DNA of 64,000 bases. It comes from an uncultured Acidobacteriota bacterium (GTDB taxonomy: Bacteria; Acidobacteriota; UBA6911; RPQK01; JAPXNP01). How positions within the stretch are numbered: position 1 is the stretch's first letter; every line of letters begins with the position of its first letter. The position numbers and the translations under genes are program-made. The notes beneath the pieces were generated by a model, which was not told the origin of the DNA, searched no databases, and saw nothing but the letters and a program-made list of their open reading frames with translations. Where the stretch lies: contig CAVZRV010000029.1 in assembly GCA_963777605.1 (NCBI GenBank), positions 192,001 to 256,000 on the forward strand, given 5' to 3'. This document shows positions 1 to 64,000 of the stretch, piece after piece.

Positions 1-2
1 TT

Positions 3-362
3 CCCCGCTGTTCTCGTTGCGGAGAGAGGCTCAAGCCGAATGTAGTGCTCTTCGGTGAACCGGTCCGGGAGCTTGCAATGGTGGAGGCGTTGATCTCGCA
101 GTGTGACGTGTTGCTGCTGATCGGTACTTCGGGAAGCGTTTTTCCGGTGGCCGACTTTCCTCTATCGGTCCACGCTCAGGGCGGATTGCTGATTGAATTC
201 AATGTTGACGAGACGCCACTCAGCACCTACTGTGATTACACGCTTCCGGGGCGGGCGGACGAGTCCGTGCCGGCCTTTGGAAAAGCGGTCTCCGACTTGA
301 TTGCCGAGCGGCAACGCTCCAAGGGAAGTTGGGATGAGGGATCGTCAGGCATCCTGAAGTGA
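3..362 (+). CDS. cobB: NAD-dependent protein deacylase (Sir2/CobB family), 5'-truncated by the window edge
   Basis: Frame from position 3 reads PRCSRCGERLKPNVVLFGE...LLIGTSGSVFPVA...IEFN, the sirtuin zinc-ribbon, GTS and N motifs. Confidence 0.9.
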   Translation, partial: PRCSRCGERLKPNVVLFGEPVRELAMVEALISQCDVLLLIGTSGSVFPVADFPLSVHAQGGLLIEFNVDETPLSTYCDYTLPGRADESVPAFGKAVSDLIAERQRSKGSWDEGSSGILK

Positions 363-432
363 AGGAAATCGTTGCACCTGTCGTATGGAGTTGGAAAAGG
401 CGCGTTGACATTTGCCCGGGGAGGGGCATGAG

Positions 433-1380
433 ATGCATTTCCAATTCGAAAAGGCCCTGAAGATATTTCTCAGGACTTACCCTTTCGTTCTGCTGCGACT
501 TGGAGTGTCGCTGGTTGTATTGGCCCTGACCGTTGGATGGTGGGCCGGAATCTACTACCTTTTCGTTGCCTGGCCGTTTCCCGGGCCTTCCTGGCTTGCC
601 TGGGTGGTTGGAGGGGTCCTGTTCGGAAGCGGCGTCAAGTGGATTCGCCGCTACGTCCTCTACCTGGTCAAAGCGGGCCACGTTTCAGTGATTACCCGCC
701 TGGCGATAGAGGGGAACCTCCCGGCGGGAAGCGACCAGATCAGCTATGGCACCCAGACAGTCTTCAGGCACTTCGTTCGTGTATCGGTCCTGTTTGCCGT
801 GGATCAGTTGGTTCGGGTCGTGCTCAAGGCCTTCAACCGGTCGGTTTTCAAGCTGATCTCGTTCGTCCCCGGCAGCGGTAGCCTGAGAAACTTCTCGAAG
901 CAGGTGCTGGACTACAGCTTCGGCTACATTGACGAGGCGATTCTCTCCTTCACGCTCTTGCACGCGAGTCGCAATCCCTGGTCGGCTGCGCGGGACGGCC
1001 TCGTTCTCTACGTGCAGAACTGGAAGACGATCCTCGGTACTGGATTCGTCCTGGCTCTGGCCAGCTATGCCATTGTCGGGGCCATCGGCTTGCCCGGCGT
1101 GATCCTGGCTTGGACCGTCCCTACTGTCGCCGGGAAGATTTCAGGTGGTATCCTGGCCGGAGCGGCCCTCGTGATCAAGTTTGCCGTGGTGGATCCATTT
1201 GCGCTGACTGCGGTGATCGTCAATTTTCACGACGCGATCGCGGGGCAACAGGCGGACCCAGGCTGGGCCGAGCGGCTGGAACAGGTCAGCGGGGAATTCA
1301 AGCAGTTCGGGCAAAGGGCCCGGGAATGGGCGACGCCCGTGCCCCAGTCTCCGCCCCAGCCTCCCCCGGCTCCGGTCTAG
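433..1380 (+). CDS. Hypothetical integral membrane protein
   Basis: Long ORF with several hydrophobic segments and a Pro-rich tail; GAGGGG-like RBS before ATG 428/433. Confidence 0.75.
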   Translation: MHFQFEKALKIFLRTYPFVLLRLGVSLVVLALTVGWWAGIYYLFVAWPFPGPSWLAWVVGGVLFGSGVKWIRRYVLYLVKAGHVSVITRLAIEGNLPAGSDQISYGTQTVFRHFVRVSVLFAVDQLVRVVLKAFNRSVFKLISFVPGSGSLRNFSKQVLDYSFGYIDEAILSFTLLHASRNPWSAARDGLVLYVQNWKTILGTGFVLALASYAIVGAIGLPGVILAWTVPTVAGKISGGILAGAALVIKFAVVDPFALTAVIVNFHDAIAGQQADPGWAERLEQVSGEFKQFGQRAREWATPVPQSPPQPPPAPV

Positions 1381-1472
1381 CCCGCCGCCGCAGCAGCCTG
1401 GCGAGCAAGGCGAACTGGGCAATTGAAGAAGGACGCCCCGGTCTTACGCGATCCTCGGATACAATATGACGC

Positions 1473-1874
1473 ATGTTTGCGTCGATGCGAAGACTAGTCA
1501 TTGCCGCTGCCGTACTGGTACTGTTCCAGATTGGCTGTGGAGTTACCGAGACGACGGTTGCGGGAGGTCTGCCTGATCACGATCCCGATTTGGCCTATCG
1601 TCTCGTTACCGAAGAACAGGCGCTCCTGCTCGATGTGAGGACTTCTCGAGAATATCTCGCCGGGCACGTGCCCGGAGCGAAGAACATTGATGTTCAGGAA
1701 CTCCCGGCCCGGCTGAACGAAGTCGAAGCGTTGGTCGGTGGAAAGAGGGACCGCCCCATTGTGGTTTACTGCACGCGGGGGGTGCGGGCGGCCCAGGCCA
1801 AGCGAATACTTCTGAAAGCGGGCTACGAAAAGGTCACCAATCTCGGTGGCCTGTACGATTGGCCGACAAAATAA
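1473..1874 (+). CDS. Rhodanese-like domain protein, possibly a lipoprotein
   Basis: LLDVRT.REY.AGHVPGA and active-site loop VYCTRGVRA; signal-like N-terminus ending in IGC. Confidence 0.88.
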   Translation: MFASMRRLVIAAAVLVLFQIGCGVTETTVAGGLPDHDPDLAYRLVTEEQALLLDVRTSREYLAGHVPGAKNIDVQELPARLNEVEALVGGKRDRPIVVYCTRGVRAAQAKRILLKAGYEKVTNLGGLYDWPTK

Positions 1875-1955
1875 TCTGAGAGACTCGACGGGTCGGGATT
1901 TCGGTCGGGGATACCGCCTTCTGCGGGCCGTCGCCAGGTGTTTCGGGGGAGTTGG

Positions 1956-3908
1956 ATGCGTTATCTGGCTGCGCTCGTTTTCTGTTTGAGTCTGTGCAGT
2001 TCCCTGAGCGCACAGCAGCCGGAACTGTTGCCGTTACCTTCCGGACCAGCTATTGCCGCGCCCGAGCCTACCCTTCCGCTGGCGAATCCGTTTTCCCGCG
2101 AGCACCTGGAGGTATTTGTGGACGGGCTGATGAGCAGTCAGTTCGAGGCTTACCACCTGGCGGGCGCGGTGGTCGTTGTGGTCAAGGATGACGAGATTCT
2201 TCTCAGCAGGGGCTACGGCAGGGCCGATCTGAGGACGGAGCGAGAGGTTGACCCTGCTGCAACCCTGTTCCGTCTCGGAGACACGTCCAGGATCTTCGTC
2301 TGGACCGCCCTGATGCAGCTCGCCGAACAGAATCGGCTCGACCTCAATCGCGACGTTAACACCTACCTCAAGGAATTCAAGGTTCCCGACGCGTATCCTC
2401 AGCCGGTCACAAGTGCCGACCTGATGGGCCACACGGCCGGCTTCGAGGCACGTTATCTCGGGATGCTGTTGCCCGCGTTCTCGGACATCCGACCCCTGGA
2501 ATCGACTCTCTCCGCCAGTTTCCCCGAGCGGGTCCGCCCCCCCGGCACGGTAGCAGCCTACTCGGACTATGGGGCTGCTCTGGGAGCGTTGATCGTTCAG
2601 GAAATCTCGGGCGAGACCTGGGCCGACTATCTCGCTTCGAAGATCCTGGATCCGCTGGGCATGAGCAGAACCTCGATTGCGCAACCTCTGGAGCCGAGCC
2701 TGGCCGACGACCTTTCCCGCGGTTACTTCTTTGATGAGGGTCGCTTGGAGCGCGCAGATTTTGAGATCGTCCGTCTACCTTCGGCGCTGGGAATGAGTAC
2801 GACTGGCGAGGACATGGGCCGCTTTGTGATCGCCCAACTCCAGGCGGGGAGTTACCACGGGGGAAGAATCCTGCAGCCTGAGACCGTGAGCCGGATGCAG
2901 AGCGAACTCTATACCCAGGATGCGCGCTTTCCTGGAATGGCATACGGATTCATCACCCGACAGGTAAACGAGCAGAGGCTCGTCGGCCATTCGGGAGGGC
3001 TGCTTTACTTCCACTCCGAGTTGTGGATGGATCCCGACCAGCACGTGGGGTTTTTCGTGGCCTACAACAGCGAAGACGGTGTGAGGGCCGGCAGGGATTT
3101 CAGTGCGGCGTTAATCGATCACTGGTTTCCGTCAACGCCGTCTCCAGCGAATCGGGAACCGGTGGGCTTGCCCGGACGTGCCCAGGTGATGACCGGAAGC
3201 TACCTGCCGACCCGGCGGCCCTTCACGACCATTGACAAATTGACTGACTGGATGGCGTACGCGAACGTTCGCGTTGGAAAAGATGGTTTGCTGCTCACCG
3301 AGCTGCCGGGCCGGGGACCTCAGGAATGGCAGGAGTACGAACCCTTTGCTTTCCGGGAGTGCGAAGGAAGTGGCAGGCTCCTTTTCAAGGTGGACTCCGC
3401 CAACGGGCGGACCCTGCTGCTGCTGGGAGACAACCCCGAACTGGCTTTCGAAAAGCTGCCCGATTACGAATCTCCGGAATTCCACGTCCTGGTCGTTTCC
3501 CTGGCGGGGCTGCTGTTCTTTTCTACCCTGGCGTTCCCGGTTATCCGGTCTCTGCTGGTACGTCGAAGCGACGAGATGCTGGCCCGGAGAGACGTGACTC
3601 ACCCGTTGATTCGCGGACTGGCTTCCTTCCTGAGCCTGATCAACCTGGCGTTCCTGGCGGGACTTCTTTACCTGCTTGGAGACCCTCTGCTCCTCCTGAG
3701 AGGGGTGCCGGCATCGATGGTGACCCTGCTCGTGCTTCCAGTCGTAAGTGGGTCGCTGACGCTGATCATGATGATCGTGACTTTTTTTGCATGGCGGGGC
3801 GGCTACTGGGGAATGGCGGCACGGCTGCACTATTCCTTCGTGACGCTGGCAGCGCTGGCATTTTTATGGGAACTCAACTTCTGGAATCTCCTGGGTTGGC
3901 GTTTCTGA
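1956..3908 (+). CDS. Beta-lactamase/serine-hydrolase-fold membrane protein with C-terminal TM helices; catalytic SxxK replaced by DTSR
   Basis: TLFRLGDTSRIF, LMGHTAGF, AYSDYG and GHSGG motifs; signal peptide; about four C-terminal TM segments. Confidence 0.85.
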   Translation: MRYLAALVFCLSLCSSLSAQQPELLPLPSGPAIAAPEPTLPLANPFSREHLEVFVDGLMSSQFEAYHLAGAVVVVVKDDEILLSRGYGRADLRTEREVDPAATLFRLGDTSRIFVWTALMQLAEQNRLDLNRDVNTYLKEFKVPDAYPQPVTSADLMGHTAGFEARYLGMLLPAFSDIRPLESTLSASFPERVRPPGTVAAYSDYGAALGALIVQEISGETWADYLASKILDPLGMSRTSIAQPLEPSLADDLSRGYFFDEGRLERADFEIVRLPSALGMSTTGEDMGRFVIAQLQAGSYHGGRILQPETVSRMQSELYTQDARFPGMAYGFITRQVNEQRLVGHSGGLLYFHSELWMDPDQHVGFFVAYNSEDGVRAGRDFSAALIDHWFPSTPSPANREPVGLPGRAQVMTGSYLPTRRPFTTIDKLTDWMAYANVRVGKDGLLLTELPGRGPQEWQEYEPFAFRECEGSGRLLFKVDSANGRTLLLLGDNPELAFEKLPDYESPEFHVLVVSLAGLLFFSTLAFPVIRSLLVRRSDEMLARRDVTHPLIRGLASFLSLINLAFLAGLLYLLGDPLLLLRGVPASMVTLLVLPVVSGSLTLIMMIVTFFAWRGGYWGMAARLHYSFVTLAALAFLWELNFWNLLGWRF

Positions 3909-3959
3909 TGTTTCGATTCGGCAATTCCGAGGGCTTGCCGGGAGGCGCCAGGGCGAAGC

Positions 3960-6900
3960 ATGGCCTCCAATGAAATCGTGACATCATTCGATTCCGGGCG
4001 GCTGGCTGAGGCCCGCCGATGGCTGGCTGCGCGGTCGGGAGGGTCGTCGGTGATTGCTCCCATGAAAGCTGCCTGCGACGAACTGGCCCTTGCCGTGGCC
4101 GAAAATGGGAATGGCTTGGTCGGTGTTCAACGTTTCTCTCCAGGGTCGTTCTTCCTGTCGCTAGCCTCCCCGATGCTCGTCCAAAAGGGGATGGCCCCGA
4201 TCGGAGGGCTTGGGTTCGAGGCTTTGGTCGCTCGTTCCGTCAACCGACTCGCGCAGTCGGGTCGTCTCCGCTACTTCGAGCCGATCGCCCAGATGCCCGG
4301 CTTTCCCCGCGCAGTCGCGAGAACGGCTGAAGAGATGAGGATGAATCGGGTATCGGGCGAATCCTTGCGAGGCGGCAACGAGCAGGACGTTGATCTGGCT
4401 GACATCCTGGACGAACTCGCTGGAGAACTGGCCGCAAGGAGGTTGGCCGACCCGGCCCTGATTCGTCGGCTTGCTCTTGAGCGGGTCGAGAGCGATCGCG
4501 AACCACCGGTCCCTCCCGATTTGCTTTTTCTCGACTACGTTCCTGGATCCCGTATCGAGATGGACCTGACCGCGGCGCTGTCGCGATGGCACGAGGATGT
4601 CCTCGCGGTCCTGCCGGCCTGGGATCGTGATGGGATCCGGTCCCTGGTCTCGCTTCTGGGTACCCGCTCTCGTGAGGTGGGAGGACCGGAAGTCCTCGGA
4701 AAAGACCTCCTCGATCATTGCCGACGTTTCCTTTTCGCCGAGTCGCTGCCCGATCCTCCCTCCGAAAAGGACCGGTTTGAATTCTTCTCGGCACCCGGTG
4801 AAGACCGCGAATGCGTGGAGATCGCGCGGCGCATCCTCGCACTTGCCGACCTCGGCATTCGGTTTGACGAGATCGCCATTCTGCTCAGAGATGCAGGCTT
4901 CTACCAGGGTCCCCTGTCCGACGCCCTGGCGAGCGCCGGTATCCCGGCCCACTTCTCTCGTGGCACTCCGAGGCCAAACCCGCCGGGGCGCGCATTCATG
5001 GCGCTCCTCGATTGTGCCGCTGAGGGGCTGTCGTCGAGGAGGATGGCCGAGTTTCTCTCCTTCGAGAATCACCCGCGTTGGGACGATCTGCTGGACCGGG
5101 CGGAAGGCGCCAGGGATTTGCCGACCTGGCGGAGGCTTCTGGCCGGGCTGGCGGCTGAGACTCGTGTCATGCTGAACCGGCTCGAAGGGGAAGAGCCGGT
5201 TGCCGCCGGTCTGAATCGGCGTCTAGAAAGACTCGACGACCTGACCGGAGTGGTTTTTCCGCTGTTGGAGCAACTCGCTGCCTGGCCCTCGCAATTGTCC
5301 TGGGGAGAGTGGCTGGTTCGGCTTGAGTCGTTGGCCGGTGAGGCGCTCAAGGACGGGGAGCCAATTCGGGACGTCCTCCGAGAACTGGAGCCGATGGGAG
5401 AAGTTGGTCCGGTCGGATTGGAGGAGGTCCGAAGGGTTCTCCAATACCGGCTCCGCGATACTACCGATCCGCCCTCGTCGGATCGCTACGGGAGGGTGTT
5501 CGTTGGCCCCGTGGAGTCGGCGGCCGGACGTTCGTTCGAAGTGGTCTTCCTGCCCGGGCTTGCCGAGGGTCTCTTCCCCAGGAAAGTGCTCGAAGATCCG
5601 ATTCTCCTCGATGACCGTCGCCGAATCCTTGATCCGGTGTTGAAGACACGTCAGTCTGGGATTGCAGCAGAACGTCGTCTGCTGCTTGCCGCGGTTGGCG
5701 TTGCCCGAAGCCGGCTGTTCGTCTCTCATCCCCGAATCGACCTGATGCAGGGAAGGGGTCGGGTGCCCTCCCTGTTTGCCCTGGAGTTGTTGCGGGCGGT
5801 GAAAGGCGCTTTCCCCGAGCTGTCTCAACTCGATCGGGAAAGCGGAGTCGAGAGCGCGTTCCGCCTGGGGTGGCCCGCTCCGCTCGACCCGATGGCGGCC
5901 ATCGATCCCAGCGAGTTCGACCTGGCCAGGTTGGGGACGCTTTTGTACGGGACCTCGAATGATCTCCGGGGACGAGGGCGGTTCCTGCTCCAGGTAAACC
6001 CCTGGCTGGCCCGTTCGGTGCGGGCCCGTTACAAGCGATGGCAGCAGGCTTGGTCCGATGACGACGGCATCGTCGCTCCGCGGGAGCCCGAGGTCAAGGA
6101 GATTCTTTCGTCCCAGTTGCTCACGGAGAGAAGCTTCTCTCCGACCGCTCTCCAGAACTTTTCTCGGTGTCCCTATCGTTTCTTCCTTTACGCAATTCTC
6201 AAGCTGCAGCCGAGGGGTCGCTGGGAACCGGTAGAGCAGATGAACCCGCTGGTGCGAGGAAGCCTCATCCATGAAACTCAGTTCAGGCTGTTTGAGAGAC
6301 TCGAAGCAGAAGGCCTTCTCCCGACTGATCAAGCCCCGGTTGAGCGGCTGCTCGACCTGCTCGACGAGGTTCTGAACGAGACCGTAGGTTCCTACGAATC
6401 GGAACTCATGCCAGCCCTCCCGGCAATCTGGCAAACTCAGGTCGAGGAGGTCCGAGTCGATCTCAGGACCTGGGTCAGGGAGATGGCAGCGGACGAGGGC
6501 TGGCTTCCGGTCAGATGGGAACTTTCCTTCGGTTTGCCGAAAGAGCCGGGGCGGGATCCACGAAGTCAGACCGAAGAGGTCGTTCTGAAGGGAGGTTTCC
6601 GGGTTCGCGGTGCCGTGGACCTGGTCGAGCAGCGGCGCGACACGGGGGCACTCCGGGTAACTGACCACAAGACAGGTCGTTCCCCGGTGCCGGAACCCCG
6701 GGTCGTAGGGGGCGGGGAGAGCCTTCAGCCGCTCCTTTACGCGATAGCACTGGAGCAACTGTTCCCGGGCACCGAGATCAGCAGCGGGCTCTATTACTGC
6801 ACTCAACGGGGAGGGTTCCGCCGCCTCGACTTCCCCTTGAACGCGAATGGCCGGCAGGCTGTGTCGGCGGTTTTGGAACTGATCAACCGGTCGATCGACA

Positions 6901-7046
6901 CTGGTTTCCTGCCTGCGGCACCGCGAGAAGATGCCTGCCGGAACTGTGAGTACCATTCGATTTGTGGACCGTACGAGGAACTCAGGGTGGCCCGGAAGGA
7001 TCGCCGGGCGCTTAGGGACCTGCTTATGTTGAGGGCGATGCCGTGA
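3960..7046 (+). CDS. addB: AddB-like PD-(D/E)XK nuclease subunit with Fe-S staple
   Basis: FSPTALQNFSRCPYRFF, RGAVDLVE..TDHKTG, LQPLLYA, CRNCEYHSIC; overlaps addA by GTGA. Confidence 0.85.
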   Translation: MASNEIVTSFDSGRLAEARRWLAARSGGSSVIAPMKAACDELALAVAENGNGLVGVQRFSPGSFFLSLASPMLVQKGMAPIGGLGFEALVARSVNRLAQSGRLRYFEPIAQMPGFPRAVARTAEEMRMNRVSGESLRGGNEQDVDLADILDELAGELAARRLADPALIRRLALERVESDREPPVPPDLLFLDYVPGSRIEMDLTAALSRWHEDVLAVLPAWDRDGIRSLVSLLGTRSREVGGPEVLGKDLLDHCRRFLFAESLPDPPSEKDRFEFFSAPGEDRECVEIARRILALADLGIRFDEIAILLRDAGFYQGPLSDALASAGIPAHFSRGTPRPNPPGRAFMALLDCAAEGLSSRRMAEFLSFENHPRWDDLLDRAEGARDLPTWRRLLAGLAAETRVMLNRLEGEEPVAAGLNRRLERLDDLTGVVFPLLEQLAAWPSQLSWGEWLVRLESLAGEALKDGEPIRDVLRELEPMGEVGPVGLEEVRRVLQYRLRDTTDPPSSDRYGRVFVGPVESAAGRSFEVVFLPGLAEGLFPRKVLEDPILLDDRRRILDPVLKTRQSGIAAERRLLLAAVGVARSRLFVSHPRIDLMQGRGRVPSLFALELLRAVKGAFPELSQLDRESGVESAFRLGWPAPLDPMAAIDPSEFDLARLGTLLYGTSNDLRGRGRFLLQVNPWLARSVRARYKRWQQAWSDDDGIVAPREPEVKEILSSQLLTERSFSPTALQNFSRCPYRFFLYAILKLQPRGRWEPVEQMNPLVRGSLIHETQFRLFERLEAEGLLPTDQAPVERLLDLLDEVLNETVGSYESELMPALPAIWQTQVEEVRVDLRTWVREMAADEGWLPVRWELSFGLPKEPGRDPRSQTEEVVLKGGFRVRGAVDLVEQRRDTGALRVTDHKTGRSPVPEPRVVGGGESLQPLLYAIALEQLFPGTEISSGLYYCTQRGGFRRLDFPLNANGRQAVSAVLELINRSIDTGFLPAAPREDACRNCEYHSICGPYEELRVARKDRRALRDLLMLRAMP

Positions 7047-10000
7047 GTGGTCAGGTGAGATTGAGAGACGCCGAAGCTCGAGAACGGATCGCCCACGACC
7101 TCGATGTCAGCATGATGGTCGAAGCTGCGGCCGGAACCGGGAAAACGACCGTTCTGGTTCGCCGGATCGTTGAGATTCTGAGGTCGGGGCGGGCGGATCC
7201 TTCGAGCATCGTGGCGATCACGTTCACGCGAAGGGCGGCCGGCGAATTAAAGCTCCGCCTGCGCCGGGAACTCGATCGAGCCCTGTCGGAATCTCCCGAC
7301 GAGCCGGTAAGGACCCGACTCTGGACGGCGGCCTCGACCCTGGAAGAGGCCCACATCGGGACGATTCACTCCTTTTGCGGAGATCTCCTGCGGGAACGAC
7401 CGGTGGAAGCCCGGGTGGATCCGGGATTCGACGAATTTGGAGAAGAGGAGGCCGGCGCCTTCTTCGACCAGGTTTTTCGCCGTTGGGTTGAAGACCGCCT
7501 GGGCGACCTTCCCGACGGGTTTTCTCGCGTCCTCAATCGATCGATGGCCCGACAGCAGGGCGCGAGCGACTCCCCTACGCGTCAACTGCGGGACGCCGCC
7601 TGGAAGTTCCGGGACTGGCGGGATTTCGGTGCCTCCTGGGAGCAGCGTCCGTTTGACCGGAAGGGCGAGATCGACCAACTGGTGGATCGAATTCAGGCGA
7701 TGGTCGAGACGACGGGACGCCCTGCGAACCGAAGAGACCCTCTGTGGGAGTCGCTCCGACCTCTCTACGAGTTGGAAGCCTGGATCAGCCGCGCGGAACG
7801 GGAGCGAGGGCGGGACCATGACCAGCTGGAGGCTTTTCTGGTCAACCTTCCGAGGCAGATTAAGAAGGTGCGGTACCTGGGTTCGGGGCCCTTCGCGGGA
7901 GGGGTTCCGAGGAAGGCGGTGCTCGATTCAAGGGAACGGCTTCTCGGAGAGCTGGAAGACTTTGTTCAGGCGGCTGACGCCGACCTTGCGGTCTATCTTC
8001 AGCAGGAATTCCGGTTCCTGATCGATCAATACGAGCGTGCCAAGGAACGCTCCGGAAACCTGGACTTCGTGGATCTGCTGATCCGGGCAAGGAACCTGGT
8101 TCGCGACGCGCCCGGCGTCAGAGCTCATTTCCAGACCCGCTTTTCCCACATCCTGGTGGACGAATTCCAGGACACTGACCCTCTTCAGGCCGAACTGCTG
8201 TTCCTGCTTGCGTGCGAGGACCCCGCGGTCTGTGACTGGCGCCGGGCCAGGCCTGCCCCGGGCAAGTTCTTCCTGGTCGGTGACCCGAAGCAGTCGATCT
8301 ATCGATTCCGACGTGCCGACGTTCTCCTCTACGAGGAAATCAAGAGCCGCTTGGTGAAGTGGGGCACTCCTCTGCTCCACCTGACCGAGAACTTCCGCTC
8401 TGCGGAACCGGTCCTTTCCCTGGTCAATGCCGCCTTTGCGGACGAGATGGCGCTGGATCTCGATGCTGGCCAGCCGGGGTACGTGCCGCTTACCGCGACA
8501 AGAACCGCGTTGCCCTCCCAGCCTTCGATTCTCGCACTGCCGGTACCGGCGCCTTACGGGAAGATGTACCTGTCGCGGGCAGCGGTGGAGGCTTCGCTGC
8601 CTGCGGCCATAGCCGGTTTTGTTGCATGGGCGATCGAGAAGTCCGGCTGGGTAGTCCGCGATCCATCGTCCGGGGGGCGAGAGACCCCGGTTCGGCCCGG
8701 ACATTTCGCGATTCTGTTCCGCCGCTTTGTCTCCTGGGGAAACGACATGACACGCGACTATGCGAGAGAACTGGAGGCTCGCGGAGTCCCCCACATTCTG
8801 CTCGGCTCCCGTTCGTTTCACGGACGGGAGGAGGTCGAGATGATCCGAACCGCCCTGACAGCGATCGAGCGCCCGGATGATGAGCTCGAGGTGTACGCGT
8901 CGTTAAGAGGGTCGCTTTTCTCGATCCCGGACCGGGTCCTGCTCTGGTATCGGCATCAGTTCGGGAAACTCAATCCCCTGAGCCGGGTGGAAGGGGAGGC
9001 GCCTCCGGCACTCGAGCCCGTGTCGCGGGCGCTGGAAATTCTGGCGCACCTCCACGGTGAGCGCAATCGCCGTTCTATCGTATCGACGATCAATGAACTG
9101 CTGGAGTCCACGCGTGCCCAGGCCGGATTCGCACTGCGTCCGGCCGGGCACCAGGTACTGGCCAACGTCAGACGGATCTGCAATATGGCGCGCTGGTACG
9201 AACTCAGAGGAGGAACCTCATTTCGAGGTTTCGTTGAGTGGCTGCATGAACAGGCGGAACGCCGGACTCCTGAGGCACCTGTCTTCGAAGAAGGGATGGA
9301 TGGAGTTCAGTTGACGACGGTTCATGCGGCCAAGGGTTTAGAGTATCCGATCGTGATCCTGGCAGACATGACTTGCCGACAGAGCATTGCCCGGGCCGAC
9401 CGGTACATTGATCTTGACCGGGACCTGGCTGCCTTCAGCCTGATGGGGTGCCGACCCTGGGAATTGCTCGAAAACGAAGAACTCGAAACCACTCGAGACC
9501 GCGCCGAGGCGGTCAGGATTGCCTATGTCGCGGCGACTCGGGCGCGTGACATGCTGGTAGTTCCGGCCGTGGGCGATGAGGCTATGGACGGCTGGCTCGG
9601 TGTCCTGAACCCGGGGATCTATCCTCCGGTGGAACGGCGCAGAAAGCCGCTGCCGGCACCCGGATGTCCTCCTTTCGGATCGGACTCAGTGGTGGATCGC
9701 CCTCCGGCGGCGTTCCAGTCTCTTGGCACCTCGGTCGCGCCCGGGTTGCATCAGGCGGAGCAGGGGACTCAGCCCGTGGTCTGGTTCGATCCCCACCTCC
9801 TCAACCTTTCCGTTTCGGGGAATCTCGGGCTGCGCCAGGAACAATTGCTGGCTGAGGCGCCACCGGGTGGCAGCGTGGATGACGGGTTGGCCGAATTCAG
9901 GAACTGGAACCGGCTCCGGGATCGCCGGCTGGAATCGGGCGCGCTCCCCTCGCGTACCCTTCTGAACGTGCACGAATCATTGTCTCGAAGGGATCCGCCT

Positions 10001-10480
10001 GAACTGATCCCGGTCCACTTCGCCGCCCCGGAAGAACGGCCGCAGCGGCCCGGCGGTCGCACCTTTGGGGTGCTCGTTCACGCGGTACTGCGGGATGTCC
10101 CGCTCGACGCGGAGGAGAACGAGATCGGGAGACTGGTCAACTTGCAGGGGAGATTGCTTCGCTCCACACGGGAGGAATGTGCTGCCGCGGTTCGGGCAGT
10201 CGTCGAGGTTCTTCAACACCCCTTGATGGAGCGTGCGAGACGATCTGGGTCCTGCCACCGCGAGTTCCCGGTCGTCCTGCCGCTGGAAGGAGGGGAGTTG
10301 CTGGAGGGAAGCATCGATCTGGCCTTCCAGGAGGGGGCGGACTGGGTGGTGGTGGATTTCAAGTCGGACGTGACCGCTGCAGGGCTGCCGCCGAACTACG
10401 TCAGGCAGGTTCAATGGTACGCTTTTGCCCTGCGCCGGACGCTGGCTGAAAACGTCGAAGGATGGATATTGGCCGTGTGA
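7043..10480 (+). CDS. addA: AddA-like UvrD helicase/nuclease
   Basis: Walker A AAAGTGKT, VDEFQDTD, VGDPKQSIYRFR, TVHAAKGLEY, YVAATRA; C-terminal GSID..DFKS nuclease. Confidence 0.9.
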   Translation: MSGQVRLRDAEARERIAHDLDVSMMVEAAAGTGKTTVLVRRIVEILRSGRADPSSIVAITFTRRAAGELKLRLRRELDRALSESPDEPVRTRLWTAASTLEEAHIGTIHSFCGDLLRERPVEARVDPGFDEFGEEEAGAFFDQVFRRWVEDRLGDLPDGFSRVLNRSMARQQGASDSPTRQLRDAAWKFRDWRDFGASWEQRPFDRKGEIDQLVDRIQAMVETTGRPANRRDPLWESLRPLYELEAWISRAERERGRDHDQLEAFLVNLPRQIKKVRYLGSGPFAGGVPRKAVLDSRERLLGELEDFVQAADADLAVYLQQEFRFLIDQYERAKERSGNLDFVDLLIRARNLVRDAPGVRAHFQTRFSHILVDEFQDTDPLQAELLFLLACEDPAVCDWRRARPAPGKFFLVGDPKQSIYRFRRADVLLYEEIKSRLVKWGTPLLHLTENFRSAEPVLSLVNAAFADEMALDLDAGQPGYVPLTATRTALPSQPSILALPVPAPYGKMYLSRAAVEASLPAAIAGFVAWAIEKSGWVVRDPSSGGRETPVRPGHFAILFRRFVSWGNDMTRDYARELEARGVPHILLGSRSFHGREEVEMIRTALTAIERPDDELEVYASLRGSLFSIPDRVLLWYRHQFGKLNPLSRVEGEAPPALEPVSRALEILAHLHGERNRRSIVSTINELLESTRAQAGFALRPAGHQVLANVRRICNMARWYELRGGTSFRGFVEWLHEQAERRTPEAPVFEEGMDGVQLTTVHAAKGLEYPIVILADMTCRQSIARADRYIDLDRDLAAFSLMGCRPWELLENEELETTRDRAEAVRIAYVAATRARDMLVVPAVGDEAMDGWLGVLNPGIYPPVERRRKPLPAPGCPPFGSDSVVDRPPAAFQSLGTSVAPGLHQAEQGTQPVVWFDPHLLNLSVSGNLGLRQEQLLAEAPPGGSVDDGLAEFRNWNRLRDRRLESGALPSRTLLNVHESLSRRDPPELIPVHFAAPEERPQRPGGRTFGVLVHAVLRDVPLDAEENEIGRLVNLQGRLLRSTREECAAAVRAVVEVLQHPLMERARRSGSCHREFPVVLPLEGGELLEGSIDLAFQEGADWVVVDFKSDVTAAGLPPNYVRQVQWYAFALRRTLAENVEGWILAV

Positions 10481-10628
10481 CGGTAGCGTTTGCTGGAGGC
10501 GCGGTAGGCCGGCCGTCGTCAGGATGGGCCTGGCTTTGGAGACCAATCGCTGCCCTGAGAATTGATGACTTGTTCCGGCAAGGTGAGGATGAACCCACCC
10601 GTTCCGGGTGAACTGCCAGGCCCGCCGA

Positions 10629-11786
10629 ATGACAAATGATGCGACCTGTTTTGATGTGATCGTGGTTGGCGCCGGTCCGGGCGGTTCCAACGCGGCTGCG
10701 GTCTGCCTTGAGTCCGGGCTCACCGTCCTTCAACTCGAGGCCCTGCCTTTCCCCCGGATGAAGCCTTGTGCGGGAGGGATTACACCGAAGTCGCTCATCG
10801 CCCTCCGGGGAAACCTCGCAAGCCAGTTGCGAGGGACCGCAACCAGGATTGAGTTTGCGAGTGCGACCGGAGAAGGGTCCTCCTTTGAGCCGAAGTTCCC
10901 CTTGCTTCGATTTGTCCATCGCCCGGATTTTGATGCCGAGCTGGTGCGTCGCAATTGCTCTCGGTCCGGATTTCGCTTCCTCGACGGGGAACGGGTCGAG
11001 GCGGTCCGTTGGGATGGCGTTTTTCGGGTCGAGAGTTCCAGGGGGAGTTACCGGGCCAGGCAACTGATTGGAGCGGACGGCTCCACGGGTGTCGTCAACC
11101 GGGTGTTTCGTGTCGCCTCGCCTCGCGGAAGGGCAACCGCAATCGAAACCGAGATTCCTCGACCCGCCGGTGTCCGAACTTGTGCCGACCCCTGTTTCGA
11201 TTTTGGAGCGGTCGATCAGGGTTACGGATGGGTTTTCCCAAAGAACGACTACTGGTCCGTTGGACTTTATACGATCGGGGAGCGCACTCCGGGCTTCAGG
11301 AAGAAGCTGGGACACTACATCGCGGAGAAGGGTTTGACTGAATTTCCCGAAGGGACGGTCGTTGGGCACCGTTACGGTATCGGGGGTTACCGGCTGGAGC
11401 CGCCGGACTGCCCGGTATACGTGGTTGGGGACGCCGGAGGATTTGCGGAGGCAATCACCGGAGAAGGGATCTACTCCGCGCTCCGCAGTGGAGCGATTGC
11501 GGGTGAGACCGCAGCCCGTGTTCACGGCGGACTGGGTCTGCCCGCGGAATATTACCGGCGGCTTTGGAAGGACGTGCTTTGGGACACCAGGATTTCCTGG
11601 CATGCTGCCCGCTATTTCTATCGTGATACGGGGCGATGGATTGCGTTCCTCCGGAATCCGCTGGTCTGGAGGCCGCTCGTCGAGGGCTATACGGAGGGGG
11701 CGACGGTCGCGGGTTGTCTCTTCTGGGGTGGGCTTTTTCTTCTCAGATCGCGGGGGGCACGTCGCCGGCGGGTAGCTCGATCGTGA
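10629..11786 (+). CDS. Geranylgeranyl reductase family FAD-dependent oxidoreductase
   Basis: GAGPGG, KPCAGG, GADG, YGWVFPK, VGDAGG..TGEGI motifs. Confidence 0.88.
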   Translation: MTNDATCFDVIVVGAGPGGSNAAAVCLESGLTVLQLEALPFPRMKPCAGGITPKSLIALRGNLASQLRGTATRIEFASATGEGSSFEPKFPLLRFVHRPDFDAELVRRNCSRSGFRFLDGERVEAVRWDGVFRVESSRGSYRARQLIGADGSTGVVNRVFRVASPRGRATAIETEIPRPAGVRTCADPCFDFGAVDQGYGWVFPKNDYWSVGLYTIGERTPGFRKKLGHYIAEKGLTEFPEGTVVGHRYGIGGYRLEPPDCPVYVVGDAGGFAEAITGEGIYSALRSGAIAGETAARVHGGLGLPAEYYRRLWKDVLWDTRISWHAARYFYRDTGRWIAFLRNPLVWRPLVEGYTEGATVAGCLFWGGLFLLRSRGARRRRVARS

Positions 11787-12870
11787 CCATCAGGCCGCCT
11801 GGCCGGCTCCGCGATGCCGTGAGCCGTCCGCGGTGATTTTCGATGAGCTGGTATGAGACGGAGAGTCCAAGACCGGTTCCGTCCGGCTTGGTCGAGAAGA
11901 AGGGGTCGAAAATCTGTTCCAGCTGTGACTCCTCGACACCGGGGCCTGAATCGGAGACTTCGACGGCAACTCTTGGCGGAGAAGTCAGCAGTTTGGAACG
12001 GATCTCCAGGATGCCGCCGCCGGGCATCGCCTGGATGGCGTTGAGCAGGACGTTCAGGAGGACCTGGCGAATCTGGTCGGGGTCGATCATTAACACGGGG
12101 TTCTCCGGAGAGAGCTCTTTCCGGATCGAAATTCCCGAGTGCGCCGCCTCCTTCTGAAGAAGGGACAGAGTCGTTTCGATCAGTTCGTTGAGCCGGGTAG
12201 ACTCGATCCGAGGTTCGGGCGGGCGGGCGAAGCGGAGGACCTCGTTGACGATGCCGTTGAGGCGAGTCGATTCTTCCTTGATGATGTCGAGGAACTCGCG
12301 CTTGGGATGGTCGAGCGGGATCTCTTCTTCCAGGATCTCCGCCGAGCCCTTGATCGATCCCAGGGGATTTCGGATCTCGTGAGCGATTCCCGCACTTAAC
12401 TCGCCCAGTGCCGCGAGCCGATCGGCTATTCGCAGTTGCTCGAACGTTGACTGAAGCTTGGCGTAGGCCTCAGAAAGCTGGCTCGAAGTCTCTTCCAGCC
12501 GTTCCTGCTGCTGTTTCTGACGGTACGATAGCAAACCGATAATCAGCGCGATGACGTGGTAGAGGAGGATTTCGGCGTACTGGTTGAAGGTGTAGACGGG
12601 AGTGTGGTGCCAGTCCATTTGAATATGGACCAGGTAAATAACACTGACCAGGAAGGCGGCCAGGACTCCGGCGACAGGCCCGTACCAGAACGCCGCCAGC
12701 AGGATTGGGATGTAGTAGATGCGCTGGTAGATCTCGTGGAGGTAACGGTGCTCGGTTGGTGTGGCGAAGTGGAAGGCGGAGACCAGCAGGGCCAGGAAGA
12801 CGATCAGAAAGACCTTGCGACGGTCATTTCCGCCCTTGCGAATCCGCATCCAGGGTTTCAGCTTCATCAT
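11743..12870 (-). CDS. Membrane sensor histidine kinase (ZraS/NtrB-like) with His-rich TM sensor region
   Basis: AHEIRNPL H-box, NAIQAM, DSGPG, FDPFFSTK, GTGLGL; start uncertain (12849-12885). Confidence 0.9.
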   Translation of the reverse strand: MMKLKPWMRIRKGGNDRRKVFLIVFLALLVSAFHFATPTEHRYLHEIYQRIYYIPILLAAFWYGPVAGVLAAFLVSVIYLVHIQMDWHHTPVYTFNQYAEILLYHVIALIIGLLSYRQKQQQERLEETSSQLSEAYAKLQSTFEQLRIADRLAALGELSAGIAHEIRNPLGSIKGSAEILEEEIPLDHPKREFLDIIKEESTRLNGIVNEVLRFARPPEPRIESTRLNELIETTLSLLQKEAAHSGISIRKELSPENPVLMIDPDQIRQVLLNVLLNAIQAMPGGGILEIRSKLLTSPPRVAVEVSDSGPGVEESQLEQIFDPFFSTKPDGTGLGLSVSYQLIENHRGRLTASRSRPGGLMVTIELPAGDVPPAI

Positions 12871-14230
12871 GCTCCCGCAGTGCAAACTTCTGCATCCGAT
12901 AAATCAGGGTGTTCCGCGTGATCTCGAGGTAGCGAGCCGTGCTGGACTGGTTCCAGTCGTGCTTCTGGAGGGCGACCAGGAGAATGTCCCGCTCCAGTTG
13001 TTCAAGGGAGAACCCTTCTTCGGGAAGTTCGAAGCGGACCCGGTCAACCTCAAGAACCGGGCGGGCTACCTCGTCCGGCAGGTCAGTCGCCCGGATCACT
13101 CCGTTTCGGTTGAAGATCACGAGCCGCTCCAGCAGGTTCTCTACCTCACGAACATTACCCGGCCAGTCGTAAGTCTTGAGACGGTCGATGGCTTCCGGCG
13201 AAAGCTGGACGTCGCGGCCGAGACGCTGGTTGAGCGAGTCGAGAATGCGACGGAGCAGGAGCGGGATGTCGTCACGGCGTTTCCGGAGGGGAGGAATGTA
13301 GAGAGGTGCGACTGACAGCCGGTAGAAGAGGTCCTCCCGAAACTGCCCCGCCCGCATCATTCCCTGCAGGTCCCGGTTGGTGGCGGCGATCACCCGGATG
13401 TTCACCGGTCGTGGGCGGGGATCTCCGACCACGTCGATCTCCCGCTCCTGGAGCACCCTGAGCAGCTTGACCTGCATGTTGGTTGGGAGTTCTCCGATCT
13501 CGTCCAGGAAGATCGTTCCAGTGTGGGCAGTTTCGAACTTTCCCTTCCGGTCGGCGGTGGCCCCGGTGAAGGCTCCTTTACGATAGCCGAACAGTTCCGA
13601 CTCGACGAGATCGGCCGGGATGGCGCCACAGTTGACCGTGACGAAGGGGCGTTTGCGGCGGTTGCTGTTGAAGTGGACGGCTCGGGCCAGGAGTTCCTTC
13701 CCGGTGCCGCTCTCGCCCTGGATCAGGACCGTGGTATCGACGGCGGCCAGTTGCGTGGCCTGCTCGATGACTTCCTTGAATTGCTTCGAAGATCCGATGA
13801 TTCCCCCGAACTCGAACTTGTCCCGGACGGCGTGGGACAAGCGCCGGTTCTCTTCGAGCAGGTTCGCGATTTGAAGTGCTTTGCCGATGGCGTGAATGAT
13901 CTGGGCTTTCTCGACCGGCTTTGAGAGAAAGTCCGAGGCGCCGATCTTGACCGCCTCCACGGCCCTATCCAGGGTCGCGAAAGCGGTCAGGACAATGATG
14001 GGGATTTCAGACTTGATTGCCCGGATCCGCCGGATCAGGGCGAGTCCGTCCAGTTCTGGCATCCGCAGGTCGGTGATCACGAGATCCACTGCTTCTTCGT
14101 CGAGCACTTTCAGGGCGCTGAGCGGTGAAGAAGTCGGGATGACCCGGAACCCGGCTTCCCGGATGTGGTACGACATCACTTTGAGCAGGTTCTTGTCGTC
14201 ATCCACCAGGAGAACCGTGTTTTCGTCCAT
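12824..14230 (-). CDS. Sigma54-dependent response regulator (REC-AAA+-Fis HTH)
   Basis: VDDD/DLRMP receiver, GESGTGKE, GAFTGA, FLDEIGE, WPGNVRE, C-terminal HTH. Confidence 0.95.
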   Translation of the reverse strand: MDENTVLLVDDDKNLLKVMSYHIREAGFRVIPTSSPLSALKVLDEEAVDLVITDLRMPELDGLALIRRIRAIKSEIPIIVLTAFATLDRAVEAVKIGASDFLSKPVEKAQIIHAIGKALQIANLLEENRRLSHAVRDKFEFGGIIGSSKQFKEVIEQATQLAAVDTTVLIQGESGTGKELLARAVHFNSNRRKRPFVTVNCGAIPADLVESELFGYRKGAFTGATADRKGKFETAHTGTIFLDEIGELPTNMQVKLLRVLQEREIDVVGDPRPRPVNIRVIAATNRDLQGMMRAGQFREDLFYRLSVAPLYIPPLRKRRDDIPLLLRRILDSLNQRLGRDVQLSPEAIDRLKTYDWPGNVREVENLLERLVIFNRNGVIRATDLPDEVARPVLEVDRVRFELPEEGFSLEQLERDILLVALQKHDWNQSSTARYLEITRNTLIYRMQKFALREHDEAETLDADSQGRK

Positions 14231-14268
14231 GGGCAGGCCTTACGAGGCTCCGCCGTCACTCGGCACCA

Positions 14269-15528
14269 TCAGAGTGCTCGGTCGGTATCGTAGTCCTCCA
14301 GGATTCGGCGGATTTCCTGCACGAAGCGGGCAGCCAGCGCGCCATCGACGACGCGATGATCGTAACTGAGCGATACGTACATGATTGAGCGGATGGCGAT
14401 GGCGTCGTCAACTACCACGGGGCGTTTCTTGATTGCCCCGACACCCAGGATGCCCACCTGCGGTTGATTGATGATGGGCAAGCCGAAGATGTTCCCGAAT
14501 ACGCCCGGATTGGTGACTGTAAAGGTGCCGCCCTGCACGTCATCGGGAACCAGCTTCTTTGTCTGCGCCCGAACCGCCAGTTCATGCGCGGCCCGGGCCA
14601 GCCCGAGCAGGTTCTTCTCATCGGCGTTCTTGACCACGGGTACGATCAGTCCTGATTCCAGTGCGACCGCCACTCCGAGGTTGACGAAGTCCTTGACGAT
14701 GATCTTGTCGTCCTGAACGGAACTGTTCATCAAGGGGTGCGCCCGGAGTGCGAGGACAGCGGCGTGGAGGATGAAGGGGGTATAGGTCAGTTTGAAACCG
14801 TTCTCTTTCTCGAAGCGCGGCTTAACCGATTCCCGAAACCGGACGATCCGGGTCATATCCACTTCGGCGACCGTGTAGGTATGTGGCGAGGTACGCTTGC
14901 TTTCGACCATGTGTTCGGCGATGCGCTTCCGCATCGGGGTCATTTCAATGACCTGGATGCGCTGACCCGGTACCGCCTGGCCTGCTTCACTATCAGCAGC
15001 GGGAGCCGGACTTGACGCTTCCACGGTACCCTCGGACCTGCGTTCCAGGAACCGTACGACGTCGTCCTTGGTCACGCGTCCGCGCTGTCCCGATCCGTCG
15101 ATCGCATCCAAATCGCTCGAACTCAGGCCCTCTTTGAGGGCGATGTTGCGGGCTACCGGGGAAAGGCTTTTCTCGGCCTCGACGGCCGTTGCAGACTCCT
15201 CGGCTTTACTGACTGCGGGCTCCTCAGGAGCCGCCGGCTCCGTCTTCGCCGGTGCGGCTTCGGCGGGGGCACTCTGAGCTGTCGCCTCCCCCTCCGTATC
15301 GATGCGGGCGAGCACCGTTCCCACTTCGACCGTTGTTCCTTCCTCGATCAGAATCTCTGCCAGGACGCCGGCCTCGGGAGCGGGGATCTCGGTGTCGATC
15401 TTGTCCGTTGTGATCTCGAGGATCGTCTCATCGCGGGCGACTTCGTCTCCGGCTTCTTTCAGCCACTTGGCAACCGTACCTTCGGCAATACTCTCGCCCA
15501 TTTCCGGCATTACGACATCGACTTTCAT
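14269..15528 (-). CDS. 2-oxoacid dehydrogenase E2 (dihydrolipoamide acyltransferase, SucB/PdhC-like)
   Basis: Lipoyl motif TDKID, E3-binding GSG.RGRVTKDD, catalytic SYDHRVVDG. Confidence 0.93.
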   Translation of the reverse strand: MKVDVVMPEMGESIAEGTVAKWLKEAGDEVARDETILEITTDKIDTEIPAPEAGVLAEILIEEGTTVEVGTVLARIDTEGEATAQSAPAEAAPAKTEPAAPEEPAVSKAEESATAVEAEKSLSPVARNIALKEGLSSSDLDAIDGSGQRGRVTKDDVVRFLERRSEGTVEASSPAPAADSEAGQAVPGQRIQVIEMTPMRKRIAEHMVESKRTSPHTYTVAEVDMTRIVRFRESVKPRFEKENGFKLTYTPFILHAAVLALRAHPLMNSSVQDDKIIVKDFVNLGVAVALESGLIVPVVKNADEKNLLGLARAAHELAVRAQTKKLVPDDVQGGTFTVTNPGVFGNIFGLPIINQPQVGILGVGAIKKRPVVVDDAIAIRSIMYVSLSYDHRVVDGALAARFVQEIRRILEDYDTDRAL

Positions 15529-15542
15529 ATCAAATCCCTCTC

Positions 15543-16940
15543 CTACAGGTGTATCTGTTCGCCGTACGCTGCCCCGGCTGCTTCCATCACCGCTTCGGAC
15601 AGAGTGGGGTGGGCGTGGACCGTCTTCAGCAATTCCAGATAAGTGGTTTCCAGCGCCTTTGCCGTGACCAGTTCGGCAATCATTTCCGTGGCGTCCTCTC
15701 CGATGATATGAGCGCCAATGAGTTCTCCGTACTTATCTTCGAAGATCAGCTTTACAAAACCCTCTTCGGCCTGGCTGGCCCTGGCCTTTCCCAGTACCCG
15801 GAACGGGAACTTTCCGACCCGGACCTCATAACCTTCGTCTCGGGCCGCCTTTTCCGTCAACCCGACACTGGCCACTTGCGGCTGACAGTAGGTGCACCCA
15901 GGAATCGTACGATAGTCGATGGGATGAGGATTCGACCCGGCGATTTTTTCCACGCAGACGATACCTTCGTGAGATGCCACGTGGGCAAGCCAGGGTGGTC
16001 CGATGACATCTCCGATGGCGTAAATGCCCTCGACGTTGGTCTGAAACCAGCGGTCTACCTTGATCTGGCCACGTTCGACGTTTATCCCGAGATCTTCGAG
16101 TCCGAGGTTCTCAACATTGCCCTGGACGCCCACGGCCAGAAGCACCAGTTCCGCATCGATCTCCTCCGGATCCTTGCCTTCAGAGGACAAGGTCACCCGG
16201 ATCCCCGAGTCGGTTTCTTCCACCTTCTCGACCCGTCGCTTGACCAGAACCTTGATTCCCTGCTTCTTGAATGACCGGCCGAGTTCCTTGCTGACCTCTT
16301 CATCTTCCACAGGGAGAGCACGGTCCAGCATCTCCACGATGGTGACCCGGGATCCGAAACTGTTGTAGAAGTAACCGAACTCACAGCCGATGGCACCGGC
16401 GCCGACGATGACGACAGATTCCGGGAGTTTCTTGAGTTCGAGTGCATGGCGAGCGGTGATGATCTTTTTCCCGTCAATCTCCACGCCCGGGATGGATCGA
16501 GCCCGGGCCCCTGTCGCCACAACGATGTGGTGTGCCGTGACCTCCCGGGTCTTCCCCTCGTGAGAGACGGAAACCTTGCCCTTGTCGACGAGTCGGGCGT
16601 CGCCCGCGATCACGTCGATCTTATTCTTGTTCATCAAATAATCGACACCCTTGGAGATCGTGTCGGCAACCTCTCGGCTTCTTCCGATGATCTTCGCCAT
16701 GTCGAAGGCCAGGCCCTCGATCTGGATGCCCCAACTCTCGGCATTCTTCATGTAGTTGTAGACTTTGGCATTGGTCAGGAGCGCCTTGGATGGGATGCAA
16801 CCCCAGTTCAGGCAGACTCCACCGAGGCGGTCACGTTCTACAATTGCCGTCTTCAACCCGAGTTGGGCTGCGCGGATGGCGGCAACGTAACCCCCCGGTC
16901 CGGCTCCGATGATCAATACGTCATAGGTGATTTCGGGCAT
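15543..16940 (-). CDS. lpdA: Dihydrolipoyl dehydrogenase E3
   Basis: GAGPGGYVAA, GGVCLNWGCIPSK, HAHPTLSE. Confidence 0.96.
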   Translation of the reverse strand: MPEITYDVLIIGAGPGGYVAAIRAAQLGLKTAIVERDRLGGVCLNWGCIPSKALLTNAKVYNYMKNAESWGIQIEGLAFDMAKIIGRSREVADTISKGVDYLMNKNKIDVIAGDARLVDKGKVSVSHEGKTREVTAHHIVVATGARARSIPGVEIDGKKIITARHALELKKLPESVVIVGAGAIGCEFGYFYNSFGSRVTIVEMLDRALPVEDEEVSKELGRSFKKQGIKVLVKRRVEKVEETDSGIRVTLSSEGKDPEEIDAELVLLAVGVQGNVENLGLEDLGINVERGQIKVDRWFQTNVEGIYAIGDVIGPPWLAHVASHEGIVCVEKIAGSNPHPIDYRTIPGCTYCQPQVASVGLTEKAARDEGYEVRVGKFPFRVLGKARASQAEEGFVKLIFEDKYGELIGAHIIGEDATEMIAELVTAKALETTYLELLKTVHAHPTLSEAVMEAAGAAYGEQIHL

Positions 16941-17204
16941 TCCGAAGCATCCTTTCTTCCTGTCCTGAGACTCAGACTGCCAGCTTACACCATATCGCAA
17001 AGAGGTTGAACCGCAGCACTTTGCGACTCGCCGGGGACTGCAGCGATTTACGATTTTCAGTTTGCGATTTACGATTTTCCGGAGGGGGCTCTGGAGGAGG
17101 GAGATGGATCAGTGTTGTTCCGTGGGGTAATGTTTTCCCAGCGGGCCGGTTGTGGGAGGGATTGGTAGAGCGAGACCCAACGACGATTAAATTCGGAGAG
17201 CAAA

Positions 17205-18716
17205 TTGATGAGCTTCAAGATCCTGGTGAAGAAGTGGATTCCGGGTGCCGTCCTGATCGTCGTCGCCCTTTTCTGTTGTGTTCACCTGGCGCCCCGGTTT
17301 CTCCTTTCTTCTCCGGGCCGTTCGTCTTTTGATGAAGCGTTCACCGGGCAGACGCTCCGGGTAGACTTCTATCACTCGGGGACCTCGACCGAGGAGCACA
17401 TCAGTCTGGACACGGTTCGCCTCGAAGGACCTTGGCCGGGGAGCCGGAGCAGACTTCTTGATCAGACTAACCGTGGCAAGTACTTCTTCGAGATTCGGTC
17501 GGCGGCATCGGATGTGCCGCTCTACTCAAGGGGTTTTGCAGGGATTTTCGGAGAGTGGGAGACGATCGGAGAGGCCCGGCAAGGGACTTGGCGGACTTTC
17601 CAGGAGTCGGTCCGCTTTCCCGAGCCCCGTTTGCCCTTCCACCTGGTGCTGCGCAAGCGGGCCGCCTCCGGGAGTTTTGAGCCCATCTTTTCGGTCAACA
17701 TCGATCCGAAGAACCGATTTGTCGATCGGTCACCAATCACCGCTTTCGGCACTCCCTGGACTCTGTTCGAAAATGGGGAACCGACCTCCAAGGTGGACCT
17801 GCTCATCCTCGGGGACGGATACACGGCTGAGGAGTCCGGAAAGTTCCACGAAGACGTCAAGCGGTTGGCCGATAACCTGTTCGCGACCGAGCCTTTCCTG
17901 TCGAGGAAGGAAGATTTCAATGTTCGGGCTATTGACGTTGCGTCTCCTGATCCGGGGATCAGCAACCCCCGGGCAGGGGAGTGGCACAACTCGGTCCTTG
18001 GATTGGAGTTCAATTCCTTCGACCTGGACCGTTATGTACTGACCTATCGGAATCGCGTGATCCGGGAGATCGCCGCCCAGTTGCCCTATGATGCCCTGCT
18101 GATTGTCTTCAACTCTCCGAAGTACGGAGGTGGGGGGATCTTCGGCCTCTGGTCAACCTGTTCCTCCGATTCCGAGTGGTCAACGTATGTCTTTGTGCAC
18201 GAATTTGGGCACTCGTTCGGCGGATTGGGGGATGAGTACTACTCCTCCGATGTCGCGTACGAAGATTTCACCCCGCCCGGGGTAGAACCCTGGGAGCCCA
18301 ACATCACCGCTCTACTCGATCCGGCAGCCTTGAAGTGGAAGGAACTGGTCAGTCCGGGAACGCCGATCCCGACTCCGTGGAACAAGGCGGCATACGACTT
18401 GGCTTCCGGCGCCAACCGGGAACGGAGAGCCGTAATGGTCCGCGACCACGCCTCGGCGGCTGATCTCAGCAGCTTTGACAAAGAGTCCGGAGAAGAACTC
18501 GAAAAGATCCTCAGATCCGATCCCTACTTCGGTCGGGTGGGGGCCTTCCAGGGCGCCGGATACGAATCGCTCGAGCTTTACCGCCCGAGCGTCGATTGCA
18601 TCATGTTCACCAAGTACCCCAAAGCCTTCTGTCCGGTCTGCCGGAAGGCGATCGAAGAGATGATCGATCTCTATTCCCGGACCACTAGCGGTACGCAAAC
18701 AGCATCGCGTAGATGA
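17205..18716 (+). CDS. Peptidase M64 (IgA peptidase) family metalloprotease
   Basis: DLLILGDGYT, HEFGH zinc motif, GLGDEY, CIM..FCPVC. Confidence 0.9.
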   Translation: MMSFKILVKKWIPGAVLIVVALFCCVHLAPRFLLSSPGRSSFDEAFTGQTLRVDFYHSGTSTEEHISLDTVRLEGPWPGSRSRLLDQTNRGKYFFEIRSAASDVPLYSRGFAGIFGEWETIGEARQGTWRTFQESVRFPEPRLPFHLVLRKRAASGSFEPIFSVNIDPKNRFVDRSPITAFGTPWTLFENGEPTSKVDLLILGDGYTAEESGKFHEDVKRLADNLFATEPFLSRKEDFNVRAIDVASPDPGISNPRAGEWHNSVLGLEFNSFDLDRYVLTYRNRVIREIAAQLPYDALLIVFNSPKYGGGGIFGLWSTCSSDSEWSTYVFVHEFGHSFGGLGDEYYSSDVAYEDFTPPGVEPWEPNITALLDPAALKWKELVSPGTPIPTPWNKAAYDLASGANRERRAVMVRDHASAADLSSFDKESGEELEKILRSDPYFGRVGAFQGAGYESLELYRPSVDCIMFTKYPKAFCPVCRKAIEEMIDLYSRTTSGTQTASRR

Positions 18717-21498
18717 TCAGCATGACTGTGAGCAGGCCGATGGTCAGCGCGGTGAAGCCGAAGATTCGAGCGGCCCGCTGCAGCCACTTGGGAGGCGGCG
18801 CAACCATTCGGTCCTTGATCTCGCGACTCTGAATAACCTGGGCGTACTCCTTCGGGCGATCATACTTCAACTCCTCCAAAGGAACCGAACCGGTGAAGAT
18901 GACCGGATCCATCGGGAACTTGTCCGGACGGAAGTGAGTGTTAAAGAAATGGATCGTGAAGATGAACCCCGTGGCCAGCAGGGCCTCGTCCGAGTGAATG
19001 ATCGTGGACACATTGATCAGCCACCCGGGGACTCCGAGGTTCGTAAAGAACTCTGAGAACCAGAGCAGCAACCCGCTTGCGCCGATCACCGCAATGCCCC
19101 AGAAGACCGCGAAGTAGTCGAACTTTTCCCAGTAGGTCCAGCGTCCGTACTGTGGCCGCGGGCCGATGCCTACGAACCACTTGAGGGTGGCGATGAACTC
19201 CGTGAGGTCGTTGAGCCGGAACATCATCGTGTTCTCGCCGGACAACATTTTCAGGAGGGAGCGCTTTTCACGTCGTTTCTTCTTGATCAGGTGTCCGATG
19301 TGCAACCCGAAATAGAGGAACGTGATGATCGCTGCGACCCGGTGGGCGAAACCGCTGACGGCGGGTCCCCCGATCATGTGCGAGAGGAATTGAAAGACCG
19401 GAACATCGGCGAACTTGATCGTCATTCCGGTGACCGCAAGGGTCAGGAAGCTGATGATGACCAGGACGTGAAGGAATCGTGTGAAGGGATCAAACCGCTC
19501 GTAGAAGCGGTTTTTCAACGACGCCACGGCCACTTCAGCTGCTGCGGCGTGGTCTTTCTTGTCCCGCAGAGCCCGGGGAAGCCAGAGCAACGTGTGTACG
19601 CCCGAGAACGTGAAAACACCCACCAGAAGGATCGTCATGAACCAGAACGTGTAATACAGGTATGGGTACCGGTCCCGGTTGTGATGGGTCGCATGGGTCA
19701 GATACCCCACGAACTTGTGGTTTGAGTTGGGGTGGCACTGACGACAGGTCTCGACCACGTTGATCCTGCTCAATGTTGAGCGGGGATCCGACGGAGGCAG
19801 GATGTTGTGCGATCCGTGACAGTCGTAGCACTTGGCTGTGTTGGCAGCTCCCAGCTTCGAAACCTTGCCGTGGAAGGTGTTGAAGTAGGACTCTGTGACT
19901 TCTTCGTGACATCGCCCGCACTGGCTGATGATCTCCTGCCGGAAATCGCCCAGGTCAACTCGATCGATGGTGTGCGACTTGTGGCAGTTACTGCAGACGG
20001 GAAGTGGCTTGTCGGTGGAGTTGACCGTCTTGCTGTGGATGCTGTTCTTGAACTCTTCGTACACGCCGAGGTGGCAGTTGCTGCAGGTCTCGGCGATTCG
20101 ACTGGGGTTGACGGTCGATTCAGGGTCGGACGCAGGCAACTCGCCGTGAGTCGTGTGGCAGTCAATGCAGGTTGCGGTCACCAGCAACCCGCTCGCGAGC
20201 AACCCCTTGCCGTGGATGCTCATCCGGTAATTCTGGACGATGTGAGTCTGCGTCCCGGTGTATCGGACGGATGCCTTTCCGCCGTCGGCATGGCACTGGC
20301 CACAAAGCATCGGGATGTTCTTCGCAAAAGTCGGAGAGGCCGTGTTGTCGTGCTTCATCTCCTTGTGCGGCGTGTGGCAGTCAGCGCAGTAGGGGGCGTC
20401 CGTTTCACCCTCGTCGTGGAGCTTGCCGTGGATGCTCGACTGGTAGGCGACCACCTGACCCGCGTGGCAGATAGAGCAGTCAACTTTCCCGCTGTCCTTG
20501 CAGACCGGCTCGTTTCGCGGGCTGACGTTGGTGTGGCAGCGGATACAGGTATTTACCGCGTGAACCGAGTGCCGAATATCGTCCTCGTTGACATACAGCG
20601 ACTCGGTCTTTCCGTTGACCGTCCGGCTAAGGGTCGGATTCTCGTGGCACCCCATACACATGGAGTCAGGGTAGCTCTCGGCGTAGAAGACCCGTCGCAC
20701 CTTGTGGGGCTGATGGCACTCGACGCAGCTGGGAATTTCGTGGGGCCGTTTCTCCCAGAGTTCACCCTTGATCACCTTGAGATGGACATCCTCGATCTGG
20801 GCATGGCACTGCATGCAGGTGGATGCGATCTTGTTCCGGCTGATCGTGGATTCCGGGTTCTCATGGGGAAGAATCAGGTGTGAGCTGTGGCAACTGGTGC
20901 AGACGGCTGTGACGATCAGTCCCCGCTTGAAAAGGCCGTCTCCGTGAATGGATTGGGAATACTGTTCGAGCGCCTGTGGTTCGGCAACGCTCCGCAACTG
21001 GGAAACCGGGGTGCCTTCCTTGTGGCAATTCCCGCAAAGGTTGGGGATGTTGCGTACGTAGGTGCGGGAGGCCGGGTTGGCCGATCGCAGAATGTCGTGC
21101 TTTCCGTGACAGTTGATGCAGGTCGGAGCCAGGTAGCGACCTTCTGCATGAGCCTGTCCGTGAAGGCTCTGGTTGTACTGGTCAACGGTGTCCGTGTGAC
21201 ACATGGAGCAGTCGACTGGGGCGAGCGGTTCGTCACGTGAGGAGTGATCCGGGTCGGCATCCATGTGACAGGCGACGCAACCCAGGTCCCCGTGAACCGA
21301 CGTTGTGAAGGACTTCCCGTTCACGAACAGGGAGATTTCCTTGCCGTTGCGTTCCGCCACGAAGTCGCGTTCGCCGTGGCACATCAGGCATTCTTCGTCG
21401 TCTTGTGCCAGGCCAACGCCCGCGGTCAGGAGAAAGATAATCAGGAAAAGGAATTTGAGAAAGCGCATGGGGACACGTGGCGCGGCCGCACTACTCAT
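18685..21498 (-). CDS. 19-heme cytochrome c fused to a C-terminal FdnI/HydC-type cytochrome b (extended CbcL-like quinol oxidoreductase)
   Basis: 19 CXXCH motifs counted after a signal peptide; TM domain with FLH, AHR, IIHSDE, IHFFNTH and RWTYWEKFDYFAVFWG; start 21498 or 21468. Confidence 0.9.
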   Translation of the reverse strand: MSSAAAPRVPMRFLKFLFLIIFLLTAGVGLAQDDEECLMCHGERDFVAERNGKEISLFVNGKSFTTSVHGDLGCVACHMDADPDHSSRDEPLAPVDCSMCHTDTVDQYNQSLHGQAHAEGRYLAPTCINCHGKHDILRSANPASRTYVRNIPNLCGNCHKEGTPVSQLRSVAEPQALEQYSQSIHGDGLFKRGLIVTAVCTSCHSSHLILPHENPESTISRNKIASTCMQCHAQIEDVHLKVIKGELWEKRPHEIPSCVECHQPHKVRRVFYAESYPDSMCMGCHENPTLSRTVNGKTESLYVNEDDIRHSVHAVNTCIRCHTNVSPRNEPVCKDSGKVDCSICHAGQVVAYQSSIHGKLHDEGETDAPYCADCHTPHKEMKHDNTASPTFAKNIPMLCGQCHADGGKASVRYTGTQTHIVQNYRMSIHGKGLLASGLLVTATCIDCHTTHGELPASDPESTVNPSRIAETCSNCHLGVYEEFKNSIHSKTVNSTDKPLPVCSNCHKSHTIDRVDLGDFRQEIISQCGRCHEEVTESYFNTFHGKVSKLGAANTAKCYDCHGSHNILPPSDPRSTLSRINVVETCRQCHPNSNHKFVGYLTHATHHNRDRYPYLYYTFWFMTILLVGVFTFSGVHTLLWLPRALRDKKDHAAAAEVAVASLKNRFYERFDPFTRFLHVLVIISFLTLAVTGMTIKFADVPVFQFLSHMIGGPAVSGFAHRVAAIITFLYFGLHIGHLIKKKRREKRSLLKMLSGENTMMFRLNDLTEFIATLKWFVGIGPRPQYGRWTYWEKFDYFAVFWGIAVIGASGLLLWFSEFFTNLGVPGWLINVSTIIHSDEALLATGFIFTIHFFNTHFRPDKFPMDPVIFTGSVPLEELKYDRPKEYAQVIQSREIKDRMVAPPPKWLQRAARIFGFTALTIGLLTVMLIIYAMLFAYR

Positions 21499-22045
21499 CC
21501 GAAGGCTCCGTGGGGCTAACTTTTTTTGATGTATCTGTCCTAAGGCGGGCGACTGCTTCCGGGATCAGGCGGTCAGCGATCGGTAGAATCTTTTCATTCT
21601 CGGACCAGACGTGACGGCGGAAGTGCCAAACCAGTTCGTTCAGCTCCGACGAAAGCTTGTAGTATTCTGGCGCGTCGTCGCGGGGAGTTTCCATGAAATC
21701 TTTCAGCTTCCGGTGTAGGGACTTGACCAGGCTCTGACCCTGGGCATGCTCCCGGCTGATCTGCTCCAGAGAGTCGAGTGCAGCAGCGTCCAACTCGGGC
21801 TTCAGGTGTCGTTTCAGCATAGGGAGAAGTAACCGTTCCTCCTCTGTTTCATGCTGAACCTCCCACGAGTCCAGAAAGTCGAACAGCCGGTCGAGAACAG
21901 GCTGGTTCTGACTGAACGATTCGGCGGGATCCTTGGATTCCGACAATTCTCGGACCACCTCCTCGAGGGCGTCCATGTAAGCGAGGAGCTGATCGTGATG
22001 TCGAGAAAAACGCTCCTTGATTGCACCGGTCAACATCGGTCTCAT
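21491..22045 (-). CDS. Hemerythrin-like (HHE) domain protein
   Basis: H..., HETEE, EH, HVWSE pattern (H/HxxxE/H/HxxxE); overlaps the downstream cytochrome start. Confidence 0.75.
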   Translation of the reverse strand: MRPMLTGAIKERFSRHHDQLLAYMDALEEVVRELSESKDPAESFSQNQPVLDRLFDFLDSWEVQHETEEERLLLPMLKRHLKPELDAAALDSLEQISREHAQGQSLVKSLHRKLKDFMETPRDDAPEYYKLSSELNELVWHFRRHVWSENEKILPIADRLIPEAVARLRTDTSKKVSPTEPSDE

Positions 22046-22116
22046 TCCTTCTTCAAAAAGCTCACTGCGCAGAGTTCTGTTGCACTTTGCAGGGAATACC
22101 GTTGGAGAGCCTTATA

Positions 22117-22132
22117 AGCACGTTCCGTGCCG
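22117..22132 (-). promoter_or_regulatory. Putative sigma54 (-24/-12) promoter for the hemerythrin and 19-heme cytochrome genes
   Basis: Minus strand CGGCACGGAACGTGCT: GG-N10-GC with GGCACG. Confidence 0.65.
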
Positions 22133-22521
22133 GGATCAGGGCGGCTGGGACTACAGAGAGAGTGGATTTACCTCGAGGGGGAGGGGAATCCAACTGAGGT
22201 AAAGGCTGAGGAGTCGGGCTGGGCCGGACTTGGCAAGCAGGGATTTCAGGGACGTTCGGAGTCCAGATGCGGCCCGAACGCCGGAGGGCGGCCTTAATCT
22301 GGAGAAGTCGTGGGGCATACCACAACTCGTTGGGCTGAATGCCCCACTTTAGGGATGGAGCCGAGGCGTGACAGCTAGTCTTTCTTGCGGGATCCGACGT
22401 AGTAGCCTAGAACAAACAGCCCAAGGCAGCCAATCACGTGGATGTAGATCAAAGCGTCTGTAGAAATAGACATTTCCGCCGGATTCTCAATCGTTCAAAA
22501 TCGCACGAACCAGCCCGGCGC

Positions 22522-23031
22522 TTACACCACCTCGAGTTCGGGGCGTTTCCGGGGCCCCCTTCTGTTGCGGAGAGCCTCTTTCTTCTCCGCTCGCGCTTTG
22601 GAGCCGCTGTAGTTTAACAGAGCCTCAAGAACAGTGAAGAGGCTGTTCATGATCTCTTTGTCCCCGGTGTGAATCAGGTAATCGCACAGGCGCAGGAGTT
22701 CGAGTTGCTGGGGAGTGTAGCCCTCCCACTTGGTGTCCGGCTTCCGTCCCCGCCCAACCAGCAGTTGATCGAGCACGCATCGCCCCGACGTGCTTACCGG
22801 GCAGCGGTCGCCCGACTCGAGGGCGGGCTCCTGTCCAAAGAATGCAGTCACGTTAACTGCAAGAGCCTTGGCGATCTTCGTCAGGGTTGGGATGGTCGGA
22901 GTGATCCGTCCATTTTCCAGCCGCGAGAGGTATGAAACCGCCAGTCCGGTGTCCTCGGAGATTTCACGCTGCGTCTTATTCGCCTCGAGGCGAAGCCGTA
23001 GAATTCTTTTCCCAACGCTCATTTGGTGCAT
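22522..23031 (-). CDS. XRE-family HTH regulator with Cys-containing C-terminal domain
   Basis: KTQREISEDTGLAVSYLSRLENG HTH; CPVSTSGRC...LC. Confidence 0.88.
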   Translation of the reverse strand: MHQMSVGKRILRLRLEANKTQREISEDTGLAVSYLSRLENGRITPTIPTLTKIAKALAVNVTAFFGQEPALESGDRCPVSTSGRCVLDQLLVGRGRKPDTKWEGYTPQQLELLRLCDYLIHTGDKEIMNSLFTVLEALLNYSGSKARAEKKEALRNRRGPRKRPELEVV

Positions 23032-23061
23032 CCTTCAACCCATCTGTTTCTGTGAGTGCTC

Positions 23062-23090
23062 AGTGTACACAATGATTTTCTTATTTACAA
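23062..23090 (-). promoter_or_regulatory. Putative sigma70 promoter of the XRE regulator
   Basis: TTGTAA-N17-TACACT on the minus strand in an AT-rich divergent spacer. Confidence 0.5.
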
Positions 23091-23311
23091 GAAAAGAAAA
23101 ACGCTCTCATTTATCCGAACCGGGACCGCCGAAGAGACGTCGAAATGACGCCTTTTTCATAAATATACATCATAGGACTGATGAATTCACACAGGGAGTA
23201 AGTGGCTGAAGACCGGAGACGGAATTCAGGGGAGACAGAAGGCAATAGTCAGAAGCCTGCGCCCGGGGGTCCGGTCTCCTGTCTCCTGTCTCCAGTGCTA
23301 AAATCACTCCT

Positions 23312-24508
23312 GTGATGAAGCACGGCGCGATGAAGCATGGAAAAGGGATGCCCGGCGGAATGCCCTCCCTGTCTGCAGTTGATTTCCACAAGACTCCGTT
23401 TGTGGCGATTTGGGAGACCACCCGGTGTTGTGACTTGGCCTGCCGACACTGCCGGGCCGAGGCGATACCGGAGCCGTTGCCGGGAGAGCTGTCGACTGCC
23501 GAGGGCAAGCAGGTTCTCGACGACTTGGCGGAAATGGGCTCGCCGATCTGTGTGCTGTCCGGTGGCGATCCCGCCAAGCGGGCCGATCTTTGCGACCTGG
23601 TTCGGCACGGGACTTCACGGGGAATGCGCATGGCGACCATTCCGGCTGCGACGCCGCTTTTGACCCAGGAACTCGTCCATGGCCTCAAAGAAGCGGGCCT
23701 CGCCCAGATGGCACTGAGTCTTGATGGGCCATCCCCTGAAATTCACGATACCTTCCGTGGCATTCCGGGGGCCTTCGATCGCACGCTTCGGGGTGCGTCG
23801 TTTGCGCGCAAAGCCGACCTGCCGCTTCAGATCAACACCACCTTCAGCAGCTACAACATGGACCATTTTGAGAGGATGACGGAAGTCGTCGGCGAAATCG
23901 GAGCGGTCTTCTGGGAGGTGTTTTTCCTCGTTCCGATGGGGCGGGGAAGAGATCTGGGCCAGATGAACGGAGAAGAGTTCGAGCGGCTCTTTGAAAAGCT
24001 GGCTTCCTATTCACACAAGGTCGATTTCATCGTCAAGATCACCGAGGCACCCCACTACCGGCGTTACCTGGTGCAGGATCACCTCCGCCACGGCGATGGC
24101 CCGAAGCGACTCTTTGACGAAGGCGCTCCCTTGCCGACTGAGAAAAGTGCGCTGCCTTGGCACATGAGACGTGATTTCGGCCCCGGAGGCAGCATCGGGT
24201 TGGCTCCCAAGGGTGTCAATGCCGGGAACGGCCATCTGTTTGTCAGCTACTGTGGGGACATTTACCCCAGCGGTTTCCTGCCCTTGCGGTGCGGTAACAT
24301 CAGGGAAACTTCGCTGCGGGAAGTCTATCGAACCCATCCGGTTTTCCAGGAACTTCGCGATCAGGAAAAGCTCAAGGGGAAATGTCTCGTCTGCGGTTTC
24401 CGCCACCTGTGCGGAGGATCGCGTGCACGGGCATATGCGATGACGGGCGACTACCTCGCCGAGGAACCGTTCTGCGCCTACGAACCGCCGGTCGCTCCGG
24501 AGGCATAG
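23312..24508 (+). CDS. Radical SAM/SPASM protein, AhbD/NirJ-like (possible coproheme decarboxylase)
   Basis: WETTRCCDLACRHC (CxxxCxxC) and SPASM KGKCLVC.F..LCGGSRARAYA..GDYL.EEPFC; next to hemY. Confidence 0.8.
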   Translation: MMKHGAMKHGKGMPGGMPSLSAVDFHKTPFVAIWETTRCCDLACRHCRAEAIPEPLPGELSTAEGKQVLDDLAEMGSPICVLSGGDPAKRADLCDLVRHGTSRGMRMATIPAATPLLTQELVHGLKEAGLAQMALSLDGPSPEIHDTFRGIPGAFDRTLRGASFARKADLPLQINTTFSSYNMDHFERMTEVVGEIGAVFWEVFFLVPMGRGRDLGQMNGEEFERLFEKLASYSHKVDFIVKITEAPHYRRYLVQDHLRHGDGPKRLFDEGAPLPTEKSALPWHMRRDFGPGGSIGLAPKGVNAGNGHLFVSYCGDIYPSGFLPLRCGNIRETSLREVYRTHPVFQELRDQEKLKGKCLVCGFRHLCGGSRARAYAMTGDYLAEEPFCAYEPPVAPEA

Positions 24509-24766
24509 GTCGGATTCTGCAGCCGTATTCCGTTTTCCCATCATCTCGGCCATTTCTTCCCGCAAAGCGGGACCTGGCCGGATGTGGTGCCGGAAGGAAC
24601 CAGGATCACGCCTCCGGCTCCACCCTTTACTTCATTGCTCCCCTCGGAGGGCTGATAACACCGGATGTGGAGCGGTGCGCGGTAACCACTGACCCGTGAG
24701 ATTTGAACGGCAAGCCGTGAACTGTGAGCTCGGAACCATGCATGAGGAACCAGAAACCCACCAACT

Positions 24767-26167
24767 CTACCCCCGGCAATTTTCGGCACTGACTGCAGCA
24801 GCAATCGCAGTGGCCGTTTCGCGAGCAGTTTTGATGCAGTCTGGTATTCCAACTCCGCCGCTGAATGAACCCGCCAGAATCAGGCCGGGGTATTGACTCA
24901 GTTCCTCACGGATCTCCTTGAGCCGCTGCTGATGGCCAACCAGGAGCTGTGGAATTCCGCCCTCGACCCGGTAAATCTTCTGCCCGATCGGTCTGCTCTC
25001 AATCCCCATGATGGACCGGATTTCCTCGGCAACGAGCTCTCCGAGTTGATCGTTCGATGGAATGATCCGCCCGTTTCGCGAGTGGATTGCACAGCGCAGA
25101 AGCACCTTGTCGTCGGGTGCTCGATAGCCAAACTTGGTGTTTACCCACGTGCAGGCGTCGAGCATTATCGACTCTTTCCTCGGGACAATGAAGCCAAAAC
25201 CGTCCAGCGGGTGGTCGAACTTCTTCCGATCGTAGACCAGGTAGACGATCGTACTTGAGCCATAGGGGATTCTTCCGAGCAATTCGGCGGCCCGTGGACC
25301 AATCTCCGAGACAATCTGACCGGCAGCCGGAGCAGGGGTACAAAGGACGACAAAGTCGGAGCATTCCTCGCCCTTACTGCTTCGGACGACGAATTCATTC
25401 CCAGTCCGGTTGATTCGGATCTGGTTGACCTCGCGCACAACCTGGGTTGAAGATAGCTGATCTTCCAGTCGGTCGGTGAGTTGCTGCATGCCCTCTTTCA
25501 TGGTGACCAGGACCGAGACTTTCGTGGTCATTTTGGCGAAGCGCCGGAGGCCCCACCATAGACTCCCGGCGCGCTGCTCGGCCCGGTAAAGTTCAGGCAG
25601 AGAACTCGGGGCGCTGAGTTCCTCGAAATCGGACCCGTAGACGGCTGAGATCAGTGGTTCGACCAGCCTCTCGGTGAATTCTCGACCCAGCCTCCGCTCA
25701 AAGAACCGCCGGATGCTCAGGTCTCCGGAACTTCTGGTTACCAGCGGCTCAAGCGAGGCTCTCAGCATTCCGAAAAGGCTCATCGGAGCCGATTTCCAAA
25801 AGGCCCATGGATCGACGGGTGCGAGGAACATCATCCCGTCCGGCAGGGACGTCAATTGCCCATCCCGAACAATCAAGGTCCTCCTGAACTCGTCCCTGGA
25901 ACCGATCAGTTCGTCCTTCAGCCCCAGTTCGTGAACCAGTTTCTTGCCGGCCGGCTTGTAGGACGCCCAACCTTCCGGCCCCCCTTCGAAAAGGAGTCCG
26001 TCGCTGGTCGTGGTTTGGACGACGCCTCCCAGCCTCCGGCCCTTCTCCAGCAGGGTCACCTGCAGATCCAACGAAAGGTCGCGGCTGGCCTGTTCAAGAT
26101 AGAACGCCGTACTCAGGCCGCTCACGCCTCCCCCAATAATCGTCACGCGGACTGGAATACTCATCAA
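24767..26167 (-). CDS. hemY: HemY-type copro/protoporphyrinogen oxidase
   Basis: GGGVSGL FAD motif, FEGGP, EPLISAVY, GFGFIVP, GVGIPDCI. Confidence 0.9.
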   Translation of the reverse strand: MMSIPVRVTIIGGGVSGLSTAFYLEQASRDLSLDLQVTLLEKGRRLGGVVQTTTSDGLLFEGGPEGWASYKPAGKKLVHELGLKDELIGSRDEFRRTLIVRDGQLTSLPDGMMFLAPVDPWAFWKSAPMSLFGMLRASLEPLVTRSSGDLSIRRFFERRLGREFTERLVEPLISAVYGSDFEELSAPSSLPELYRAEQRAGSLWWGLRRFAKMTTKVSVLVTMKEGMQQLTDRLEDQLSSTQVVREVNQIRINRTGNEFVVRSSKGEECSDFVVLCTPAPAAGQIVSEIGPRAAELLGRIPYGSSTIVYLVYDRKKFDHPLDGFGFIVPRKESIMLDACTWVNTKFGYRAPDDKVLLRCAIHSRNGRIIPSNDQLGELVAEEIRSIMGIESRPIGQKIYRVEGGIPQLLVGHQQRLKEIREELSQYPGLILAGSFSGGVGIPDCIKTARETATAIAAAVSAENCRG

Positions 26168-26386
26168 GGCGCATTCTATCGAATCAGTTGAGGGCGAAAG
26201 AAATGCCTTGCGGTTTTGGCTGAAACCAGATTACTCTGACGGCAGTTTTCCAGTCGGTCGAAATTTGGATTTGTTCCGGGGCGACTGTTCTGGAAGGTCG
26301 GTTCTTGATTTGAGTTCGTGGTTTCAACGTTGGTTTTCCCCTGGGGAGGGGAGTACGGTGCTGTGTCTCTAAGGAGGGGTGTGTTA

Positions 26387-28420
26387 ATGAGCCATTCCAT
26401 GCGAGCGTTCAGACGAATGGGTCTGGTCGTCCTCCTGTTGGCCGCTGCCATAGGACTGACTGCGGCCGTAGTCAAGGACGGCGGATATACGCCGTTCGAC
26501 AAGGAGTACTACCTGACCGATGAACAGGTGGCGTTCATACGTCCCGGTTTCACTGCTGAGATCGTGGACTATGCCATCGCCGCCGACGGCACCGTCTCGG
26601 TGGTCTACACCCTGAAGGATTCCGGCGGACTGCCGCTGGATCAGGACGGTGTAGACACCCCGGGGTCGATTCGCATCAGTTTCATCATCGCGTCCATTCC
26701 GGCGGACAAGGATCACTATGTCGCGTATACGACCCGTTCGGTGACCAGCCCCATCACGGGTGTAACGGCCATTCAGCCGACCTCGGATTCCGGCGGGGCC
26801 ACCGAGGAAATCGAGGGCGGGACATATCGGTATACCTTTGGTGACAAGTTGCCTCAGGGCTACGACCGGGATGCCACGCATTCGATCGGTTTCTATTCCC
26901 AGCGTGACCTCTCCGAGTTCAACCTGGGTTCCCCGGTGTCGGACGGCGTGGTCACGTTCGTTCCGAGTGGCGCCGATGTGACCAAGATCCGCCAGTTGTC
27001 GACCGACGCGGCCTGTGCCCAGTGTCATGACAACCTGATCGCCCACGGGCGGCGGCACAGTCTTGACCTGTGCATCATGTGCCACTACGACGGTGTGATC
27101 GATCCGGATTCGGAGAACTCGGTTGACATGCGGATCATGGTTCACAAGATCCACATGGGCGAGAACCTGCCCAGCGTTCAGGCCGGCACCCCGTACCAGA
27201 TCATCGGCCACAACCAGTCGGTGGCCGATTTCTCCACCGTTGTGTTTCCGCAGGATATTCGTCACTGCGACACCTGCCACGTCGCCGACGCGGCCCAGAG
27301 TGAGGACTGGTATACGGAGCCCACCCGGGCGGCCTGCGGTTCCTGCCACGACAACGTGGATTTCGCTTCGGGCGAGAACCATCTTGGTGGACCGACGATT
27401 TCGGACACCTACTGCGCGAACTGCCACTTCCCGGAAGGGGAATTGGAGTTTGACGCCTCAATCAAGGGTGGGCACACGATACCGACAGAGTCCAAGCTCT
27501 TGACCGGTGTGGTTGTCGATATCCTTGATGTCTCCAGCGGTGGACCCGGCACTTCTCCCACGATCCTGTTCACAGTTACCGACAAGGCCGGCCAGGATTT
27601 GCCGCTATCCGAACTGGATCGACTTCGCTTCCAGATTGCGGGACCAACGACCGATTACGCCTCGGTTGTCAGGGAGGATGCACTTGGCTTGGTAGCTCCT
27701 GCCGGCCAGATCCGGACGGCAGCGGAAATGATGGCGACTGAGTATGTGTACACTACCGAATGGGTCATACCTGCTGATGCTGAGGGCACCTATGCGGTGG
27801 GCCCGGAAGTGCGAAAGACGGTTACGCTCTATCCGGGGACAACGATTGAGCAGGCGAATGTCAGAGACACGTCCGAAAATCCGGTTTTCTACTTTGCCGT
27901 AACCGACGCGGAGCCTGTACCCAGGCGGTTGATCGTGGACGACGCGAAGTGCGAAACCTGCCACCGCAACCTTGCGTTGCACGGTGGAGGGCGTCACAAT
28001 GCTTCAGAGTACTGCCAGTTCTGTCACAACCCGGTGGAAGATACCGGGGGAGACTCGCCGCGGTCGATATCCTTCCAGTTCATGGTTCATCGCATTCATA
28101 TGGGAGAGGAACTGACCCGAGACTTCACAATCGGACGCTCGAATTTCAATGAGGTTCGGTATCCGAGCAGTCGGGCCAACTGCGCGAAGTGTCATATCGA
28201 CGAAACCTACAGTGTTCCGGTTGCAGGAATCCTGCCGATCTCGGACGAGAACGAGTTCTTCAGCCCGATTCCGCCGAACTCGGCGGCCTGCCTCGGTTGC
28301 CACGACACGGTTGACGCTGCGTCGCATGCTTTCACGAACATCGCTCCTTTCGGAGAGGGTTGTGGGGCATGCCATGCTGCCGAGCGTGAATTTGCGGTAG
28401 CCAGGGTTCATGCAGAATAG
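26387..28420 (+). CDS. mtrC: OmcA/MtrC-family decaheme cytochrome c, copy 1
   Basis: 10 CXXCH in two pentaheme blocks separated by a beta domain; MVHKIHMG and FPQD motifs; upstream of mtrA-mtrB. Confidence 0.88.
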   Translation: MSHSMRAFRRMGLVVLLLAAAIGLTAAVVKDGGYTPFDKEYYLTDEQVAFIRPGFTAEIVDYAIAADGTVSVVYTLKDSGGLPLDQDGVDTPGSIRISFIIASIPADKDHYVAYTTRSVTSPITGVTAIQPTSDSGGATEEIEGGTYRYTFGDKLPQGYDRDATHSIGFYSQRDLSEFNLGSPVSDGVVTFVPSGADVTKIRQLSTDAACAQCHDNLIAHGRRHSLDLCIMCHYDGVIDPDSENSVDMRIMVHKIHMGENLPSVQAGTPYQIIGHNQSVADFSTVVFPQDIRHCDTCHVADAAQSEDWYTEPTRAACGSCHDNVDFASGENHLGGPTISDTYCANCHFPEGELEFDASIKGGHTIPTESKLLTGVVVDILDVSSGGPGTSPTILFTVTDKAGQDLPLSELDRLRFQIAGPTTDYASVVREDALGLVAPAGQIRTAAEMMATEYVYTTEWVIPADAEGTYAVGPEVRKTVTLYPGTTIEQANVRDTSENPVFYFAVTDAEPVPRRLIVDDAKCETCHRNLALHGGGRHNASEYCQFCHNPVEDTGGDSPRSISFQFMVHRIHMGEELTRDFTIGRSNFNEVRYPSSRANCAKCHIDETYSVPVAGILPISDENEFFSPIPPNSAACLGCHDTVDAASHAFTNIAPFGEGCGACHAAEREFAVARVHAE

Positions 28421-28610
28421 CCGCTGAAGCGCGGCGACTGGGGGCATCGTTTGGCTTTTTTCAGAAAGGAATCAGAATCGCATTTGTGTCTGCACATTCG
28501 AGGTTCCTGGCGGATGAATTCCTGGTCGCCCGATGCCGGCGACCGCGATGGCCAAATTGGCGAACGGGCGATTGCCCGCTCTGTCGCGAACCTCTTCAGG
28601 TCACGGAATG

Positions 28611-28627
28611 TGCAAGTCCTGGGTGCA
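28611..28627. promoter_or_regulatory. Candidate enhancer (NtrC-like TGCA-N9-TGCA)
   Basis: TGCAAGTCCTGGGTGCA, about 140 bp upstream of the sigma54-like site at 28766. Confidence 0.3.
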
Positions 28628-28765
28628 GGAGTTGGCGATAAGCCCCAGGTTGAATGAGAAGTTGGTCAGAACTCCCAGGCCGATCCGAAGGCTGAGACCA
28701 ATGCACGAATCCGAAAGGGTGTTGGATTGGGCGCGGTCGCTGTAAACTCCTCCAGGAGGGACGGG

Positions 28766-28781
28766 TGGATCGAGTCTTGCG
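28766..28781 (+). promoter_or_regulatory. Putative sigma54 promoter for mtrC copy 2
   Basis: TGGATCGAGTCTTGCG: TGG-N8-TTGC spacing correct. Confidence 0.55.
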
Positions 28782-28897
28782 TTCGTTTTTTTCAGGTTGA
28801 AAAATCGAACTGCCTGTGGGATTGTTTAAGTGTTCTTTTTTCCGTTCCCCTGGGGAGGGGAGCCTATTACTGTGTCTTTTGAAGGAGGGGAGTGTTA

Positions 28898-30937
28898 ATG
28901 AGCCATTCCATGCGAGCGTTCAGACGAATGGGTCTGGTCGTTCTCCTGTTGACTGCTGCCATAGGATTGACTGCGGCCGTAGTCAAGGACGGCGGATATA
29001 CGCCGTTCGACAAGGAGTACTACCTGACCGATGACCAGGTGTCGTTCATACGTCCCGGTTTCACTGCCGAGATCGTGGACTACGCCATCGCCGACGACGG
29101 CACCGTGTCTGTTGTTTACACACTAAAGGATTCCGGCGGACTGCCGCTGGATCAGGACGGTGTATACACGCCGGGGTCGATTCGCATCAGTTTCATCATC
29201 GCGTCCATTCCGGCGGACAAGGATCACTATGTCGCGTATACGACCCGTTCGGTGACCAGCCCCATCTCGGGCGTAACGGCCATTCAGCCGACCTCGGATT
29301 CCGGCGGGACCACCGAGGAAATCGAGATTGGGACGTACCGGTATACCTTTGGTGACAAGTTGCCTCAGGGCTACGACCGGGATACCACGCATTCGATCGG
29401 TTTCTATTCCCAGCGTGACCTCTCCGAGTTCAACCTGGGTTCCCCGGTATCGGACGGCGTGGTCACGTTCGTTCCGAGTGGCGCCGATGTGACCAAGATC
29501 CGCCAGTTGTCGACCGACGCGGCCTGTGCCCAGTGTCATGACAACCTGATCGCCCATGGGCGCCGGCACAGTCTCGATCTCTGTGTCATGTGCCACTACG
29601 ACGGTGTGATCGATCCGGATTCGGAGAACTCGGTTGACATGCGGATCATGGTTCACAAGATCCACATGGGCGAGAACCTGCCCAGCGTTCAAGCCGGCAC
29701 TCCGTATCAGATCATCGGCCACCTCCAGTCGGTTGCCGATTACTCGGAAGTGGTCTTTCCGCAGGATATTCGCAATTGCACGACCTGCCACGTGGCAGAC
29801 GCGGCGCAGAGCGAAGCCTGGTATCTCGACCCCACCCGGGCGGCCTGCGGTTCCTGCCACGACAACGTGGATTTCGCTTCGGGCGAGAACCATGCCGGTG
29901 GACCGTCCATCTCGGACAGCTACTGCGCCAACTGCCACTTCCCGGAAGGGGAACTGGAATTTGACGCTTCGATCAAGGGCGCCCACACCGTTCCGACTGC
30001 CTCCAGGCAGCTGGCCGGCGTCCACATCGACATCCTTGACGTGACCAACACGGGACCGGGTGAGAACCCGACCGTCTTGTTCCACATCAGCGACGATGCC
30101 GGGGACACCATCGCACCGTCCGACCTCAACTTCTTCAACCTGCTGCTGGCCGGTCCCACGACCGACTACACATCGACTGTCAGTGAAGCTGCGGCGGCAG
30201 GAGCGGTTGCGGCCGGCGACGGCGATTACACTTACACCTTCAGCGCGGCGATTCCGGAAGATGCCACTGGCACCTTTGTGGTCGGCGCCGAAGGTCGGAA
30301 GGATGTCACGCTGAATCCGGGAACGACCAAGGAGATGAGTGTCCGCGATTCCGACAAGACCAACCAGGTCTTCTACATCGCAGTCACCGATCCGGAACCG
30401 GTACCGCGGCGCGTGATCGTGGATGACGCCAAGTGCGAGTCCTGCCATAAGAACCTGGCGCTCCACGGCGACAACCGTCACAATGCGACCGCCTACTGCC
30501 AGGTCTGCCATCGGCCGAACGCGGACGATTCTCCATACCGGCCGGCGGATGACTTCCCGGCCCGGGGCATCGACTTCCGGTTCATGGTTCACCGCATCCA
30601 TATGGGTGAGGAACTGACGCGCGACTACACGATCGTCGGTTACCACGGCAGCCTGAACAACTACAACAGCGTTCTCTACCCGAGCGACCGGCGCGATTGC
30701 ACCATGTGCCACGTGGACGAGACTTACAACGTCCCGTCGGCCGGTGTCCAGCCGGTGGTGGATGAGAACGAATTCTTCAGCCCGATTCCGCCGAACTCGG
30801 CGGCTTGTCTGGGTTGTCACGACACGGTCGACGCCGCGTCGCATGCTTTCACCAACCTCTCTCCGTTCGGGGAAGGCTGCGGGGCGTGCCACGCTGCCGA
30901 ACGTGAGTTCGCAGTTGCCAGGGTCCACGCCGACTAA
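28898..30937 (+). CDS. mtrC: OmcA/MtrC-family decaheme cytochrome c, copy 2
   Basis: 10 CXXCH; N-terminal half almost identical to copy 1. Confidence 0.9.
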   Translation: MSHSMRAFRRMGLVVLLLTAAIGLTAAVVKDGGYTPFDKEYYLTDDQVSFIRPGFTAEIVDYAIADDGTVSVVYTLKDSGGLPLDQDGVYTPGSIRISFIIASIPADKDHYVAYTTRSVTSPISGVTAIQPTSDSGGTTEEIEIGTYRYTFGDKLPQGYDRDTTHSIGFYSQRDLSEFNLGSPVSDGVVTFVPSGADVTKIRQLSTDAACAQCHDNLIAHGRRHSLDLCVMCHYDGVIDPDSENSVDMRIMVHKIHMGENLPSVQAGTPYQIIGHLQSVADYSEVVFPQDIRNCTTCHVADAAQSEAWYLDPTRAACGSCHDNVDFASGENHAGGPSISDSYCANCHFPEGELEFDASIKGAHTVPTASRQLAGVHIDILDVTNTGPGENPTVLFHISDDAGDTIAPSDLNFFNLLLAGPTTDYTSTVSEAAAAGAVAAGDGDYTYTFSAAIPEDATGTFVVGAEGRKDVTLNPGTTKEMSVRDSDKTNQVFYIAVTDPEPVPRRVIVDDAKCESCHKNLALHGDNRHNATAYCQVCHRPNADDSPYRPADDFPARGIDFRFMVHRIHMGEELTRDYTIVGYHGSLNNYNSVLYPSDRRDCTMCHVDETYNVPSAGVQPVVDENEFFSPIPPNSAACLGCHDTVDAASHAFTNLSPFGEGCGACHAAEREFAVARVHAD

Positions 30938-30977
30938 GGGCTGAGGCTCGAGGCTACACGACGCAGGTTGTAGCGTC

Positions 30978-31015
30978 AGCCAGAGGGGGACGGAAAGTCC
31001 CCCTCTGGCTTTTTT
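30978..31015 (+). terminator. Intrinsic terminator between mtrC2 and mtrA
   Basis: AGCCAGAGGGGGAC-GGAAA-GTCCCCCTCTGGCT, a perfect 14-bp stem followed by a T run. Confidence 0.85.
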
Positions 31016-31038
31016 GACGAATAGGAGTCTAAGATTTC

Positions 31039-31878
31039 ATGCGCGCTCTCACTTTGCTGGTTCTTGCCGGCTGGGCCCTCGCCGGTCCGGCTCTGGCGGC
31101 CGAAGAGGCCGAGTTGGTGGGCAAGGACACTTGCCTCATGTGTCACGAACTTTCGACCGGATTCCTCTCCAGTGTCCATTCAGACAAGGAGTGTGAATCC
31201 TGCCACGGGCCGGGGAGCGCTCACGTTGATGCCGGTGGCGATGTCTCGCTGATTCGGGGGCCTGGGGCCGCCAACTGGAGTGGTACCTGTCTTTCCTGCC
31301 ATGCGACCGGGGAAGGGGAAATCGGCCATTTCCAGTCGTCACCGCACGGAAAGAACAAGGTTGCCTGCATCGATTGCCACCAGATCCACCAGGAGAAATC
31401 GAGTTTCCGGCTGACGAAGGCGTCTGATCCGGAGCTGTGCGTGAGTTGCCATTCCTCTGTGGAGGCGGCTTTTCGGAAGCCCTTTCACCACCCCGTACTC
31501 GAGGGCGGCATGAAGTGCAGCGACTGCCATAACCCGCACTCGGACAAGACCGAGTCGATGCGGCGGCTGGAAATCGTTTCCGCCAATGGTTGTGCATCCT
31601 GCCACGCCGACAAGAAGGGGCCCTTTGTCTTCACTCACGCGGCAGTCGAGACCGGGGGATGCCTCACCTGCCACCAGAATCACGGAAGTTTCAACTCAAA
31701 GATGCTCGTGCGCAATGATGTCTTTCAGTTGTGTCTCGAATGCCACACGCTCACACCGGGAGTGGCGGCAACTCAGCCTCCCTCGTTTCACGACATTCGC
31801 AGCCCGCGCTACCGGAATTGCACAACCTGTCACCGGGAGATCCACGGTTCCAACGTGAATCCCCTGTTCTTGCGCTAG
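31039..31878 (+). CDS. mtrA: DmsE/MtrA-family periplasmic decaheme cytochrome c
   Basis: Signal peptide, 10 CXXCH, CESCHGPGSAH, KKGPFVFTH, CTTCHREIHGSN. Confidence 0.92.
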   Translation: MRALTLLVLAGWALAGPALAAEEAELVGKDTCLMCHELSTGFLSSVHSDKECESCHGPGSAHVDAGGDVSLIRGPGAANWSGTCLSCHATGEGEIGHFQSSPHGKNKVACIDCHQIHQEKSSFRLTKASDPELCVSCHSSVEAAFRKPFHHPVLEGGMKCSDCHNPHSDKTESMRRLEIVSANGCASCHADKKGPFVFTHAAVETGGCLTCHQNHGSFNSKMLVRNDVFQLCLECHTLTPGVAATQPPSFHDIRSPRYRNCTTCHREIHGSNVNPLFLR

Positions 31879-31887
31879 AGGATCATC

Positions 31888-33882
31888 ATGAACAGCAGAT
31901 TCACATCCCTATATGTTTTGATTCTTTTACTGGCCGGGGGATTGCTGACCATGAACTCGGTGGCTCAAGATGATTCGTCGAAGGACGAACTCCGGCTCAA
32001 CCTGGATTTTGGATACCGATGGAGAATGGGCTTCAGGGGCAGTGAAGACCTCTATCGCAGTCAGATTGATCTCGGTGAGGGCCCGAAGCTGTTTTCGGGC
32101 GACCTTTTCTTCGCGCCTGCGGCGGGCTCCAACCGTCTTCTCGACCGACTCGAACTGAACTTGGGTAGTTGGGGGGGAGAGCCCTACAATACGGCGCGCT
32201 TCAGAATGGCCAAGAACGGCCTCTACGACCTGAACTTCAATTACCAGAACGTTTCGTTTTTCAACTCAATCCCGACCTTTGCCAATCCTCTGATTGAAAA
32301 GGGCAGTCTCGTCTCGCAGCACCGCGAAGACAGTTCACTTCGGACTGCCAGCGTGGAGTTGCGCCTGTTCCCGGGGGCGCGGTGGACCCCGATTTTCGCG
32401 TACCAGCGGACCAGTCGTTTTGGGAACGTCAACACGACCTTTTCGGGTGACTGGGACGAGTTCCAGTTGAATAAGGATTTGGACTTTTCGTCGGACGATC
32501 TGCGGTTGGGAGTGCTCTACCATCGGAGCAATTTCTCGGCTCAGATCGAGCAGGGCGGGCGCTGGTATCGCGACTTGTCTACCTTCTCGTCTCCAGGCTT
32601 TCAGGAGGGGAATTCGACGCGGCCGTTTATTGGCCGGGACATTTATCTGGACAGCTATGGGGCCCGGCAGGACGTCAAGTCCCGCATTATCCCGTACTCG
32701 ACGGTGCGCTTGACCTATACACCCGTCAACAACATTTTGCTCCAGGGGCGGGCTTCCTATTCTCAGGCCGACTTCCGGTCGCGCTTCTATGAAGACCTCT
32801 CCGGGAATTTTTTCTCGTACCCGGCTCTGAAAGCCTCCTACACGGGGAGCGAGCAAGATGTGTCCGGCCGATTCAAGTCTCCCAATCTCTTCATCGACCT
32901 GTCGGGGCAGTGGTCCCTGGTCTCGAGAGTGCGGATCATCGAGCGGTATCAGGCACGGCGGTCGCACCTCTCAGGCTCTCGCTCACTCGATCTGACGCTC
33001 TACAACGTGGATCCGGCGCTGAGTATTCGCACTTATGATCAACTGGACCTCCAGAGTGTATGGCAGTCCCTGTATGCGCAGGACTATGACCGTCAGCAAC
33101 TGGAAGGGATCGTTGCCGCTACTCCTGAACTGGACCTGCGCGTGGGGCACCGCTATGAGAAACGCTCCATGGATCTGGGGTTATCCGGCGTGGATGAGAT
33201 CAGCCCGACGTCACCGCTGTTCGGGCGGCGCAGTTACGACGCCTCCCGGAACGTTTTAATCGTTGGAGGCGCATACCGGTTCTCGTCGCGGAATCGGTTG
33301 TCGGTCGATTACGAGCACGGCACTACGGACCAGCCTATCTTTCGGACCAGCGTCACCGATTTCGACCGGCTGAAGGTCAAGGGACGAGTCTCGCCGACGG
33401 AAGCTCTCGAATTCAGCGGGATGGTGTCTCTGTTCGACAACAAGGAAGACGTCATCGATTACAACTCCGAGAACCGGTCCTACAACCTGCAGTTCAACTA
33501 CCGCCCTTTCAGCAGGGTAGGTTTCTCGGGACAGTGGGAACGTACCGACTGGAACACCCGGATTCCGTACCTCGCCCCGCAGTCCCTGACGTGGGACCTC
33601 TTCCGGTTCGAGGAGAAGGCCAACTACGGCAACATGTTGGTCGATCTGACCCTGGTACGGAACTCGCGTCTCAGCCTCGGTTACTCGGTCTGGGGGAACA
33701 CCGGGACGTTCCCGGTGAATTTCCACCAGCCGACGGCCCGGCTCGACGTACCCCTGGGCGAGCGCCTGGTTGCTTACGGGCAGTGGAACTATTACGACTA
33801 CAACGAAAAGGTAGACTTCTATCCCCAGGACTACCGCACGCATCTGGCAGTCTTCGGGTTCCGGGTCAACATAGACCGGTGA
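31888..33882 (+). CDS. mtrB: MtrB/PioB-like outer-membrane beta-barrel
   Basis: Signal peptide, aromatic-rich amphipathic strands, 10 bp after mtrA; assignment rests largely on gene order. Confidence 0.75.
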   Translation: MNSRFTSLYVLILLLAGGLLTMNSVAQDDSSKDELRLNLDFGYRWRMGFRGSEDLYRSQIDLGEGPKLFSGDLFFAPAAGSNRLLDRLELNLGSWGGEPYNTARFRMAKNGLYDLNFNYQNVSFFNSIPTFANPLIEKGSLVSQHREDSSLRTASVELRLFPGARWTPIFAYQRTSRFGNVNTTFSGDWDEFQLNKDLDFSSDDLRLGVLYHRSNFSAQIEQGGRWYRDLSTFSSPGFQEGNSTRPFIGRDIYLDSYGARQDVKSRIIPYSTVRLTYTPVNNILLQGRASYSQADFRSRFYEDLSGNFFSYPALKASYTGSEQDVSGRFKSPNLFIDLSGQWSLVSRVRIIERYQARRSHLSGSRSLDLTLYNVDPALSIRTYDQLDLQSVWQSLYAQDYDRQQLEGIVAATPELDLRVGHRYEKRSMDLGLSGVDEISPTSPLFGRRSYDASRNVLIVGGAYRFSSRNRLSVDYEHGTTDQPIFRTSVTDFDRLKVKGRVSPTEALEFSGMVSLFDNKEDVIDYNSENRSYNLQFNYRPFSRVGFSGQWERTDWNTRIPYLAPQSLTWDLFRFEEKANYGNMLVDLTLVRNSRLSLGYSVWGNTGTFPVNFHQPTARLDVPLGERLVAYGQWNYYDYNEKVDFYPQDYRTHLAVFGFRVNIDR

Positions 33883-33918
33883 ACATCTGAAGTCTACGAT
33901 TTCTGATGGGTGATTTGG

Positions 33919-33944
33919 GGGCGGAATCGAGCGGTTCCGCCCTT
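33919..33944 (+). terminator. Hairpin after mtrB, possible terminator
   Basis: GGGCGGAA...TTCCGCCC followed by TT. Confidence 0.45.
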
Positions 33945-34183
33945 CTCGCATACGGCCCTATCGCTTCCTCTCCCCCCAAGCGGCGCCCTTTGCACTTTCT
34001 TGCCGCGGTCTCTTCGCACTTCTTCCCACACGTTCGTTAATACTAGATGGGGATAGGGGTTTGGCCTCCGCCGGAGGCTTTGCCCGGGGGCTTCGTGTGC
34101 CCGCCGGCGGATTGGGCACGGAGCGACGAGGCTGATCTTGGTCTATTGGCGATTTTGGCAACACACGGCCGAAATCAAGAATC

Positions 34184-34768
34184 TCAGATTTTCTTGAGGA
34201 TTGCCACGGCCTCGATTTCGATGAGGAGGTCCTCTCGGCAGAGCCTGGCCTGGATCCCCACGCTGGCCGGAAGGGGGTCGAGGCAATGCCACTGGTAGAA
34301 AACGTTCCGCACCCGGTTGAACTCGTCGTAATCACGCTCGATGTCGCGCAGGTAGCAGGTCGTCTTGATCACGTCCTTCCACGTTGCACCTTCGCTTTCG
34401 AGGAGGGTGGTGATATTTCTGTATGTTCGCCAGCACTGGGCCCGGAAGTCCCCCTTGTAGACGGTCTCTCCGCCTCCATCGATGCTGGCAGTGCCGGAGA
34501 TCAGGAGGAGCGTGTATTTCCCGAGTTCGAGGCGCAACCCGCGGGAAAAGGCCGACCCGTAGTCACAGGCTTCGTTCAGAACGGAGTGCGCCGAGATCCC
34601 CTGCCTTTCCACCGATGAATAACCCGGCGGGTGAGGCGTCGGTTCGAGGGCTCGGGGTGTGCCGAGTGTCGACAACATGCCGAGAGCGATCAATTCATCG
34701 CGCTCTTCTTCGGAAACGTTTTCCAGGTCGAGTAGGTCTTTCACGGGATCGGCAACATTCTCAGTCAT
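34184..34768 (-). CDS. Rid (YjgF/RidA) family hydrolase
   Basis: SAFSRG, LISGTASID, LCREDLLIEIEAVA; GGAGG RBS before ATG 34768. Confidence 0.85.
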   Translation of the reverse strand: MTENVADPVKDLLDLENVSEEERDELIALGMLSTLGTPRALEPTPHPPGYSSVERQGISAHSVLNEACDYGSAFSRGLRLELGKYTLLLISGTASIDGGGETVYKGDFRAQCWRTYRNITTLLESEGATWKDVIKTTCYLRDIERDYDEFNRVRNVFYQWHCLDPLPASVGIQARLCREDLLIEIEAVAILKKI

Positions 34769-35145
34769 TGGATCGAAACTCCTCCACACAAACAGCAAAC
34801 AGGAGCAACTCTTCACGGGCAGGGAATTGCCGGAATCAGGGGCTTGTGCCCACAATTCCGAAACCCGTTCAACGCAGCGGCCCCAACTTCAGGCCCTATT
34901 CTAACTCAAACGGCGAGCTCAACTCGCCAACCGGAGGGACCTCCCGGTCAGCGTGACCCACTGATCGTCCCTCAGCCTGGGCTCGAAAGCGGCCTCAGTT
35001 ATTGAGTATCCCCCACCCAAATTGAATCCAGACCCTCCGAATTATCCAGGCCATCCAAGCGTGACAGGCGGGGAGAGGGGCAACGAGTGCCCCTCTCCGA
35101 CAAGGGAGGGTGAATAAATCTATGTGATTTGCTGTAGATATTGCA

Positions 35146-35161
35146 CGCAAGTCGTATGCCA
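35146..35161 (-). promoter_or_regulatory. Sigma54 promoter, near consensus
   Basis: Minus strand TGGCATACGACTTGCG. Confidence 0.75.
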
Positions 35162-35706
35162 CCCAGCGACCCGCATAAACGCTGAGTTTCCGTGATTTAT
35201 CCTGATCCGGTCCGGGGTACAAGACCCAAATCGCTTTGCCGGATGGTGAAATTCCCCAGTGGAATCGGGGGCAATTGGGGTGAGAAGGAGGATGCCGGGA
35301 GGATCAACTCCTTTTGGCGCAGGTAGCTGGAAGAGGAAGTTGACCCGGGTCAGTACGCCGAACCGGCTTTTCGGACCGTGACAACTCTCGCAACCGCGAA
35401 CCGATCCACTCAGTTCGAATGAATCGAGTCGGGCGTGGACAGACCGGGTGAGCTAAGTCGCAAGTTCCTCGTGGCAACTTGAGCAGGCCTGGATAGGAAC
35501 ATGGGAATCCTCTTGGACTCTGCTGAATCGTGAAGATTCCCCGCGTGTAAGAATGTGCCTTTTGCCCCAACAAATGTACTGTCTGGTGGGTTCAGTGGCC
35601 CACTCTGGTACCCTAAGATGGTCAGAGGGGAGAAAGGCGGACCCAAATCAACAAATTTGAAACGGAAGGGGACGTTTTTTGAGTCTATTAGGTCCGGAGA
35701 TGCAGC

Positions 35707-36207
35707 GTGAGTGACCAGATGGCAAGAGCCGGAAAGGCTCGAACGATTACCGCAATCCCGCTGGTCGCTCCATTCTCGGAGCCGCAGCCGGGGATGTTGA
35801 AAATCGGCGAAGCGGCTCGAAGACTGGGGATTTCGGTCCAGGCGATTCGCCTTTATGAGGCCGAAGGACTGTTGATCTCGTTCCGCTCTGAAAAGGGTAC
35901 CCGTTGGTACAGCGAGGCAGACCTTAACTGGATTGCGCAAATCAAGCGAATGGCGCAGGAGGGATTGAACTTCGAAGGCATCCGGCGCCTACTTGCTCAA
36001 ATCCCCTGCTGGGCTCTCAAACCCTGCCGCCCCGAGGCTCATGCCAACTGTGCTATGCGGTACGAGGCCCGAATGCCGTGCTGGATCGCGCCTGAGAAGC
36101 TCTGCACCGAACAGCTCAAAGAGTGCTACCACTGCAATGCCTATCGGCGCGCTTCCGACTTCGTCAATCTCAAGGTCAGCACCAACCTGATTGTCCTCGA
36201 AACCTGA
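35707..36207 (+). CDS. MerR-family regulator with a 7-Cys (two CW motifs) C-terminal domain
   Basis: LKIGEAARRLGISVQAIRLYEAEGL..GTRWYS; CW..C..C..CW..C..CxxC. Confidence 0.9.
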   Translation: MSDQMARAGKARTITAIPLVAPFSEPQPGMLKIGEAARRLGISVQAIRLYEAEGLLISFRSEKGTRWYSEADLNWIAQIKRMAQEGLNFEGIRRLLAQIPCWALKPCRPEAHANCAMRYEARMPCWIAPEKLCTEQLKECYHCNAYRRASDFVNLKVSTNLIVLET

Positions 36208-36235
36208 TCCCTGATCTCCGCTCTTCCGCACCGCA

Positions 36236-36251
36236 AGGCACGAATCGTGCT
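36236..36251 (+). promoter_or_regulatory. Putative sigma54 promoter for the 11-heme CbcL-like gene
   Basis: AGGCACGAATCGTGCT: GG-N10-GC, same GTGCT variant as at 22117. Confidence 0.65.
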
Positions 36252-36318
36252 TGCTGTTCAGCAAAAGTAGCTGTTTGAGACGTCTCCAATTAGTCTGACT
36301 TCGGCAGTGGAAAGTGGA

Positions 36319-38259
36319 ATGAGATTGATAAAGAGCGGAACTTGTCTGCGGTTATTGTTTACCTGTTCAGTGTTGTTTCTGTTGCCTTTGCAGGTTCTAA
36401 TGGCGCAGGAGGCCGAAACCTGCCTGGAGTGTCACGGGGACCAGGGATTGACCGAGGATCCGGATACAGCTCGCCTGTTCGTTGATGGTGCCGTATTTGA
36501 GAACTCGGTCCACGGGACTTTCACCTGTGTTGACTGCCACCAGGATCTTGCTGGCGCTGACCCTTATGGGCATGCTTCAGACCTGGCCCCAGTCGATTGT
36601 TCCATGTGCCACGACGATATCGTCTCTGAGTACCACGAAAGCCTGCACTACTATGCCCGTCAACGGGGAAACGACCGGGCACCCGAATGTACGGGCTGTC
36701 ACGGGACGCACAACATCCTGCCCAAGAGTGACCCTACATCTCCGAGTCACCGCGGAAACATCGTGGAGATGTGCGCTTCCTGCCACAGCGGTCGCGACCT
36801 CTTAGCCGACCAGTTGGTCCGCCTGCCCGAGGCTGCACGTGGCTACGCAAGTTCGGTCCATGGGCAGGCCCAAAGGCGCGGGATCGACACCGCGGCGGTC
36901 TGCAGCGACTGTCACGGAGCCCACCTTCTGAAGGGTGTGCTCGATCCCCAGTCGAAGATCAACCCGGTGAATGTTAGTAAGACGTGCGGGCAGTGCCACA
37001 ATGACATTCGCGATCAGTACGACAAGTCAATCCACGGCCGCGCGCTGGCTGCCGGGATTTCGGAGAGCCCGACCTGCAATACCTGTCACGGTGAGCACCA
37101 GATTGAGTCACCCAAAGATCCGAATGCCGCAACTTCGGCGGCGCGTCAGGCTATGGAGACCTGTGCCTCATGTCACGAGAATCCTCGCATGAATGCCAAG
37201 TTCGGGCTCGCGGGGAATGTGGTGTCGAGTTATGAGGACAGCTACCACGGTTGGGCAAAGCGGTGGGATTCTCCGACTGCCGCGACCTGCGTTCGTTGCC
37301 ACACTGCTCACTGGGTACTTCCGGAGCGAGATCCAGCTTCTACGATAAGCCCGAAGAACGTCACAGAGACGTGCCGGCAGTGCCATCCCGACGCGGACCT
37401 GGCATTTTCGATCAGCTACACCCACAAGACGGCAGCACCGTCGGCCAACCCCGTGACCCAGTGGCTGGAATGGGCGTACATGATCATCATCCCCGCAGTT
37501 ATCGGGGGCATGATCATTCACAACCTGATCATCTGGATCTTCTACCTCATCCGCCGTCGTCGAAACGAACTGAGCGGCGAGCAGATCAGCCGAATGGACA
37601 AGAGCCAGGTGCTCCAGCACCTGGTTCTTGCGGTCAGCTTCACCGTTCTGGTGCTGACCGGGTTTGCCTTGCGCTACCCGGATGCTTTCTGGGTCATTCC
37701 GCTGAAAGCCATGGGCCTTGATGAGACCCTGCGTTCGATCGTTCACCGGGTGGCTGGAGTCGCGCTGATCGGTGTAAGTGTCTACCATGTGGCCTACGTG
37801 GTTGCCAGCCGAAGAGGGCGTCGCGACCTGATCGGGATGGCCCCGCGCCTGCGCGATCTGACCGACTTCATCGCCAACATGGGCTACTACCTTGGATGGC
37901 GGTCGCGCCGGGTCGAATTCGACCAGTATGACTACACGCAAAAGGCGGAATACTGGGCGCTGGTTTGGGGGACCCTGGTCATGGCCCTGAGCGGCCTCGT
38001 GCTCTGGTTCCCGGAAATTGCGGTCAACTACTTCCCGACCTGGATTGTCCAGGCGTCCCAGTTGCTGCACTTCTATGAAGCGTGGCTGGCCATGCTGGCC
38101 ATCATCGTGTGGCACTTCTTCTTCGTCATCGCCCACCCGGAGGTCTATCCCATGAGTTGGACCTGGATCACCGGGAAGATGAACAAGGAAGAGGCCCTGC
38201 ATCACCATGGCGAGTGGGTAGAGCGACTGGAGAAGGAAGAAACCGAAAAACTGATCTGA
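36319..38259 (+). CDS. 11-heme cytochrome c fused to cytochrome b (CbcL-like)
   Basis: 11 CXXCH, then a TM domain with LQH, VHRVAG, YH, YTQKAEYWALVWG, LHFYEA, WHFF; start 36307 or 36319. Confidence 0.9.
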   Translation: MRLIKSGTCLRLLFTCSVLFLLPLQVLMAQEAETCLECHGDQGLTEDPDTARLFVDGAVFENSVHGTFTCVDCHQDLAGADPYGHASDLAPVDCSMCHDDIVSEYHESLHYYARQRGNDRAPECTGCHGTHNILPKSDPTSPSHRGNIVEMCASCHSGRDLLADQLVRLPEAARGYASSVHGQAQRRGIDTAAVCSDCHGAHLLKGVLDPQSKINPVNVSKTCGQCHNDIRDQYDKSIHGRALAAGISESPTCNTCHGEHQIESPKDPNAATSAARQAMETCASCHENPRMNAKFGLAGNVVSSYEDSYHGWAKRWDSPTAATCVRCHTAHWVLPERDPASTISPKNVTETCRQCHPDADLAFSISYTHKTAAPSANPVTQWLEWAYMIIIPAVIGGMIIHNLIIWIFYLIRRRRNELSGEQISRMDKSQVLQHLVLAVSFTVLVLTGFALRYPDAFWVIPLKAMGLDETLRSIVHRVAGVALIGVSVYHVAYVVASRRGRRDLIGMAPRLRDLTDFIANMGYYLGWRSRRVEFDQYDYTQKAEYWALVWGTLVMALSGLVLWFPEIAVNYFPTWIVQASQLLHFYEAWLAMLAIIVWHFFFVIAHPEVYPMSWTWITGKMNKEEALHHHGEWVERLEKEETEKLI

Positions 38260-38356
38260 GGCCTTCGAATTGAAACGCGAAGTCGCGAAGGTCGCCAGGG
38301 GTGTTTTGTTGAAAAAAGAGTTCTTCGCGCCTTGGGGCGGTTCAATCCAGTCGGGG

Positions 38357-38823
38357 CAGTTTCACTCTCTGAATGATCCGCGGGGGCGGGCTGAACCTGA
38401 AACTTCAACTTGGATAAGTTGAAAGACTTGGACGAATTGGACGCGTCTGGGTCGGGACTGAGGCGATCGGTGGAGAGCCAGGTACGCGATTATCGGCTGG
38501 TTCCTGGTCAGGTGCCACACGTGGATGAGTGATGATCACAGGATCGGCGCCGGGCTGGCCCCTGAAGGGGGCCTGTTTCCAGCCCAGGCATTTGCCTGGG
38601 TTCACGGTCCACCCATTAAGAATCCAGCCCTGACGGGGCTGAACACCTCAACACCGCTTCGGACGAGGTGAATCCGGGGCGCGACCTTACAGGCCGCAAT
38701 CGAAGTGCAGAACCACAGACCCAAGGCAGGGCCTGGGTCTGAAACAAGGCGCCTTCAGCGCCCGGCCCAGTTTCACGCTCTGAATCATCCGCCGCCGCCG
38801 GGGGCGGGGCTGAACCTGAAACT
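38357..38823. repeat. Two copies (38357-38404, 38768-38823) of a ~50-bp intergenic element with AGTTTCA/TGAAACT inverted ends; partial third copy at 55616-55634
   Basis: CAGTTTCACnCTCTGAATnATCCGC...GGGGCGGG(G)CTGAACCTGAAACT seen twice. Confidence 0.75.
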
Positions 38824-38880
38824 CCTGAGACTGGGCCACTGCTTCCGTCTTGGAGACAAGCGCGGACGCTTGTCTCCCCG

Positions 38881-40320
38881 CTACTGCTCCAGCCCAAGTT
38901 CCGAGAGGATCTCCGGGTTCTCCTCTTCCGTGGCCAGAATCGTGTGGCAGCTTTCGCAGTCCTGCTCGATGCTTCTGCCGTCGGAACTGGCGTGGCTCCC
39001 GTCATGACAGCGCATGCAGCCGCCTTCGAAGTTCATGCCGTTGTGATTCAGGTTGACTGGGTGGTAGCCCCAGCCCAGCTGCATGTCCGGAAAGACGTTA
39101 CGGGCGTATATCTGTTCGGCGGCCTCAGCAGCCTGATCGACCTTCTCCTGGTTGGAAGAGTAGTAATCTGCCTGATTGGCCTTGTAATAGTCGATCAGCT
39201 TCGTTTTGACCGCTGTGCTCGACTCCAGGTTGTCACCCACCTCCATGAGTACTTCTTCGGCGGTCTCGCGAATGAACGGAATAGATCTGTCGATTCGGCC
39301 CTCGGCCATGGCGTTATCGACCGCATCACCGGGGAGCTTGAATACGTGGGTAGGACGGTTGTGGCAGTCAATGCAGTCCATCTTGCGAATCTTGCTCCGA
39401 TCCATTGTGGACGCGTCGAAGCCCTCGGCCACGAACTCGGTCTCCTTGTCCCCTTCCCGGATCTGAACCCAGGGGATCACCTGGCGACGCTCATCGGAAG
39501 CGTAGTAATAGGTTTCATGTTTCTTATTGACGTGCCAGCTGTGGATGCCCTGCGCCCGGTCTCCACCTCCGATGTGCATCACAAGGATGCTCTTGAGGGG
39601 GGTGTTCGCCTCGTCGGTCTCGAACCGGTCGATGACGCGGACGCGGTCTCCCGAGAATTTTGCCGGCCAGTGGCAGTTTTCGCAGATGTCCTGGGACGGG
39701 CGAAGGTTCTCAACCGGGGAAGGAATCGGGCGTTCGTAAGTATTGAACGTTACGGCGAAGACCTGTCCCATACCCGACAGCTTCGCACGCACGAACCAAG
39801 GTGCCCCGGGGCCGATGTGGCATTCGACGCAAGCGACCCGAGAGTGGGGCGAGCCCTGGTAGGCCACATATTCGGGCTGCATCACAGTGTGGCAAACCTG
39901 GCCACAAAACTGGGTGGAGTCCATGTAGTGGACACCCTCGTAACTGACAACCCCGACAATCAGCACATTGATGACGGTCAAAAGACCGATCCCCACGGCA
40001 AGGCGTCGTGTCCTCGAACTTCTGAAATCGACAACCGGATAGTAGCCTTCCTCAGCTCGACGCTCTCCCGCCGCGACAGCCGTCTCGTGGCGGCGGTGGA
40101 CCCAGATCCCCACCGGGATCAGCAGGAGTCCTCCCACGAAGATACCGGGTAGGACAAGTAGCGCCATCAAAGCGATGTACGGTGAATTGGCCAACCCGAT
40201 CAGTCCCAGGAGGAGAAAGAGAACCATGGCAACAGCACTGACCGTCGTGATGCTTGCCCCGAACAGGGTGATCCAGTTAGTTCCGAAGAGCCGTAGTAGG
40301 GGCGCCCCAATTTGCCGCAT
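38881..40320 (-). CDS. NapC/NirT-family membrane multiheme cytochrome c, ImcH-like
   Basis: Three N-terminal TM helices; FCGQVCHTVM, SPHSRVACVECHIGPGA, CENCHWP, CIDCHNRPTH, CMRCH, CESCH (6 heme sites). Confidence 0.85.
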   Translation of the reverse strand: MRQIGAPLLRLFGTNWITLFGASITTVSAVAMVLFLLLGLIGLANSPYIALMALLVLPGIFVGGLLLIPVGIWVHRRHETAVAAGERRAEEGYYPVVDFRSSRTRRLAVGIGLLTVINVLIVGVVSYEGVHYMDSTQFCGQVCHTVMQPEYVAYQGSPHSRVACVECHIGPGAPWFVRAKLSGMGQVFAVTFNTYERPIPSPVENLRPSQDICENCHWPAKFSGDRVRVIDRFETDEANTPLKSILVMHIGGGDRAQGIHSWHVNKKHETYYYASDERRQVIPWVQIREGDKETEFVAEGFDASTMDRSKIRKMDCIDCHNRPTHVFKLPGDAVDNAMAEGRIDRSIPFIRETAEEVLMEVGDNLESSTAVKTKLIDYYKANQADYYSSNQEKVDQAAEAAEQIYARNVFPDMQLGWGYHPVNLNHNGMNFEGGCMRCHDGSHASSDGRSIEQDCESCHTILATEEENPEILSELGLEQ

Positions 40321-40478
40321 TTTTGTCCCTATCCTTCCGGTGAAATTGAATCTGAATTTAGGATAACGATCAGAAGTCCCCTATTGTAGGGTGAATCGCC
40401 TCTGGATGCGTGAATACCATCACAATCGCGGCAGTTGAAGGAATGCAGGAATGGTCAGCAGGCTGTTCGAAATTCGGG

Positions 40479-41672
40479 CTATGAGCCCTGGTCAAGAAGG
40501 GTTTCCGAAGCAGCTTTGACTCCGGCCCCGGGTTCAGCCCTGAATCCCTGCTCCCGAAGACCTCCCTCCAGTGCATGGAGGAAACGGAAGATGTTTTCCG
40601 GCCGGGAACTCTCTCCCATCAACCCGACTCGCCAGACCTTCCCCTTGAGGTCTCCCAATCCGCCTCCGATCTCGAGGTTGAACTCGTGCAGGAGGTGGAA
40701 ACGCAAGGCGTTGTCGTCAACTCCGTTGGGAATAACGACCGTATTCAGTGTCCAGAGACGGTGGTCGGGATCGACGAGCATTTCCAGGCCCATAGCCTCC
40801 AGTCCCTTGACCAGGGCGAGATGATGGCGGTGGTGCCGGATCCACCTTGATTCGAGGCCTTCCTCGAAAATGAGATTCAATGCCTCATTAAGAGCGTAGT
40901 TCATTGATATCGGTGCGGTGTGATGGTAGGACCGGTCGGCTCCCCAGTAGTTCCGAACCAGGTTGAGATCCAGATACCAGGACTGACAGGGTTTGGCCCG
41001 TTTCTCCAGAGTCTCAAGTGCCCGCCTGGAGACCGTAATCGGAGCCAGGCCGGGGGGGCAGCTCAGGCACTTCTGAGTGCCGCTGTAACAGATGTCGATG
41101 CCCCATTCGTCGACCATGACGGGATGGCCTGCCAGCGAGGTCACGCAGTCGACCAGCAGAAGGGCGCCGACTTCGTCACAGATCTCCCGAATCGGCTCGA
41201 TTGGCTGAAGGACTCCCGTCGAAGTCTCTGCGTGCACCACAGCGATTACCTTCGGTCTGGTCCGGAGGGCTTCGCGCCGGAGTGCAGCGAGATCCGGTGC
41301 CTGCCCAAAGGGTACGGAAACGGAACTACAGTTCGCTCCGGCGCGCCGCATCTCCTCAACCAGGCGGAGGCCAAAGACACCATTCACGCAGACCAGAGTG
41401 GGGTCCTCCTCCTCCACGAAGTTGACTACCGCAGCCTCCATCCCGGCACTGCCAGTCCCCGAGACCGGAATCGTCAACTGATTCGTAGTGCCGAAGAGAG
41501 CACGCAACTGTGCCTGAATCCGATTCATCAGTTCCAGGAATTCGGGATCCAGATGTCCCACCATGGGCTGGGCCATGGCCGCCAAAACCCGAGGTGAAAC
41601 ATTGGATGGCCCGGGGCCCATAAGGAGTCGTTCAGAGGGACGGAAACTGCTGGTCAAGTCGGTTGAACTCAT
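40479..41672 (-). CDS. Alanine-glyoxylate/serine-pyruvate aminotransferase (class V PLP)
   Basis: [33 protein letters not shown]. Confidence 0.93.
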
Positions 41673-41797
41673 ACCGCAGATATATCAGGTTCCCGCCCCG
41701 GGATACAGAGGTCAGCACCGAGACCCGAGTTGCTTTTGCGCTAAAACAGTGGCAACGTATGCATTGGGACGAGCCCAAGGGGTCCCAGGGAGATCGT

Positions 41798-42697
41798 ATG
41801 CAGGTCCGGAAGATCCTTTATCCCACTGACTTTTCGGGTGCTTCGCAGCCGGCGCTGCGCCATGCCATGGAGCTTTGCCGCCGGTTCAACGCGCAACTTG
41901 TTTTGACCCACGTGCGGACGCCTTTTTCGGACGATCCCAATCGCCCGGAATACCACTTCATAGACGAGGGCCGGTACGCGGCTTTCATCGAATCCGAACT
42001 GAAGAAGGCCGCTGAAGGACTCCCCGATGACTTCCGGATCAGCACGGTAATTGGACGGGACGTTTCTCCCGCCAATGGTATTCTGCGAGTGGCGGGAGAG
42101 CAGAACGTGGATATGATCGCCATGGGGACTCACGGGCGGTCTGGGCTCGGGCACTTCTTCCTGGGAAGCGTTGCCGAGCGGGTCGTCCGTCACGCCAAGG
42201 TTCCCGTGCTCACCGTCGCGTCCAAGCGGGATCGCTATCGTGACGATCCCCTCTACCGGACCATCCTGGCAACTTACGATTTCTCGGTTCACTCGAATGA
42301 AGCCGTGATTCGGGCCCGCGACCTGGCTGACGCGTATGGCGCCAGGTTGCTGGTTCTCTACGTCATCGAACAGGAGATTCACCCCGGATACTACGAAGTC
42401 TGGAAGGTCTCGGTGCGCAAGGAAATGCCGGAAATCCAGCAGGAGGCGCGCAAGTCACTGGAGAAAATATTGGGGGAGGTTCCGGTGAAGGATGCCGAAC
42501 TCCACGTGGAAGTAGGAGAAGGAGACGGCCGGGTCCACCGGGATATCAGGCGATTCGCCCAGACCCACGATGTAGACCTGATTGTGATGGGGACCTACGG
42601 TCTGTCCGGCATTGAGCACATGCTGCTTGGGAGTACCACCGAGAGAATGCTCAGGATTGCCCATTGCCCGGTGATGACGTTTCACCTGCAGCGCTGA
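41798..42697 (+). CDS. Tandem universal stress protein
   Basis: ILYPTDFS, MGTHGRSG..LGSVAE and second MGTYGLSG..LGSTTE. Confidence 0.93.
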   Translation: MQVRKILYPTDFSGASQPALRHAMELCRRFNAQLVLTHVRTPFSDDPNRPEYHFIDEGRYAAFIESELKKAAEGLPDDFRISTVIGRDVSPANGILRVAGEQNVDMIAMGTHGRSGLGHFFLGSVAERVVRHAKVPVLTVASKRDRYRDDPLYRTILATYDFSVHSNEAVIRARDLADAYGARLLVLYVIEQEIHPGYYEVWKVSVRKEMPEIQQEARKSLEKILGEVPVKDAELHVEVGEGDGRVHRDIRRFAQTHDVDLIVMGTYGLSGIEHMLLGSTTERMLRIAHCPVMTFHLQR

Positions 42698-42730
42698 CCG
42701 GGCAGACCGAGGCTTTCTTGATGACCGAAC

Positions 42731-42754
42731 GGTTTTGATCACCTGATCAAAATC
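42731..42754. terminator. Palindrome between convergent usp and dksA-like genes
   Basis: TTTTGATC-ACCT-GATCAAAA. Confidence 0.5.
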
Positions 42755-42763
42755 AACCGGTCG

Positions 42764-43117
42764 TCAGCGATCGGATTCCAGGCGTTTCTGGCAATTGATG
42801 CACAATCGGACCATCGGCAGAGCACGGAGTCGCGGAAGGCCGATTTCGGATTCACAGCGGTCACATGTCCCGTATGTTTCATCGTCCATCTTCAAGAGTG
42901 CCGCGTCTATGTCCTTGAGTTCCTTGCGCTCCTGCAGGTCCAACGCCTTGAGGCTGTTGGCTGCCGCTTCTTCCTGGGCCTCTTCCGAGAATTCCGGCGG
43001 CCGGCTCTCGTCAAGCGCCAGCAGCGCCTGCCCAAAACTGTCGAGTTGCCCCACTATGTGTTTGCGCCGCTGAAACAGCTTCTCGCGGAGTTCCTCTACC
43101 GTCTTATGGTCGATCAT
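42764..43117 (-). CDS. TraR/DksA C4 zinc-finger protein
   Basis: YGTCDRC..I...RL.ALP....CINC. Confidence 0.9.
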   Translation of the reverse strand: MIDHKTVEELREKLFQRRKHIVGQLDSFGQALLALDESRPPEFSEEAQEEAAANSLKALDLQERKELKDIDAALLKMDDETYGTCDRCESEIGLPRLRALPMVRLCINCQKRLESDR

Positions 43118-43226
43118 CCATTGCACTCCTTGATTGTGATCCTCGGGTTAACCGTTTGATATAGGACGATAAGTCTAGCAGAGAATGTTTACTCAAGCGG
43201 CATAGAAGGAACTTGTGCTTGCCTAC

Positions 43227-44606
43227 TTAGTCGGCGCCCTTCCGGATTCCGTACTTCTTCATCTTGTAGCGCAGTGTATCCCGGGTGATGGACAGAAGGC
43301 GAGAGGCTTTGCTCTGGTTCCCACCAGCCTTGTTGAGGGCTTGTTCGATCAACTGCCGCTCGACGTCGTAAAGGTTGACGCCCCCGTCGGGAATCCGGAC
43401 GGCTCCGAGTTCCGACGTCTTGGACTCACCCTTGTACTCGGAAATTCTCAGCGGGAAGAGTTCCAGCGTGAGGAGACCCTCGTCTTGCAGGATCATCGCA
43501 CGTTCAATGGCGTTTCTGAGTTCGCGGACGTTGCCCGGCCAGGAGTAATTCTCCAGCGCCTTCTGGGCCTGGTCGGTGAGTCCGAGAACGGTCTTGTTGA
43601 AGCGCTGATTGTAGAAATCAACGAAGTGCCTGATCAAAACCGTGAGGTCCTCCCGCCGCTCCCGGAGCGGAGCCAGGGTAATCGGAATGACCGACAGCCG
43701 GTAAAACAGGTCCTCGCGGAACTCCTTCGACTGGGCCATCTTCTCGATGTCTTTATTGCTGGCGCAGATCACGCGGACGTCAACGTGGATGTCCTTGACG
43801 CCGCCGATGCGACGAAAAGTCTGGTCTTCCAGAACGCGCAGCAGCTTGGCTTGGAGATTGAGCGCCATCTCGCTAATCTCGTCAAAGAAGATGGAACCGC
43901 CGTCGGCGAGTTCGAATAGCCCCTTCTTCATCGCCTTGGCGTCCGTGAACGCGCCCCGTTCGTGACCGAACAGTTCACTCTCGAGGAGGTGTTCAGGAAT
44001 TGCCGCGCAGTTGAGGATCATGAAGGGCTGGCGATTGCGATTGCTCTCGTAGTGGAGGGCCTTGGCCACCAGGTCTTTTCCCGTACCGCTCTCACCCTGC
44101 ACGAGGATTGTGTTGGCTTCGCTGACGGCCACCTTGCGGACGAGTTGCTTCACCGACTGGATGACCTGTGACACACCAATGATACTGTCCAGCGAGTAGG
44201 AACTCTTCTGCTCCTTCTTGGTTCGGTCGATCTGTTCCCTGAGCGAACTCGTTTCGATCGCATTCTGAAGTGAGTGAAGCAATCGATCGAAGTTGATCGG
44301 CTTTTCCAGATAGTCGTAAGCGCCGATCTTGAGTGCCTTGACGGCATCCTCGACTGCTCCGTAGGCGGTGATCATCACGATCGGCGTGTTGGGGAAAAGC
44401 TTCTTGAGTTCCAGGAGGAGTTTCAGTCCGCTGCCGTCGGGCAGGCGGACATCGAGGGTGACCAGTTCGGGAAGGTTCTCCTGAAAGAGGGTCAGCGCGC
44501 TTTCGCAGGAATCCGCTTCGAGGACCGAGTAGCCGGCCGCTTCCAGTTTCTGCCGAATGGACCAGCGTACGAGCTTCTCGTCATCGACGACCAGGACAGT
44601 TTTCAT
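43227..44606 (-). CDS. Sigma54-dependent response regulator
   Basis: REC domain, GESGTGKD, GAFTDA, WPGNVRE, Fis HTH. Confidence 0.95.
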   Translation of the reverse strand: MKTVLVVDDEKLVRWSIRQKLEAAGYSVLEADSCESALTLFQENLPELVTLDVRLPDGSGLKLLLELKKLFPNTPIVMITAYGAVEDAVKALKIGAYDYLEKPINFDRLLHSLQNAIETSSLREQIDRTKKEQKSSYSLDSIIGVSQVIQSVKQLVRKVAVSEANTILVQGESGTGKDLVAKALHYESNRNRQPFMILNCAAIPEHLLESELFGHERGAFTDAKAMKKGLFELADGGSIFFDEISEMALNLQAKLLRVLEDQTFRRIGGVKDIHVDVRVICASNKDIEKMAQSKEFREDLFYRLSVIPITLAPLRERREDLTVLIRHFVDFYNQRFNKTVLGLTDQAQKALENYSWPGNVRELRNAIERAMILQDEGLLTLELFPLRISEYKGESKTSELGAVRIPDGGVNLYDVERQLIEQALNKAGGNQSKASRLLSITRDTLRYKMKKYGIRKGAD

Positions 44607-44757
44607 GCTGAATTTTCCATTGATCCATGATGGATGTGAGCGGGAGACGCGATCGAATCAAGGTCTTTGAGCGATCCCGCACCATCCAAATCTGCCGGAT
44701 CATCTCAATCGTCCGGCACCCTAATTGATGTGCTGTTACGTACGGCTTAATCACTTT

Positions 44758-44773
44758 AGCAATTTCGGTGCCG
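44758..44773 (-). promoter_or_regulatory. Putative sigma54 promoter upstream of the response regulator
   Basis: Minus strand CGGCACCGAAATTGCT. Confidence 0.7.
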
Positions 44774-44938
44774 GAAGCGTTCCACCACGGTCAAACCGGC
44801 CCGGCAGGCCCGAGAAAATGTGGATCGGCGGGTGATAATCGTCCCCGACGGCGTTAATCACCCGCCCGCGCCAGTTGCCTCTTGGTGGAACAGGTGAAGC
44901 TGAAAGCAATGAGTGGGGCAAATCCCCCAGCGGCCCAT

Positions 44939-46456
44939 CTATTGTCCTGGCGGCAACACTTCAGGATAGGTTTCGCAACGATCTGGCAAGTCCCGGACTG
45001 TCTCCGGTGACTTCCCGCGCAGGTTGATTTCAGGTACCCGCACAGTAACGGTTGTACCCCGGTTGCGTATACTCGACAGCGAAATGGAACCCCCGTGAGC
45101 ATCCAGAATCTTCTTGCAGATTGCCAACCCGAGCCCGGTGCCCCGGTTCTTGGTGGTGAAGAAGGGTCGAAACACGTCACGAAGCAGTTCCTCCGGTACG
45201 CCGTCGCCCGAGTCTCGGATCACAACCTCGACGAAGCCCCTCGGTTCGCGATAGTCGAACCGGATCTCGCCGGCGCCCCCCATGGCTTCCTTGGCATTGT
45301 CCAGGACGTTCCAGAGTACCTTCTCGAAGAGCCAGGGATCGACCCGTGCCTGCTTCTGAGCCGAAGTTCCAAACCTGAATTTCAAGTGAGGAAGATCCTT
45401 GTGCTCCTGGTAGCCTCGAGCCACCCGTTCCACGATTTCATGCAGGTCGCAGGCCTGGAAATCGGGGTTCCATGGGCGGGAGAATGCGAGCAGGTCCCGA
45501 ACTGTGTTGTCGAGGCGCCGAACCTCCGTGAGAATGTCTTCCATCACCTGGCGGCGGGGATCCTCCGAGTCCAGGGTGTCCTTCAGAATCTCGATCGCTC
45601 CACTGATCCCGGCCAGGGGATTCTTGATCTCGTGCGCGACCGACGCTGCCATTTCGCCGATTGCCGCCAGTTTCTGGGCCTGGATGATCCCATCCTGGAG
45701 TTTCTTGAACTCGGTCAGGTCACGGACGACGCCGGTGAACATCTTTCGGCCATGCACGGTGAAATCACTGACCGCCAGGTAGAGGGGAAAGGTGGATCCG
45801 TCCCTTCTGCGTCCGACAACCTCCCGTCCTCGGCCAATGATGTGAGTCTCGCGCGTTCTCAGAAAGTGGTCGATGTAGGCCGGGTGATGGCCCCGGTACG
45901 GGTCAGGCATGAGAATGTTGACCGCTTTCCCAATGATCTCGTCGGGGTCGTAGCCGAAAATCCGGACGGCTGCCGGGTTGAAGGTAAGGATGTGCCCGGC
46001 TTCATCGATCGTGATGATGCCGTCCACACAGGTTTCCAGGATCGCGCGAAGAGTGGTCTCACTTTCGACCAGGGCCTTCTTGGTCTCCCGTTGGACCGTG
46101 ACGTCTTCACCGGTGCTGAGGATTTCGTGCACCTGTCCCTGGTCGTCGCGGATCAAGGTGTTTCGCCAGGCGATCAGTTTCTCTTTCCCGGTCGCGGTAT
46201 TTACGGGGTTCTCGGCAAACTCCCCCAAAGAGGTTTCCCCGTCACGAAGTCCCTGGAACACCTGGACGACCGACTCGCGGACCGAGAGGGGGACGAAGTC
46301 GCTGAACCAGTTTCTGCCCATGACCACTGATTCGTCGCATTCCAGGACTTCGCATCCCTTGTGGTTGATGAACCTGACTTCTCCATCCGTTCCCAGAACC
46401 AGAATGATGACGTTGGCCTGGTCAAGATACTGTCGAACCGACGAATTTTGTCGCAT
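44939..46456 (-). CDS. Cytoplasmic two-PAS histidine kinase with a FixL-like heme PAS domain
   Basis: VNILMPDPYRGHHPAYIDHFLRT..HIIGRGREV.GRRRDGSTFP; AHEIKNPL, GTGLGL. Confidence 0.9.
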   Translation of the reverse strand: MRQNSSVRQYLDQANVIILVLGTDGEVRFINHKGCEVLECDESVVMGRNWFSDFVPLSVRESVVQVFQGLRDGETSLGEFAENPVNTATGKEKLIAWRNTLIRDDQGQVHEILSTGEDVTVQRETKKALVESETTLRAILETCVDGIITIDEAGHILTFNPAAVRIFGYDPDEIIGKAVNILMPDPYRGHHPAYIDHFLRTRETHIIGRGREVVGRRRDGSTFPLYLAVSDFTVHGRKMFTGVVRDLTEFKKLQDGIIQAQKLAAIGEMAASVAHEIKNPLAGISGAIEILKDTLDSEDPRRQVMEDILTEVRRLDNTVRDLLAFSRPWNPDFQACDLHEIVERVARGYQEHKDLPHLKFRFGTSAQKQARVDPWLFEKVLWNVLDNAKEAMGGAGEIRFDYREPRGFVEVVIRDSGDGVPEELLRDVFRPFFTTKNRGTGLGLAICKKILDAHGGSISLSSIRNRGTTVTVRVPEINLRGKSPETVRDLPDRCETYPEVLPPGQ

Positions 46457-46531
46457 AGAGTTCGCTCCCCGAAGGTGCGGCAGGGATGAAACGTGTTGTT
46501 TTCAACTCACTCTAACAGATTTGCAGGCGCC

Positions 46532-47722
46532 TCAGTGCCTGATCCGCCAGTCGTTCCGCTCCACCGGACCGGGATTGTCGAAGCGGAACGAACTGAAGAC
46601 CAGTCCCGAGACCGAAGGGTGATCGAGTAGTCGGCTCTCTTCCGCGGGGTCTCGCTCCTTCCACTGCCGGGACAGGAACAGGCGGGCCATTGTTCCCTCC
46701 AGTAACGGACCGTAGTCGCGGTCCAGGCTGACTGTGAGCTCGGGCATTTCGAGCCCGTCAAGGTAATTCTGCAAGTAGCCGTACCCGCGGTGCATGGGCC
46801 AGAGGGAATGCCACATGGACGGACACTGGGAGGAGTTCTGATCGATGATCAAGTCGTCGACAAGACCCTGACGGAGCCAACTTCGCCAGTCGAGCGTCTG
46901 GTTTCCCATCGGAGGCCCGATGACGTCTCCCCTCGGGACCCCGACGGCCAACCGGACGTGCCGCGAGGCCAGACTCTCTCGCAGGTCGGCCAGAAAGCGG
47001 GTCAGAAACTCTCCCCGGAGATTCCGCCAGGCCTTGAGGTGGAAGTCGGTCTCCAGGATGTCGGTTTCATAACGCATTTCAAAGGCGTCCCGCAACGCTT
47101 CATTGAAGCCGAACTGGTCGCCAAAGTAAGCCGGTTTTGACTGGGAGCGCAGGCAGACAAACAGTCCGTCAAACGGGTAACCCTCCAGTAGCCTGGTAAA
47201 CAGGCTGATGAAGTGGTTCCGAACTTCCGGGTATGCCAGGGATAAAACTCCCCACTGACGCTCCCGACCGGTCCGGTCCACGACCGCGTACTCCGGATTG
47301 TCGCGGCTGAAACGGCTCTGGAAGCTTAGGTGCCGGCCGTGCATCGCGTTGTGGTAACTGATTTCCCGGATTGTCGCGTCGGCCAGCGGCCAGCCTTCGT
47401 CGAAGAGCGTGACATAGAGGTAGGCCGCAACCCGGTGGGCATGGCATAATCGGCAGACTTCCGCGAAATCGTCCCAGCAGGTAGCGGGATTCCCACCTTG
47501 AACCGGAGGTTGGTCTCCCGAATAGAAATAGCCGTCCAGCCGCGATCTCAATTCACGCCAGAGCACGATTCCTGCGGCAAGTTCTTCCTTCCAGGTTGTG
47601 AGACGCCGCTCAAGCGCTCCAGGGTCGGCGAGGCGTCCATCCCCTTCTCCGAATTGCAGGTGATCTCCCCATGAGACGCTGACGACGTTGCGGCTGGTTA
47701 GGTTGCCCATCTGCTCGGACAT
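46532..47722 (-). CDS. Hypothetical protein, possible glycoside-hydrolase-like TIM barrel
   Basis: LSLAYPEVR..F......GYPFDGL and DWRSWLRQGLVD resemble DUF187/GHL10-like proteins. Confidence 0.55.
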   Translation of the reverse strand: MSEQMGNLTSRNVVSVSWGDHLQFGEGDGRLADPGALERRLTTWKEELAAGIVLWRELRSRLDGYFYSGDQPPVQGGNPATCWDDFAEVCRLCHAHRVAAYLYVTLFDEGWPLADATIREISYHNAMHGRHLSFQSRFSRDNPEYAVVDRTGRERQWGVLSLAYPEVRNHFISLFTRLLEGYPFDGLFVCLRSQSKPAYFGDQFGFNEALRDAFEMRYETDILETDFHLKAWRNLRGEFLTRFLADLRESLASRHVRLAVGVPRGDVIGPPMGNQTLDWRSWLRQGLVDDLIIDQNSSQCPSMWHSLWPMHRGYGYLQNYLDGLEMPELTVSLDRDYGPLLEGTMARLFLSRQWKERDPAEESRLLDHPSVSGLVFSSFRFDNPGPVERNDWRIRH

Positions 47723-47798
47723 CACTTCAATCTCCGAGTAACAGCCGGGAATCGGGCGCCGCGAAACCTCAGGCTTTAGTTCCGCGCGGAGGCGGAGC

Positions 47799-48506
47799 TT
47801 AGTCGGGTCTCCGGGACTCCACCCGGCGCATTTCGTGGTTCAGATCATCGATCCTGCGGTCGAGACGCTGGACTTCTCCGCGAAGCCAGTTCAGATCTCC
47901 GGACACCTTGGTCTGAAGATCCGAAATGGATGAACTTTGTGAAGCAACCCGCTCCAGGATCGCGGTCCGAACCGTTTCGGACTCTTTTGAGTGCCCCTTA
48001 AGCTCATCTTCGATCTGGGACTTGATCGTCTCGATTCGCCCGGCAATCGTGTTCAGCGTGGCCGTGGACTGTGTAATGTGTTGCTGGCACGCTTCGATTT
48101 CACGCTTGAGTTGATCCGCTGCGGAGCCCCGCTTGGAGGATTCATCCTCGAGCGCCGCGGCAATGCGGTCCATCGAATTGCGGGTTTCCTCCAGAAGTTT
48201 CTTGTTCTCCTGGATTTCTTCGCCTTTCGAGTCGACCGCCGTACTCAGCACCTCGCTGAACTTCTTGTCTTTGCCTGCCAGTTCCGTCCCGATCAGTTCG
48301 TAAAGTCGCTCGATCTGCTGGACCTGGCCCTCGAGTCCCCTGCGTTCCCGGCTTTCGCGATTGATATCCTGTTTCAGTTCATCAAAAAGTTTGTTCTGGC
48401 GGGTAAACTGGTAGGCGGAGTAGCCGAATAAACCTCCCCCGACGGCAATGATCAGCAGCAACCACAGGGTTGTAGTAACCGCTGACCCGCGTTCTCCGTT
48501 TGTCAT
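47799..48506 (-). CDS. Membrane-anchored coiled-coil hypothetical protein
   Basis: One N-terminal TM segment followed by heptad-rich charged helices. Confidence 0.7.
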   Translation of the reverse strand: MTNGERGSAVTTTLWLLLIIAVGGGLFGYSAYQFTRQNKLFDELKQDINRESRERRGLEGQVQQIERLYELIGTELAGKDKKFSEVLSTAVDSKGEEIQENKKLLEETRNSMDRIAAALEDESSKRGSAADQLKREIEACQQHITQSTATLNTIAGRIETIKSQIEDELKGHSKESETVRTAILERVASQSSSISDLQTKVSGDLNWLRGEVQRLDRRIDDLNHEMRRVESRRPD

Positions 48507-48734
48507 ATCGGTGAGCCTCCCATCGCGATTATAACGGCAGCCGGGTCAATACGCGAACGACTGGCGGAACCCGGTTTCGCTCACCGGTTTGTCTATCACC
48601 TGCTGGCCGCCAGCCCGCCGGATGTCCAGCGGGACTTGCTGGAAAATCTCTGTTTTCTCGAAGTCGGCGTCCGATCCCAACCGCCCGAACGGCATCTACA
48701 TTATCCGGTTTCGAAAGGGTGAGGTCTGAGTTGT

Positions 48735-49034
48735 TTACTGTACGAAATCAAGGGGTGGTTCGGGACTTCCCTGGTGCTCACGGATCTCGCCGAACTTCTC
48801 CTCGAAACGGCGGATGTTCTCTCCCAGGGCACGGTGAAATCGCTTGGCGTGACCAGGGCTCGTAATGATGCTGGCCTGAAGCTGCCCGACCATGTTGTCC
48901 GGAGCTACGTAGAGAAACCGGATGGTGAACTCTTCCGCGGTGTGGGTGATCTGTGCCAGGGTGGAATATCTTCCAAAGAGCTCGTTTTCGGCTGCCTTTA
49001 CCTGAATGCCCTGCGGGTCTCTCTTGTCGTCCAT
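48735..49034 (-). CDS. DUF3467-like protein
   Basis: GRYS...ITHT.EEF, IITSPGHAKRF..AL.ENI.RFE.KFGEI. Confidence 0.8.
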   Translation of the reverse strand: MDDKRDPQGIQVKAAENELFGRYSTLAQITHTAEEFTIRFLYVAPDNMVGQLQASIITSPGHAKRFHRALGENIRRFEEKFGEIREHQGSPEPPLDFVQ

Positions 49035-49069
49035 TAAGAATCTCCTCTTGTCTGTCGTCGGAACGAGGG

Positions 49070-52000
49070 TCAGTGCCTTCGAACCTTGTCGAACTGCTCT
49101 CGTACGGTCCGAGCCAGTATACGGGTATCGTAGGGTTTCGGGATGAGGCCGGCGACGCCGATCTCCGCGGCCGCCCGGGTCAGGGTCTCGTTGGGGGCAC
49201 CGGTGCAGAGGATGATCGGCAGTTCCGGATTGGTAGCCCGGATCTGTCTGGCAAGTTCGAGGCCCGTCATGCCCGGCATGGTCTGATCGGAAATGACCAA
49301 CTGGATGGTATCGCGCATCCGCGCCAGAACTTCGGTGGCCTCCTGCCCATTGGTTGCGGTGATGACCTGGTAGCCGAGGCGGCGCAGAAATTTCTGTCCG
49401 AAATTCACCAGCCCAATTTCATCGTCAACGAAGAGGATCGTTTCGGTCCCGACCGGATAGGCCTCGTAATTTTGGGGATCAAACAGTTCATTCTGAGTGG
49501 GAGCTGCCGGGATGGTCATGCAGACACGGGTGCCTTCTCCGACCTGGCTCTGAACTTCAATTTGGCCGCCCACGCTCTGGATGATTCCCTGGACTACCGA
49601 GAGGCCCAGGCCTGTCCCTTTTCCCGGATCCTTGGTGGTAAAAAACGGGTCGAAAATCCGATCGATCAGGTGAGGGGGGATCCCGCAACCGGTGTCCTCC
49701 ACCTCGAGTATCACATTCTCGCTCCGCTCTGCGCTTTCCTCATCTTCGATTTCTTTTCTGGGGGCCTGCGCGGAGAGGCGGATCGTCATGACCCCTCCGG
49801 ACGCCTCCATCGCATGAGCAGCGTTCGTGCCGAGGTTGACGATCAATTGGTGGATTTCCGTGGGATCGCCCAGGATCGAGGGGATGGGGCCGACGATCTC
49901 CTTCTGGAACTCAATTGTTGTCGGCAGGGTTGCCCGCAGCAACTTGATCGCCTCCCGGACTGCGCTCTCAGGATTGAGAGGCCTCCGATCGAGAGCGCCT
50001 TTTCGGCTGAAGGTCAGAATCTGGGCGACAAGCGCCTTGGCCCTCTCCGCTGCCCGGAGAACCATCTGGAGATCCTGGTAAGTCTGGCTTTCGGGTTCGA
50101 CCCCTTCGTCGATAGCGAGTTCCGTGTTGCCGATGATGACGCTCAGGATGTTGTTGAAGTCATGGGCGATGCCTCCGGCCAGGGTGCCGATGGCTTCCAG
50201 TTTCTGCTGCTGACGGAGGCGTTGATCCCGCTCCCGTTTCTCAGAGATGTCCCGGACAAGCGCCAGAATTTGTCTTCCCTTCGGCATGGTGACGACCTGC
50301 GCGTCCATTTCGATAGGCAGGGCCGGTCCCTCAGGGTGCTGAAACTCCATTTCGAGTCCCCGGATCGGCCCGGTACGATCCGAGGTCTGGATTGCCGACC
50401 GGCATCGTGCCTGGTCTGTCGACGAGAGCAGGCTCCAGAACGACTGCCCGGTCCAGCGATCTCGTCCAGGGGCGCCGGCCATCTCCGCGAACGCGTTGTT
50501 GGCATCGCTGATCAATCCGCTCTTCTGTTCGAAAATGGCGAAGCCGGTGTTGGTCAACTCCACCAGGCTGCGGTACTTGCGCTCGCTTTCCTCCAACGCT
50601 TCCTTGTCTGCCTTGGATTCGGTGATGTCGTCGTAGCAGCCCAGGATCCCGATGACCTGCCCGTCGGAGGACCGCAGCGGAATCTTCCAGGTCCGGATCC
50701 ATGAGTAGGATCCGTCACTGCGAGGCTGGACTTCCTCATAGCTCAGCTTGGGCTGTCCCGTCGTCATGATCTCGCGGTCGTCTGCCTGGTACCGGGACGC
50801 CTGGTCTTTCCAGGTCATCTCGGCGTCAGATTTCCCAACGATCTCCCGTGCGTCCTTTAAACCGGCGTCGCGGGTGAAGTTGACGTTGCAGCCCAGAAAC
50901 CGGCTCTCGCGGTCTTTCCAGAACACCCGTACAGGAATGGTGTCGAGGACCGCACGAAGCATGTCTTCGGATTCACGACGGGCCTGGTCCATCCGGTGCC
51001 TTCGAGTCACGTCGCGGACAAGCGCCTGGAGGTAGTGGACGTCGAGTACCTCCACCGATGTCATCGAGATTTCGGTGTTAATGATCTCGCCGGTTGCTTT
51101 TTGAAGGACCGTTTCGAAGAACTGGTGGTTGCCTCCCGATGCCGCATCGATACGCTGGCGTAGACGATTGGGTTGGCTGTGCGAAATCACTTCGGGTCCA
51201 GGACCGAAGTAGAGCAGCGATTTCCCGATGAGTTCGTCTCTTGGGAGTCCGAGCATGAAGACCGCCGTCGGGTTGCAATCGACAATGGTATCTCCAGAGA
51301 GCATCAGGATCGCGTCTTGAGCTCCCACGAACAGGGCGCGATACTTGGTGTAGCTTTCCATCACCTCCTCGCGCGCCTTCTGGATCTCGGTAATGTCCCT
51401 TCCTTCCGGGAGTAGAAAGACCACCTCACCGGCATCGTTCAAAATTGGGGTGATCGAGACGTCAAAGCTGCGCTGGGCCCCGGAGAGGTCAATGTGAGTA
51501 CTCTCGAACCGGACGAACTCTCCTGCGGCGGCGTGGCGAATTGCGTCGTGTAGATCGGCTTGGATATTGGGATCGTAGGCCCACCAGGGAGTTTCCCAGA
51601 ACGGCCTTCCGAGGACGTCGGAGCGCGAGACCCCGGCAAAGGTCAGAGCCGAATCGTTGGCATCCAGCAGAACTCCGGCGGGCGACAATAGCCCGATGAA
51701 CTGGAACGTCTGGTTGAAGATCGCCCGAAACTTCTCTTCGCTTTCCCTGAGCGCTCTTTCAGTTCGCTTCCGGTCACTGATGTCGCGCCAGGTACAGTAA
51801 AGAAGATCCTTGGCTCCCAGTCGGATCCTCGCCAGCGTCACCTCTACAGGGAGATTCTCTCCGTTGGCTTTGAGGTGCTCCCAGTTGAAACGGTGAACGC
51901 CCCTCTCGTTGGCAATCTGGATCATCGCGCTCGCCTTCGCCTCGGAAGGCATCCCATCCGACTGGACTGGAGGAGAGAGTTGAGAGGGGTGCCGCGAGAG

Positions 52001-52177
52001 CAGGCCCTCACGGTCGTCGTAGCCCATGGCGCTGACTGCGGCCCTGTTGCAATCGACGAACACTTCGCCGTCGATCAACCAGCCCGGGTCGGGCGAATGT
52101 TCGAACAGGTGTCTGAACAGACGTTCGGACCGGTCTTCTGGACCGTCGTCGATTCCGGAGCTAAGTCTCGGATCCAA
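49070..52177 (-). CDS. Hybrid sensor kinase with five PAS/PAC domains, HisKA, HATPase and REC
   Basis: [25 protein letters not shown]; likely TTG start at 52177 after GGGGAGG. The ORF-track extension to 52714 is partly leuS sequence. Confidence 0.88.
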
Positions 52178-52280
52178 ATACGCCTCCCCCAAGTCAAACG
52201 AGCGACTTGCCGGACCCGTCGCCCGAACCCTGGACTGGGACAAGAGGCGTTCCCAATTGTCCCGGGTTTTCGGGGCGAAC

Positions 52281-54708
52281 TTACCGTACCACGAAATTGA
52301 CCAGGCTCTTCTCTCCTTTTCGGACGAATATAACTTTTCGAATAGTTCGGCCTTCGAGATAGCCCACCAACTTCCTGAGTGGCAAGCTCTTTGATTGCCG
52401 ATTCTTCCATGTCCGCCGGAACGGAAACCCTGGCCCGGAGCTTTCCGTTGACCTGGATCTGGAATCTCGATGACATCTTCAGCCGCCTCATCCGGGGTCA
52501 AATATGGGCCAGGGATGGTTGCTGACGCATTCATGCGTGTCCAAGACGCTGCCAAAGCTCTTCTGCGATATGCGGGAGCAAACGGCGCCAGCAGGAGCAG
52601 GAAGCGTTCCCAGTCTTCGCGGCGCACCAGCTCGAGCGTGCCGAAACGGTTCGCCAGGGTCATCAGTGCCGAGACCGCCGTGTTGAACTTCATCGCTTCG
52701 ACCCGTTCACCCACTTCGCGGATGGTCTTGTGAACCAGTCGGTTCGTGTCGGCGTCGGCTGCGACTATCGGAACTGACCTTCTCCTGGAGATCCCAGACC
52801 CTCTGCAAGAACCGGCTCATCCCGACCAGACCCTGGGTTGACCACGGGATTGGCTGGTCAAATGGACCCATGAAGAGTTCGTAAAGTCGGAAGGAGTCGG
52901 CTCCATAGGCATCGACCATTTCATCGGGGTTGACTACGTTTCCCCGGGATTTCGACATCTTCTCGCCGTTTTCACCGAGGATGAGCCCGTGAGAAGTCCG
53001 CTTCTGGTAGGGTTCCGTCGTCGGAACCACCCCGATGTCGTACAGGAACTTGTGCCAGAACCGCGAGTAGAGCAGGTGGAGGGTGGTGTGTTCCATTCCG
53101 CCGTTGTACCAGTCAACCGGGGTCCAGTAATCGAGCGTCTCCCGGGACGCCAGCGCCTGGTCGTTTCGGGGATCAATGTAACGCAGGAAGTACCAGGACG
53201 AACCGGCCCACTGGGGCATGGTATCGGTTTCCCGGCGTGCCGGGCCGCCGCACTTGGGGCACTCGGTGTTGACCCACTCGTCGAGCGCCGCCAGTGGGGA
53301 CTCGCCTGATTCGGTCGTTCGGTACTGTTCGACTTCGGGAAGTTCCAGAGGAAGCTGATCCTCAGGTAGCGGCACCCAGCCGCAGGCCGGGCAGTCGACC
53401 ATTGGAATCGGCTCGCCCCAGTACCGCTGCCGGCTGAAGACCCAGTCGCGCAGCCGGAACTGAATCGAGGCCGTACCGTAGCCTTCCCGCCTCACGATCT
53501 CGGTCATCTTCATGATGGCCTCGGATGGCTTCAGGCCGTTCAGCGGGCCGGAGTTGACGAGTGTCCCTTTCTCGATCTCGACAAAAGCTTCCTTCTCAAT
53601 GTCCCCGCCCGAGATGACTTCGACAACAGGCAATCCGTATTTTCGCGCGAAACGCCAGTCGCGCTCGTCGTGACCCGGTACCGCCATGATTGCGCCGGTG
53701 CCGTAGGAGATCAGGACGTAGTCGGCGATCCAAATCGGGATTTCGTCACCATTGGCCGGGTTCTTGGCCCGGACGCCCTTCAGTTCGACCCCGGTAACCT
53801 CCTTGGCGACTTCAGTTCTCTCGAAATCGGACTTGCGCGCAGCCGACTCTCGATATGCCCGAATTTCATCAGGGTTTTCCGACGAATCCAGCAGTTCGTC
53901 CACCAGGGGGTGTTCGGGAGCCAGGACCATGTAGGTTACGCCGAACAAGCGTGTCCGGACGGGTCGTGAACACTCTCATCACCTTGTCCGGTTGGCCGGC
54001 TACGAGGAAGTCAACCTCCGCCCCGGTTGACTTTCCGATCCAGTTGGATTGCTGGGCCTTGATCTTGTCCAGAAAGTCGACCGTGTCGAGATCGCTCAGC
54101 AGTCGTTCCGCGTACCGGGTGATGCGCAGCATCCACTGGCTGCGGTTACGCCGGACAACCGTGCCCCCGCACCGTTCACAAACGCCGCCCACCACTTCTT
54201 CGTTTGCCAGACCGACTTTGCAAGACTGGCACCAGTTGACCGGCATCTCGTTCTTGTAGGCCAGTCCGTTTTCCCAGAGTTTCAGGAAGATCCACTGGGT
54301 CCACTTGTAGTAGCCGGGATCGGTCGTGTTGATCTCTCGGTTCCAGTCGAAAGAGAAGCCCAACCGCTTCAACTGAAACCGAAACCGGTTGATGTTACGT
54401 TCGGTCACGATTCGGGGGTGCTGGCCGGTTTTGATCGCGAAATTCTCCGTCGGGAGCCCGAACGCGTCCCAGCCGATCGGGTACAGCACGTTGAACCCGT
54501 CCATTCGTCGCTTGCGGGCGACGATGTCAAGGGCGGTGTAGCTTCTGGGATGACCAACGTGGAGCCCCTCGCCGGAAGGGTAGGGGAATTCGATCAGGAC
54601 ATAGAACTTGTCCCTGCTCGGGTCGTCTGTGGCCGCAAAAAGATCCAGTTCGGCCCAGCGCCGCTGCCATCGCGTTTCAATCTCTTCAAAGTTGTACTCG
54701 GAACCCAT
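52281..54708 (-). CDS. leuS: Leucine--tRNA ligase, split by several frameshifts (probably sequencing errors)
   Basis: [57 protein letters not shown]-stop across successive frames. Confidence 0.95.
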
Positions 54709-54954
54709 AAGGTTGTCCTTTTCCTTCGTCAGCTGCCGGCCGTTCATCGGCACGAAATCTTCTCCGACGGACCGCCCGCCTCCAAATTCCCGCGGCCGAT
54801 CGTATTCTAACGTGATACAGCTTTTCAGTCTTCTCGGCTCTCCTGTGTCTGCCGGGGTTAGCGATCCGGACGAGAGCCGTTGACAGAACCTCAACCCCAC
54901 AAACCCCAAATTGACATCCTTACTCCGTTGTGAGACCGTCGCGGACGATTATCA

Positions 54955-55407
54955 ATGACACGCATCACCTTCGGCACGACAGTAACCATTCACTACACCC
55001 TTACCGTTGATGGTTCCGTTCTGGACTCGACTGAGGGCGCTGCCCCAGTGACTTACATCCAGGGCCAGGGTCAGCTGATTCCCGGACTGGAAGAGAAACT
55101 GGAAGGCCTTCGCGAAGGTGACAAGACGCGTGCGGTGGTTCCTCCGGAAAAGGCCTATGGTACCTACCGGCCGGAAAGTGTTCACGAGATCGAACGTTCC
55201 GTCTTCACCAATCCTGAAGAGGTGACCCCCGGGATGATGGTAGAGGGGCGAAACCGCCTCGGAGCCCCGTTCCGGGCCAAGGTGCTCGAGGTGCGGGAGA
55301 ATGGCTTCCTCGTCGATCTCAACCATCCTTTCGCCGGCAAGTATCTCGAGTTTGAGGTGGAAATCGTCTCAGTGACCGCTCCCGAGACTCGGGAAATAGA
55401 AGGCTGA
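54955..55407 (+). CDS. slyD: FKBP-type peptidyl-prolyl isomerase, SlyD-like without His tail
   Basis: VTIHYTL, LIPGLEE.L, PPEKAYG, DLNHPFAGK. Confidence 0.88.
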   Translation: MTRITFGTTVTIHYTLTVDGSVLDSTEGAAPVTYIQGQGQLIPGLEEKLEGLREGDKTRAVVPPEKAYGTYRPESVHEIERSVFTNPEEVTPGMMVEGRNRLGAPFRAKVLEVRENGFLVDLNHPFAGKYLEFEVEIVSVTAPETREIEG

Positions 55408-55414
55408 ACCGATG

Positions 55415-55505
55415 TGGAGTGCGGAAGCGATAGCTTCCGCTTTGTGTGCCCGAGTGCGGCTAGTGTTCAATCGTCGTTAGGAAGCGAAAGCTTCCGTAAC
55501 CTCCG
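55415..55505. repeat. REP-like hairpin doublet
   Basis: TGGAGTGCGGAAGC-GATA-GCTTCCGCTTTG plus degenerate partner GGAAGC-GAAA-GCTTCCG. Confidence 0.55.
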
Positions 55506-55786
55506 GACGAGAGGAACCCGGCGCGACCATTACAGGGCGCAATCACCGTGCCGGGACCCCAGACCCAGCGCAAGCCCTGAGCTGGAACCAATGTGCCATG
55601 GACGTGTGTAGGGCCCAGTTTCACTCTTTGAATGGCCAGTGCCGCCTGGAACGGGTTTTACCCGAAACCCGCTTCCCGCTTCAAAGATCAGTTGTAGAAT
55701 TACCCGGACCTTCGAGATCCCGTGCCAGGAGTGGTTGATTCGACGGGCCTCGGAGTGTGCCCTTCAGGGGCAGGAGTGAGGGAAGC

Positions 55787-57257
55787 ATGAAACAGGGGTG
55801 GATTCTAGTTGGGTTGTGCTTTGTCTTGTTTACGCCGGTGCAGGGAGGGACGGTCGACAAGCTGATCGGGCTCCTTACTCAGAAAGGCCTCATCACCGAG
55901 ACGGAGGCTGCGGGGCTTCGGGCCGAACTGGTCCGTGAAACCGCTTGCACCCCCGAAGTTACGATGGAGCTTTCAGCAGGGGAGGACGGGCAAGTTCCCC
56001 AGGCTCCACGGTTCGGGCAGTCTGCCCCGGCCGCTTCCGACTCCGGCGTGACCACCGTTCCCGCTGCGGCACCTGACACGGGACCGGCATCGACCGGCAA
56101 GGATTCCATGACGATCTCGGTCGGTGAGAAGGTGCGTTTTGGTGGAGACCTTCGTCTTCGCTACGACTACCAGGGGCGCAGCTTTGGATCCGGCCAGCCC
56201 GACCACGACCGGGGCCAGCCCCGATTTCGGTTGCGCTTCGGGTTCGAGGCCGAGCCTCTGGAAAATCTGGAAATCGGCGCTCGTTTTGCCTCCGGCTCGG
56301 GGTTCCAGAACACCACTAACCAGAGTTTCGACGACCATGCCCGGGGCAAGCAGATCTTCATCGACCGGGCCTACGCGTCCTGGAAGCCGCACCGGGCGTT
56401 TACCCTGGTCGGCGGAAAGCAGGAAAATCCCTTCTTCACGACCCCGCTCGTGTGGGATGAGGACGTGAACATTGAAGGGCTGTCTGAACTCCTCCAGTGG
56501 AAAGGGGAGCAGGTCGGACTGTTTGCCAACGTCACTCAGTTTGTCGTCGAAGAGGTCAACAACGGGACCACAGCATTGCCCTGGATGGTGGGTGCCCAGG
56601 TTGGGATTTCGGGCAAGCCGGCCGACGGGGTCTCGGTTCGGTTCGGGGCGACCTTTTACAACTTCATGAACCTCGACCTGCTGTCTCCTCAGGGGATTGG
56701 TGATTCCACCACGTTCGTCGGCTACAATCAGGCTTATGGTCAGCAGATGGTCTTCGATAACCGGGGAAGACTCCTCAACGAGTTCCGTGACACCGAGGTG
56801 AACGGAACGGTGACTTTCCAGAAGGTGTTGCCGTTCCCGGTCGAATTCTTCGGTGCCTACTTGAAGAATCACGCTGCCGACATCACGAAACTCCGCGTCA
56901 ACGGGGTCGCGGTGCCGGGAAGTGATCCTGCGCGCCTGCTCGCTTACGGGAATGACAACCGCGATGCGGGTTACCAATTCGGAGTCGCTTTGGGCAACCG
57001 GGGTCACAAAAAGGACGTGAATGTTCAGTATTTATACCAGGCCCTGGAGGATTTCGCTTTTCCTGCCGTCTTTGTCGACTCGGACTTTCACGGGGGCGGA
57101 ACCAACAACCGTGGACATCGGCTCCGCGTCCACTACTATTTCAACAACCGGATCTACTTCCAGAACGTCCTCTTCTTCACGCAGACGGGAGAGCACGGTG
57201 AAAGACGGCCGCCGGGACGAGAACCGGGCCCAACTCGACCTGATCTTCAAGTTCTGA
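55787..57257 (+). CDS. Putative outer-membrane porin; +1 frameshift near 57185
   Basis: LTQKGLIT.TEA N-terminal motif, GDLRLRY, RFRLRFG, IDRAY; alternate frame ends AQLDLIFKF with a barrel-type terminal Phe. Confidence 0.82.
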
Positions 57258-57278
57258 CGACGACCGGTTGGGGCCAGG

Positions 57279-57328
57279 GTAGTCCAGGCCGCCGGCCTGG
57301 TGGGTCGGCCGGGCTGCCAGCCCGGCGG
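57279..57328 (+). repeat. GTAG-type REP-like element
   Basis: GTAGTCCAGGC-CGCCG-GCCTGG followed by a GCCGGGC..GCCCGGC hairpin. Confidence 0.65.
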
Positions 57329-57423
57329 TGGAAGGCCGGAGAGCCAAGACCGGGATGACGGTTTGGCAGGAGTCTCGGCCGATCGCAGGTCGAGGGTAAA
57401 GTTTCGAGAAGCCACCGGGATCA

Positions 57424-57540
57424 GGGGCTGATTGCGAAGCGTTTGGACCGCAGAACATACCCCGATCTTGGGTTCAGTAGGACAGCGTCGCCGAGATGCA
57501 GTACCCCGCTTGGGCCTTTTTGGAGTTTTGCAACAGCCCC
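57424..57540. mobile_element. Possible MITE or IS remnant
   Basis: Ends GGGGCTG(A)TTGCGAA and TTTGCAACAGCCCC form an imperfect terminal inverted repeat. Confidence 0.35.
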
Positions 57541-57687
57541 GGAAGGGAGCTGCCCGGGGTGCAGCCGAAGGCGGAACCTGGGTCCCCAAACCACTCCCCC
57601 TGGGACGTCGGTCACGACGGCGATAGAATCACATCAACGCTGCACATGCATCGGTGCCCCGCCCGGGGAGGAACGGGAGTAGAGGAT

Positions 57688-59022
57688 ATGGCGCGCAAAC
57701 TGCTGATCGGGCTAGCCATCGTTGTTGTCGTCCTGATCGGTCTCGTTGTGATCGTGGCGAGTCGATTCGACTCGGAAACACTCGGACGTGAATTACTGGC
57801 CCGGGCCAGTGCTGCGACCGGAGTTGAACTTGACGCGAAGAGCTTCGAGATCAGTGTGTTCGAAGGTCTCGACATGTCGGGAGTCACGGCCGAGGGCGAC
57901 TACTCACAGGGCCACTACCGGATCAATCTCGACAAGGTGTCCCTCCGTTATCGGCTTCGTCCCCTGCTGGAGGGGACGGTCTCGGTCTCGAAGATCATCC
58001 TCGACGGACCCGACGTGGAGTTGACGGTCACTCCTTCGAAATCAGAGCCCGAGAAGGCTCCCGCGAGCGCGCCCGCCGACGGTTCGACGACCAACTTGAC
58101 CCTGGAGGTTTCTGAGATCCAACTGACCCGGGGCCACGTTGTCGTCCGTCAGGTCGATAACGACGGGAAGCCGGTGAGCACGACTGAGGTCAGGGATCTG
58201 GAGATCACTCTTCGGAATGTCCTGTTCAACCCCGCTGTGTCTTCTCCCGTTGAGCAGGTGTCGGGTCAGGGCGTCGTCTCGGCGCAGGAGGTGCTGCTCA
58301 ATACTCTGGCACTCAAAGACGTGAAGGGGAACCTGGTGCTTGACCAGGGCGTCGCACAGATCCGGGACCTTTCAATGTCTACCGAGTACGGTGATTTGTC
58401 ATCGAACCTGACGCTTGACTTTAAACCGGTGCCCTTTGCGTTCAGCTTCGATGCCCGTGGCGACCCAATCAACGTGAACCAGATTGTCGGCTTGGGGACG
58501 GAGGGAACCTTGGGCAGCGGCCAGCTCGAAATCGAGGGGACGGGGCGCGGGAACGACCCCGAACAGATGGACGCCCATGGAAATCTGCAATTGGCCCCAG
58601 GAAAAATCCCCAACCACACCGTTCTTGCCAAGGCGGCGCAGATCCTGGGGCTCAAGAACCTTGTCGGAGCTCCTTACCAGGCCTCTCCCGCAACGTTTCA
58701 GGTGCGCGACAGGCGGGTGACTCTCGACGGATTCGAACTCAAGTCGGAACTGGCCGCGGTGGGTGTTTCCGGGTGGGCCCAACTCGCGGGACCGATCTCG
58801 ATGGTCGTTACTTTGCTGATTCCGCGCCAGGGGTTGGTCATTCCCCGGGTTCCAACAGTTGTTCTGGATGCGCTGACCGACTCGAACGGGTGGATCCGGA
58901 TTCCCTTCAACGTCACCGGGACCCGCGAAGAACCTGAGGTCACTCTGGACCTGGACTACCTGCTGCGCCAGGGAACCGCCGGAGCCGGCCTGAGACTGCT
59001 GGAAAGGCTCCGAGGGAATTAG
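57688..59022 (+). CDS. AsmA-family protein
   Basis: N-terminal TM anchor, PLLEG.V.V.KI.LDGP.V, C-terminal IPFNVTGT..EP. Confidence 0.8.
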   Translation: MARKLLIGLAIVVVVLIGLVVIVASRFDSETLGRELLARASAATGVELDAKSFEISVFEGLDMSGVTAEGDYSQGHYRINLDKVSLRYRLRPLLEGTVSVSKIILDGPDVELTVTPSKSEPEKAPASAPADGSTTNLTLEVSEIQLTRGHVVVRQVDNDGKPVSTTEVRDLEITLRNVLFNPAVSSPVEQVSGQGVVSAQEVLLNTLALKDVKGNLVLDQGVAQIRDLSMSTEYGDLSSNLTLDFKPVPFAFSFDARGDPINVNQIVGLGTEGTLGSGQLEIEGTGRGNDPEQMDAHGNLQLAPGKIPNHTVLAKAAQILGLKNLVGAPYQASPATFQVRDRRVTLDGFELKSELAAVGVSGWAQLAGPISMVVTLLIPRQGLVIPRVPTVVLDALTDSNGWIRIPFNVTGTREEPEVTLDLDYLLRQGTAGAGLRLLERLRGN

Positions 59023-59195
59023 CTAACGTCGGACGAAGGTCCCCGGTTGTCTCCAGAGTAGAACGACCCCGGTTGCCTTGCGGCTGAAGCCACAGGCCGG
59101 CAAGGAGGTTGCGGGTCATGAGTTTCGGGTTTCGGGAGAATCGAGAATCGGGACTGGGTTAGACGTTCCACGTTCAACCTGTCCCGTTCGGGTAA

Positions 59196-59337
59196 CTGGG
59201 AAGGCAAAGGGTAATCCAGGCATCCCTGCCTGGGATGGCCGCCGCGGCAGCTTGCCTGGCGACGACAAGCTGGGAAGGCAAAGGGTAGTCCAGGCATCCC
59301 TGCCTGGGATGGCGTGCCAGGCAGCTTGCCTGGCGAC
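59196..59337 (+). repeat. Tandem direct repeat of 74-bp period, each unit containing a GTAR-REP
   Basis: CTGGGAAGGCAAAGGGTARTCCAGGCATCCCTGCCTGGGATGGC...GGCAGCTTGCCTGGCGAC at 59196 and 59270. Confidence 0.85.
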
Positions 59338-59546
59338 CACAAACATTTACGATCTACGATCTTTGAGTTGTGATTTATCCTGAAGAATTCCTCCCACGAG
59401 GCTAACCTGACCCCGCACCAGGTTGAACATTGAACCCGGACACTGCTGACCCGAATCCACCGATTCGTCGAAACCAGAGACATGCTCCGGCGAATTTCCC
59501 GAAATCAAAAATCGTAAATCGAAAATCTTCTTGGTATGTTTGCACG

Positions 59547-62500
59547 ATGAAAAGACTGCTCCTCGTTGTATCCCTGTTGCTGATCGGTCTTGTGAGTTCG
59601 GCGCTTTCGGCCGAAAGCGATTCAGTCTGGTCGAGCGCGACCTTTTCCGGGCTCAAGTTGCGCGGCATCGGTCCTGCCTTCATGGCGGGGCGAATCGCCG
59701 ACATTTCCATCGATCCCCGGTCCAAGTCAACCTGGTACGTGGCAGTCGGTTCGGGCGGAGTCTGGAAGACCGTCAACGCCGGCACCACGTGGACGCCGAT
59801 ATTTGACGGCGAGAAGTCCTACTCCATCGGGTGTGTCACTCTCGATCCCAACAACCCGGACGTGGTCTGGGTGGGCACGGGCGAGAACGTGAGCGGGCGC
59901 CATGTCGGTTACGGGGATGGCGTTTACCGTAGCCTGGACGGAGGCGAAACCTGGACGGCGATGGGGCTGAAGGTATTCGGAGCACATCGCCAAAATCCTG
60001 GTCGATCCCCGCGACTCCGAATGTCAGTCTACGTTGCCTCGGAAGGGCCGCTGTGGAACTCCGGGGGAGAGCGCGGAGTCTACAAGTCGGCCGACGGCGG
60101 AAAGTCCTGGTACGCAGGCCCTGAAGATCAACGAGGATACCGGGGTCACCGACCTCGAGTTCGATCCCCGCAACCCGGACGTGCTTTTTGCCGCCGCCTA
60201 TCAGCGCCGACGGACGGTCTGGTCGTTCCTGGCCGGCGGGCCGAATTCGGGGCTCTACAAATCCACGGATGCCGGCGAAAATTGGCGCAAGCTGGAAAAG
60301 GGACTCCCCAAAGGGGACATGGGAAAGATCGGTATCGCCGTTTCTCCCGTCGATCCCGATTACGTCTATGCCACCATCGAGGCGACAGAGAAGGAAAAGG
60401 GATTTTACCGATCCACCGATTCGGGCGAGAGCTGGGAGAAACGCAACAGCTACGTCAGCGGAGGGACCGGTCCCCACTATTACCAGGAGATCTACGCCTC
60501 CCCGTTCGATCGGGACCGCGTCTACCAGATGGATGTCTGGATGCAATGGACCGAGGACGGGGGCAAGACTTTCAGCCGCCTCGGCGAGGACGACAAGCAC
60601 TCTGACAATCACGCACTCGCCTTTGACCCCAACGATCCCGAGCATTTGCTGGCCGGGTGCGACGGGGGCCTTTATGAGACCTTCGACCACGCCAAGAACT
60701 GGCGGTTCGTGGCCAACATGCCCATCACCCAGTTCTACAAGCTCTCTCTCGACAACGATTTCCCCTTCTACAACATGGTCGGCGGAACCCAGGACAACAA
60801 CACCCAACTGGGCCCGTCCCGGACCCCGAACCAGAGTGGCGTGCGCAACCAGGATTGGATCGTTACCCTGGGCGGGGACGGCTACTCCTGCCAGATCGAC
60901 CCGAAGGATCCCAACATCGTATATTCCGAGTGGCAGGTCGGCAGCCTGGCCCGCTTCGACAAGGCAACCGGCCAGCGGGTCGACATCAAGCCGCAGCCTG
61001 CGGCGGGCGATCCGCCGGAGCGCTGGAATTGGGATGCTCCCATCCTGATCAGCCCCCACTCACACACCCGCCTCTATTACGGGTCCCAGCGGATCTGGCG
61101 CAGCGACGACCGGGGCGATTCCTGGAAGCCGATCAGCGGCGACCTGACCCGCAACGAGAATCGGTACCAGTTGCAGGTTGCGGGAAGGGTCTGGAGCGTT
61201 GATGCCATCTTCGACCACATGGCCATGTCCCTCTACAACACCACCAGCAGCATCTCCGAGTCTCCCCTCGTGGAGGGATTGATTTACGTGGGAACCGACG
61301 ACGGGCTGATCCAGGTGAGCGAGGACGGGGGAGGGAACTGGCGTCGGCTGGAAGCTCTTCCGGGGGTACCCGATCGCTTTTTCGTCAACGAGATCAAGGC
61401 GTCGGTCACGGATCCCGACACCGTCTTCGTAGCCGTCGACAGTCACAAGACCGGCGACTACCGTCCCTACCTCTTCAAGAGCACCGATCGGGGCCGCACC
61501 TGGACTTCGATTGCGGGAGACCTGCCCGAACGCCAATTGGTCTGGTCGATCGAGCAGGACTCGGTCAAGCCCGAGCTGCTCTTTCTGGGAGCCGAGTCGG
61601 GGCTGTACTTTACGGTTGACGGCGGCGGTCACTGGATCCTGCTCAAGGGAGGAGTGCCCACCATTTCCTTCCGCGACATCGAAATCCAGCGGCGGGACAA
61701 CGATCTCGTGGGAGCCTCTTTTGGCCGAGGATTCTACATTCTGGATGATTACACCCCGTTGCGGGAAGTCTCCGAATCCAGCTTAAAGGAGGGTACGACC
61801 CTGCTCTCCGTCCGGAAGGCGCTTCGGTACATCCCCTCCGATCCCCTCGGCGCCGAGGGAGGCGATGGGAAGGCCTACCAGGGTTCGGCTTACTTCACGG
61901 CTCCCAATCCGCCCTTCGGCGCCGTCTTCACCTACTACCTGGCCGAAGGGTTGAAGAGCGACAAGGAGAAGCGGCGCGAAAAGGAAAAAGAGATCCGCAA
62001 AGAAGGTGGAGACGTTCCCTTCCCGGGATGGGATGCCTTGAAGCAGGAGATGCGCGAGGAGGAACCCCAGGTCATCCTCGCGGTAAGGGGCTCCGACGGA
62101 AAAGTCATTCGGCGAGTCAAGGGATCGGCCGGGAAGGGCTTCCACCGGGTGGCATGGGACCTGCGCTATCCGGCCCTCGATCCGATTCGTCTCGACGATT
62201 CCGGCTTCGTCCCGCCCTGGATGCGGGACCGTTCCGGGCCGCTGGTCGGGCCTGGAACTTACACCGTGAGCCTCTCCAGCCTGGTCAATGGGAAGGAAAC
62301 GGAACTGGGGCAGAGCCAGTCTTTTGAAGTCGTTGCTCTCGGAGGCTCGACCCTGCCGGAACAGAATCCGACTGAGGTCCTCACCTTCGAGCGGCGAACG
62401 GCCGAACTCCTGCGCAAGGCCGGCGGTGCCCAGCGCCGGTTGTCCGAACTCGAAAAGGAGTTGAAGTACATGCACGAGGCTGCACTCCGGGTCGCCGATG

Positions 62501-62811
62501 CCGCGCCCCTGCTGGACCGGATCCGCCGCCTTCAGCTCCAGGCCGCCGACCTCAACGAGCAACTCTCGGGCGATGAAGCGCGGCAAAAGCTCGAGGAGGC
62601 CACTGTCCCCGGGATTTTGGGGAGACTCCGCCCGGTGCTCGGTGCCGATCTCGATACGACCTACGGGCCGACCGAAACGCATCGCAAGAACGTGGACATC
62701 GCCGAAAAGGAGTGGAAGCAGTTCGAACCCGCCATGAGCCAGTTCGAATCCGATATCCAGTCCCTCGAAAAGGACATGGAGGAGGCCAAAGCCCCCTACA
62801 CCCCAAGGTAG
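59547..62811 (+). CDS. Secreted VPS10/BNR-repeat glycosyl-hydrolase-like protein; frameshifts at ~59970-60115
   Basis: Signal peptide, LRGIGPAFMAGRIADI, multiple S.D.G.TW Asp-boxes, C-terminal coiled coil. Confidence 0.88.
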
Positions 62812-62952
62812 TCCAGGCTGCCAGCCTGCCACGTCGGCCGGGCAGCCCTGCCCGGCCCCGGCCACCGTGGCCAGCGTAATCCAGGCTGCCAGCCTGAAAT
62901 GTCGGCCGGGCAGCCCTGCCCGGCCCCGGGTAGGGCAACCTTCCAGGTTGTC
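62808..62952 (+). repeat. Cluster of GTAR-type REP-like elements
   Basis: GTARTCCAGGCTGCCAGCCTG...GTCGGCCGGGCAGCCCTGCCCGGCCCCGG at 62808 and 62876; GTAGGGCAACC-TTCCA-GGTTGTC at 62930. Confidence 0.8.
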
Positions 62953-63211
62953 TCCGCGGCATGGCCTCCCAAGTCGGGCCCGGCACCACCACAGAGGCAG
63001 GCCCAAACCGGGCCTGCGTTCGTGACTCCGGCACGGGCCGCAGCGGACCGCCACCGGATTGGGTTCCGCCGTGGGGATATGGGACCCATGGGACGAATGG
63101 GACGCACAAGACATGGGGCTCATAGGACATGGGACGCCACCCCAGAGCGAGTCACCGGTCCAGAACTCCTGGACCGCGATCCCGCCGCAACCATGCTAGA
63201 ATCACGCCCGT

Positions 63212-63297
63212 GCCCGGGTGGCGGAACTGGCAGACGCACAGGACTTAAAATCCTGTGGGGGGGAACCCCCGTACGGGTTCGATTCCCGTCCCGGGCA
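63212..63297 (+). tRNA. tRNA-Leu(TAA), CCA not encoded
   Basis: Acceptor GCCCGGG/CCCGGGC-A, D-loop GGAACTGGCAGAC, CAGGA-CTTAAAA-TCCTG, long variable arm, GGTTCGATTCC. Confidence 0.96.
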
Positions 63298-63488
63298 TTT
63301 GCCCAAAACCCCCGTCCGACGCGGCTTTCCGGCCGACACCCATACTTCGCATTTCGCACTTCGCAGATCGCACTTTCCCCCGGTTGTGCCTGTACTGTGC
63401 CCGCGTCAATCCAACTCCAACTCACTGGAACCAAGATGGGAGATTTCGCCCTAAAGCTCGTGTTCAACATCGAAAGGCAATGAACTCA

Positions 63489-64000
63489 CTATTCAATTTC
63501 CTCCACCTTGAAATAGGGGACTAGAAGCGCGGCGGCCGGAACATTGTCTTGTCGAGTCCCCCCGGGGCCATCCAGCACCCAAGCCTGGACGGGGAGCAGT
63601 CGGCCCGTTGCCCGATCCTTCCGGATCTGCACGTGCACAGCTGGCCCAGGCAAGACCTTCCCGTCGGCAGGATAGCAGCCTCGGACCCCGCCGTTTCTCT
63701 GTCGTACGTCGCCGTCCTGTTCGAAGTTCTCCCTCAGCGATGGCAACTGGCAGAGGACACCGGCCGACAGGGGCGTGAATTCCCTGCAACCGGTCTCATA
63801 TGGGGCCAGCTCCAACACGAGGCTCTGGATGTCGAAGGGACGCACCGTTGTGGAAACGCCCGAAGGCTGAAAGGCGAACTCGGCCGACCGCGCCGTAGGG
63901 AAGGGGTTGGCGGCGCATAGTTGATAGGTGTTCGGGGACGCTCCTCCCTCAATGACGAGGACCAAAGCGTACTCCACGAGACCCTGGGCTACGGCCGTGG
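63489..64000 (-). CDS. Hypothetical protein, C-terminal part (frame open to the window edge)
   Basis: No stop from 63998 to 63489; ends DNVPAAALLVPYFKVEEIE. Confidence 0.55.
   Translation of the reverse strand, partial: TAVAQGLVEYALVLVIEGGASPNTYQLCAANPFPTARSAEFAFQPSGVSTTVRPFDIQSLVLELAPYETGCREFTPLSAGVLCQLPSLRENFEQDGDVRQRNGGVRGCYPADGKVLPGPAVHVQIRKDRATGRLLPVQAWVLDGPGGTRQDNVPAAALLVPYFKVEEIE

What the first reader, a model, noticed from the sequence alone, without database searches (positions are those of the whole stretch)
18685..40320. Hybrid extracellular electron transfer locus: Shewanella-type MtrC-MtrC-MtrA-MtrB with Geobacter-type CbcL x2 and ImcH-like quinol oxidases
Seen: six multiheme proteins with 19+10+10+10+11+6 = 66 heme-c motifs, a porin, heme-synthesis genes and three candidate redox sensors within ~22 kb. 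Known: Shewanella feeds MtrCAB from the tetraheme CymA, while Geobacter sulfurreducens uses ImcH for higher-potential and CbcL for lower-potential acceptors with different outer conduits. Inference: this organism couples a potential-switched, multi-entry inner-membrane stage to an Mtr conduit that has two interchangeable terminal decahemes. MtrCAB outside Shewanella is already known. The complete co-located combination with two CbcL sizes is the candidate novel system.
Basis: partly seen in the sequence, partly recalled or inferred. Interest (0 to 1): 0.9.

Follow-up and report, generated by a model that had tools for sequence, protein, structure and literature searches.

The report
Acidobacterial Mtr electron conduit gene cluster
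This soil-type bacterium keeps, in one conserved 22-kb stretch, the genes for an outer-membrane "wire" that carries electrons out of the cell together with three inner-membrane cytochromes that probably feed it, a known kind of system in a grouping not yet described.

Summary
Window 18685-40320 encodes six multihaem cytochromes with 19+10+10+10+11+6 = 66 haem motifs, an MtrB-fold porin, two haem-synthesis genes and three small regulator or sensor genes.

By HMM, motif and fold the parts are MtrC x2, MtrA, MtrB, two CbcL/MtrH/MtoC-family bc cytochromes and one ImcH-family cytochrome. The genome is an Acidobacteriota MAG.

- **Conservation:** the whole cluster is syntenic in the nearest species, which has a single mtrC. 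An ImcH-type gene lies within 10 kb of mtrC in 11 of 30 MtrC-bearing genomes, out of 401 Acidobacteriota sampled. It abuts a CbcL-type gene in 43 of 80 loci.
- **What is already known:** CbcL-family genes inside mtr/mto clusters (mtrH, mtoC), and organisms that combine ImcH, CbcL and Mtr, are published.
- **What the surveys I read did not report:** imcH next to mtrAB, any inner-membrane quinol oxidoreductase beside acidobacterial mtrCAB, and an mtrC duplication there.
- **Not tested:** potential-dependent switching, and direct homology to the Geobacter proteins.

Verdict: real, and a new variant of a known kind. Another agent of this scan noted a similar acidobacterial cluster without MtrC on other DNA.

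The parts
18685..21498 (-). Cbc19: CbcL/MtrH/MtoC-family bc cytochrome. It has a signal peptide, 19 CXXCH and a C-terminal FdnI/HydC-like cytochrome b membrane domain.
   Evidence: 19 CXXCH. PF01292, 31.9 bits (cut-off 30.1), residues 619-754; 5 hydrophobic helices in the C-terminal domain (620-935); internal tandem duplication of a 244-aa, 8-haem module (38% identity, score 442 against shuffles 39 +/- 6).
21491..22045 (-). Hemerythrin-domain protein. It overlaps the start of Cbc19 by 8 nt, so the two are probably co-transcribed.
   Evidence: PF01814, 43.4 bits; the orthologue (55%) sits in the same position in the nearest species.
22117..22132 (-). Sigma-54-type -24/-12 promoter-like site upstream of hemerythrin-Cbc19 (a lead only).
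   Evidence: A site of the same type lies at the same relative position in the nearest species. Window-wide, the pattern is not above chance (23 found, 22.5 expected).
22522..23031 (-). XRE-family HTH regulator.
   Evidence: PF01381, 53.8 bits. 90% identical in the nearest species.
23312..24508 (+). Radical SAM/SPASM protein of family TIGR04053, closest to the AhbD haem b synthase.
   Evidence: TIGR04053, 444 bits (cut-off 395); AhbD model 343 bits (below its cut-off of 500). Homologues lie near imcH in 7 of 80 loci.
24767..26167 (-). HemY-family protoporphyrinogen/coproporphyrinogen oxidase.
   Evidence: PF01593, 149 bits; TIGR00562, 236 bits (cut-off 98).
26381..28420 (+). MtrC1: OmcA/MtrC-family decahaem cytochrome and the extra paralogue. 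The ORF is open from 26318; the likely start is 26381.
   Evidence: TIGR03507, 432 bits; the repeat shared with mtrC2 begins at 26362; its C-terminal half is diverged.
28892..30937 (+). MtrC2: OmcA/MtrC-family decahaem cytochrome and the conserved orthologue next to mtrA.
   Evidence: TIGR03507, 474 bits. MtrF 3pmq E 1e-30; its C-terminal half is 68% identical to the single MtrC of the nearest species, against 57% for MtrC1.
30978..31010 (+). Strong GC-rich hairpin followed by a T-run, between mtrC2 and mtrA (terminator or attenuator).
   Evidence: 14-bp stem with 10 GC pairs; a hairpin plus T-run of different sequence occupies the same position in the nearest species.
31039..31878 (+). MtrA: periplasmic/porin-inserted decahaem cytochrome.
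   Evidence: TIGR03508, 221 bits (cut-off 192); chain A of the Mtr complex, 6r2q_A, E 1.6e-34.
31888..33882 (+). MtrB: outer-membrane beta-barrel sheath.
   Evidence: PF11854, 23.7 bits (cut-off 23). AF2 pLDDT 82.4; best fold match 6r2q_B, TM 0.65.
34184..34855 (-). RidA/YjgF-family protein. It is conserved in the cluster; its role is unknown.
   Evidence: PF01042, 62.6 bits; 60% orthologue in the same position.
35707..36207 (+). MerR-family regulator with a Cys-rich C-terminal tail, directly upstream of Cbc11.
   Evidence: PF13411, 60.5 bits; 71% orthologue in the same position.
36307..38259 (+). Cbc11: CbcL/MtrH/MtoC-family bc cytochrome with 11 CXXCH and a di-haem b membrane domain.
   Evidence: PF01292, 58.4 bits. 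FdnI 1kqf_C E 6e-8, with His438/480/588/603 aligned to FdnI His18/57/155/169; 5 TM helices.
38881..40320 (-). ImcH-family inner-membrane cytochrome: 3 TM helices, CX3CH at residue 139 and 5 CXXCH.
   Evidence: three long N-terminal helices; all six haem motifs are invariant in 22 homologues. PF03264: 34.5 bits (cut-off 24.1).

Best explanation
This is a vertically inherited extracellular-electron-transfer (EET) gene cluster of an Acidobacteriota bacterium.

**Shown**
- mtrA and mtrB encode a decahaem wire inside a large beta-barrel.
- Two mtrC paralogues encode surface decahaems.
- Three genes encode inner-membrane multihaem cytochromes with quinol-dehydrogenase-type membrane modules. Two have FdnI-like di-haem b domains fused to 11 or 19 c-haems (CbcL/MtrH/MtoC family). 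One has a NapC/NrfH-like module with 3 TM helices (ImcH family).
- Haem-synthesis genes and regulator genes lie between them.

**Inferred**
- Menaquinol is oxidised at the inner membrane by ImcH and/or the Cbc proteins.
- Electrons run through their periplasmic haem chains, possibly helped by soluble cytochromes encoded elsewhere, to MtrA in MtrB.
- They then pass to MtrC on the surface and on to Fe(III)/Mn(IV) minerals, humics or partner cells.
- The two MtrC share a nearly identical N-terminal half (domains I-II) and differ in domains III-IV. I therefore infer that both dock on the same MtrAB but present different outer surfaces.

That the three inner-membrane entries divide the work by acceptor redox potential, as ImcH and CbcL do in Geobacter, is plausible but only an analogy. 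I put it at about 0.25.
For: - **Family assignments above curated cut-offs**.
- **PDB matches:** MtrF/OmcA/MtrC and MtrA.
- **MtrB fold**.
- **Haem b ligands:** the four FdnI haem-ligand histidines align in Cbc11.
- **ImcH signature:** 3 TM + CX3CH + 5 CX2CH, invariant in 22 homologues.
- **Synteny:** all 16 query genes, from the M64 peptidase to Usp, lie in the same order in the nearest species, one copy each, at 55-90% amino-acid identity.
- **Phylum sample:** in 401 Acidobacteriota genomes, 30 carry a full-length MtrC (E <= 1e-100). In 11 of these 30, from 5 families, an ImcH gene lies within 10 kb on the same contig.
- **80 ImcH loci:** 43 carry a CbcL-type cytochrome b gene, nearly always abutting imcH. 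7 carry both the Cbc19 and the Cbc11 type. 7 carry mtrC+A+B within 10 kb, and 6 of those 7 also carry the cytochrome b gene.
- **Locus L034:** the order is mtrC-mtrA-mtrB, multihaem c, cytochrome b, imcH, all on one strand.
- **Literature:** CbcL-family genes in mtr/mto clusters are taken as EET quinol oxidases/quinone reductases (PMC6295460).
Against: - The cluster is not one operon: there are at least five transcription units on both strands.
- imcH is convergent with Cbc11.
- A strong terminator-like hairpin separates mtrC2 from mtrA.
- No small periplasmic carrier cytochrome is encoded in the locus.
- Most ImcH/CbcL-type pairs occur without MtrCAB nearby: 37 of the 43 loci with a cytochrome b gene. 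These modules are therefore not specific to Mtr.
- In 12 of the 30 MtrC-bearing genomes imcH lies on another contig, and in 4 no imcH was found with this query.
- No direct comparison with Geobacter CbcL or ImcH was possible.
- No expression data exist.
- MtrC has no lipobox cysteine in its N-terminus, unlike Shewanella MtrC (recalled).
- The MtrB Pfam score is marginal.
Confidence: 0.7

Rival explanations
1. The ImcH-type and CbcL-type cytochromes are general quinol:periplasm electron-output modules that serve several periplasmic or outer conduits. On this view their position beside mtrCAB reflects a 'cytochrome island' and not a dedicated pathway.
For: - 37 of the 43 ImcH loci with a CbcL-type cytochrome b gene have no MtrCAB within 10 kb.
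- ImcH occurs in 187 of 401 Acidobacteriota genomes, but full-length MtrC in only 30.
- The genome has about 35 multihaem ORFs, a second MtrA/MtrB-like pair on contig C48 and a second ImcH paralogue on C5.
- The transcription units are separate.
Against: - Co-location recurs in 5 families.
- In four loci (L033, L034, L054, L078) the genes follow mtrB on the same strand.
- The full 22-kb order is preserved in the nearest species.
Confidence: 0.15
2. The cluster works inwards. It takes electrons from Fe(II), cathodes or partner cells and reduces the quinone pool, as proposed for the MtoAB-MtoC systems of iron oxidisers.
For: - CbcL/MtrH/MtoC homologues occur in both Fe(II) oxidisers and Fe(III) reducers, and Mtr conduits are reversible (PMC6295460).
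- A hemerythrin-domain gene, a possible O2/NO sensor, is coupled to Cbc19.
Against: - Two surface MtrC genes are present.
- ImcH homologues have so far been linked only to Fe(III) reducers (PMC6295460).
- No mtoD-like or cyc2-like gene was seen in the window.
Confidence: 0.1
3. The three inner-membrane cytochromes form a potential-graded switch. ImcH would serve high-potential acceptors, Cbc11 and Cbc19 lower ones, all feeding one Mtr conduit.
For: - In Geobacter, CbcL acts at or below -0.10 V and ImcH only above it (abstract of PMC5322298 as listed).
- The trio of ImcH + Cbc19-type + Cbc11-type recurs in 7 of 80 loci, so the two sizes are old paralogues kept side by side.
Against: - There are no potential, expression or mutant data for any acidobacterial homologue.
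- Cbc11 and Cbc19 are only about 30% identical to each other.
- Their relation to Geobacter CbcL was not measured.
Confidence: 0.25

Closest known systems
MtrCAB clusters of Acidobacteriia ('Group 5' of Baker et al. 2022, mBio, PMC8805035; passages read; supplements not seen)
   Same: Same phylum. mtrC, mtrA and mtrB are adjacent, and the MtrC/MtrA/MtrB families are the same.
   Different: - Group 5 was described as having no inner-membrane quinone oxidoreductase near mtrCAB, no mtrC duplication, and a periplasmic tetrahaem gene right after mtrB.
- Here there are two CbcL-type genes and one ImcH-type gene within 8 kb, a tandem mtrC pair, and a RidA gene on the opposite strand after mtrB.
Rhodoferax ferrireducens mtr cluster with mtrH, and the mtoAB-mtoC clusters of Dechloromonas and Gallionella (Zhong & Shi 2018, PMC6295460; sections 3, 8, 10-12 read; supplementary tables not seen)
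   Same: A CbcL-family bc cytochrome is encoded in the same cluster as the MtrAB-type conduit and is taken as its inner-membrane partner.
   Different: - Those clusters also carry cymA (Rhodoferax) or mtoD, and no imcH. The paper states that no mtrAB/mtoAB was found adjacent to imcH.
- Here there is no CymA in the cluster, there is an imcH, and there are two CbcL-type paralogues (11 and 19 haems).
Geobacter sulfurreducens ImcH (GSU3259) and CbcL (GSU0274)
   Same: - ImcH architecture: 3 TM + CX3CH + CX2CH motifs with a NapC/NirT-like stretch.
- CbcL architecture: an N-terminal multihaem c domain fused to a HydC/FdnI-like di-haem b domain.
   Different: - The haem counts differ: 6 against 7 for ImcH, and 11 and 19 against 9 for CbcL.
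- The Geobacter genes feed Pcc/Ext conduits, not MtrCAB.
- Sequence identity to the Geobacter proteins was not measured here.
Shewanella MtrCAB/OmcA (solved structures 6r2q, 4lm8, 3pmq, 4lmh)
   Same: - Decahaem MtrA (E 1.6e-34 to 6r2q_A).
- MtrB fold (TM 0.65 to 6r2q_B).
- MtrC/MtrF/OmcA-family decahaems with an extra paralogue beside the core mtrC.
   Different: - There is no CymA, FccA or CctA in the cluster.
- No lipobox cysteine is seen in MtrC, and no N-terminal CXXC in MtrB. That both features exist in Shewanella is recalled, not tested here.
- Sequence identity is low.
Desulfuromonas acetexigens (PMC12133095; passages read)
   Same: One organism is reported to express ImcH, CbcL and MtrCAB homologues on electrodes. 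Its ImcH and CbcL have consecutive accession numbers.
   Different: It is a Desulfobacterota. A CymA homologue is also named, and the accessions given for MtrC and for MtrA/MtrB are not consecutive with each other or with ImcH/CbcL.

Membership tests
OmcA/MtrC decahaem cytochromes (TIGR03507; Pfam PF22113) | Full-length match above the curated cut-off, with ten CXXCH in two pentahaem domains | tested here: met
   432 and 474 bits (cut-off 209); PF22113 150 and 152 bits; 5+5 CXXCH. MtrF E 1e-30, OmcA E 4e-19.
OmcA/MtrC decahaem cytochromes | Lipoprotein signal (lipobox Cys), as in Shewanella MtrC. This feature is recalled and comes from no call. | tested here: not met
   the N-termini have a hydrophobic segment but no cysteine before residue 200. 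The export or anchoring route may differ.
MtrA/DmsE decahaem cytochromes (TIGR03508) | Model above cut-off, ten CXXCH, about 300 aa, signal peptide | tested here: met
   221 bits (cut-off 192); 10 CXXCH in 279 aa; 6r2q_A E 1.6e-34.
MtrB/PioB porins (PF11854) | Sequence model above cut-off | tested here: inconclusive
   23.7 bits against a cut-off of 23, on one stretch only; 16.6 bits in the six-frame search; no PDB sequence match.
MtrB/PioB porins | Large beta-barrel of the MtrB fold, encoded directly after mtrA | tested here: met
   pLDDT 82.4; best match 6r2q_B at E 5e-16 and TM 0.65, with the next hits at TM about 0.4. The gene starts 10 nt after the mtrA stop.
CbcL/MtrH/MtoC (criteria of Zhong & Shi 2018) | N-terminal periplasmic domain with 3-23 CX2CH; total length 416-1034 aa | tested here: met
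   11 motifs in 650 aa and 19 motifs in 937 aa.
CbcL/MtrH/MtoC | C-terminal HydC/FdnI-like cytochrome b domain with 4-6 TM helices and conserved haem-ligand histidines | tested here: met
   PF01292, 31.9 and 58.4 bits (cut-off 30.1). Cbc11 His438/480/588/603 align with FdnI His18/57/155/169 (ligand numbering recalled); 5 TM helices in each. For Cbc19 the equivalent histidines (677, 719, 835, 850) were read, not from an alignment to FdnI.
CbcL/MtrH/MtoC | Detectable sequence similarity to G. sulfurreducens CbcL, R. ferrireducens MtrH or MtoC (the family spans 28.6-100% identity) | not tested
   No reference sequence could be fetched. The one genome-contig scan returned only the 80 best loci, none from Geobacter.
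ImcH (criteria of Zhong & Shi 2018 / Levar 2014 as cited there) | Three N-terminal TM helices followed by an atypical CX3CH motif | tested here: met
   TM helices at 26-44, 49-67 and 107-125; three long helices in the model. CGQVCH at 139; invariant in 22 of 22 sequences.
ImcH | 5-9 further CX2CH motifs and a NapC/NirT-like stretch around TM3 and the first haems | tested here: met
   5 CXXCH. PF03264, 34.5 bits (cut-off 24.1), residues 111-196. NrfH 2j7a_C E 0.003.
ImcH | Sequence similarity to GSU3259, and a role at high redox potential | not tested
   No reference sequence was available. Function is not testable with these tools. The only lead is an ESM Atlas neighbour cluster whose commonest phylum is Thermodesulfobacteriota.
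CymA (NapC/NirT tetrahaem quinol dehydrogenase) | One TM helix plus four CXXCH, about 190 aa, encoded in or near the mtr cluster | tested here: not met
   None is in the window. The only strong PF03264 match in the genome is on contig C11 (99.5 bits, in a 520-aa open frame), with 4 CXXCH in that frame.

The most novel reading that the evidence does not exclude
MtrCAB + ImcH + CbcL-type is an old acidobacterial EET 'supermodule'. In it the long CbcL paralogue, whose 19 c-haems come from duplication of an 8-haem unit, acts as a periplasm-spanning wire. It would hand electrons directly to MtrA, with no need for soluble periplasmic carriers. ImcH and the 11-haem paralogue would give alternative entries at other redox potentials. 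The two MtrC, with the same docking half and different outer halves, would tune the exit to different minerals.
Probability: 0.12. Interest if true: 0.75.

Novelty: new variant of a known kind. Interest (0 to 1): 0.45.

Why it matters
Acidobacteriota are among the most abundant soil and sediment bacteria, yet their route for respiring minerals is poorly known.

- The 2022 survey of Mtr clusters found no inner-membrane partner beside the acidobacterial mtrCAB.
- The 2018 survey of quinol oxidases found no imcH beside mtrAB.

This locus and its relatives show that in several acidobacterial families ImcH-type and CbcL-type cytochromes sit next to MtrCAB. That names concrete candidates for the missing inner-membrane step. 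It also supports the view that EET pathways are assembled from exchangeable modules.

These genes are useful markers for iron reduction in metagenomes, and the gene set could be tested in Shewanella or E. coli hosts.

Tried and rejected
- **Geobacter reference sequences.** I aimed to place the proteins against Geobacter CbcL and ImcH, MtrH and MtoC. The PDB holds no CbcL or ImcH structure. The ESM Atlas gave only generic names. The phylogeny was therefore not done.
- **Expression.** No sequencing run was listed for window 30000-39999: no RNA holder listed.
- **Sigma-54 promoters.** The -24/-12 pattern is not enriched in the window (23 matches against 22.5 expected). The site before hemerythrin-Cbc19 is positionally conserved in the nearest species; the one before Cbc11 is not. 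I keep both as leads only.
- **Sigma-70 and terminator scans.** Counts were not above the shuffles (2 promoter-like sites against 6.1 expected; 19 terminator-like sites against 17.3). Only the hairpin at 30978-31010 stands out.
- **ImcH model.** Mean pLDDT was 67, and below 50 over the haem region, so no fold search was run on it. I used only its three N-terminal helices.
- **MtrB sequence search.** The PDB search returned nothing, so the fold search replaced it.
- **Rfam.** The whole window gave only a tRNA at 63212-63297.
- **Earlier notes.** None existed for this genome.
- **Papers.** PMC12977616 and PMC8446621 held nothing on this arrangement.
- **Formate dehydrogenase gamma subunit.** This label, given to homologues by some sources, was considered and rejected as a function. 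No catalytic Fdh subunit is nearby, and the b domain is fused to 11 or 19 c-haems.


Full report
**Observation.**
- Six ORFs carry 19, 10, 10, 10, 11 and 5 CXXCH motifs. The last also has one CX3CH, which gives 66 haem-binding motifs in all.
- The window lies on contig C29 of a 6.7-Mb, 53-contig genome.
- The closest named relatives of its proteins and loci are Acidobacteriota MAGs.
- GC content is even across the region, 57-60%, so composition gives no sign of recent import.

**Outer-membrane part.**
- ORFs 26318-28420 and 28892-30937 match the OmcA/MtrC decahaem model TIGR03507 at 432 and 474 bits (cut-off 209). They match the MtrC/MtrF domain II/IV model PF22113 at about 150 bits. The best solved relatives are MtrF, OmcA and MtrC.
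- ORF 31039-31878 matches the DmsE/MtrA model TIGR03508 (221 bits, cut-off 192) and chain A of the solved Mtr complex (6r2q_A, E 1.6e-34).
- ORF 31888-33882 only just reaches the MtrB_PioB cut-off (23.7 against 23 bits) and has no PDB sequence match. I therefore folded it with eight homologues taken from related loci.
- That model (mean pLDDT 82.4) has MtrB of the Mtr complex as its best fold match (6r2q_B, E 5e-16, TM 0.65). TonB-dependent receptors follow at TM about 0.4.
- The region thus holds a real mtrC-mtrC-mtrA-mtrB set.

**Inner-membrane part: the two bc cytochromes.**
- The 650-aa protein (36307-38259, 'Cbc11') and the 937-aa protein (18685-21498, 'Cbc19') each have a signal peptide and a long multihaem c domain. 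Each also has a C-terminal cytochrome b domain of the FdnI/HydC type (PF01292, 58.4 and 31.9 bits, cut-off 30.1).
- In Cbc11, His438, 480, 588 and 603 align with His18, 57, 155 and 169 of E. coli FdnI. That these are the haem ligands of FdnI is recalled.
- Hydropathy gives five membrane helices in the b domain of each protein.
- Cbc19 equals the Cbc11 plan plus one extra copy of a 244-residue, 8-haem module. The two internal copies are 38% identical (score 442; shuffles 39 +/- 6).

**Inner-membrane part: the ImcH-type protein.**
- The 479-aa protein (38881-40320) has three N-terminal membrane helices.
- It has a CX3CH motif right after the third helix, five CXXCH motifs, and a NapC/NirT-like stretch (PF03264, 34.5 bits; NrfH E 0.003).
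- All six motifs are invariant in 22 homologues.

**Fit to the published families.** These features are exactly the published criteria of the CbcL/MtrH/MtoC family and of the ImcH family (Zhong & Shi 2018, PMC6295460; sections 3, 8, 10, 11 and 12 read).
- CbcL/MtrH/MtoC: 3-23 CX2CH, 416-1034 aa, four to six TM motifs (six in most members), conserved histidines.
- ImcH: three TM helices, CX3CH, 5-9 CX2CH.

I could not measure identity to the Geobacter proteins themselves, so the family assignment rests on architecture and motifs.

**Accessory genes.** Between Cbc19 and mtrC lie four genes:
- a hemerythrin-domain gene that overlaps the Cbc19 start by 8 nt;
- an XRE-type regulator;
- a radical SAM/SPASM gene of family TIGR04053 (444 bits), whose next-best model is the AhbD haem b synthase;
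- a HemY-family oxidase.

Between mtrB and Cbc11 lie a RidA-family gene and a MerR-family regulator with a Cys-rich tail. That these regulators sense redox state is unproven.

**Conservation.**
- In the nearest species representative (locus L009; handles G001 and G354 show identical coordinates), tblastn finds all 16 query genes, one copy each and in the same order. The order runs M64 peptidase, Cbc19, hemerythrin, XRE, radical SAM, HemY, MtrC, MtrA, MtrB, RidA, MerR, Cbc11, ImcH, aminotransferase, Usp.
- Amino-acid identity is 55-90%, and there is only one mtrC.
- Among the 80 best ImcH loci from 80 species, 40 had full 10-kb flanks.
- 43 of the 80 carry a CbcL-type cytochrome b gene, nearly always abutting imcH.
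- 7 carry both a Cbc19-type and a Cbc11-type gene.
- 7 carry mtrC+mtrA+mtrB within 10 kb, and 6 of those 7 also have the cytochrome b gene.
- In L034 the order is mtrC-mtrA-mtrB, multihaem c, cytochrome b, imcH on one strand. The c and b parts are separate, overlapping ORFs there.
- In an even sample of 401 Acidobacteriota genomes, 187 have an ImcH match (E <= 1e-40) and 30 have a full-length MtrC match (E <= 1e-100).
- Of those 30: in 11, from five families, the two genes lie on one contig 0.2-9 kb apart. In 12 they are on different contigs. In 4 no ImcH was found with this query. In 3 the ImcH position was not listed.
- The arrangement is therefore recurrent and inherited, not an accident of this genome. 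But the ImcH/CbcL pair is far more widespread than Mtr.

**What is known.**
- A CbcL homologue (mtrH) lies in the mtrABC cluster of Rhodoferax ferrireducens, and mtoC lies in mtoAB clusters. Zhong & Shi found such links in seven further species.
- The same paper states that no mtrAB/mtoAB was adjacent to imcH, and it lists only 2 CbcL-family and 19 ImcH homologues in Acidobacteria.
- Baker et al. 2022 (PMC8805035; passages only) describe five Acidobacteriia with mtrCAB ('Group 5'). These had no inner-membrane quinone oxidoreductase nearby, no mtrC duplication, and a tetrahaem gene after mtrB.
- Desulfuromonas acetexigens is reported to express ImcH, CbcL, CymA and MtrCAB homologues (PMC12133095).
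- A Holophaga MAG is reported to express homologues of Geobacter extEFG, of Shewanella mtrF and of the inner conduits of both (PMC11748539).
- My searches for the terms MtrCAB+CbcL+ImcH, Acidobacteri+ImcH+CbcL+MtrC and MtrCAB+horizontal+Acidobacteria+gene cluster returned no paper whose title or listed abstract start (all three calls) concerns this cluster. I opened six papers, three of them from these listings, and none describes it.
It reaches the same comparison with the 2018 survey.

**The two MtrC.**
- The paralogues are 78% identical overall but are mosaic.
- In codons 1-360 (domains I-II, haems 1-5) amino-acid identity is 90-98% and synonymous divergence about 0.1-0.5.
- From codon 361 on (domains III-IV), identity falls to 48-75% per 60-codon block (90% only in the last 31 codons), and synonymous divergence is saturated, above 1.1.
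- The C-terminal half of MtrC2, the copy next to mtrA, is closer to the single MtrC of relatives: 68% against 57% for the nearest species, and 62% against 51% for L015.
- So MtrC2 is the conserved orthologue. MtrC1 is an old or fast-evolving paralogue whose 5' half has been homogenised, most simply by gene conversion.
- In the solved Mtr complex the contact to MtrAB is made through the N-terminal half of MtrC (recalled). I therefore infer that both copies can dock on the one MtrAB and differ at the distal surface.
- A strong hairpin with a T-run lies between mtrC2 and mtrA (30978-31010). A hairpin plus T-run of different sequence sits at the same place in the nearest species. This suggests that mtrC is transcribed in excess over mtrAB.

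**Mechanism and its limits.**
- The best-supported reading is an outward EET chain: menaquinol to ImcH and/or Cbc11/Cbc19, to MtrA in MtrB, to MtrC1/MtrC2, to extracellular acceptors.
- Shown: the identities of the parts and their conserved neighbourhood.
- Inferred: the links between the parts, the direction of flow, and any division of labour by redox potential.
- Against a dedicated pathway: the separate transcription units, the lack of a periplasmic carrier gene in the locus, and the many ImcH/CbcL pairs without Mtr.
- The genome also holds a second ImcH paralogue (C5, 38%) and an MtrA-like/MtrB-like pair on C48. It has one strong NapC/NirT match on C11 and about 35 ORFs with four or more CXXCH. 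Other routes therefore exist.

**Verdict.** The finding is real and well delimited. The parts are known families, and the idea of exchangeable inner-membrane modules for Mtr is established. The specific grouping was not in the surveys I could read: acidobacterial mtrCAB with an ImcH-type gene, two CbcL-type paralogues of 11 and 19 haems, and a mosaic mtrC pair. It recurs across several acidobacterial families. I rate it a new variant of a known kind, of moderate interest.

Noticed in passing
window 22375-22473 (-): A 32-codon ORF encodes a small hydrophobic peptide (MSISTDALIYIHVIGCLGLFVLGYYVGSRKKD). It lies between the XRE regulator and the hemerythrin gene. A similar ORF is visible at the same place in the nearest species (sequence printed).
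   Followed up: partly
window 38260-38880: The convergent gap between Cbc11 and imcH holds two copies of a roughly 55-nt repeat. A 26-nt core of it occurs 12 times on 9 contigs of the genome. It is probably a small dispersed repeat element.
   Followed up: partly
window 36236-36251 (+) and 22117-22132 (-); 43227-46456 (-): Two similar sigma-54-type sites (GGCACG-N4-CGTGCT) precede Cbc11 and hemerythrin-Cbc19. An NtrC-type sigma-54 activator and an adjacent ORF (44939-46456, not scanned against any family library) lie 3 kb beyond imcH. Only the hemerythrin site is positionally conserved in the nearest species.
   Followed up: partly
G000 contigs C5:544-2055, C48:328-2791, C11:192872-194431, C10:146253-154845: Outside the window the genome has a second ImcH paralogue (38%), a second MtrA-like plus MtrB-like pair and a true NapC/NirT-family gene. 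It also has a run of four ORFs with 24, 21, 17 and 7 CXXCH.
   Followed up: partly
L034:7201-9916 (also L033, L054, L078): In these loci the CbcL-type protein appears as two overlapping ORFs, a multihaem c part and a cytochrome b part, between mtrB and imcH. This is either a split form or an assembly frameshift.
   Followed up: partly
The genome search family f40, genus g55: 13 genomes of one acidobacterial family (12 of them in one genus) have proteins of about 880-990 aa that match only residues about 210-360 of MtrC (E about 1e-22). They may be a different OmcA-like surface cytochrome.
   Followed up: no
window 63212-63297 (+): A tRNA gene, the only Rfam match in the window.
   Followed up: no
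L025, L062, L067, L069, L070, L072, L080: Homologues of the TIGR04053 radical SAM gene lie within a few kb of imcH in 7 of 80 loci. This hints at a recurrent link between this AhbD-like enzyme and the cytochrome genes.
   Followed up: no
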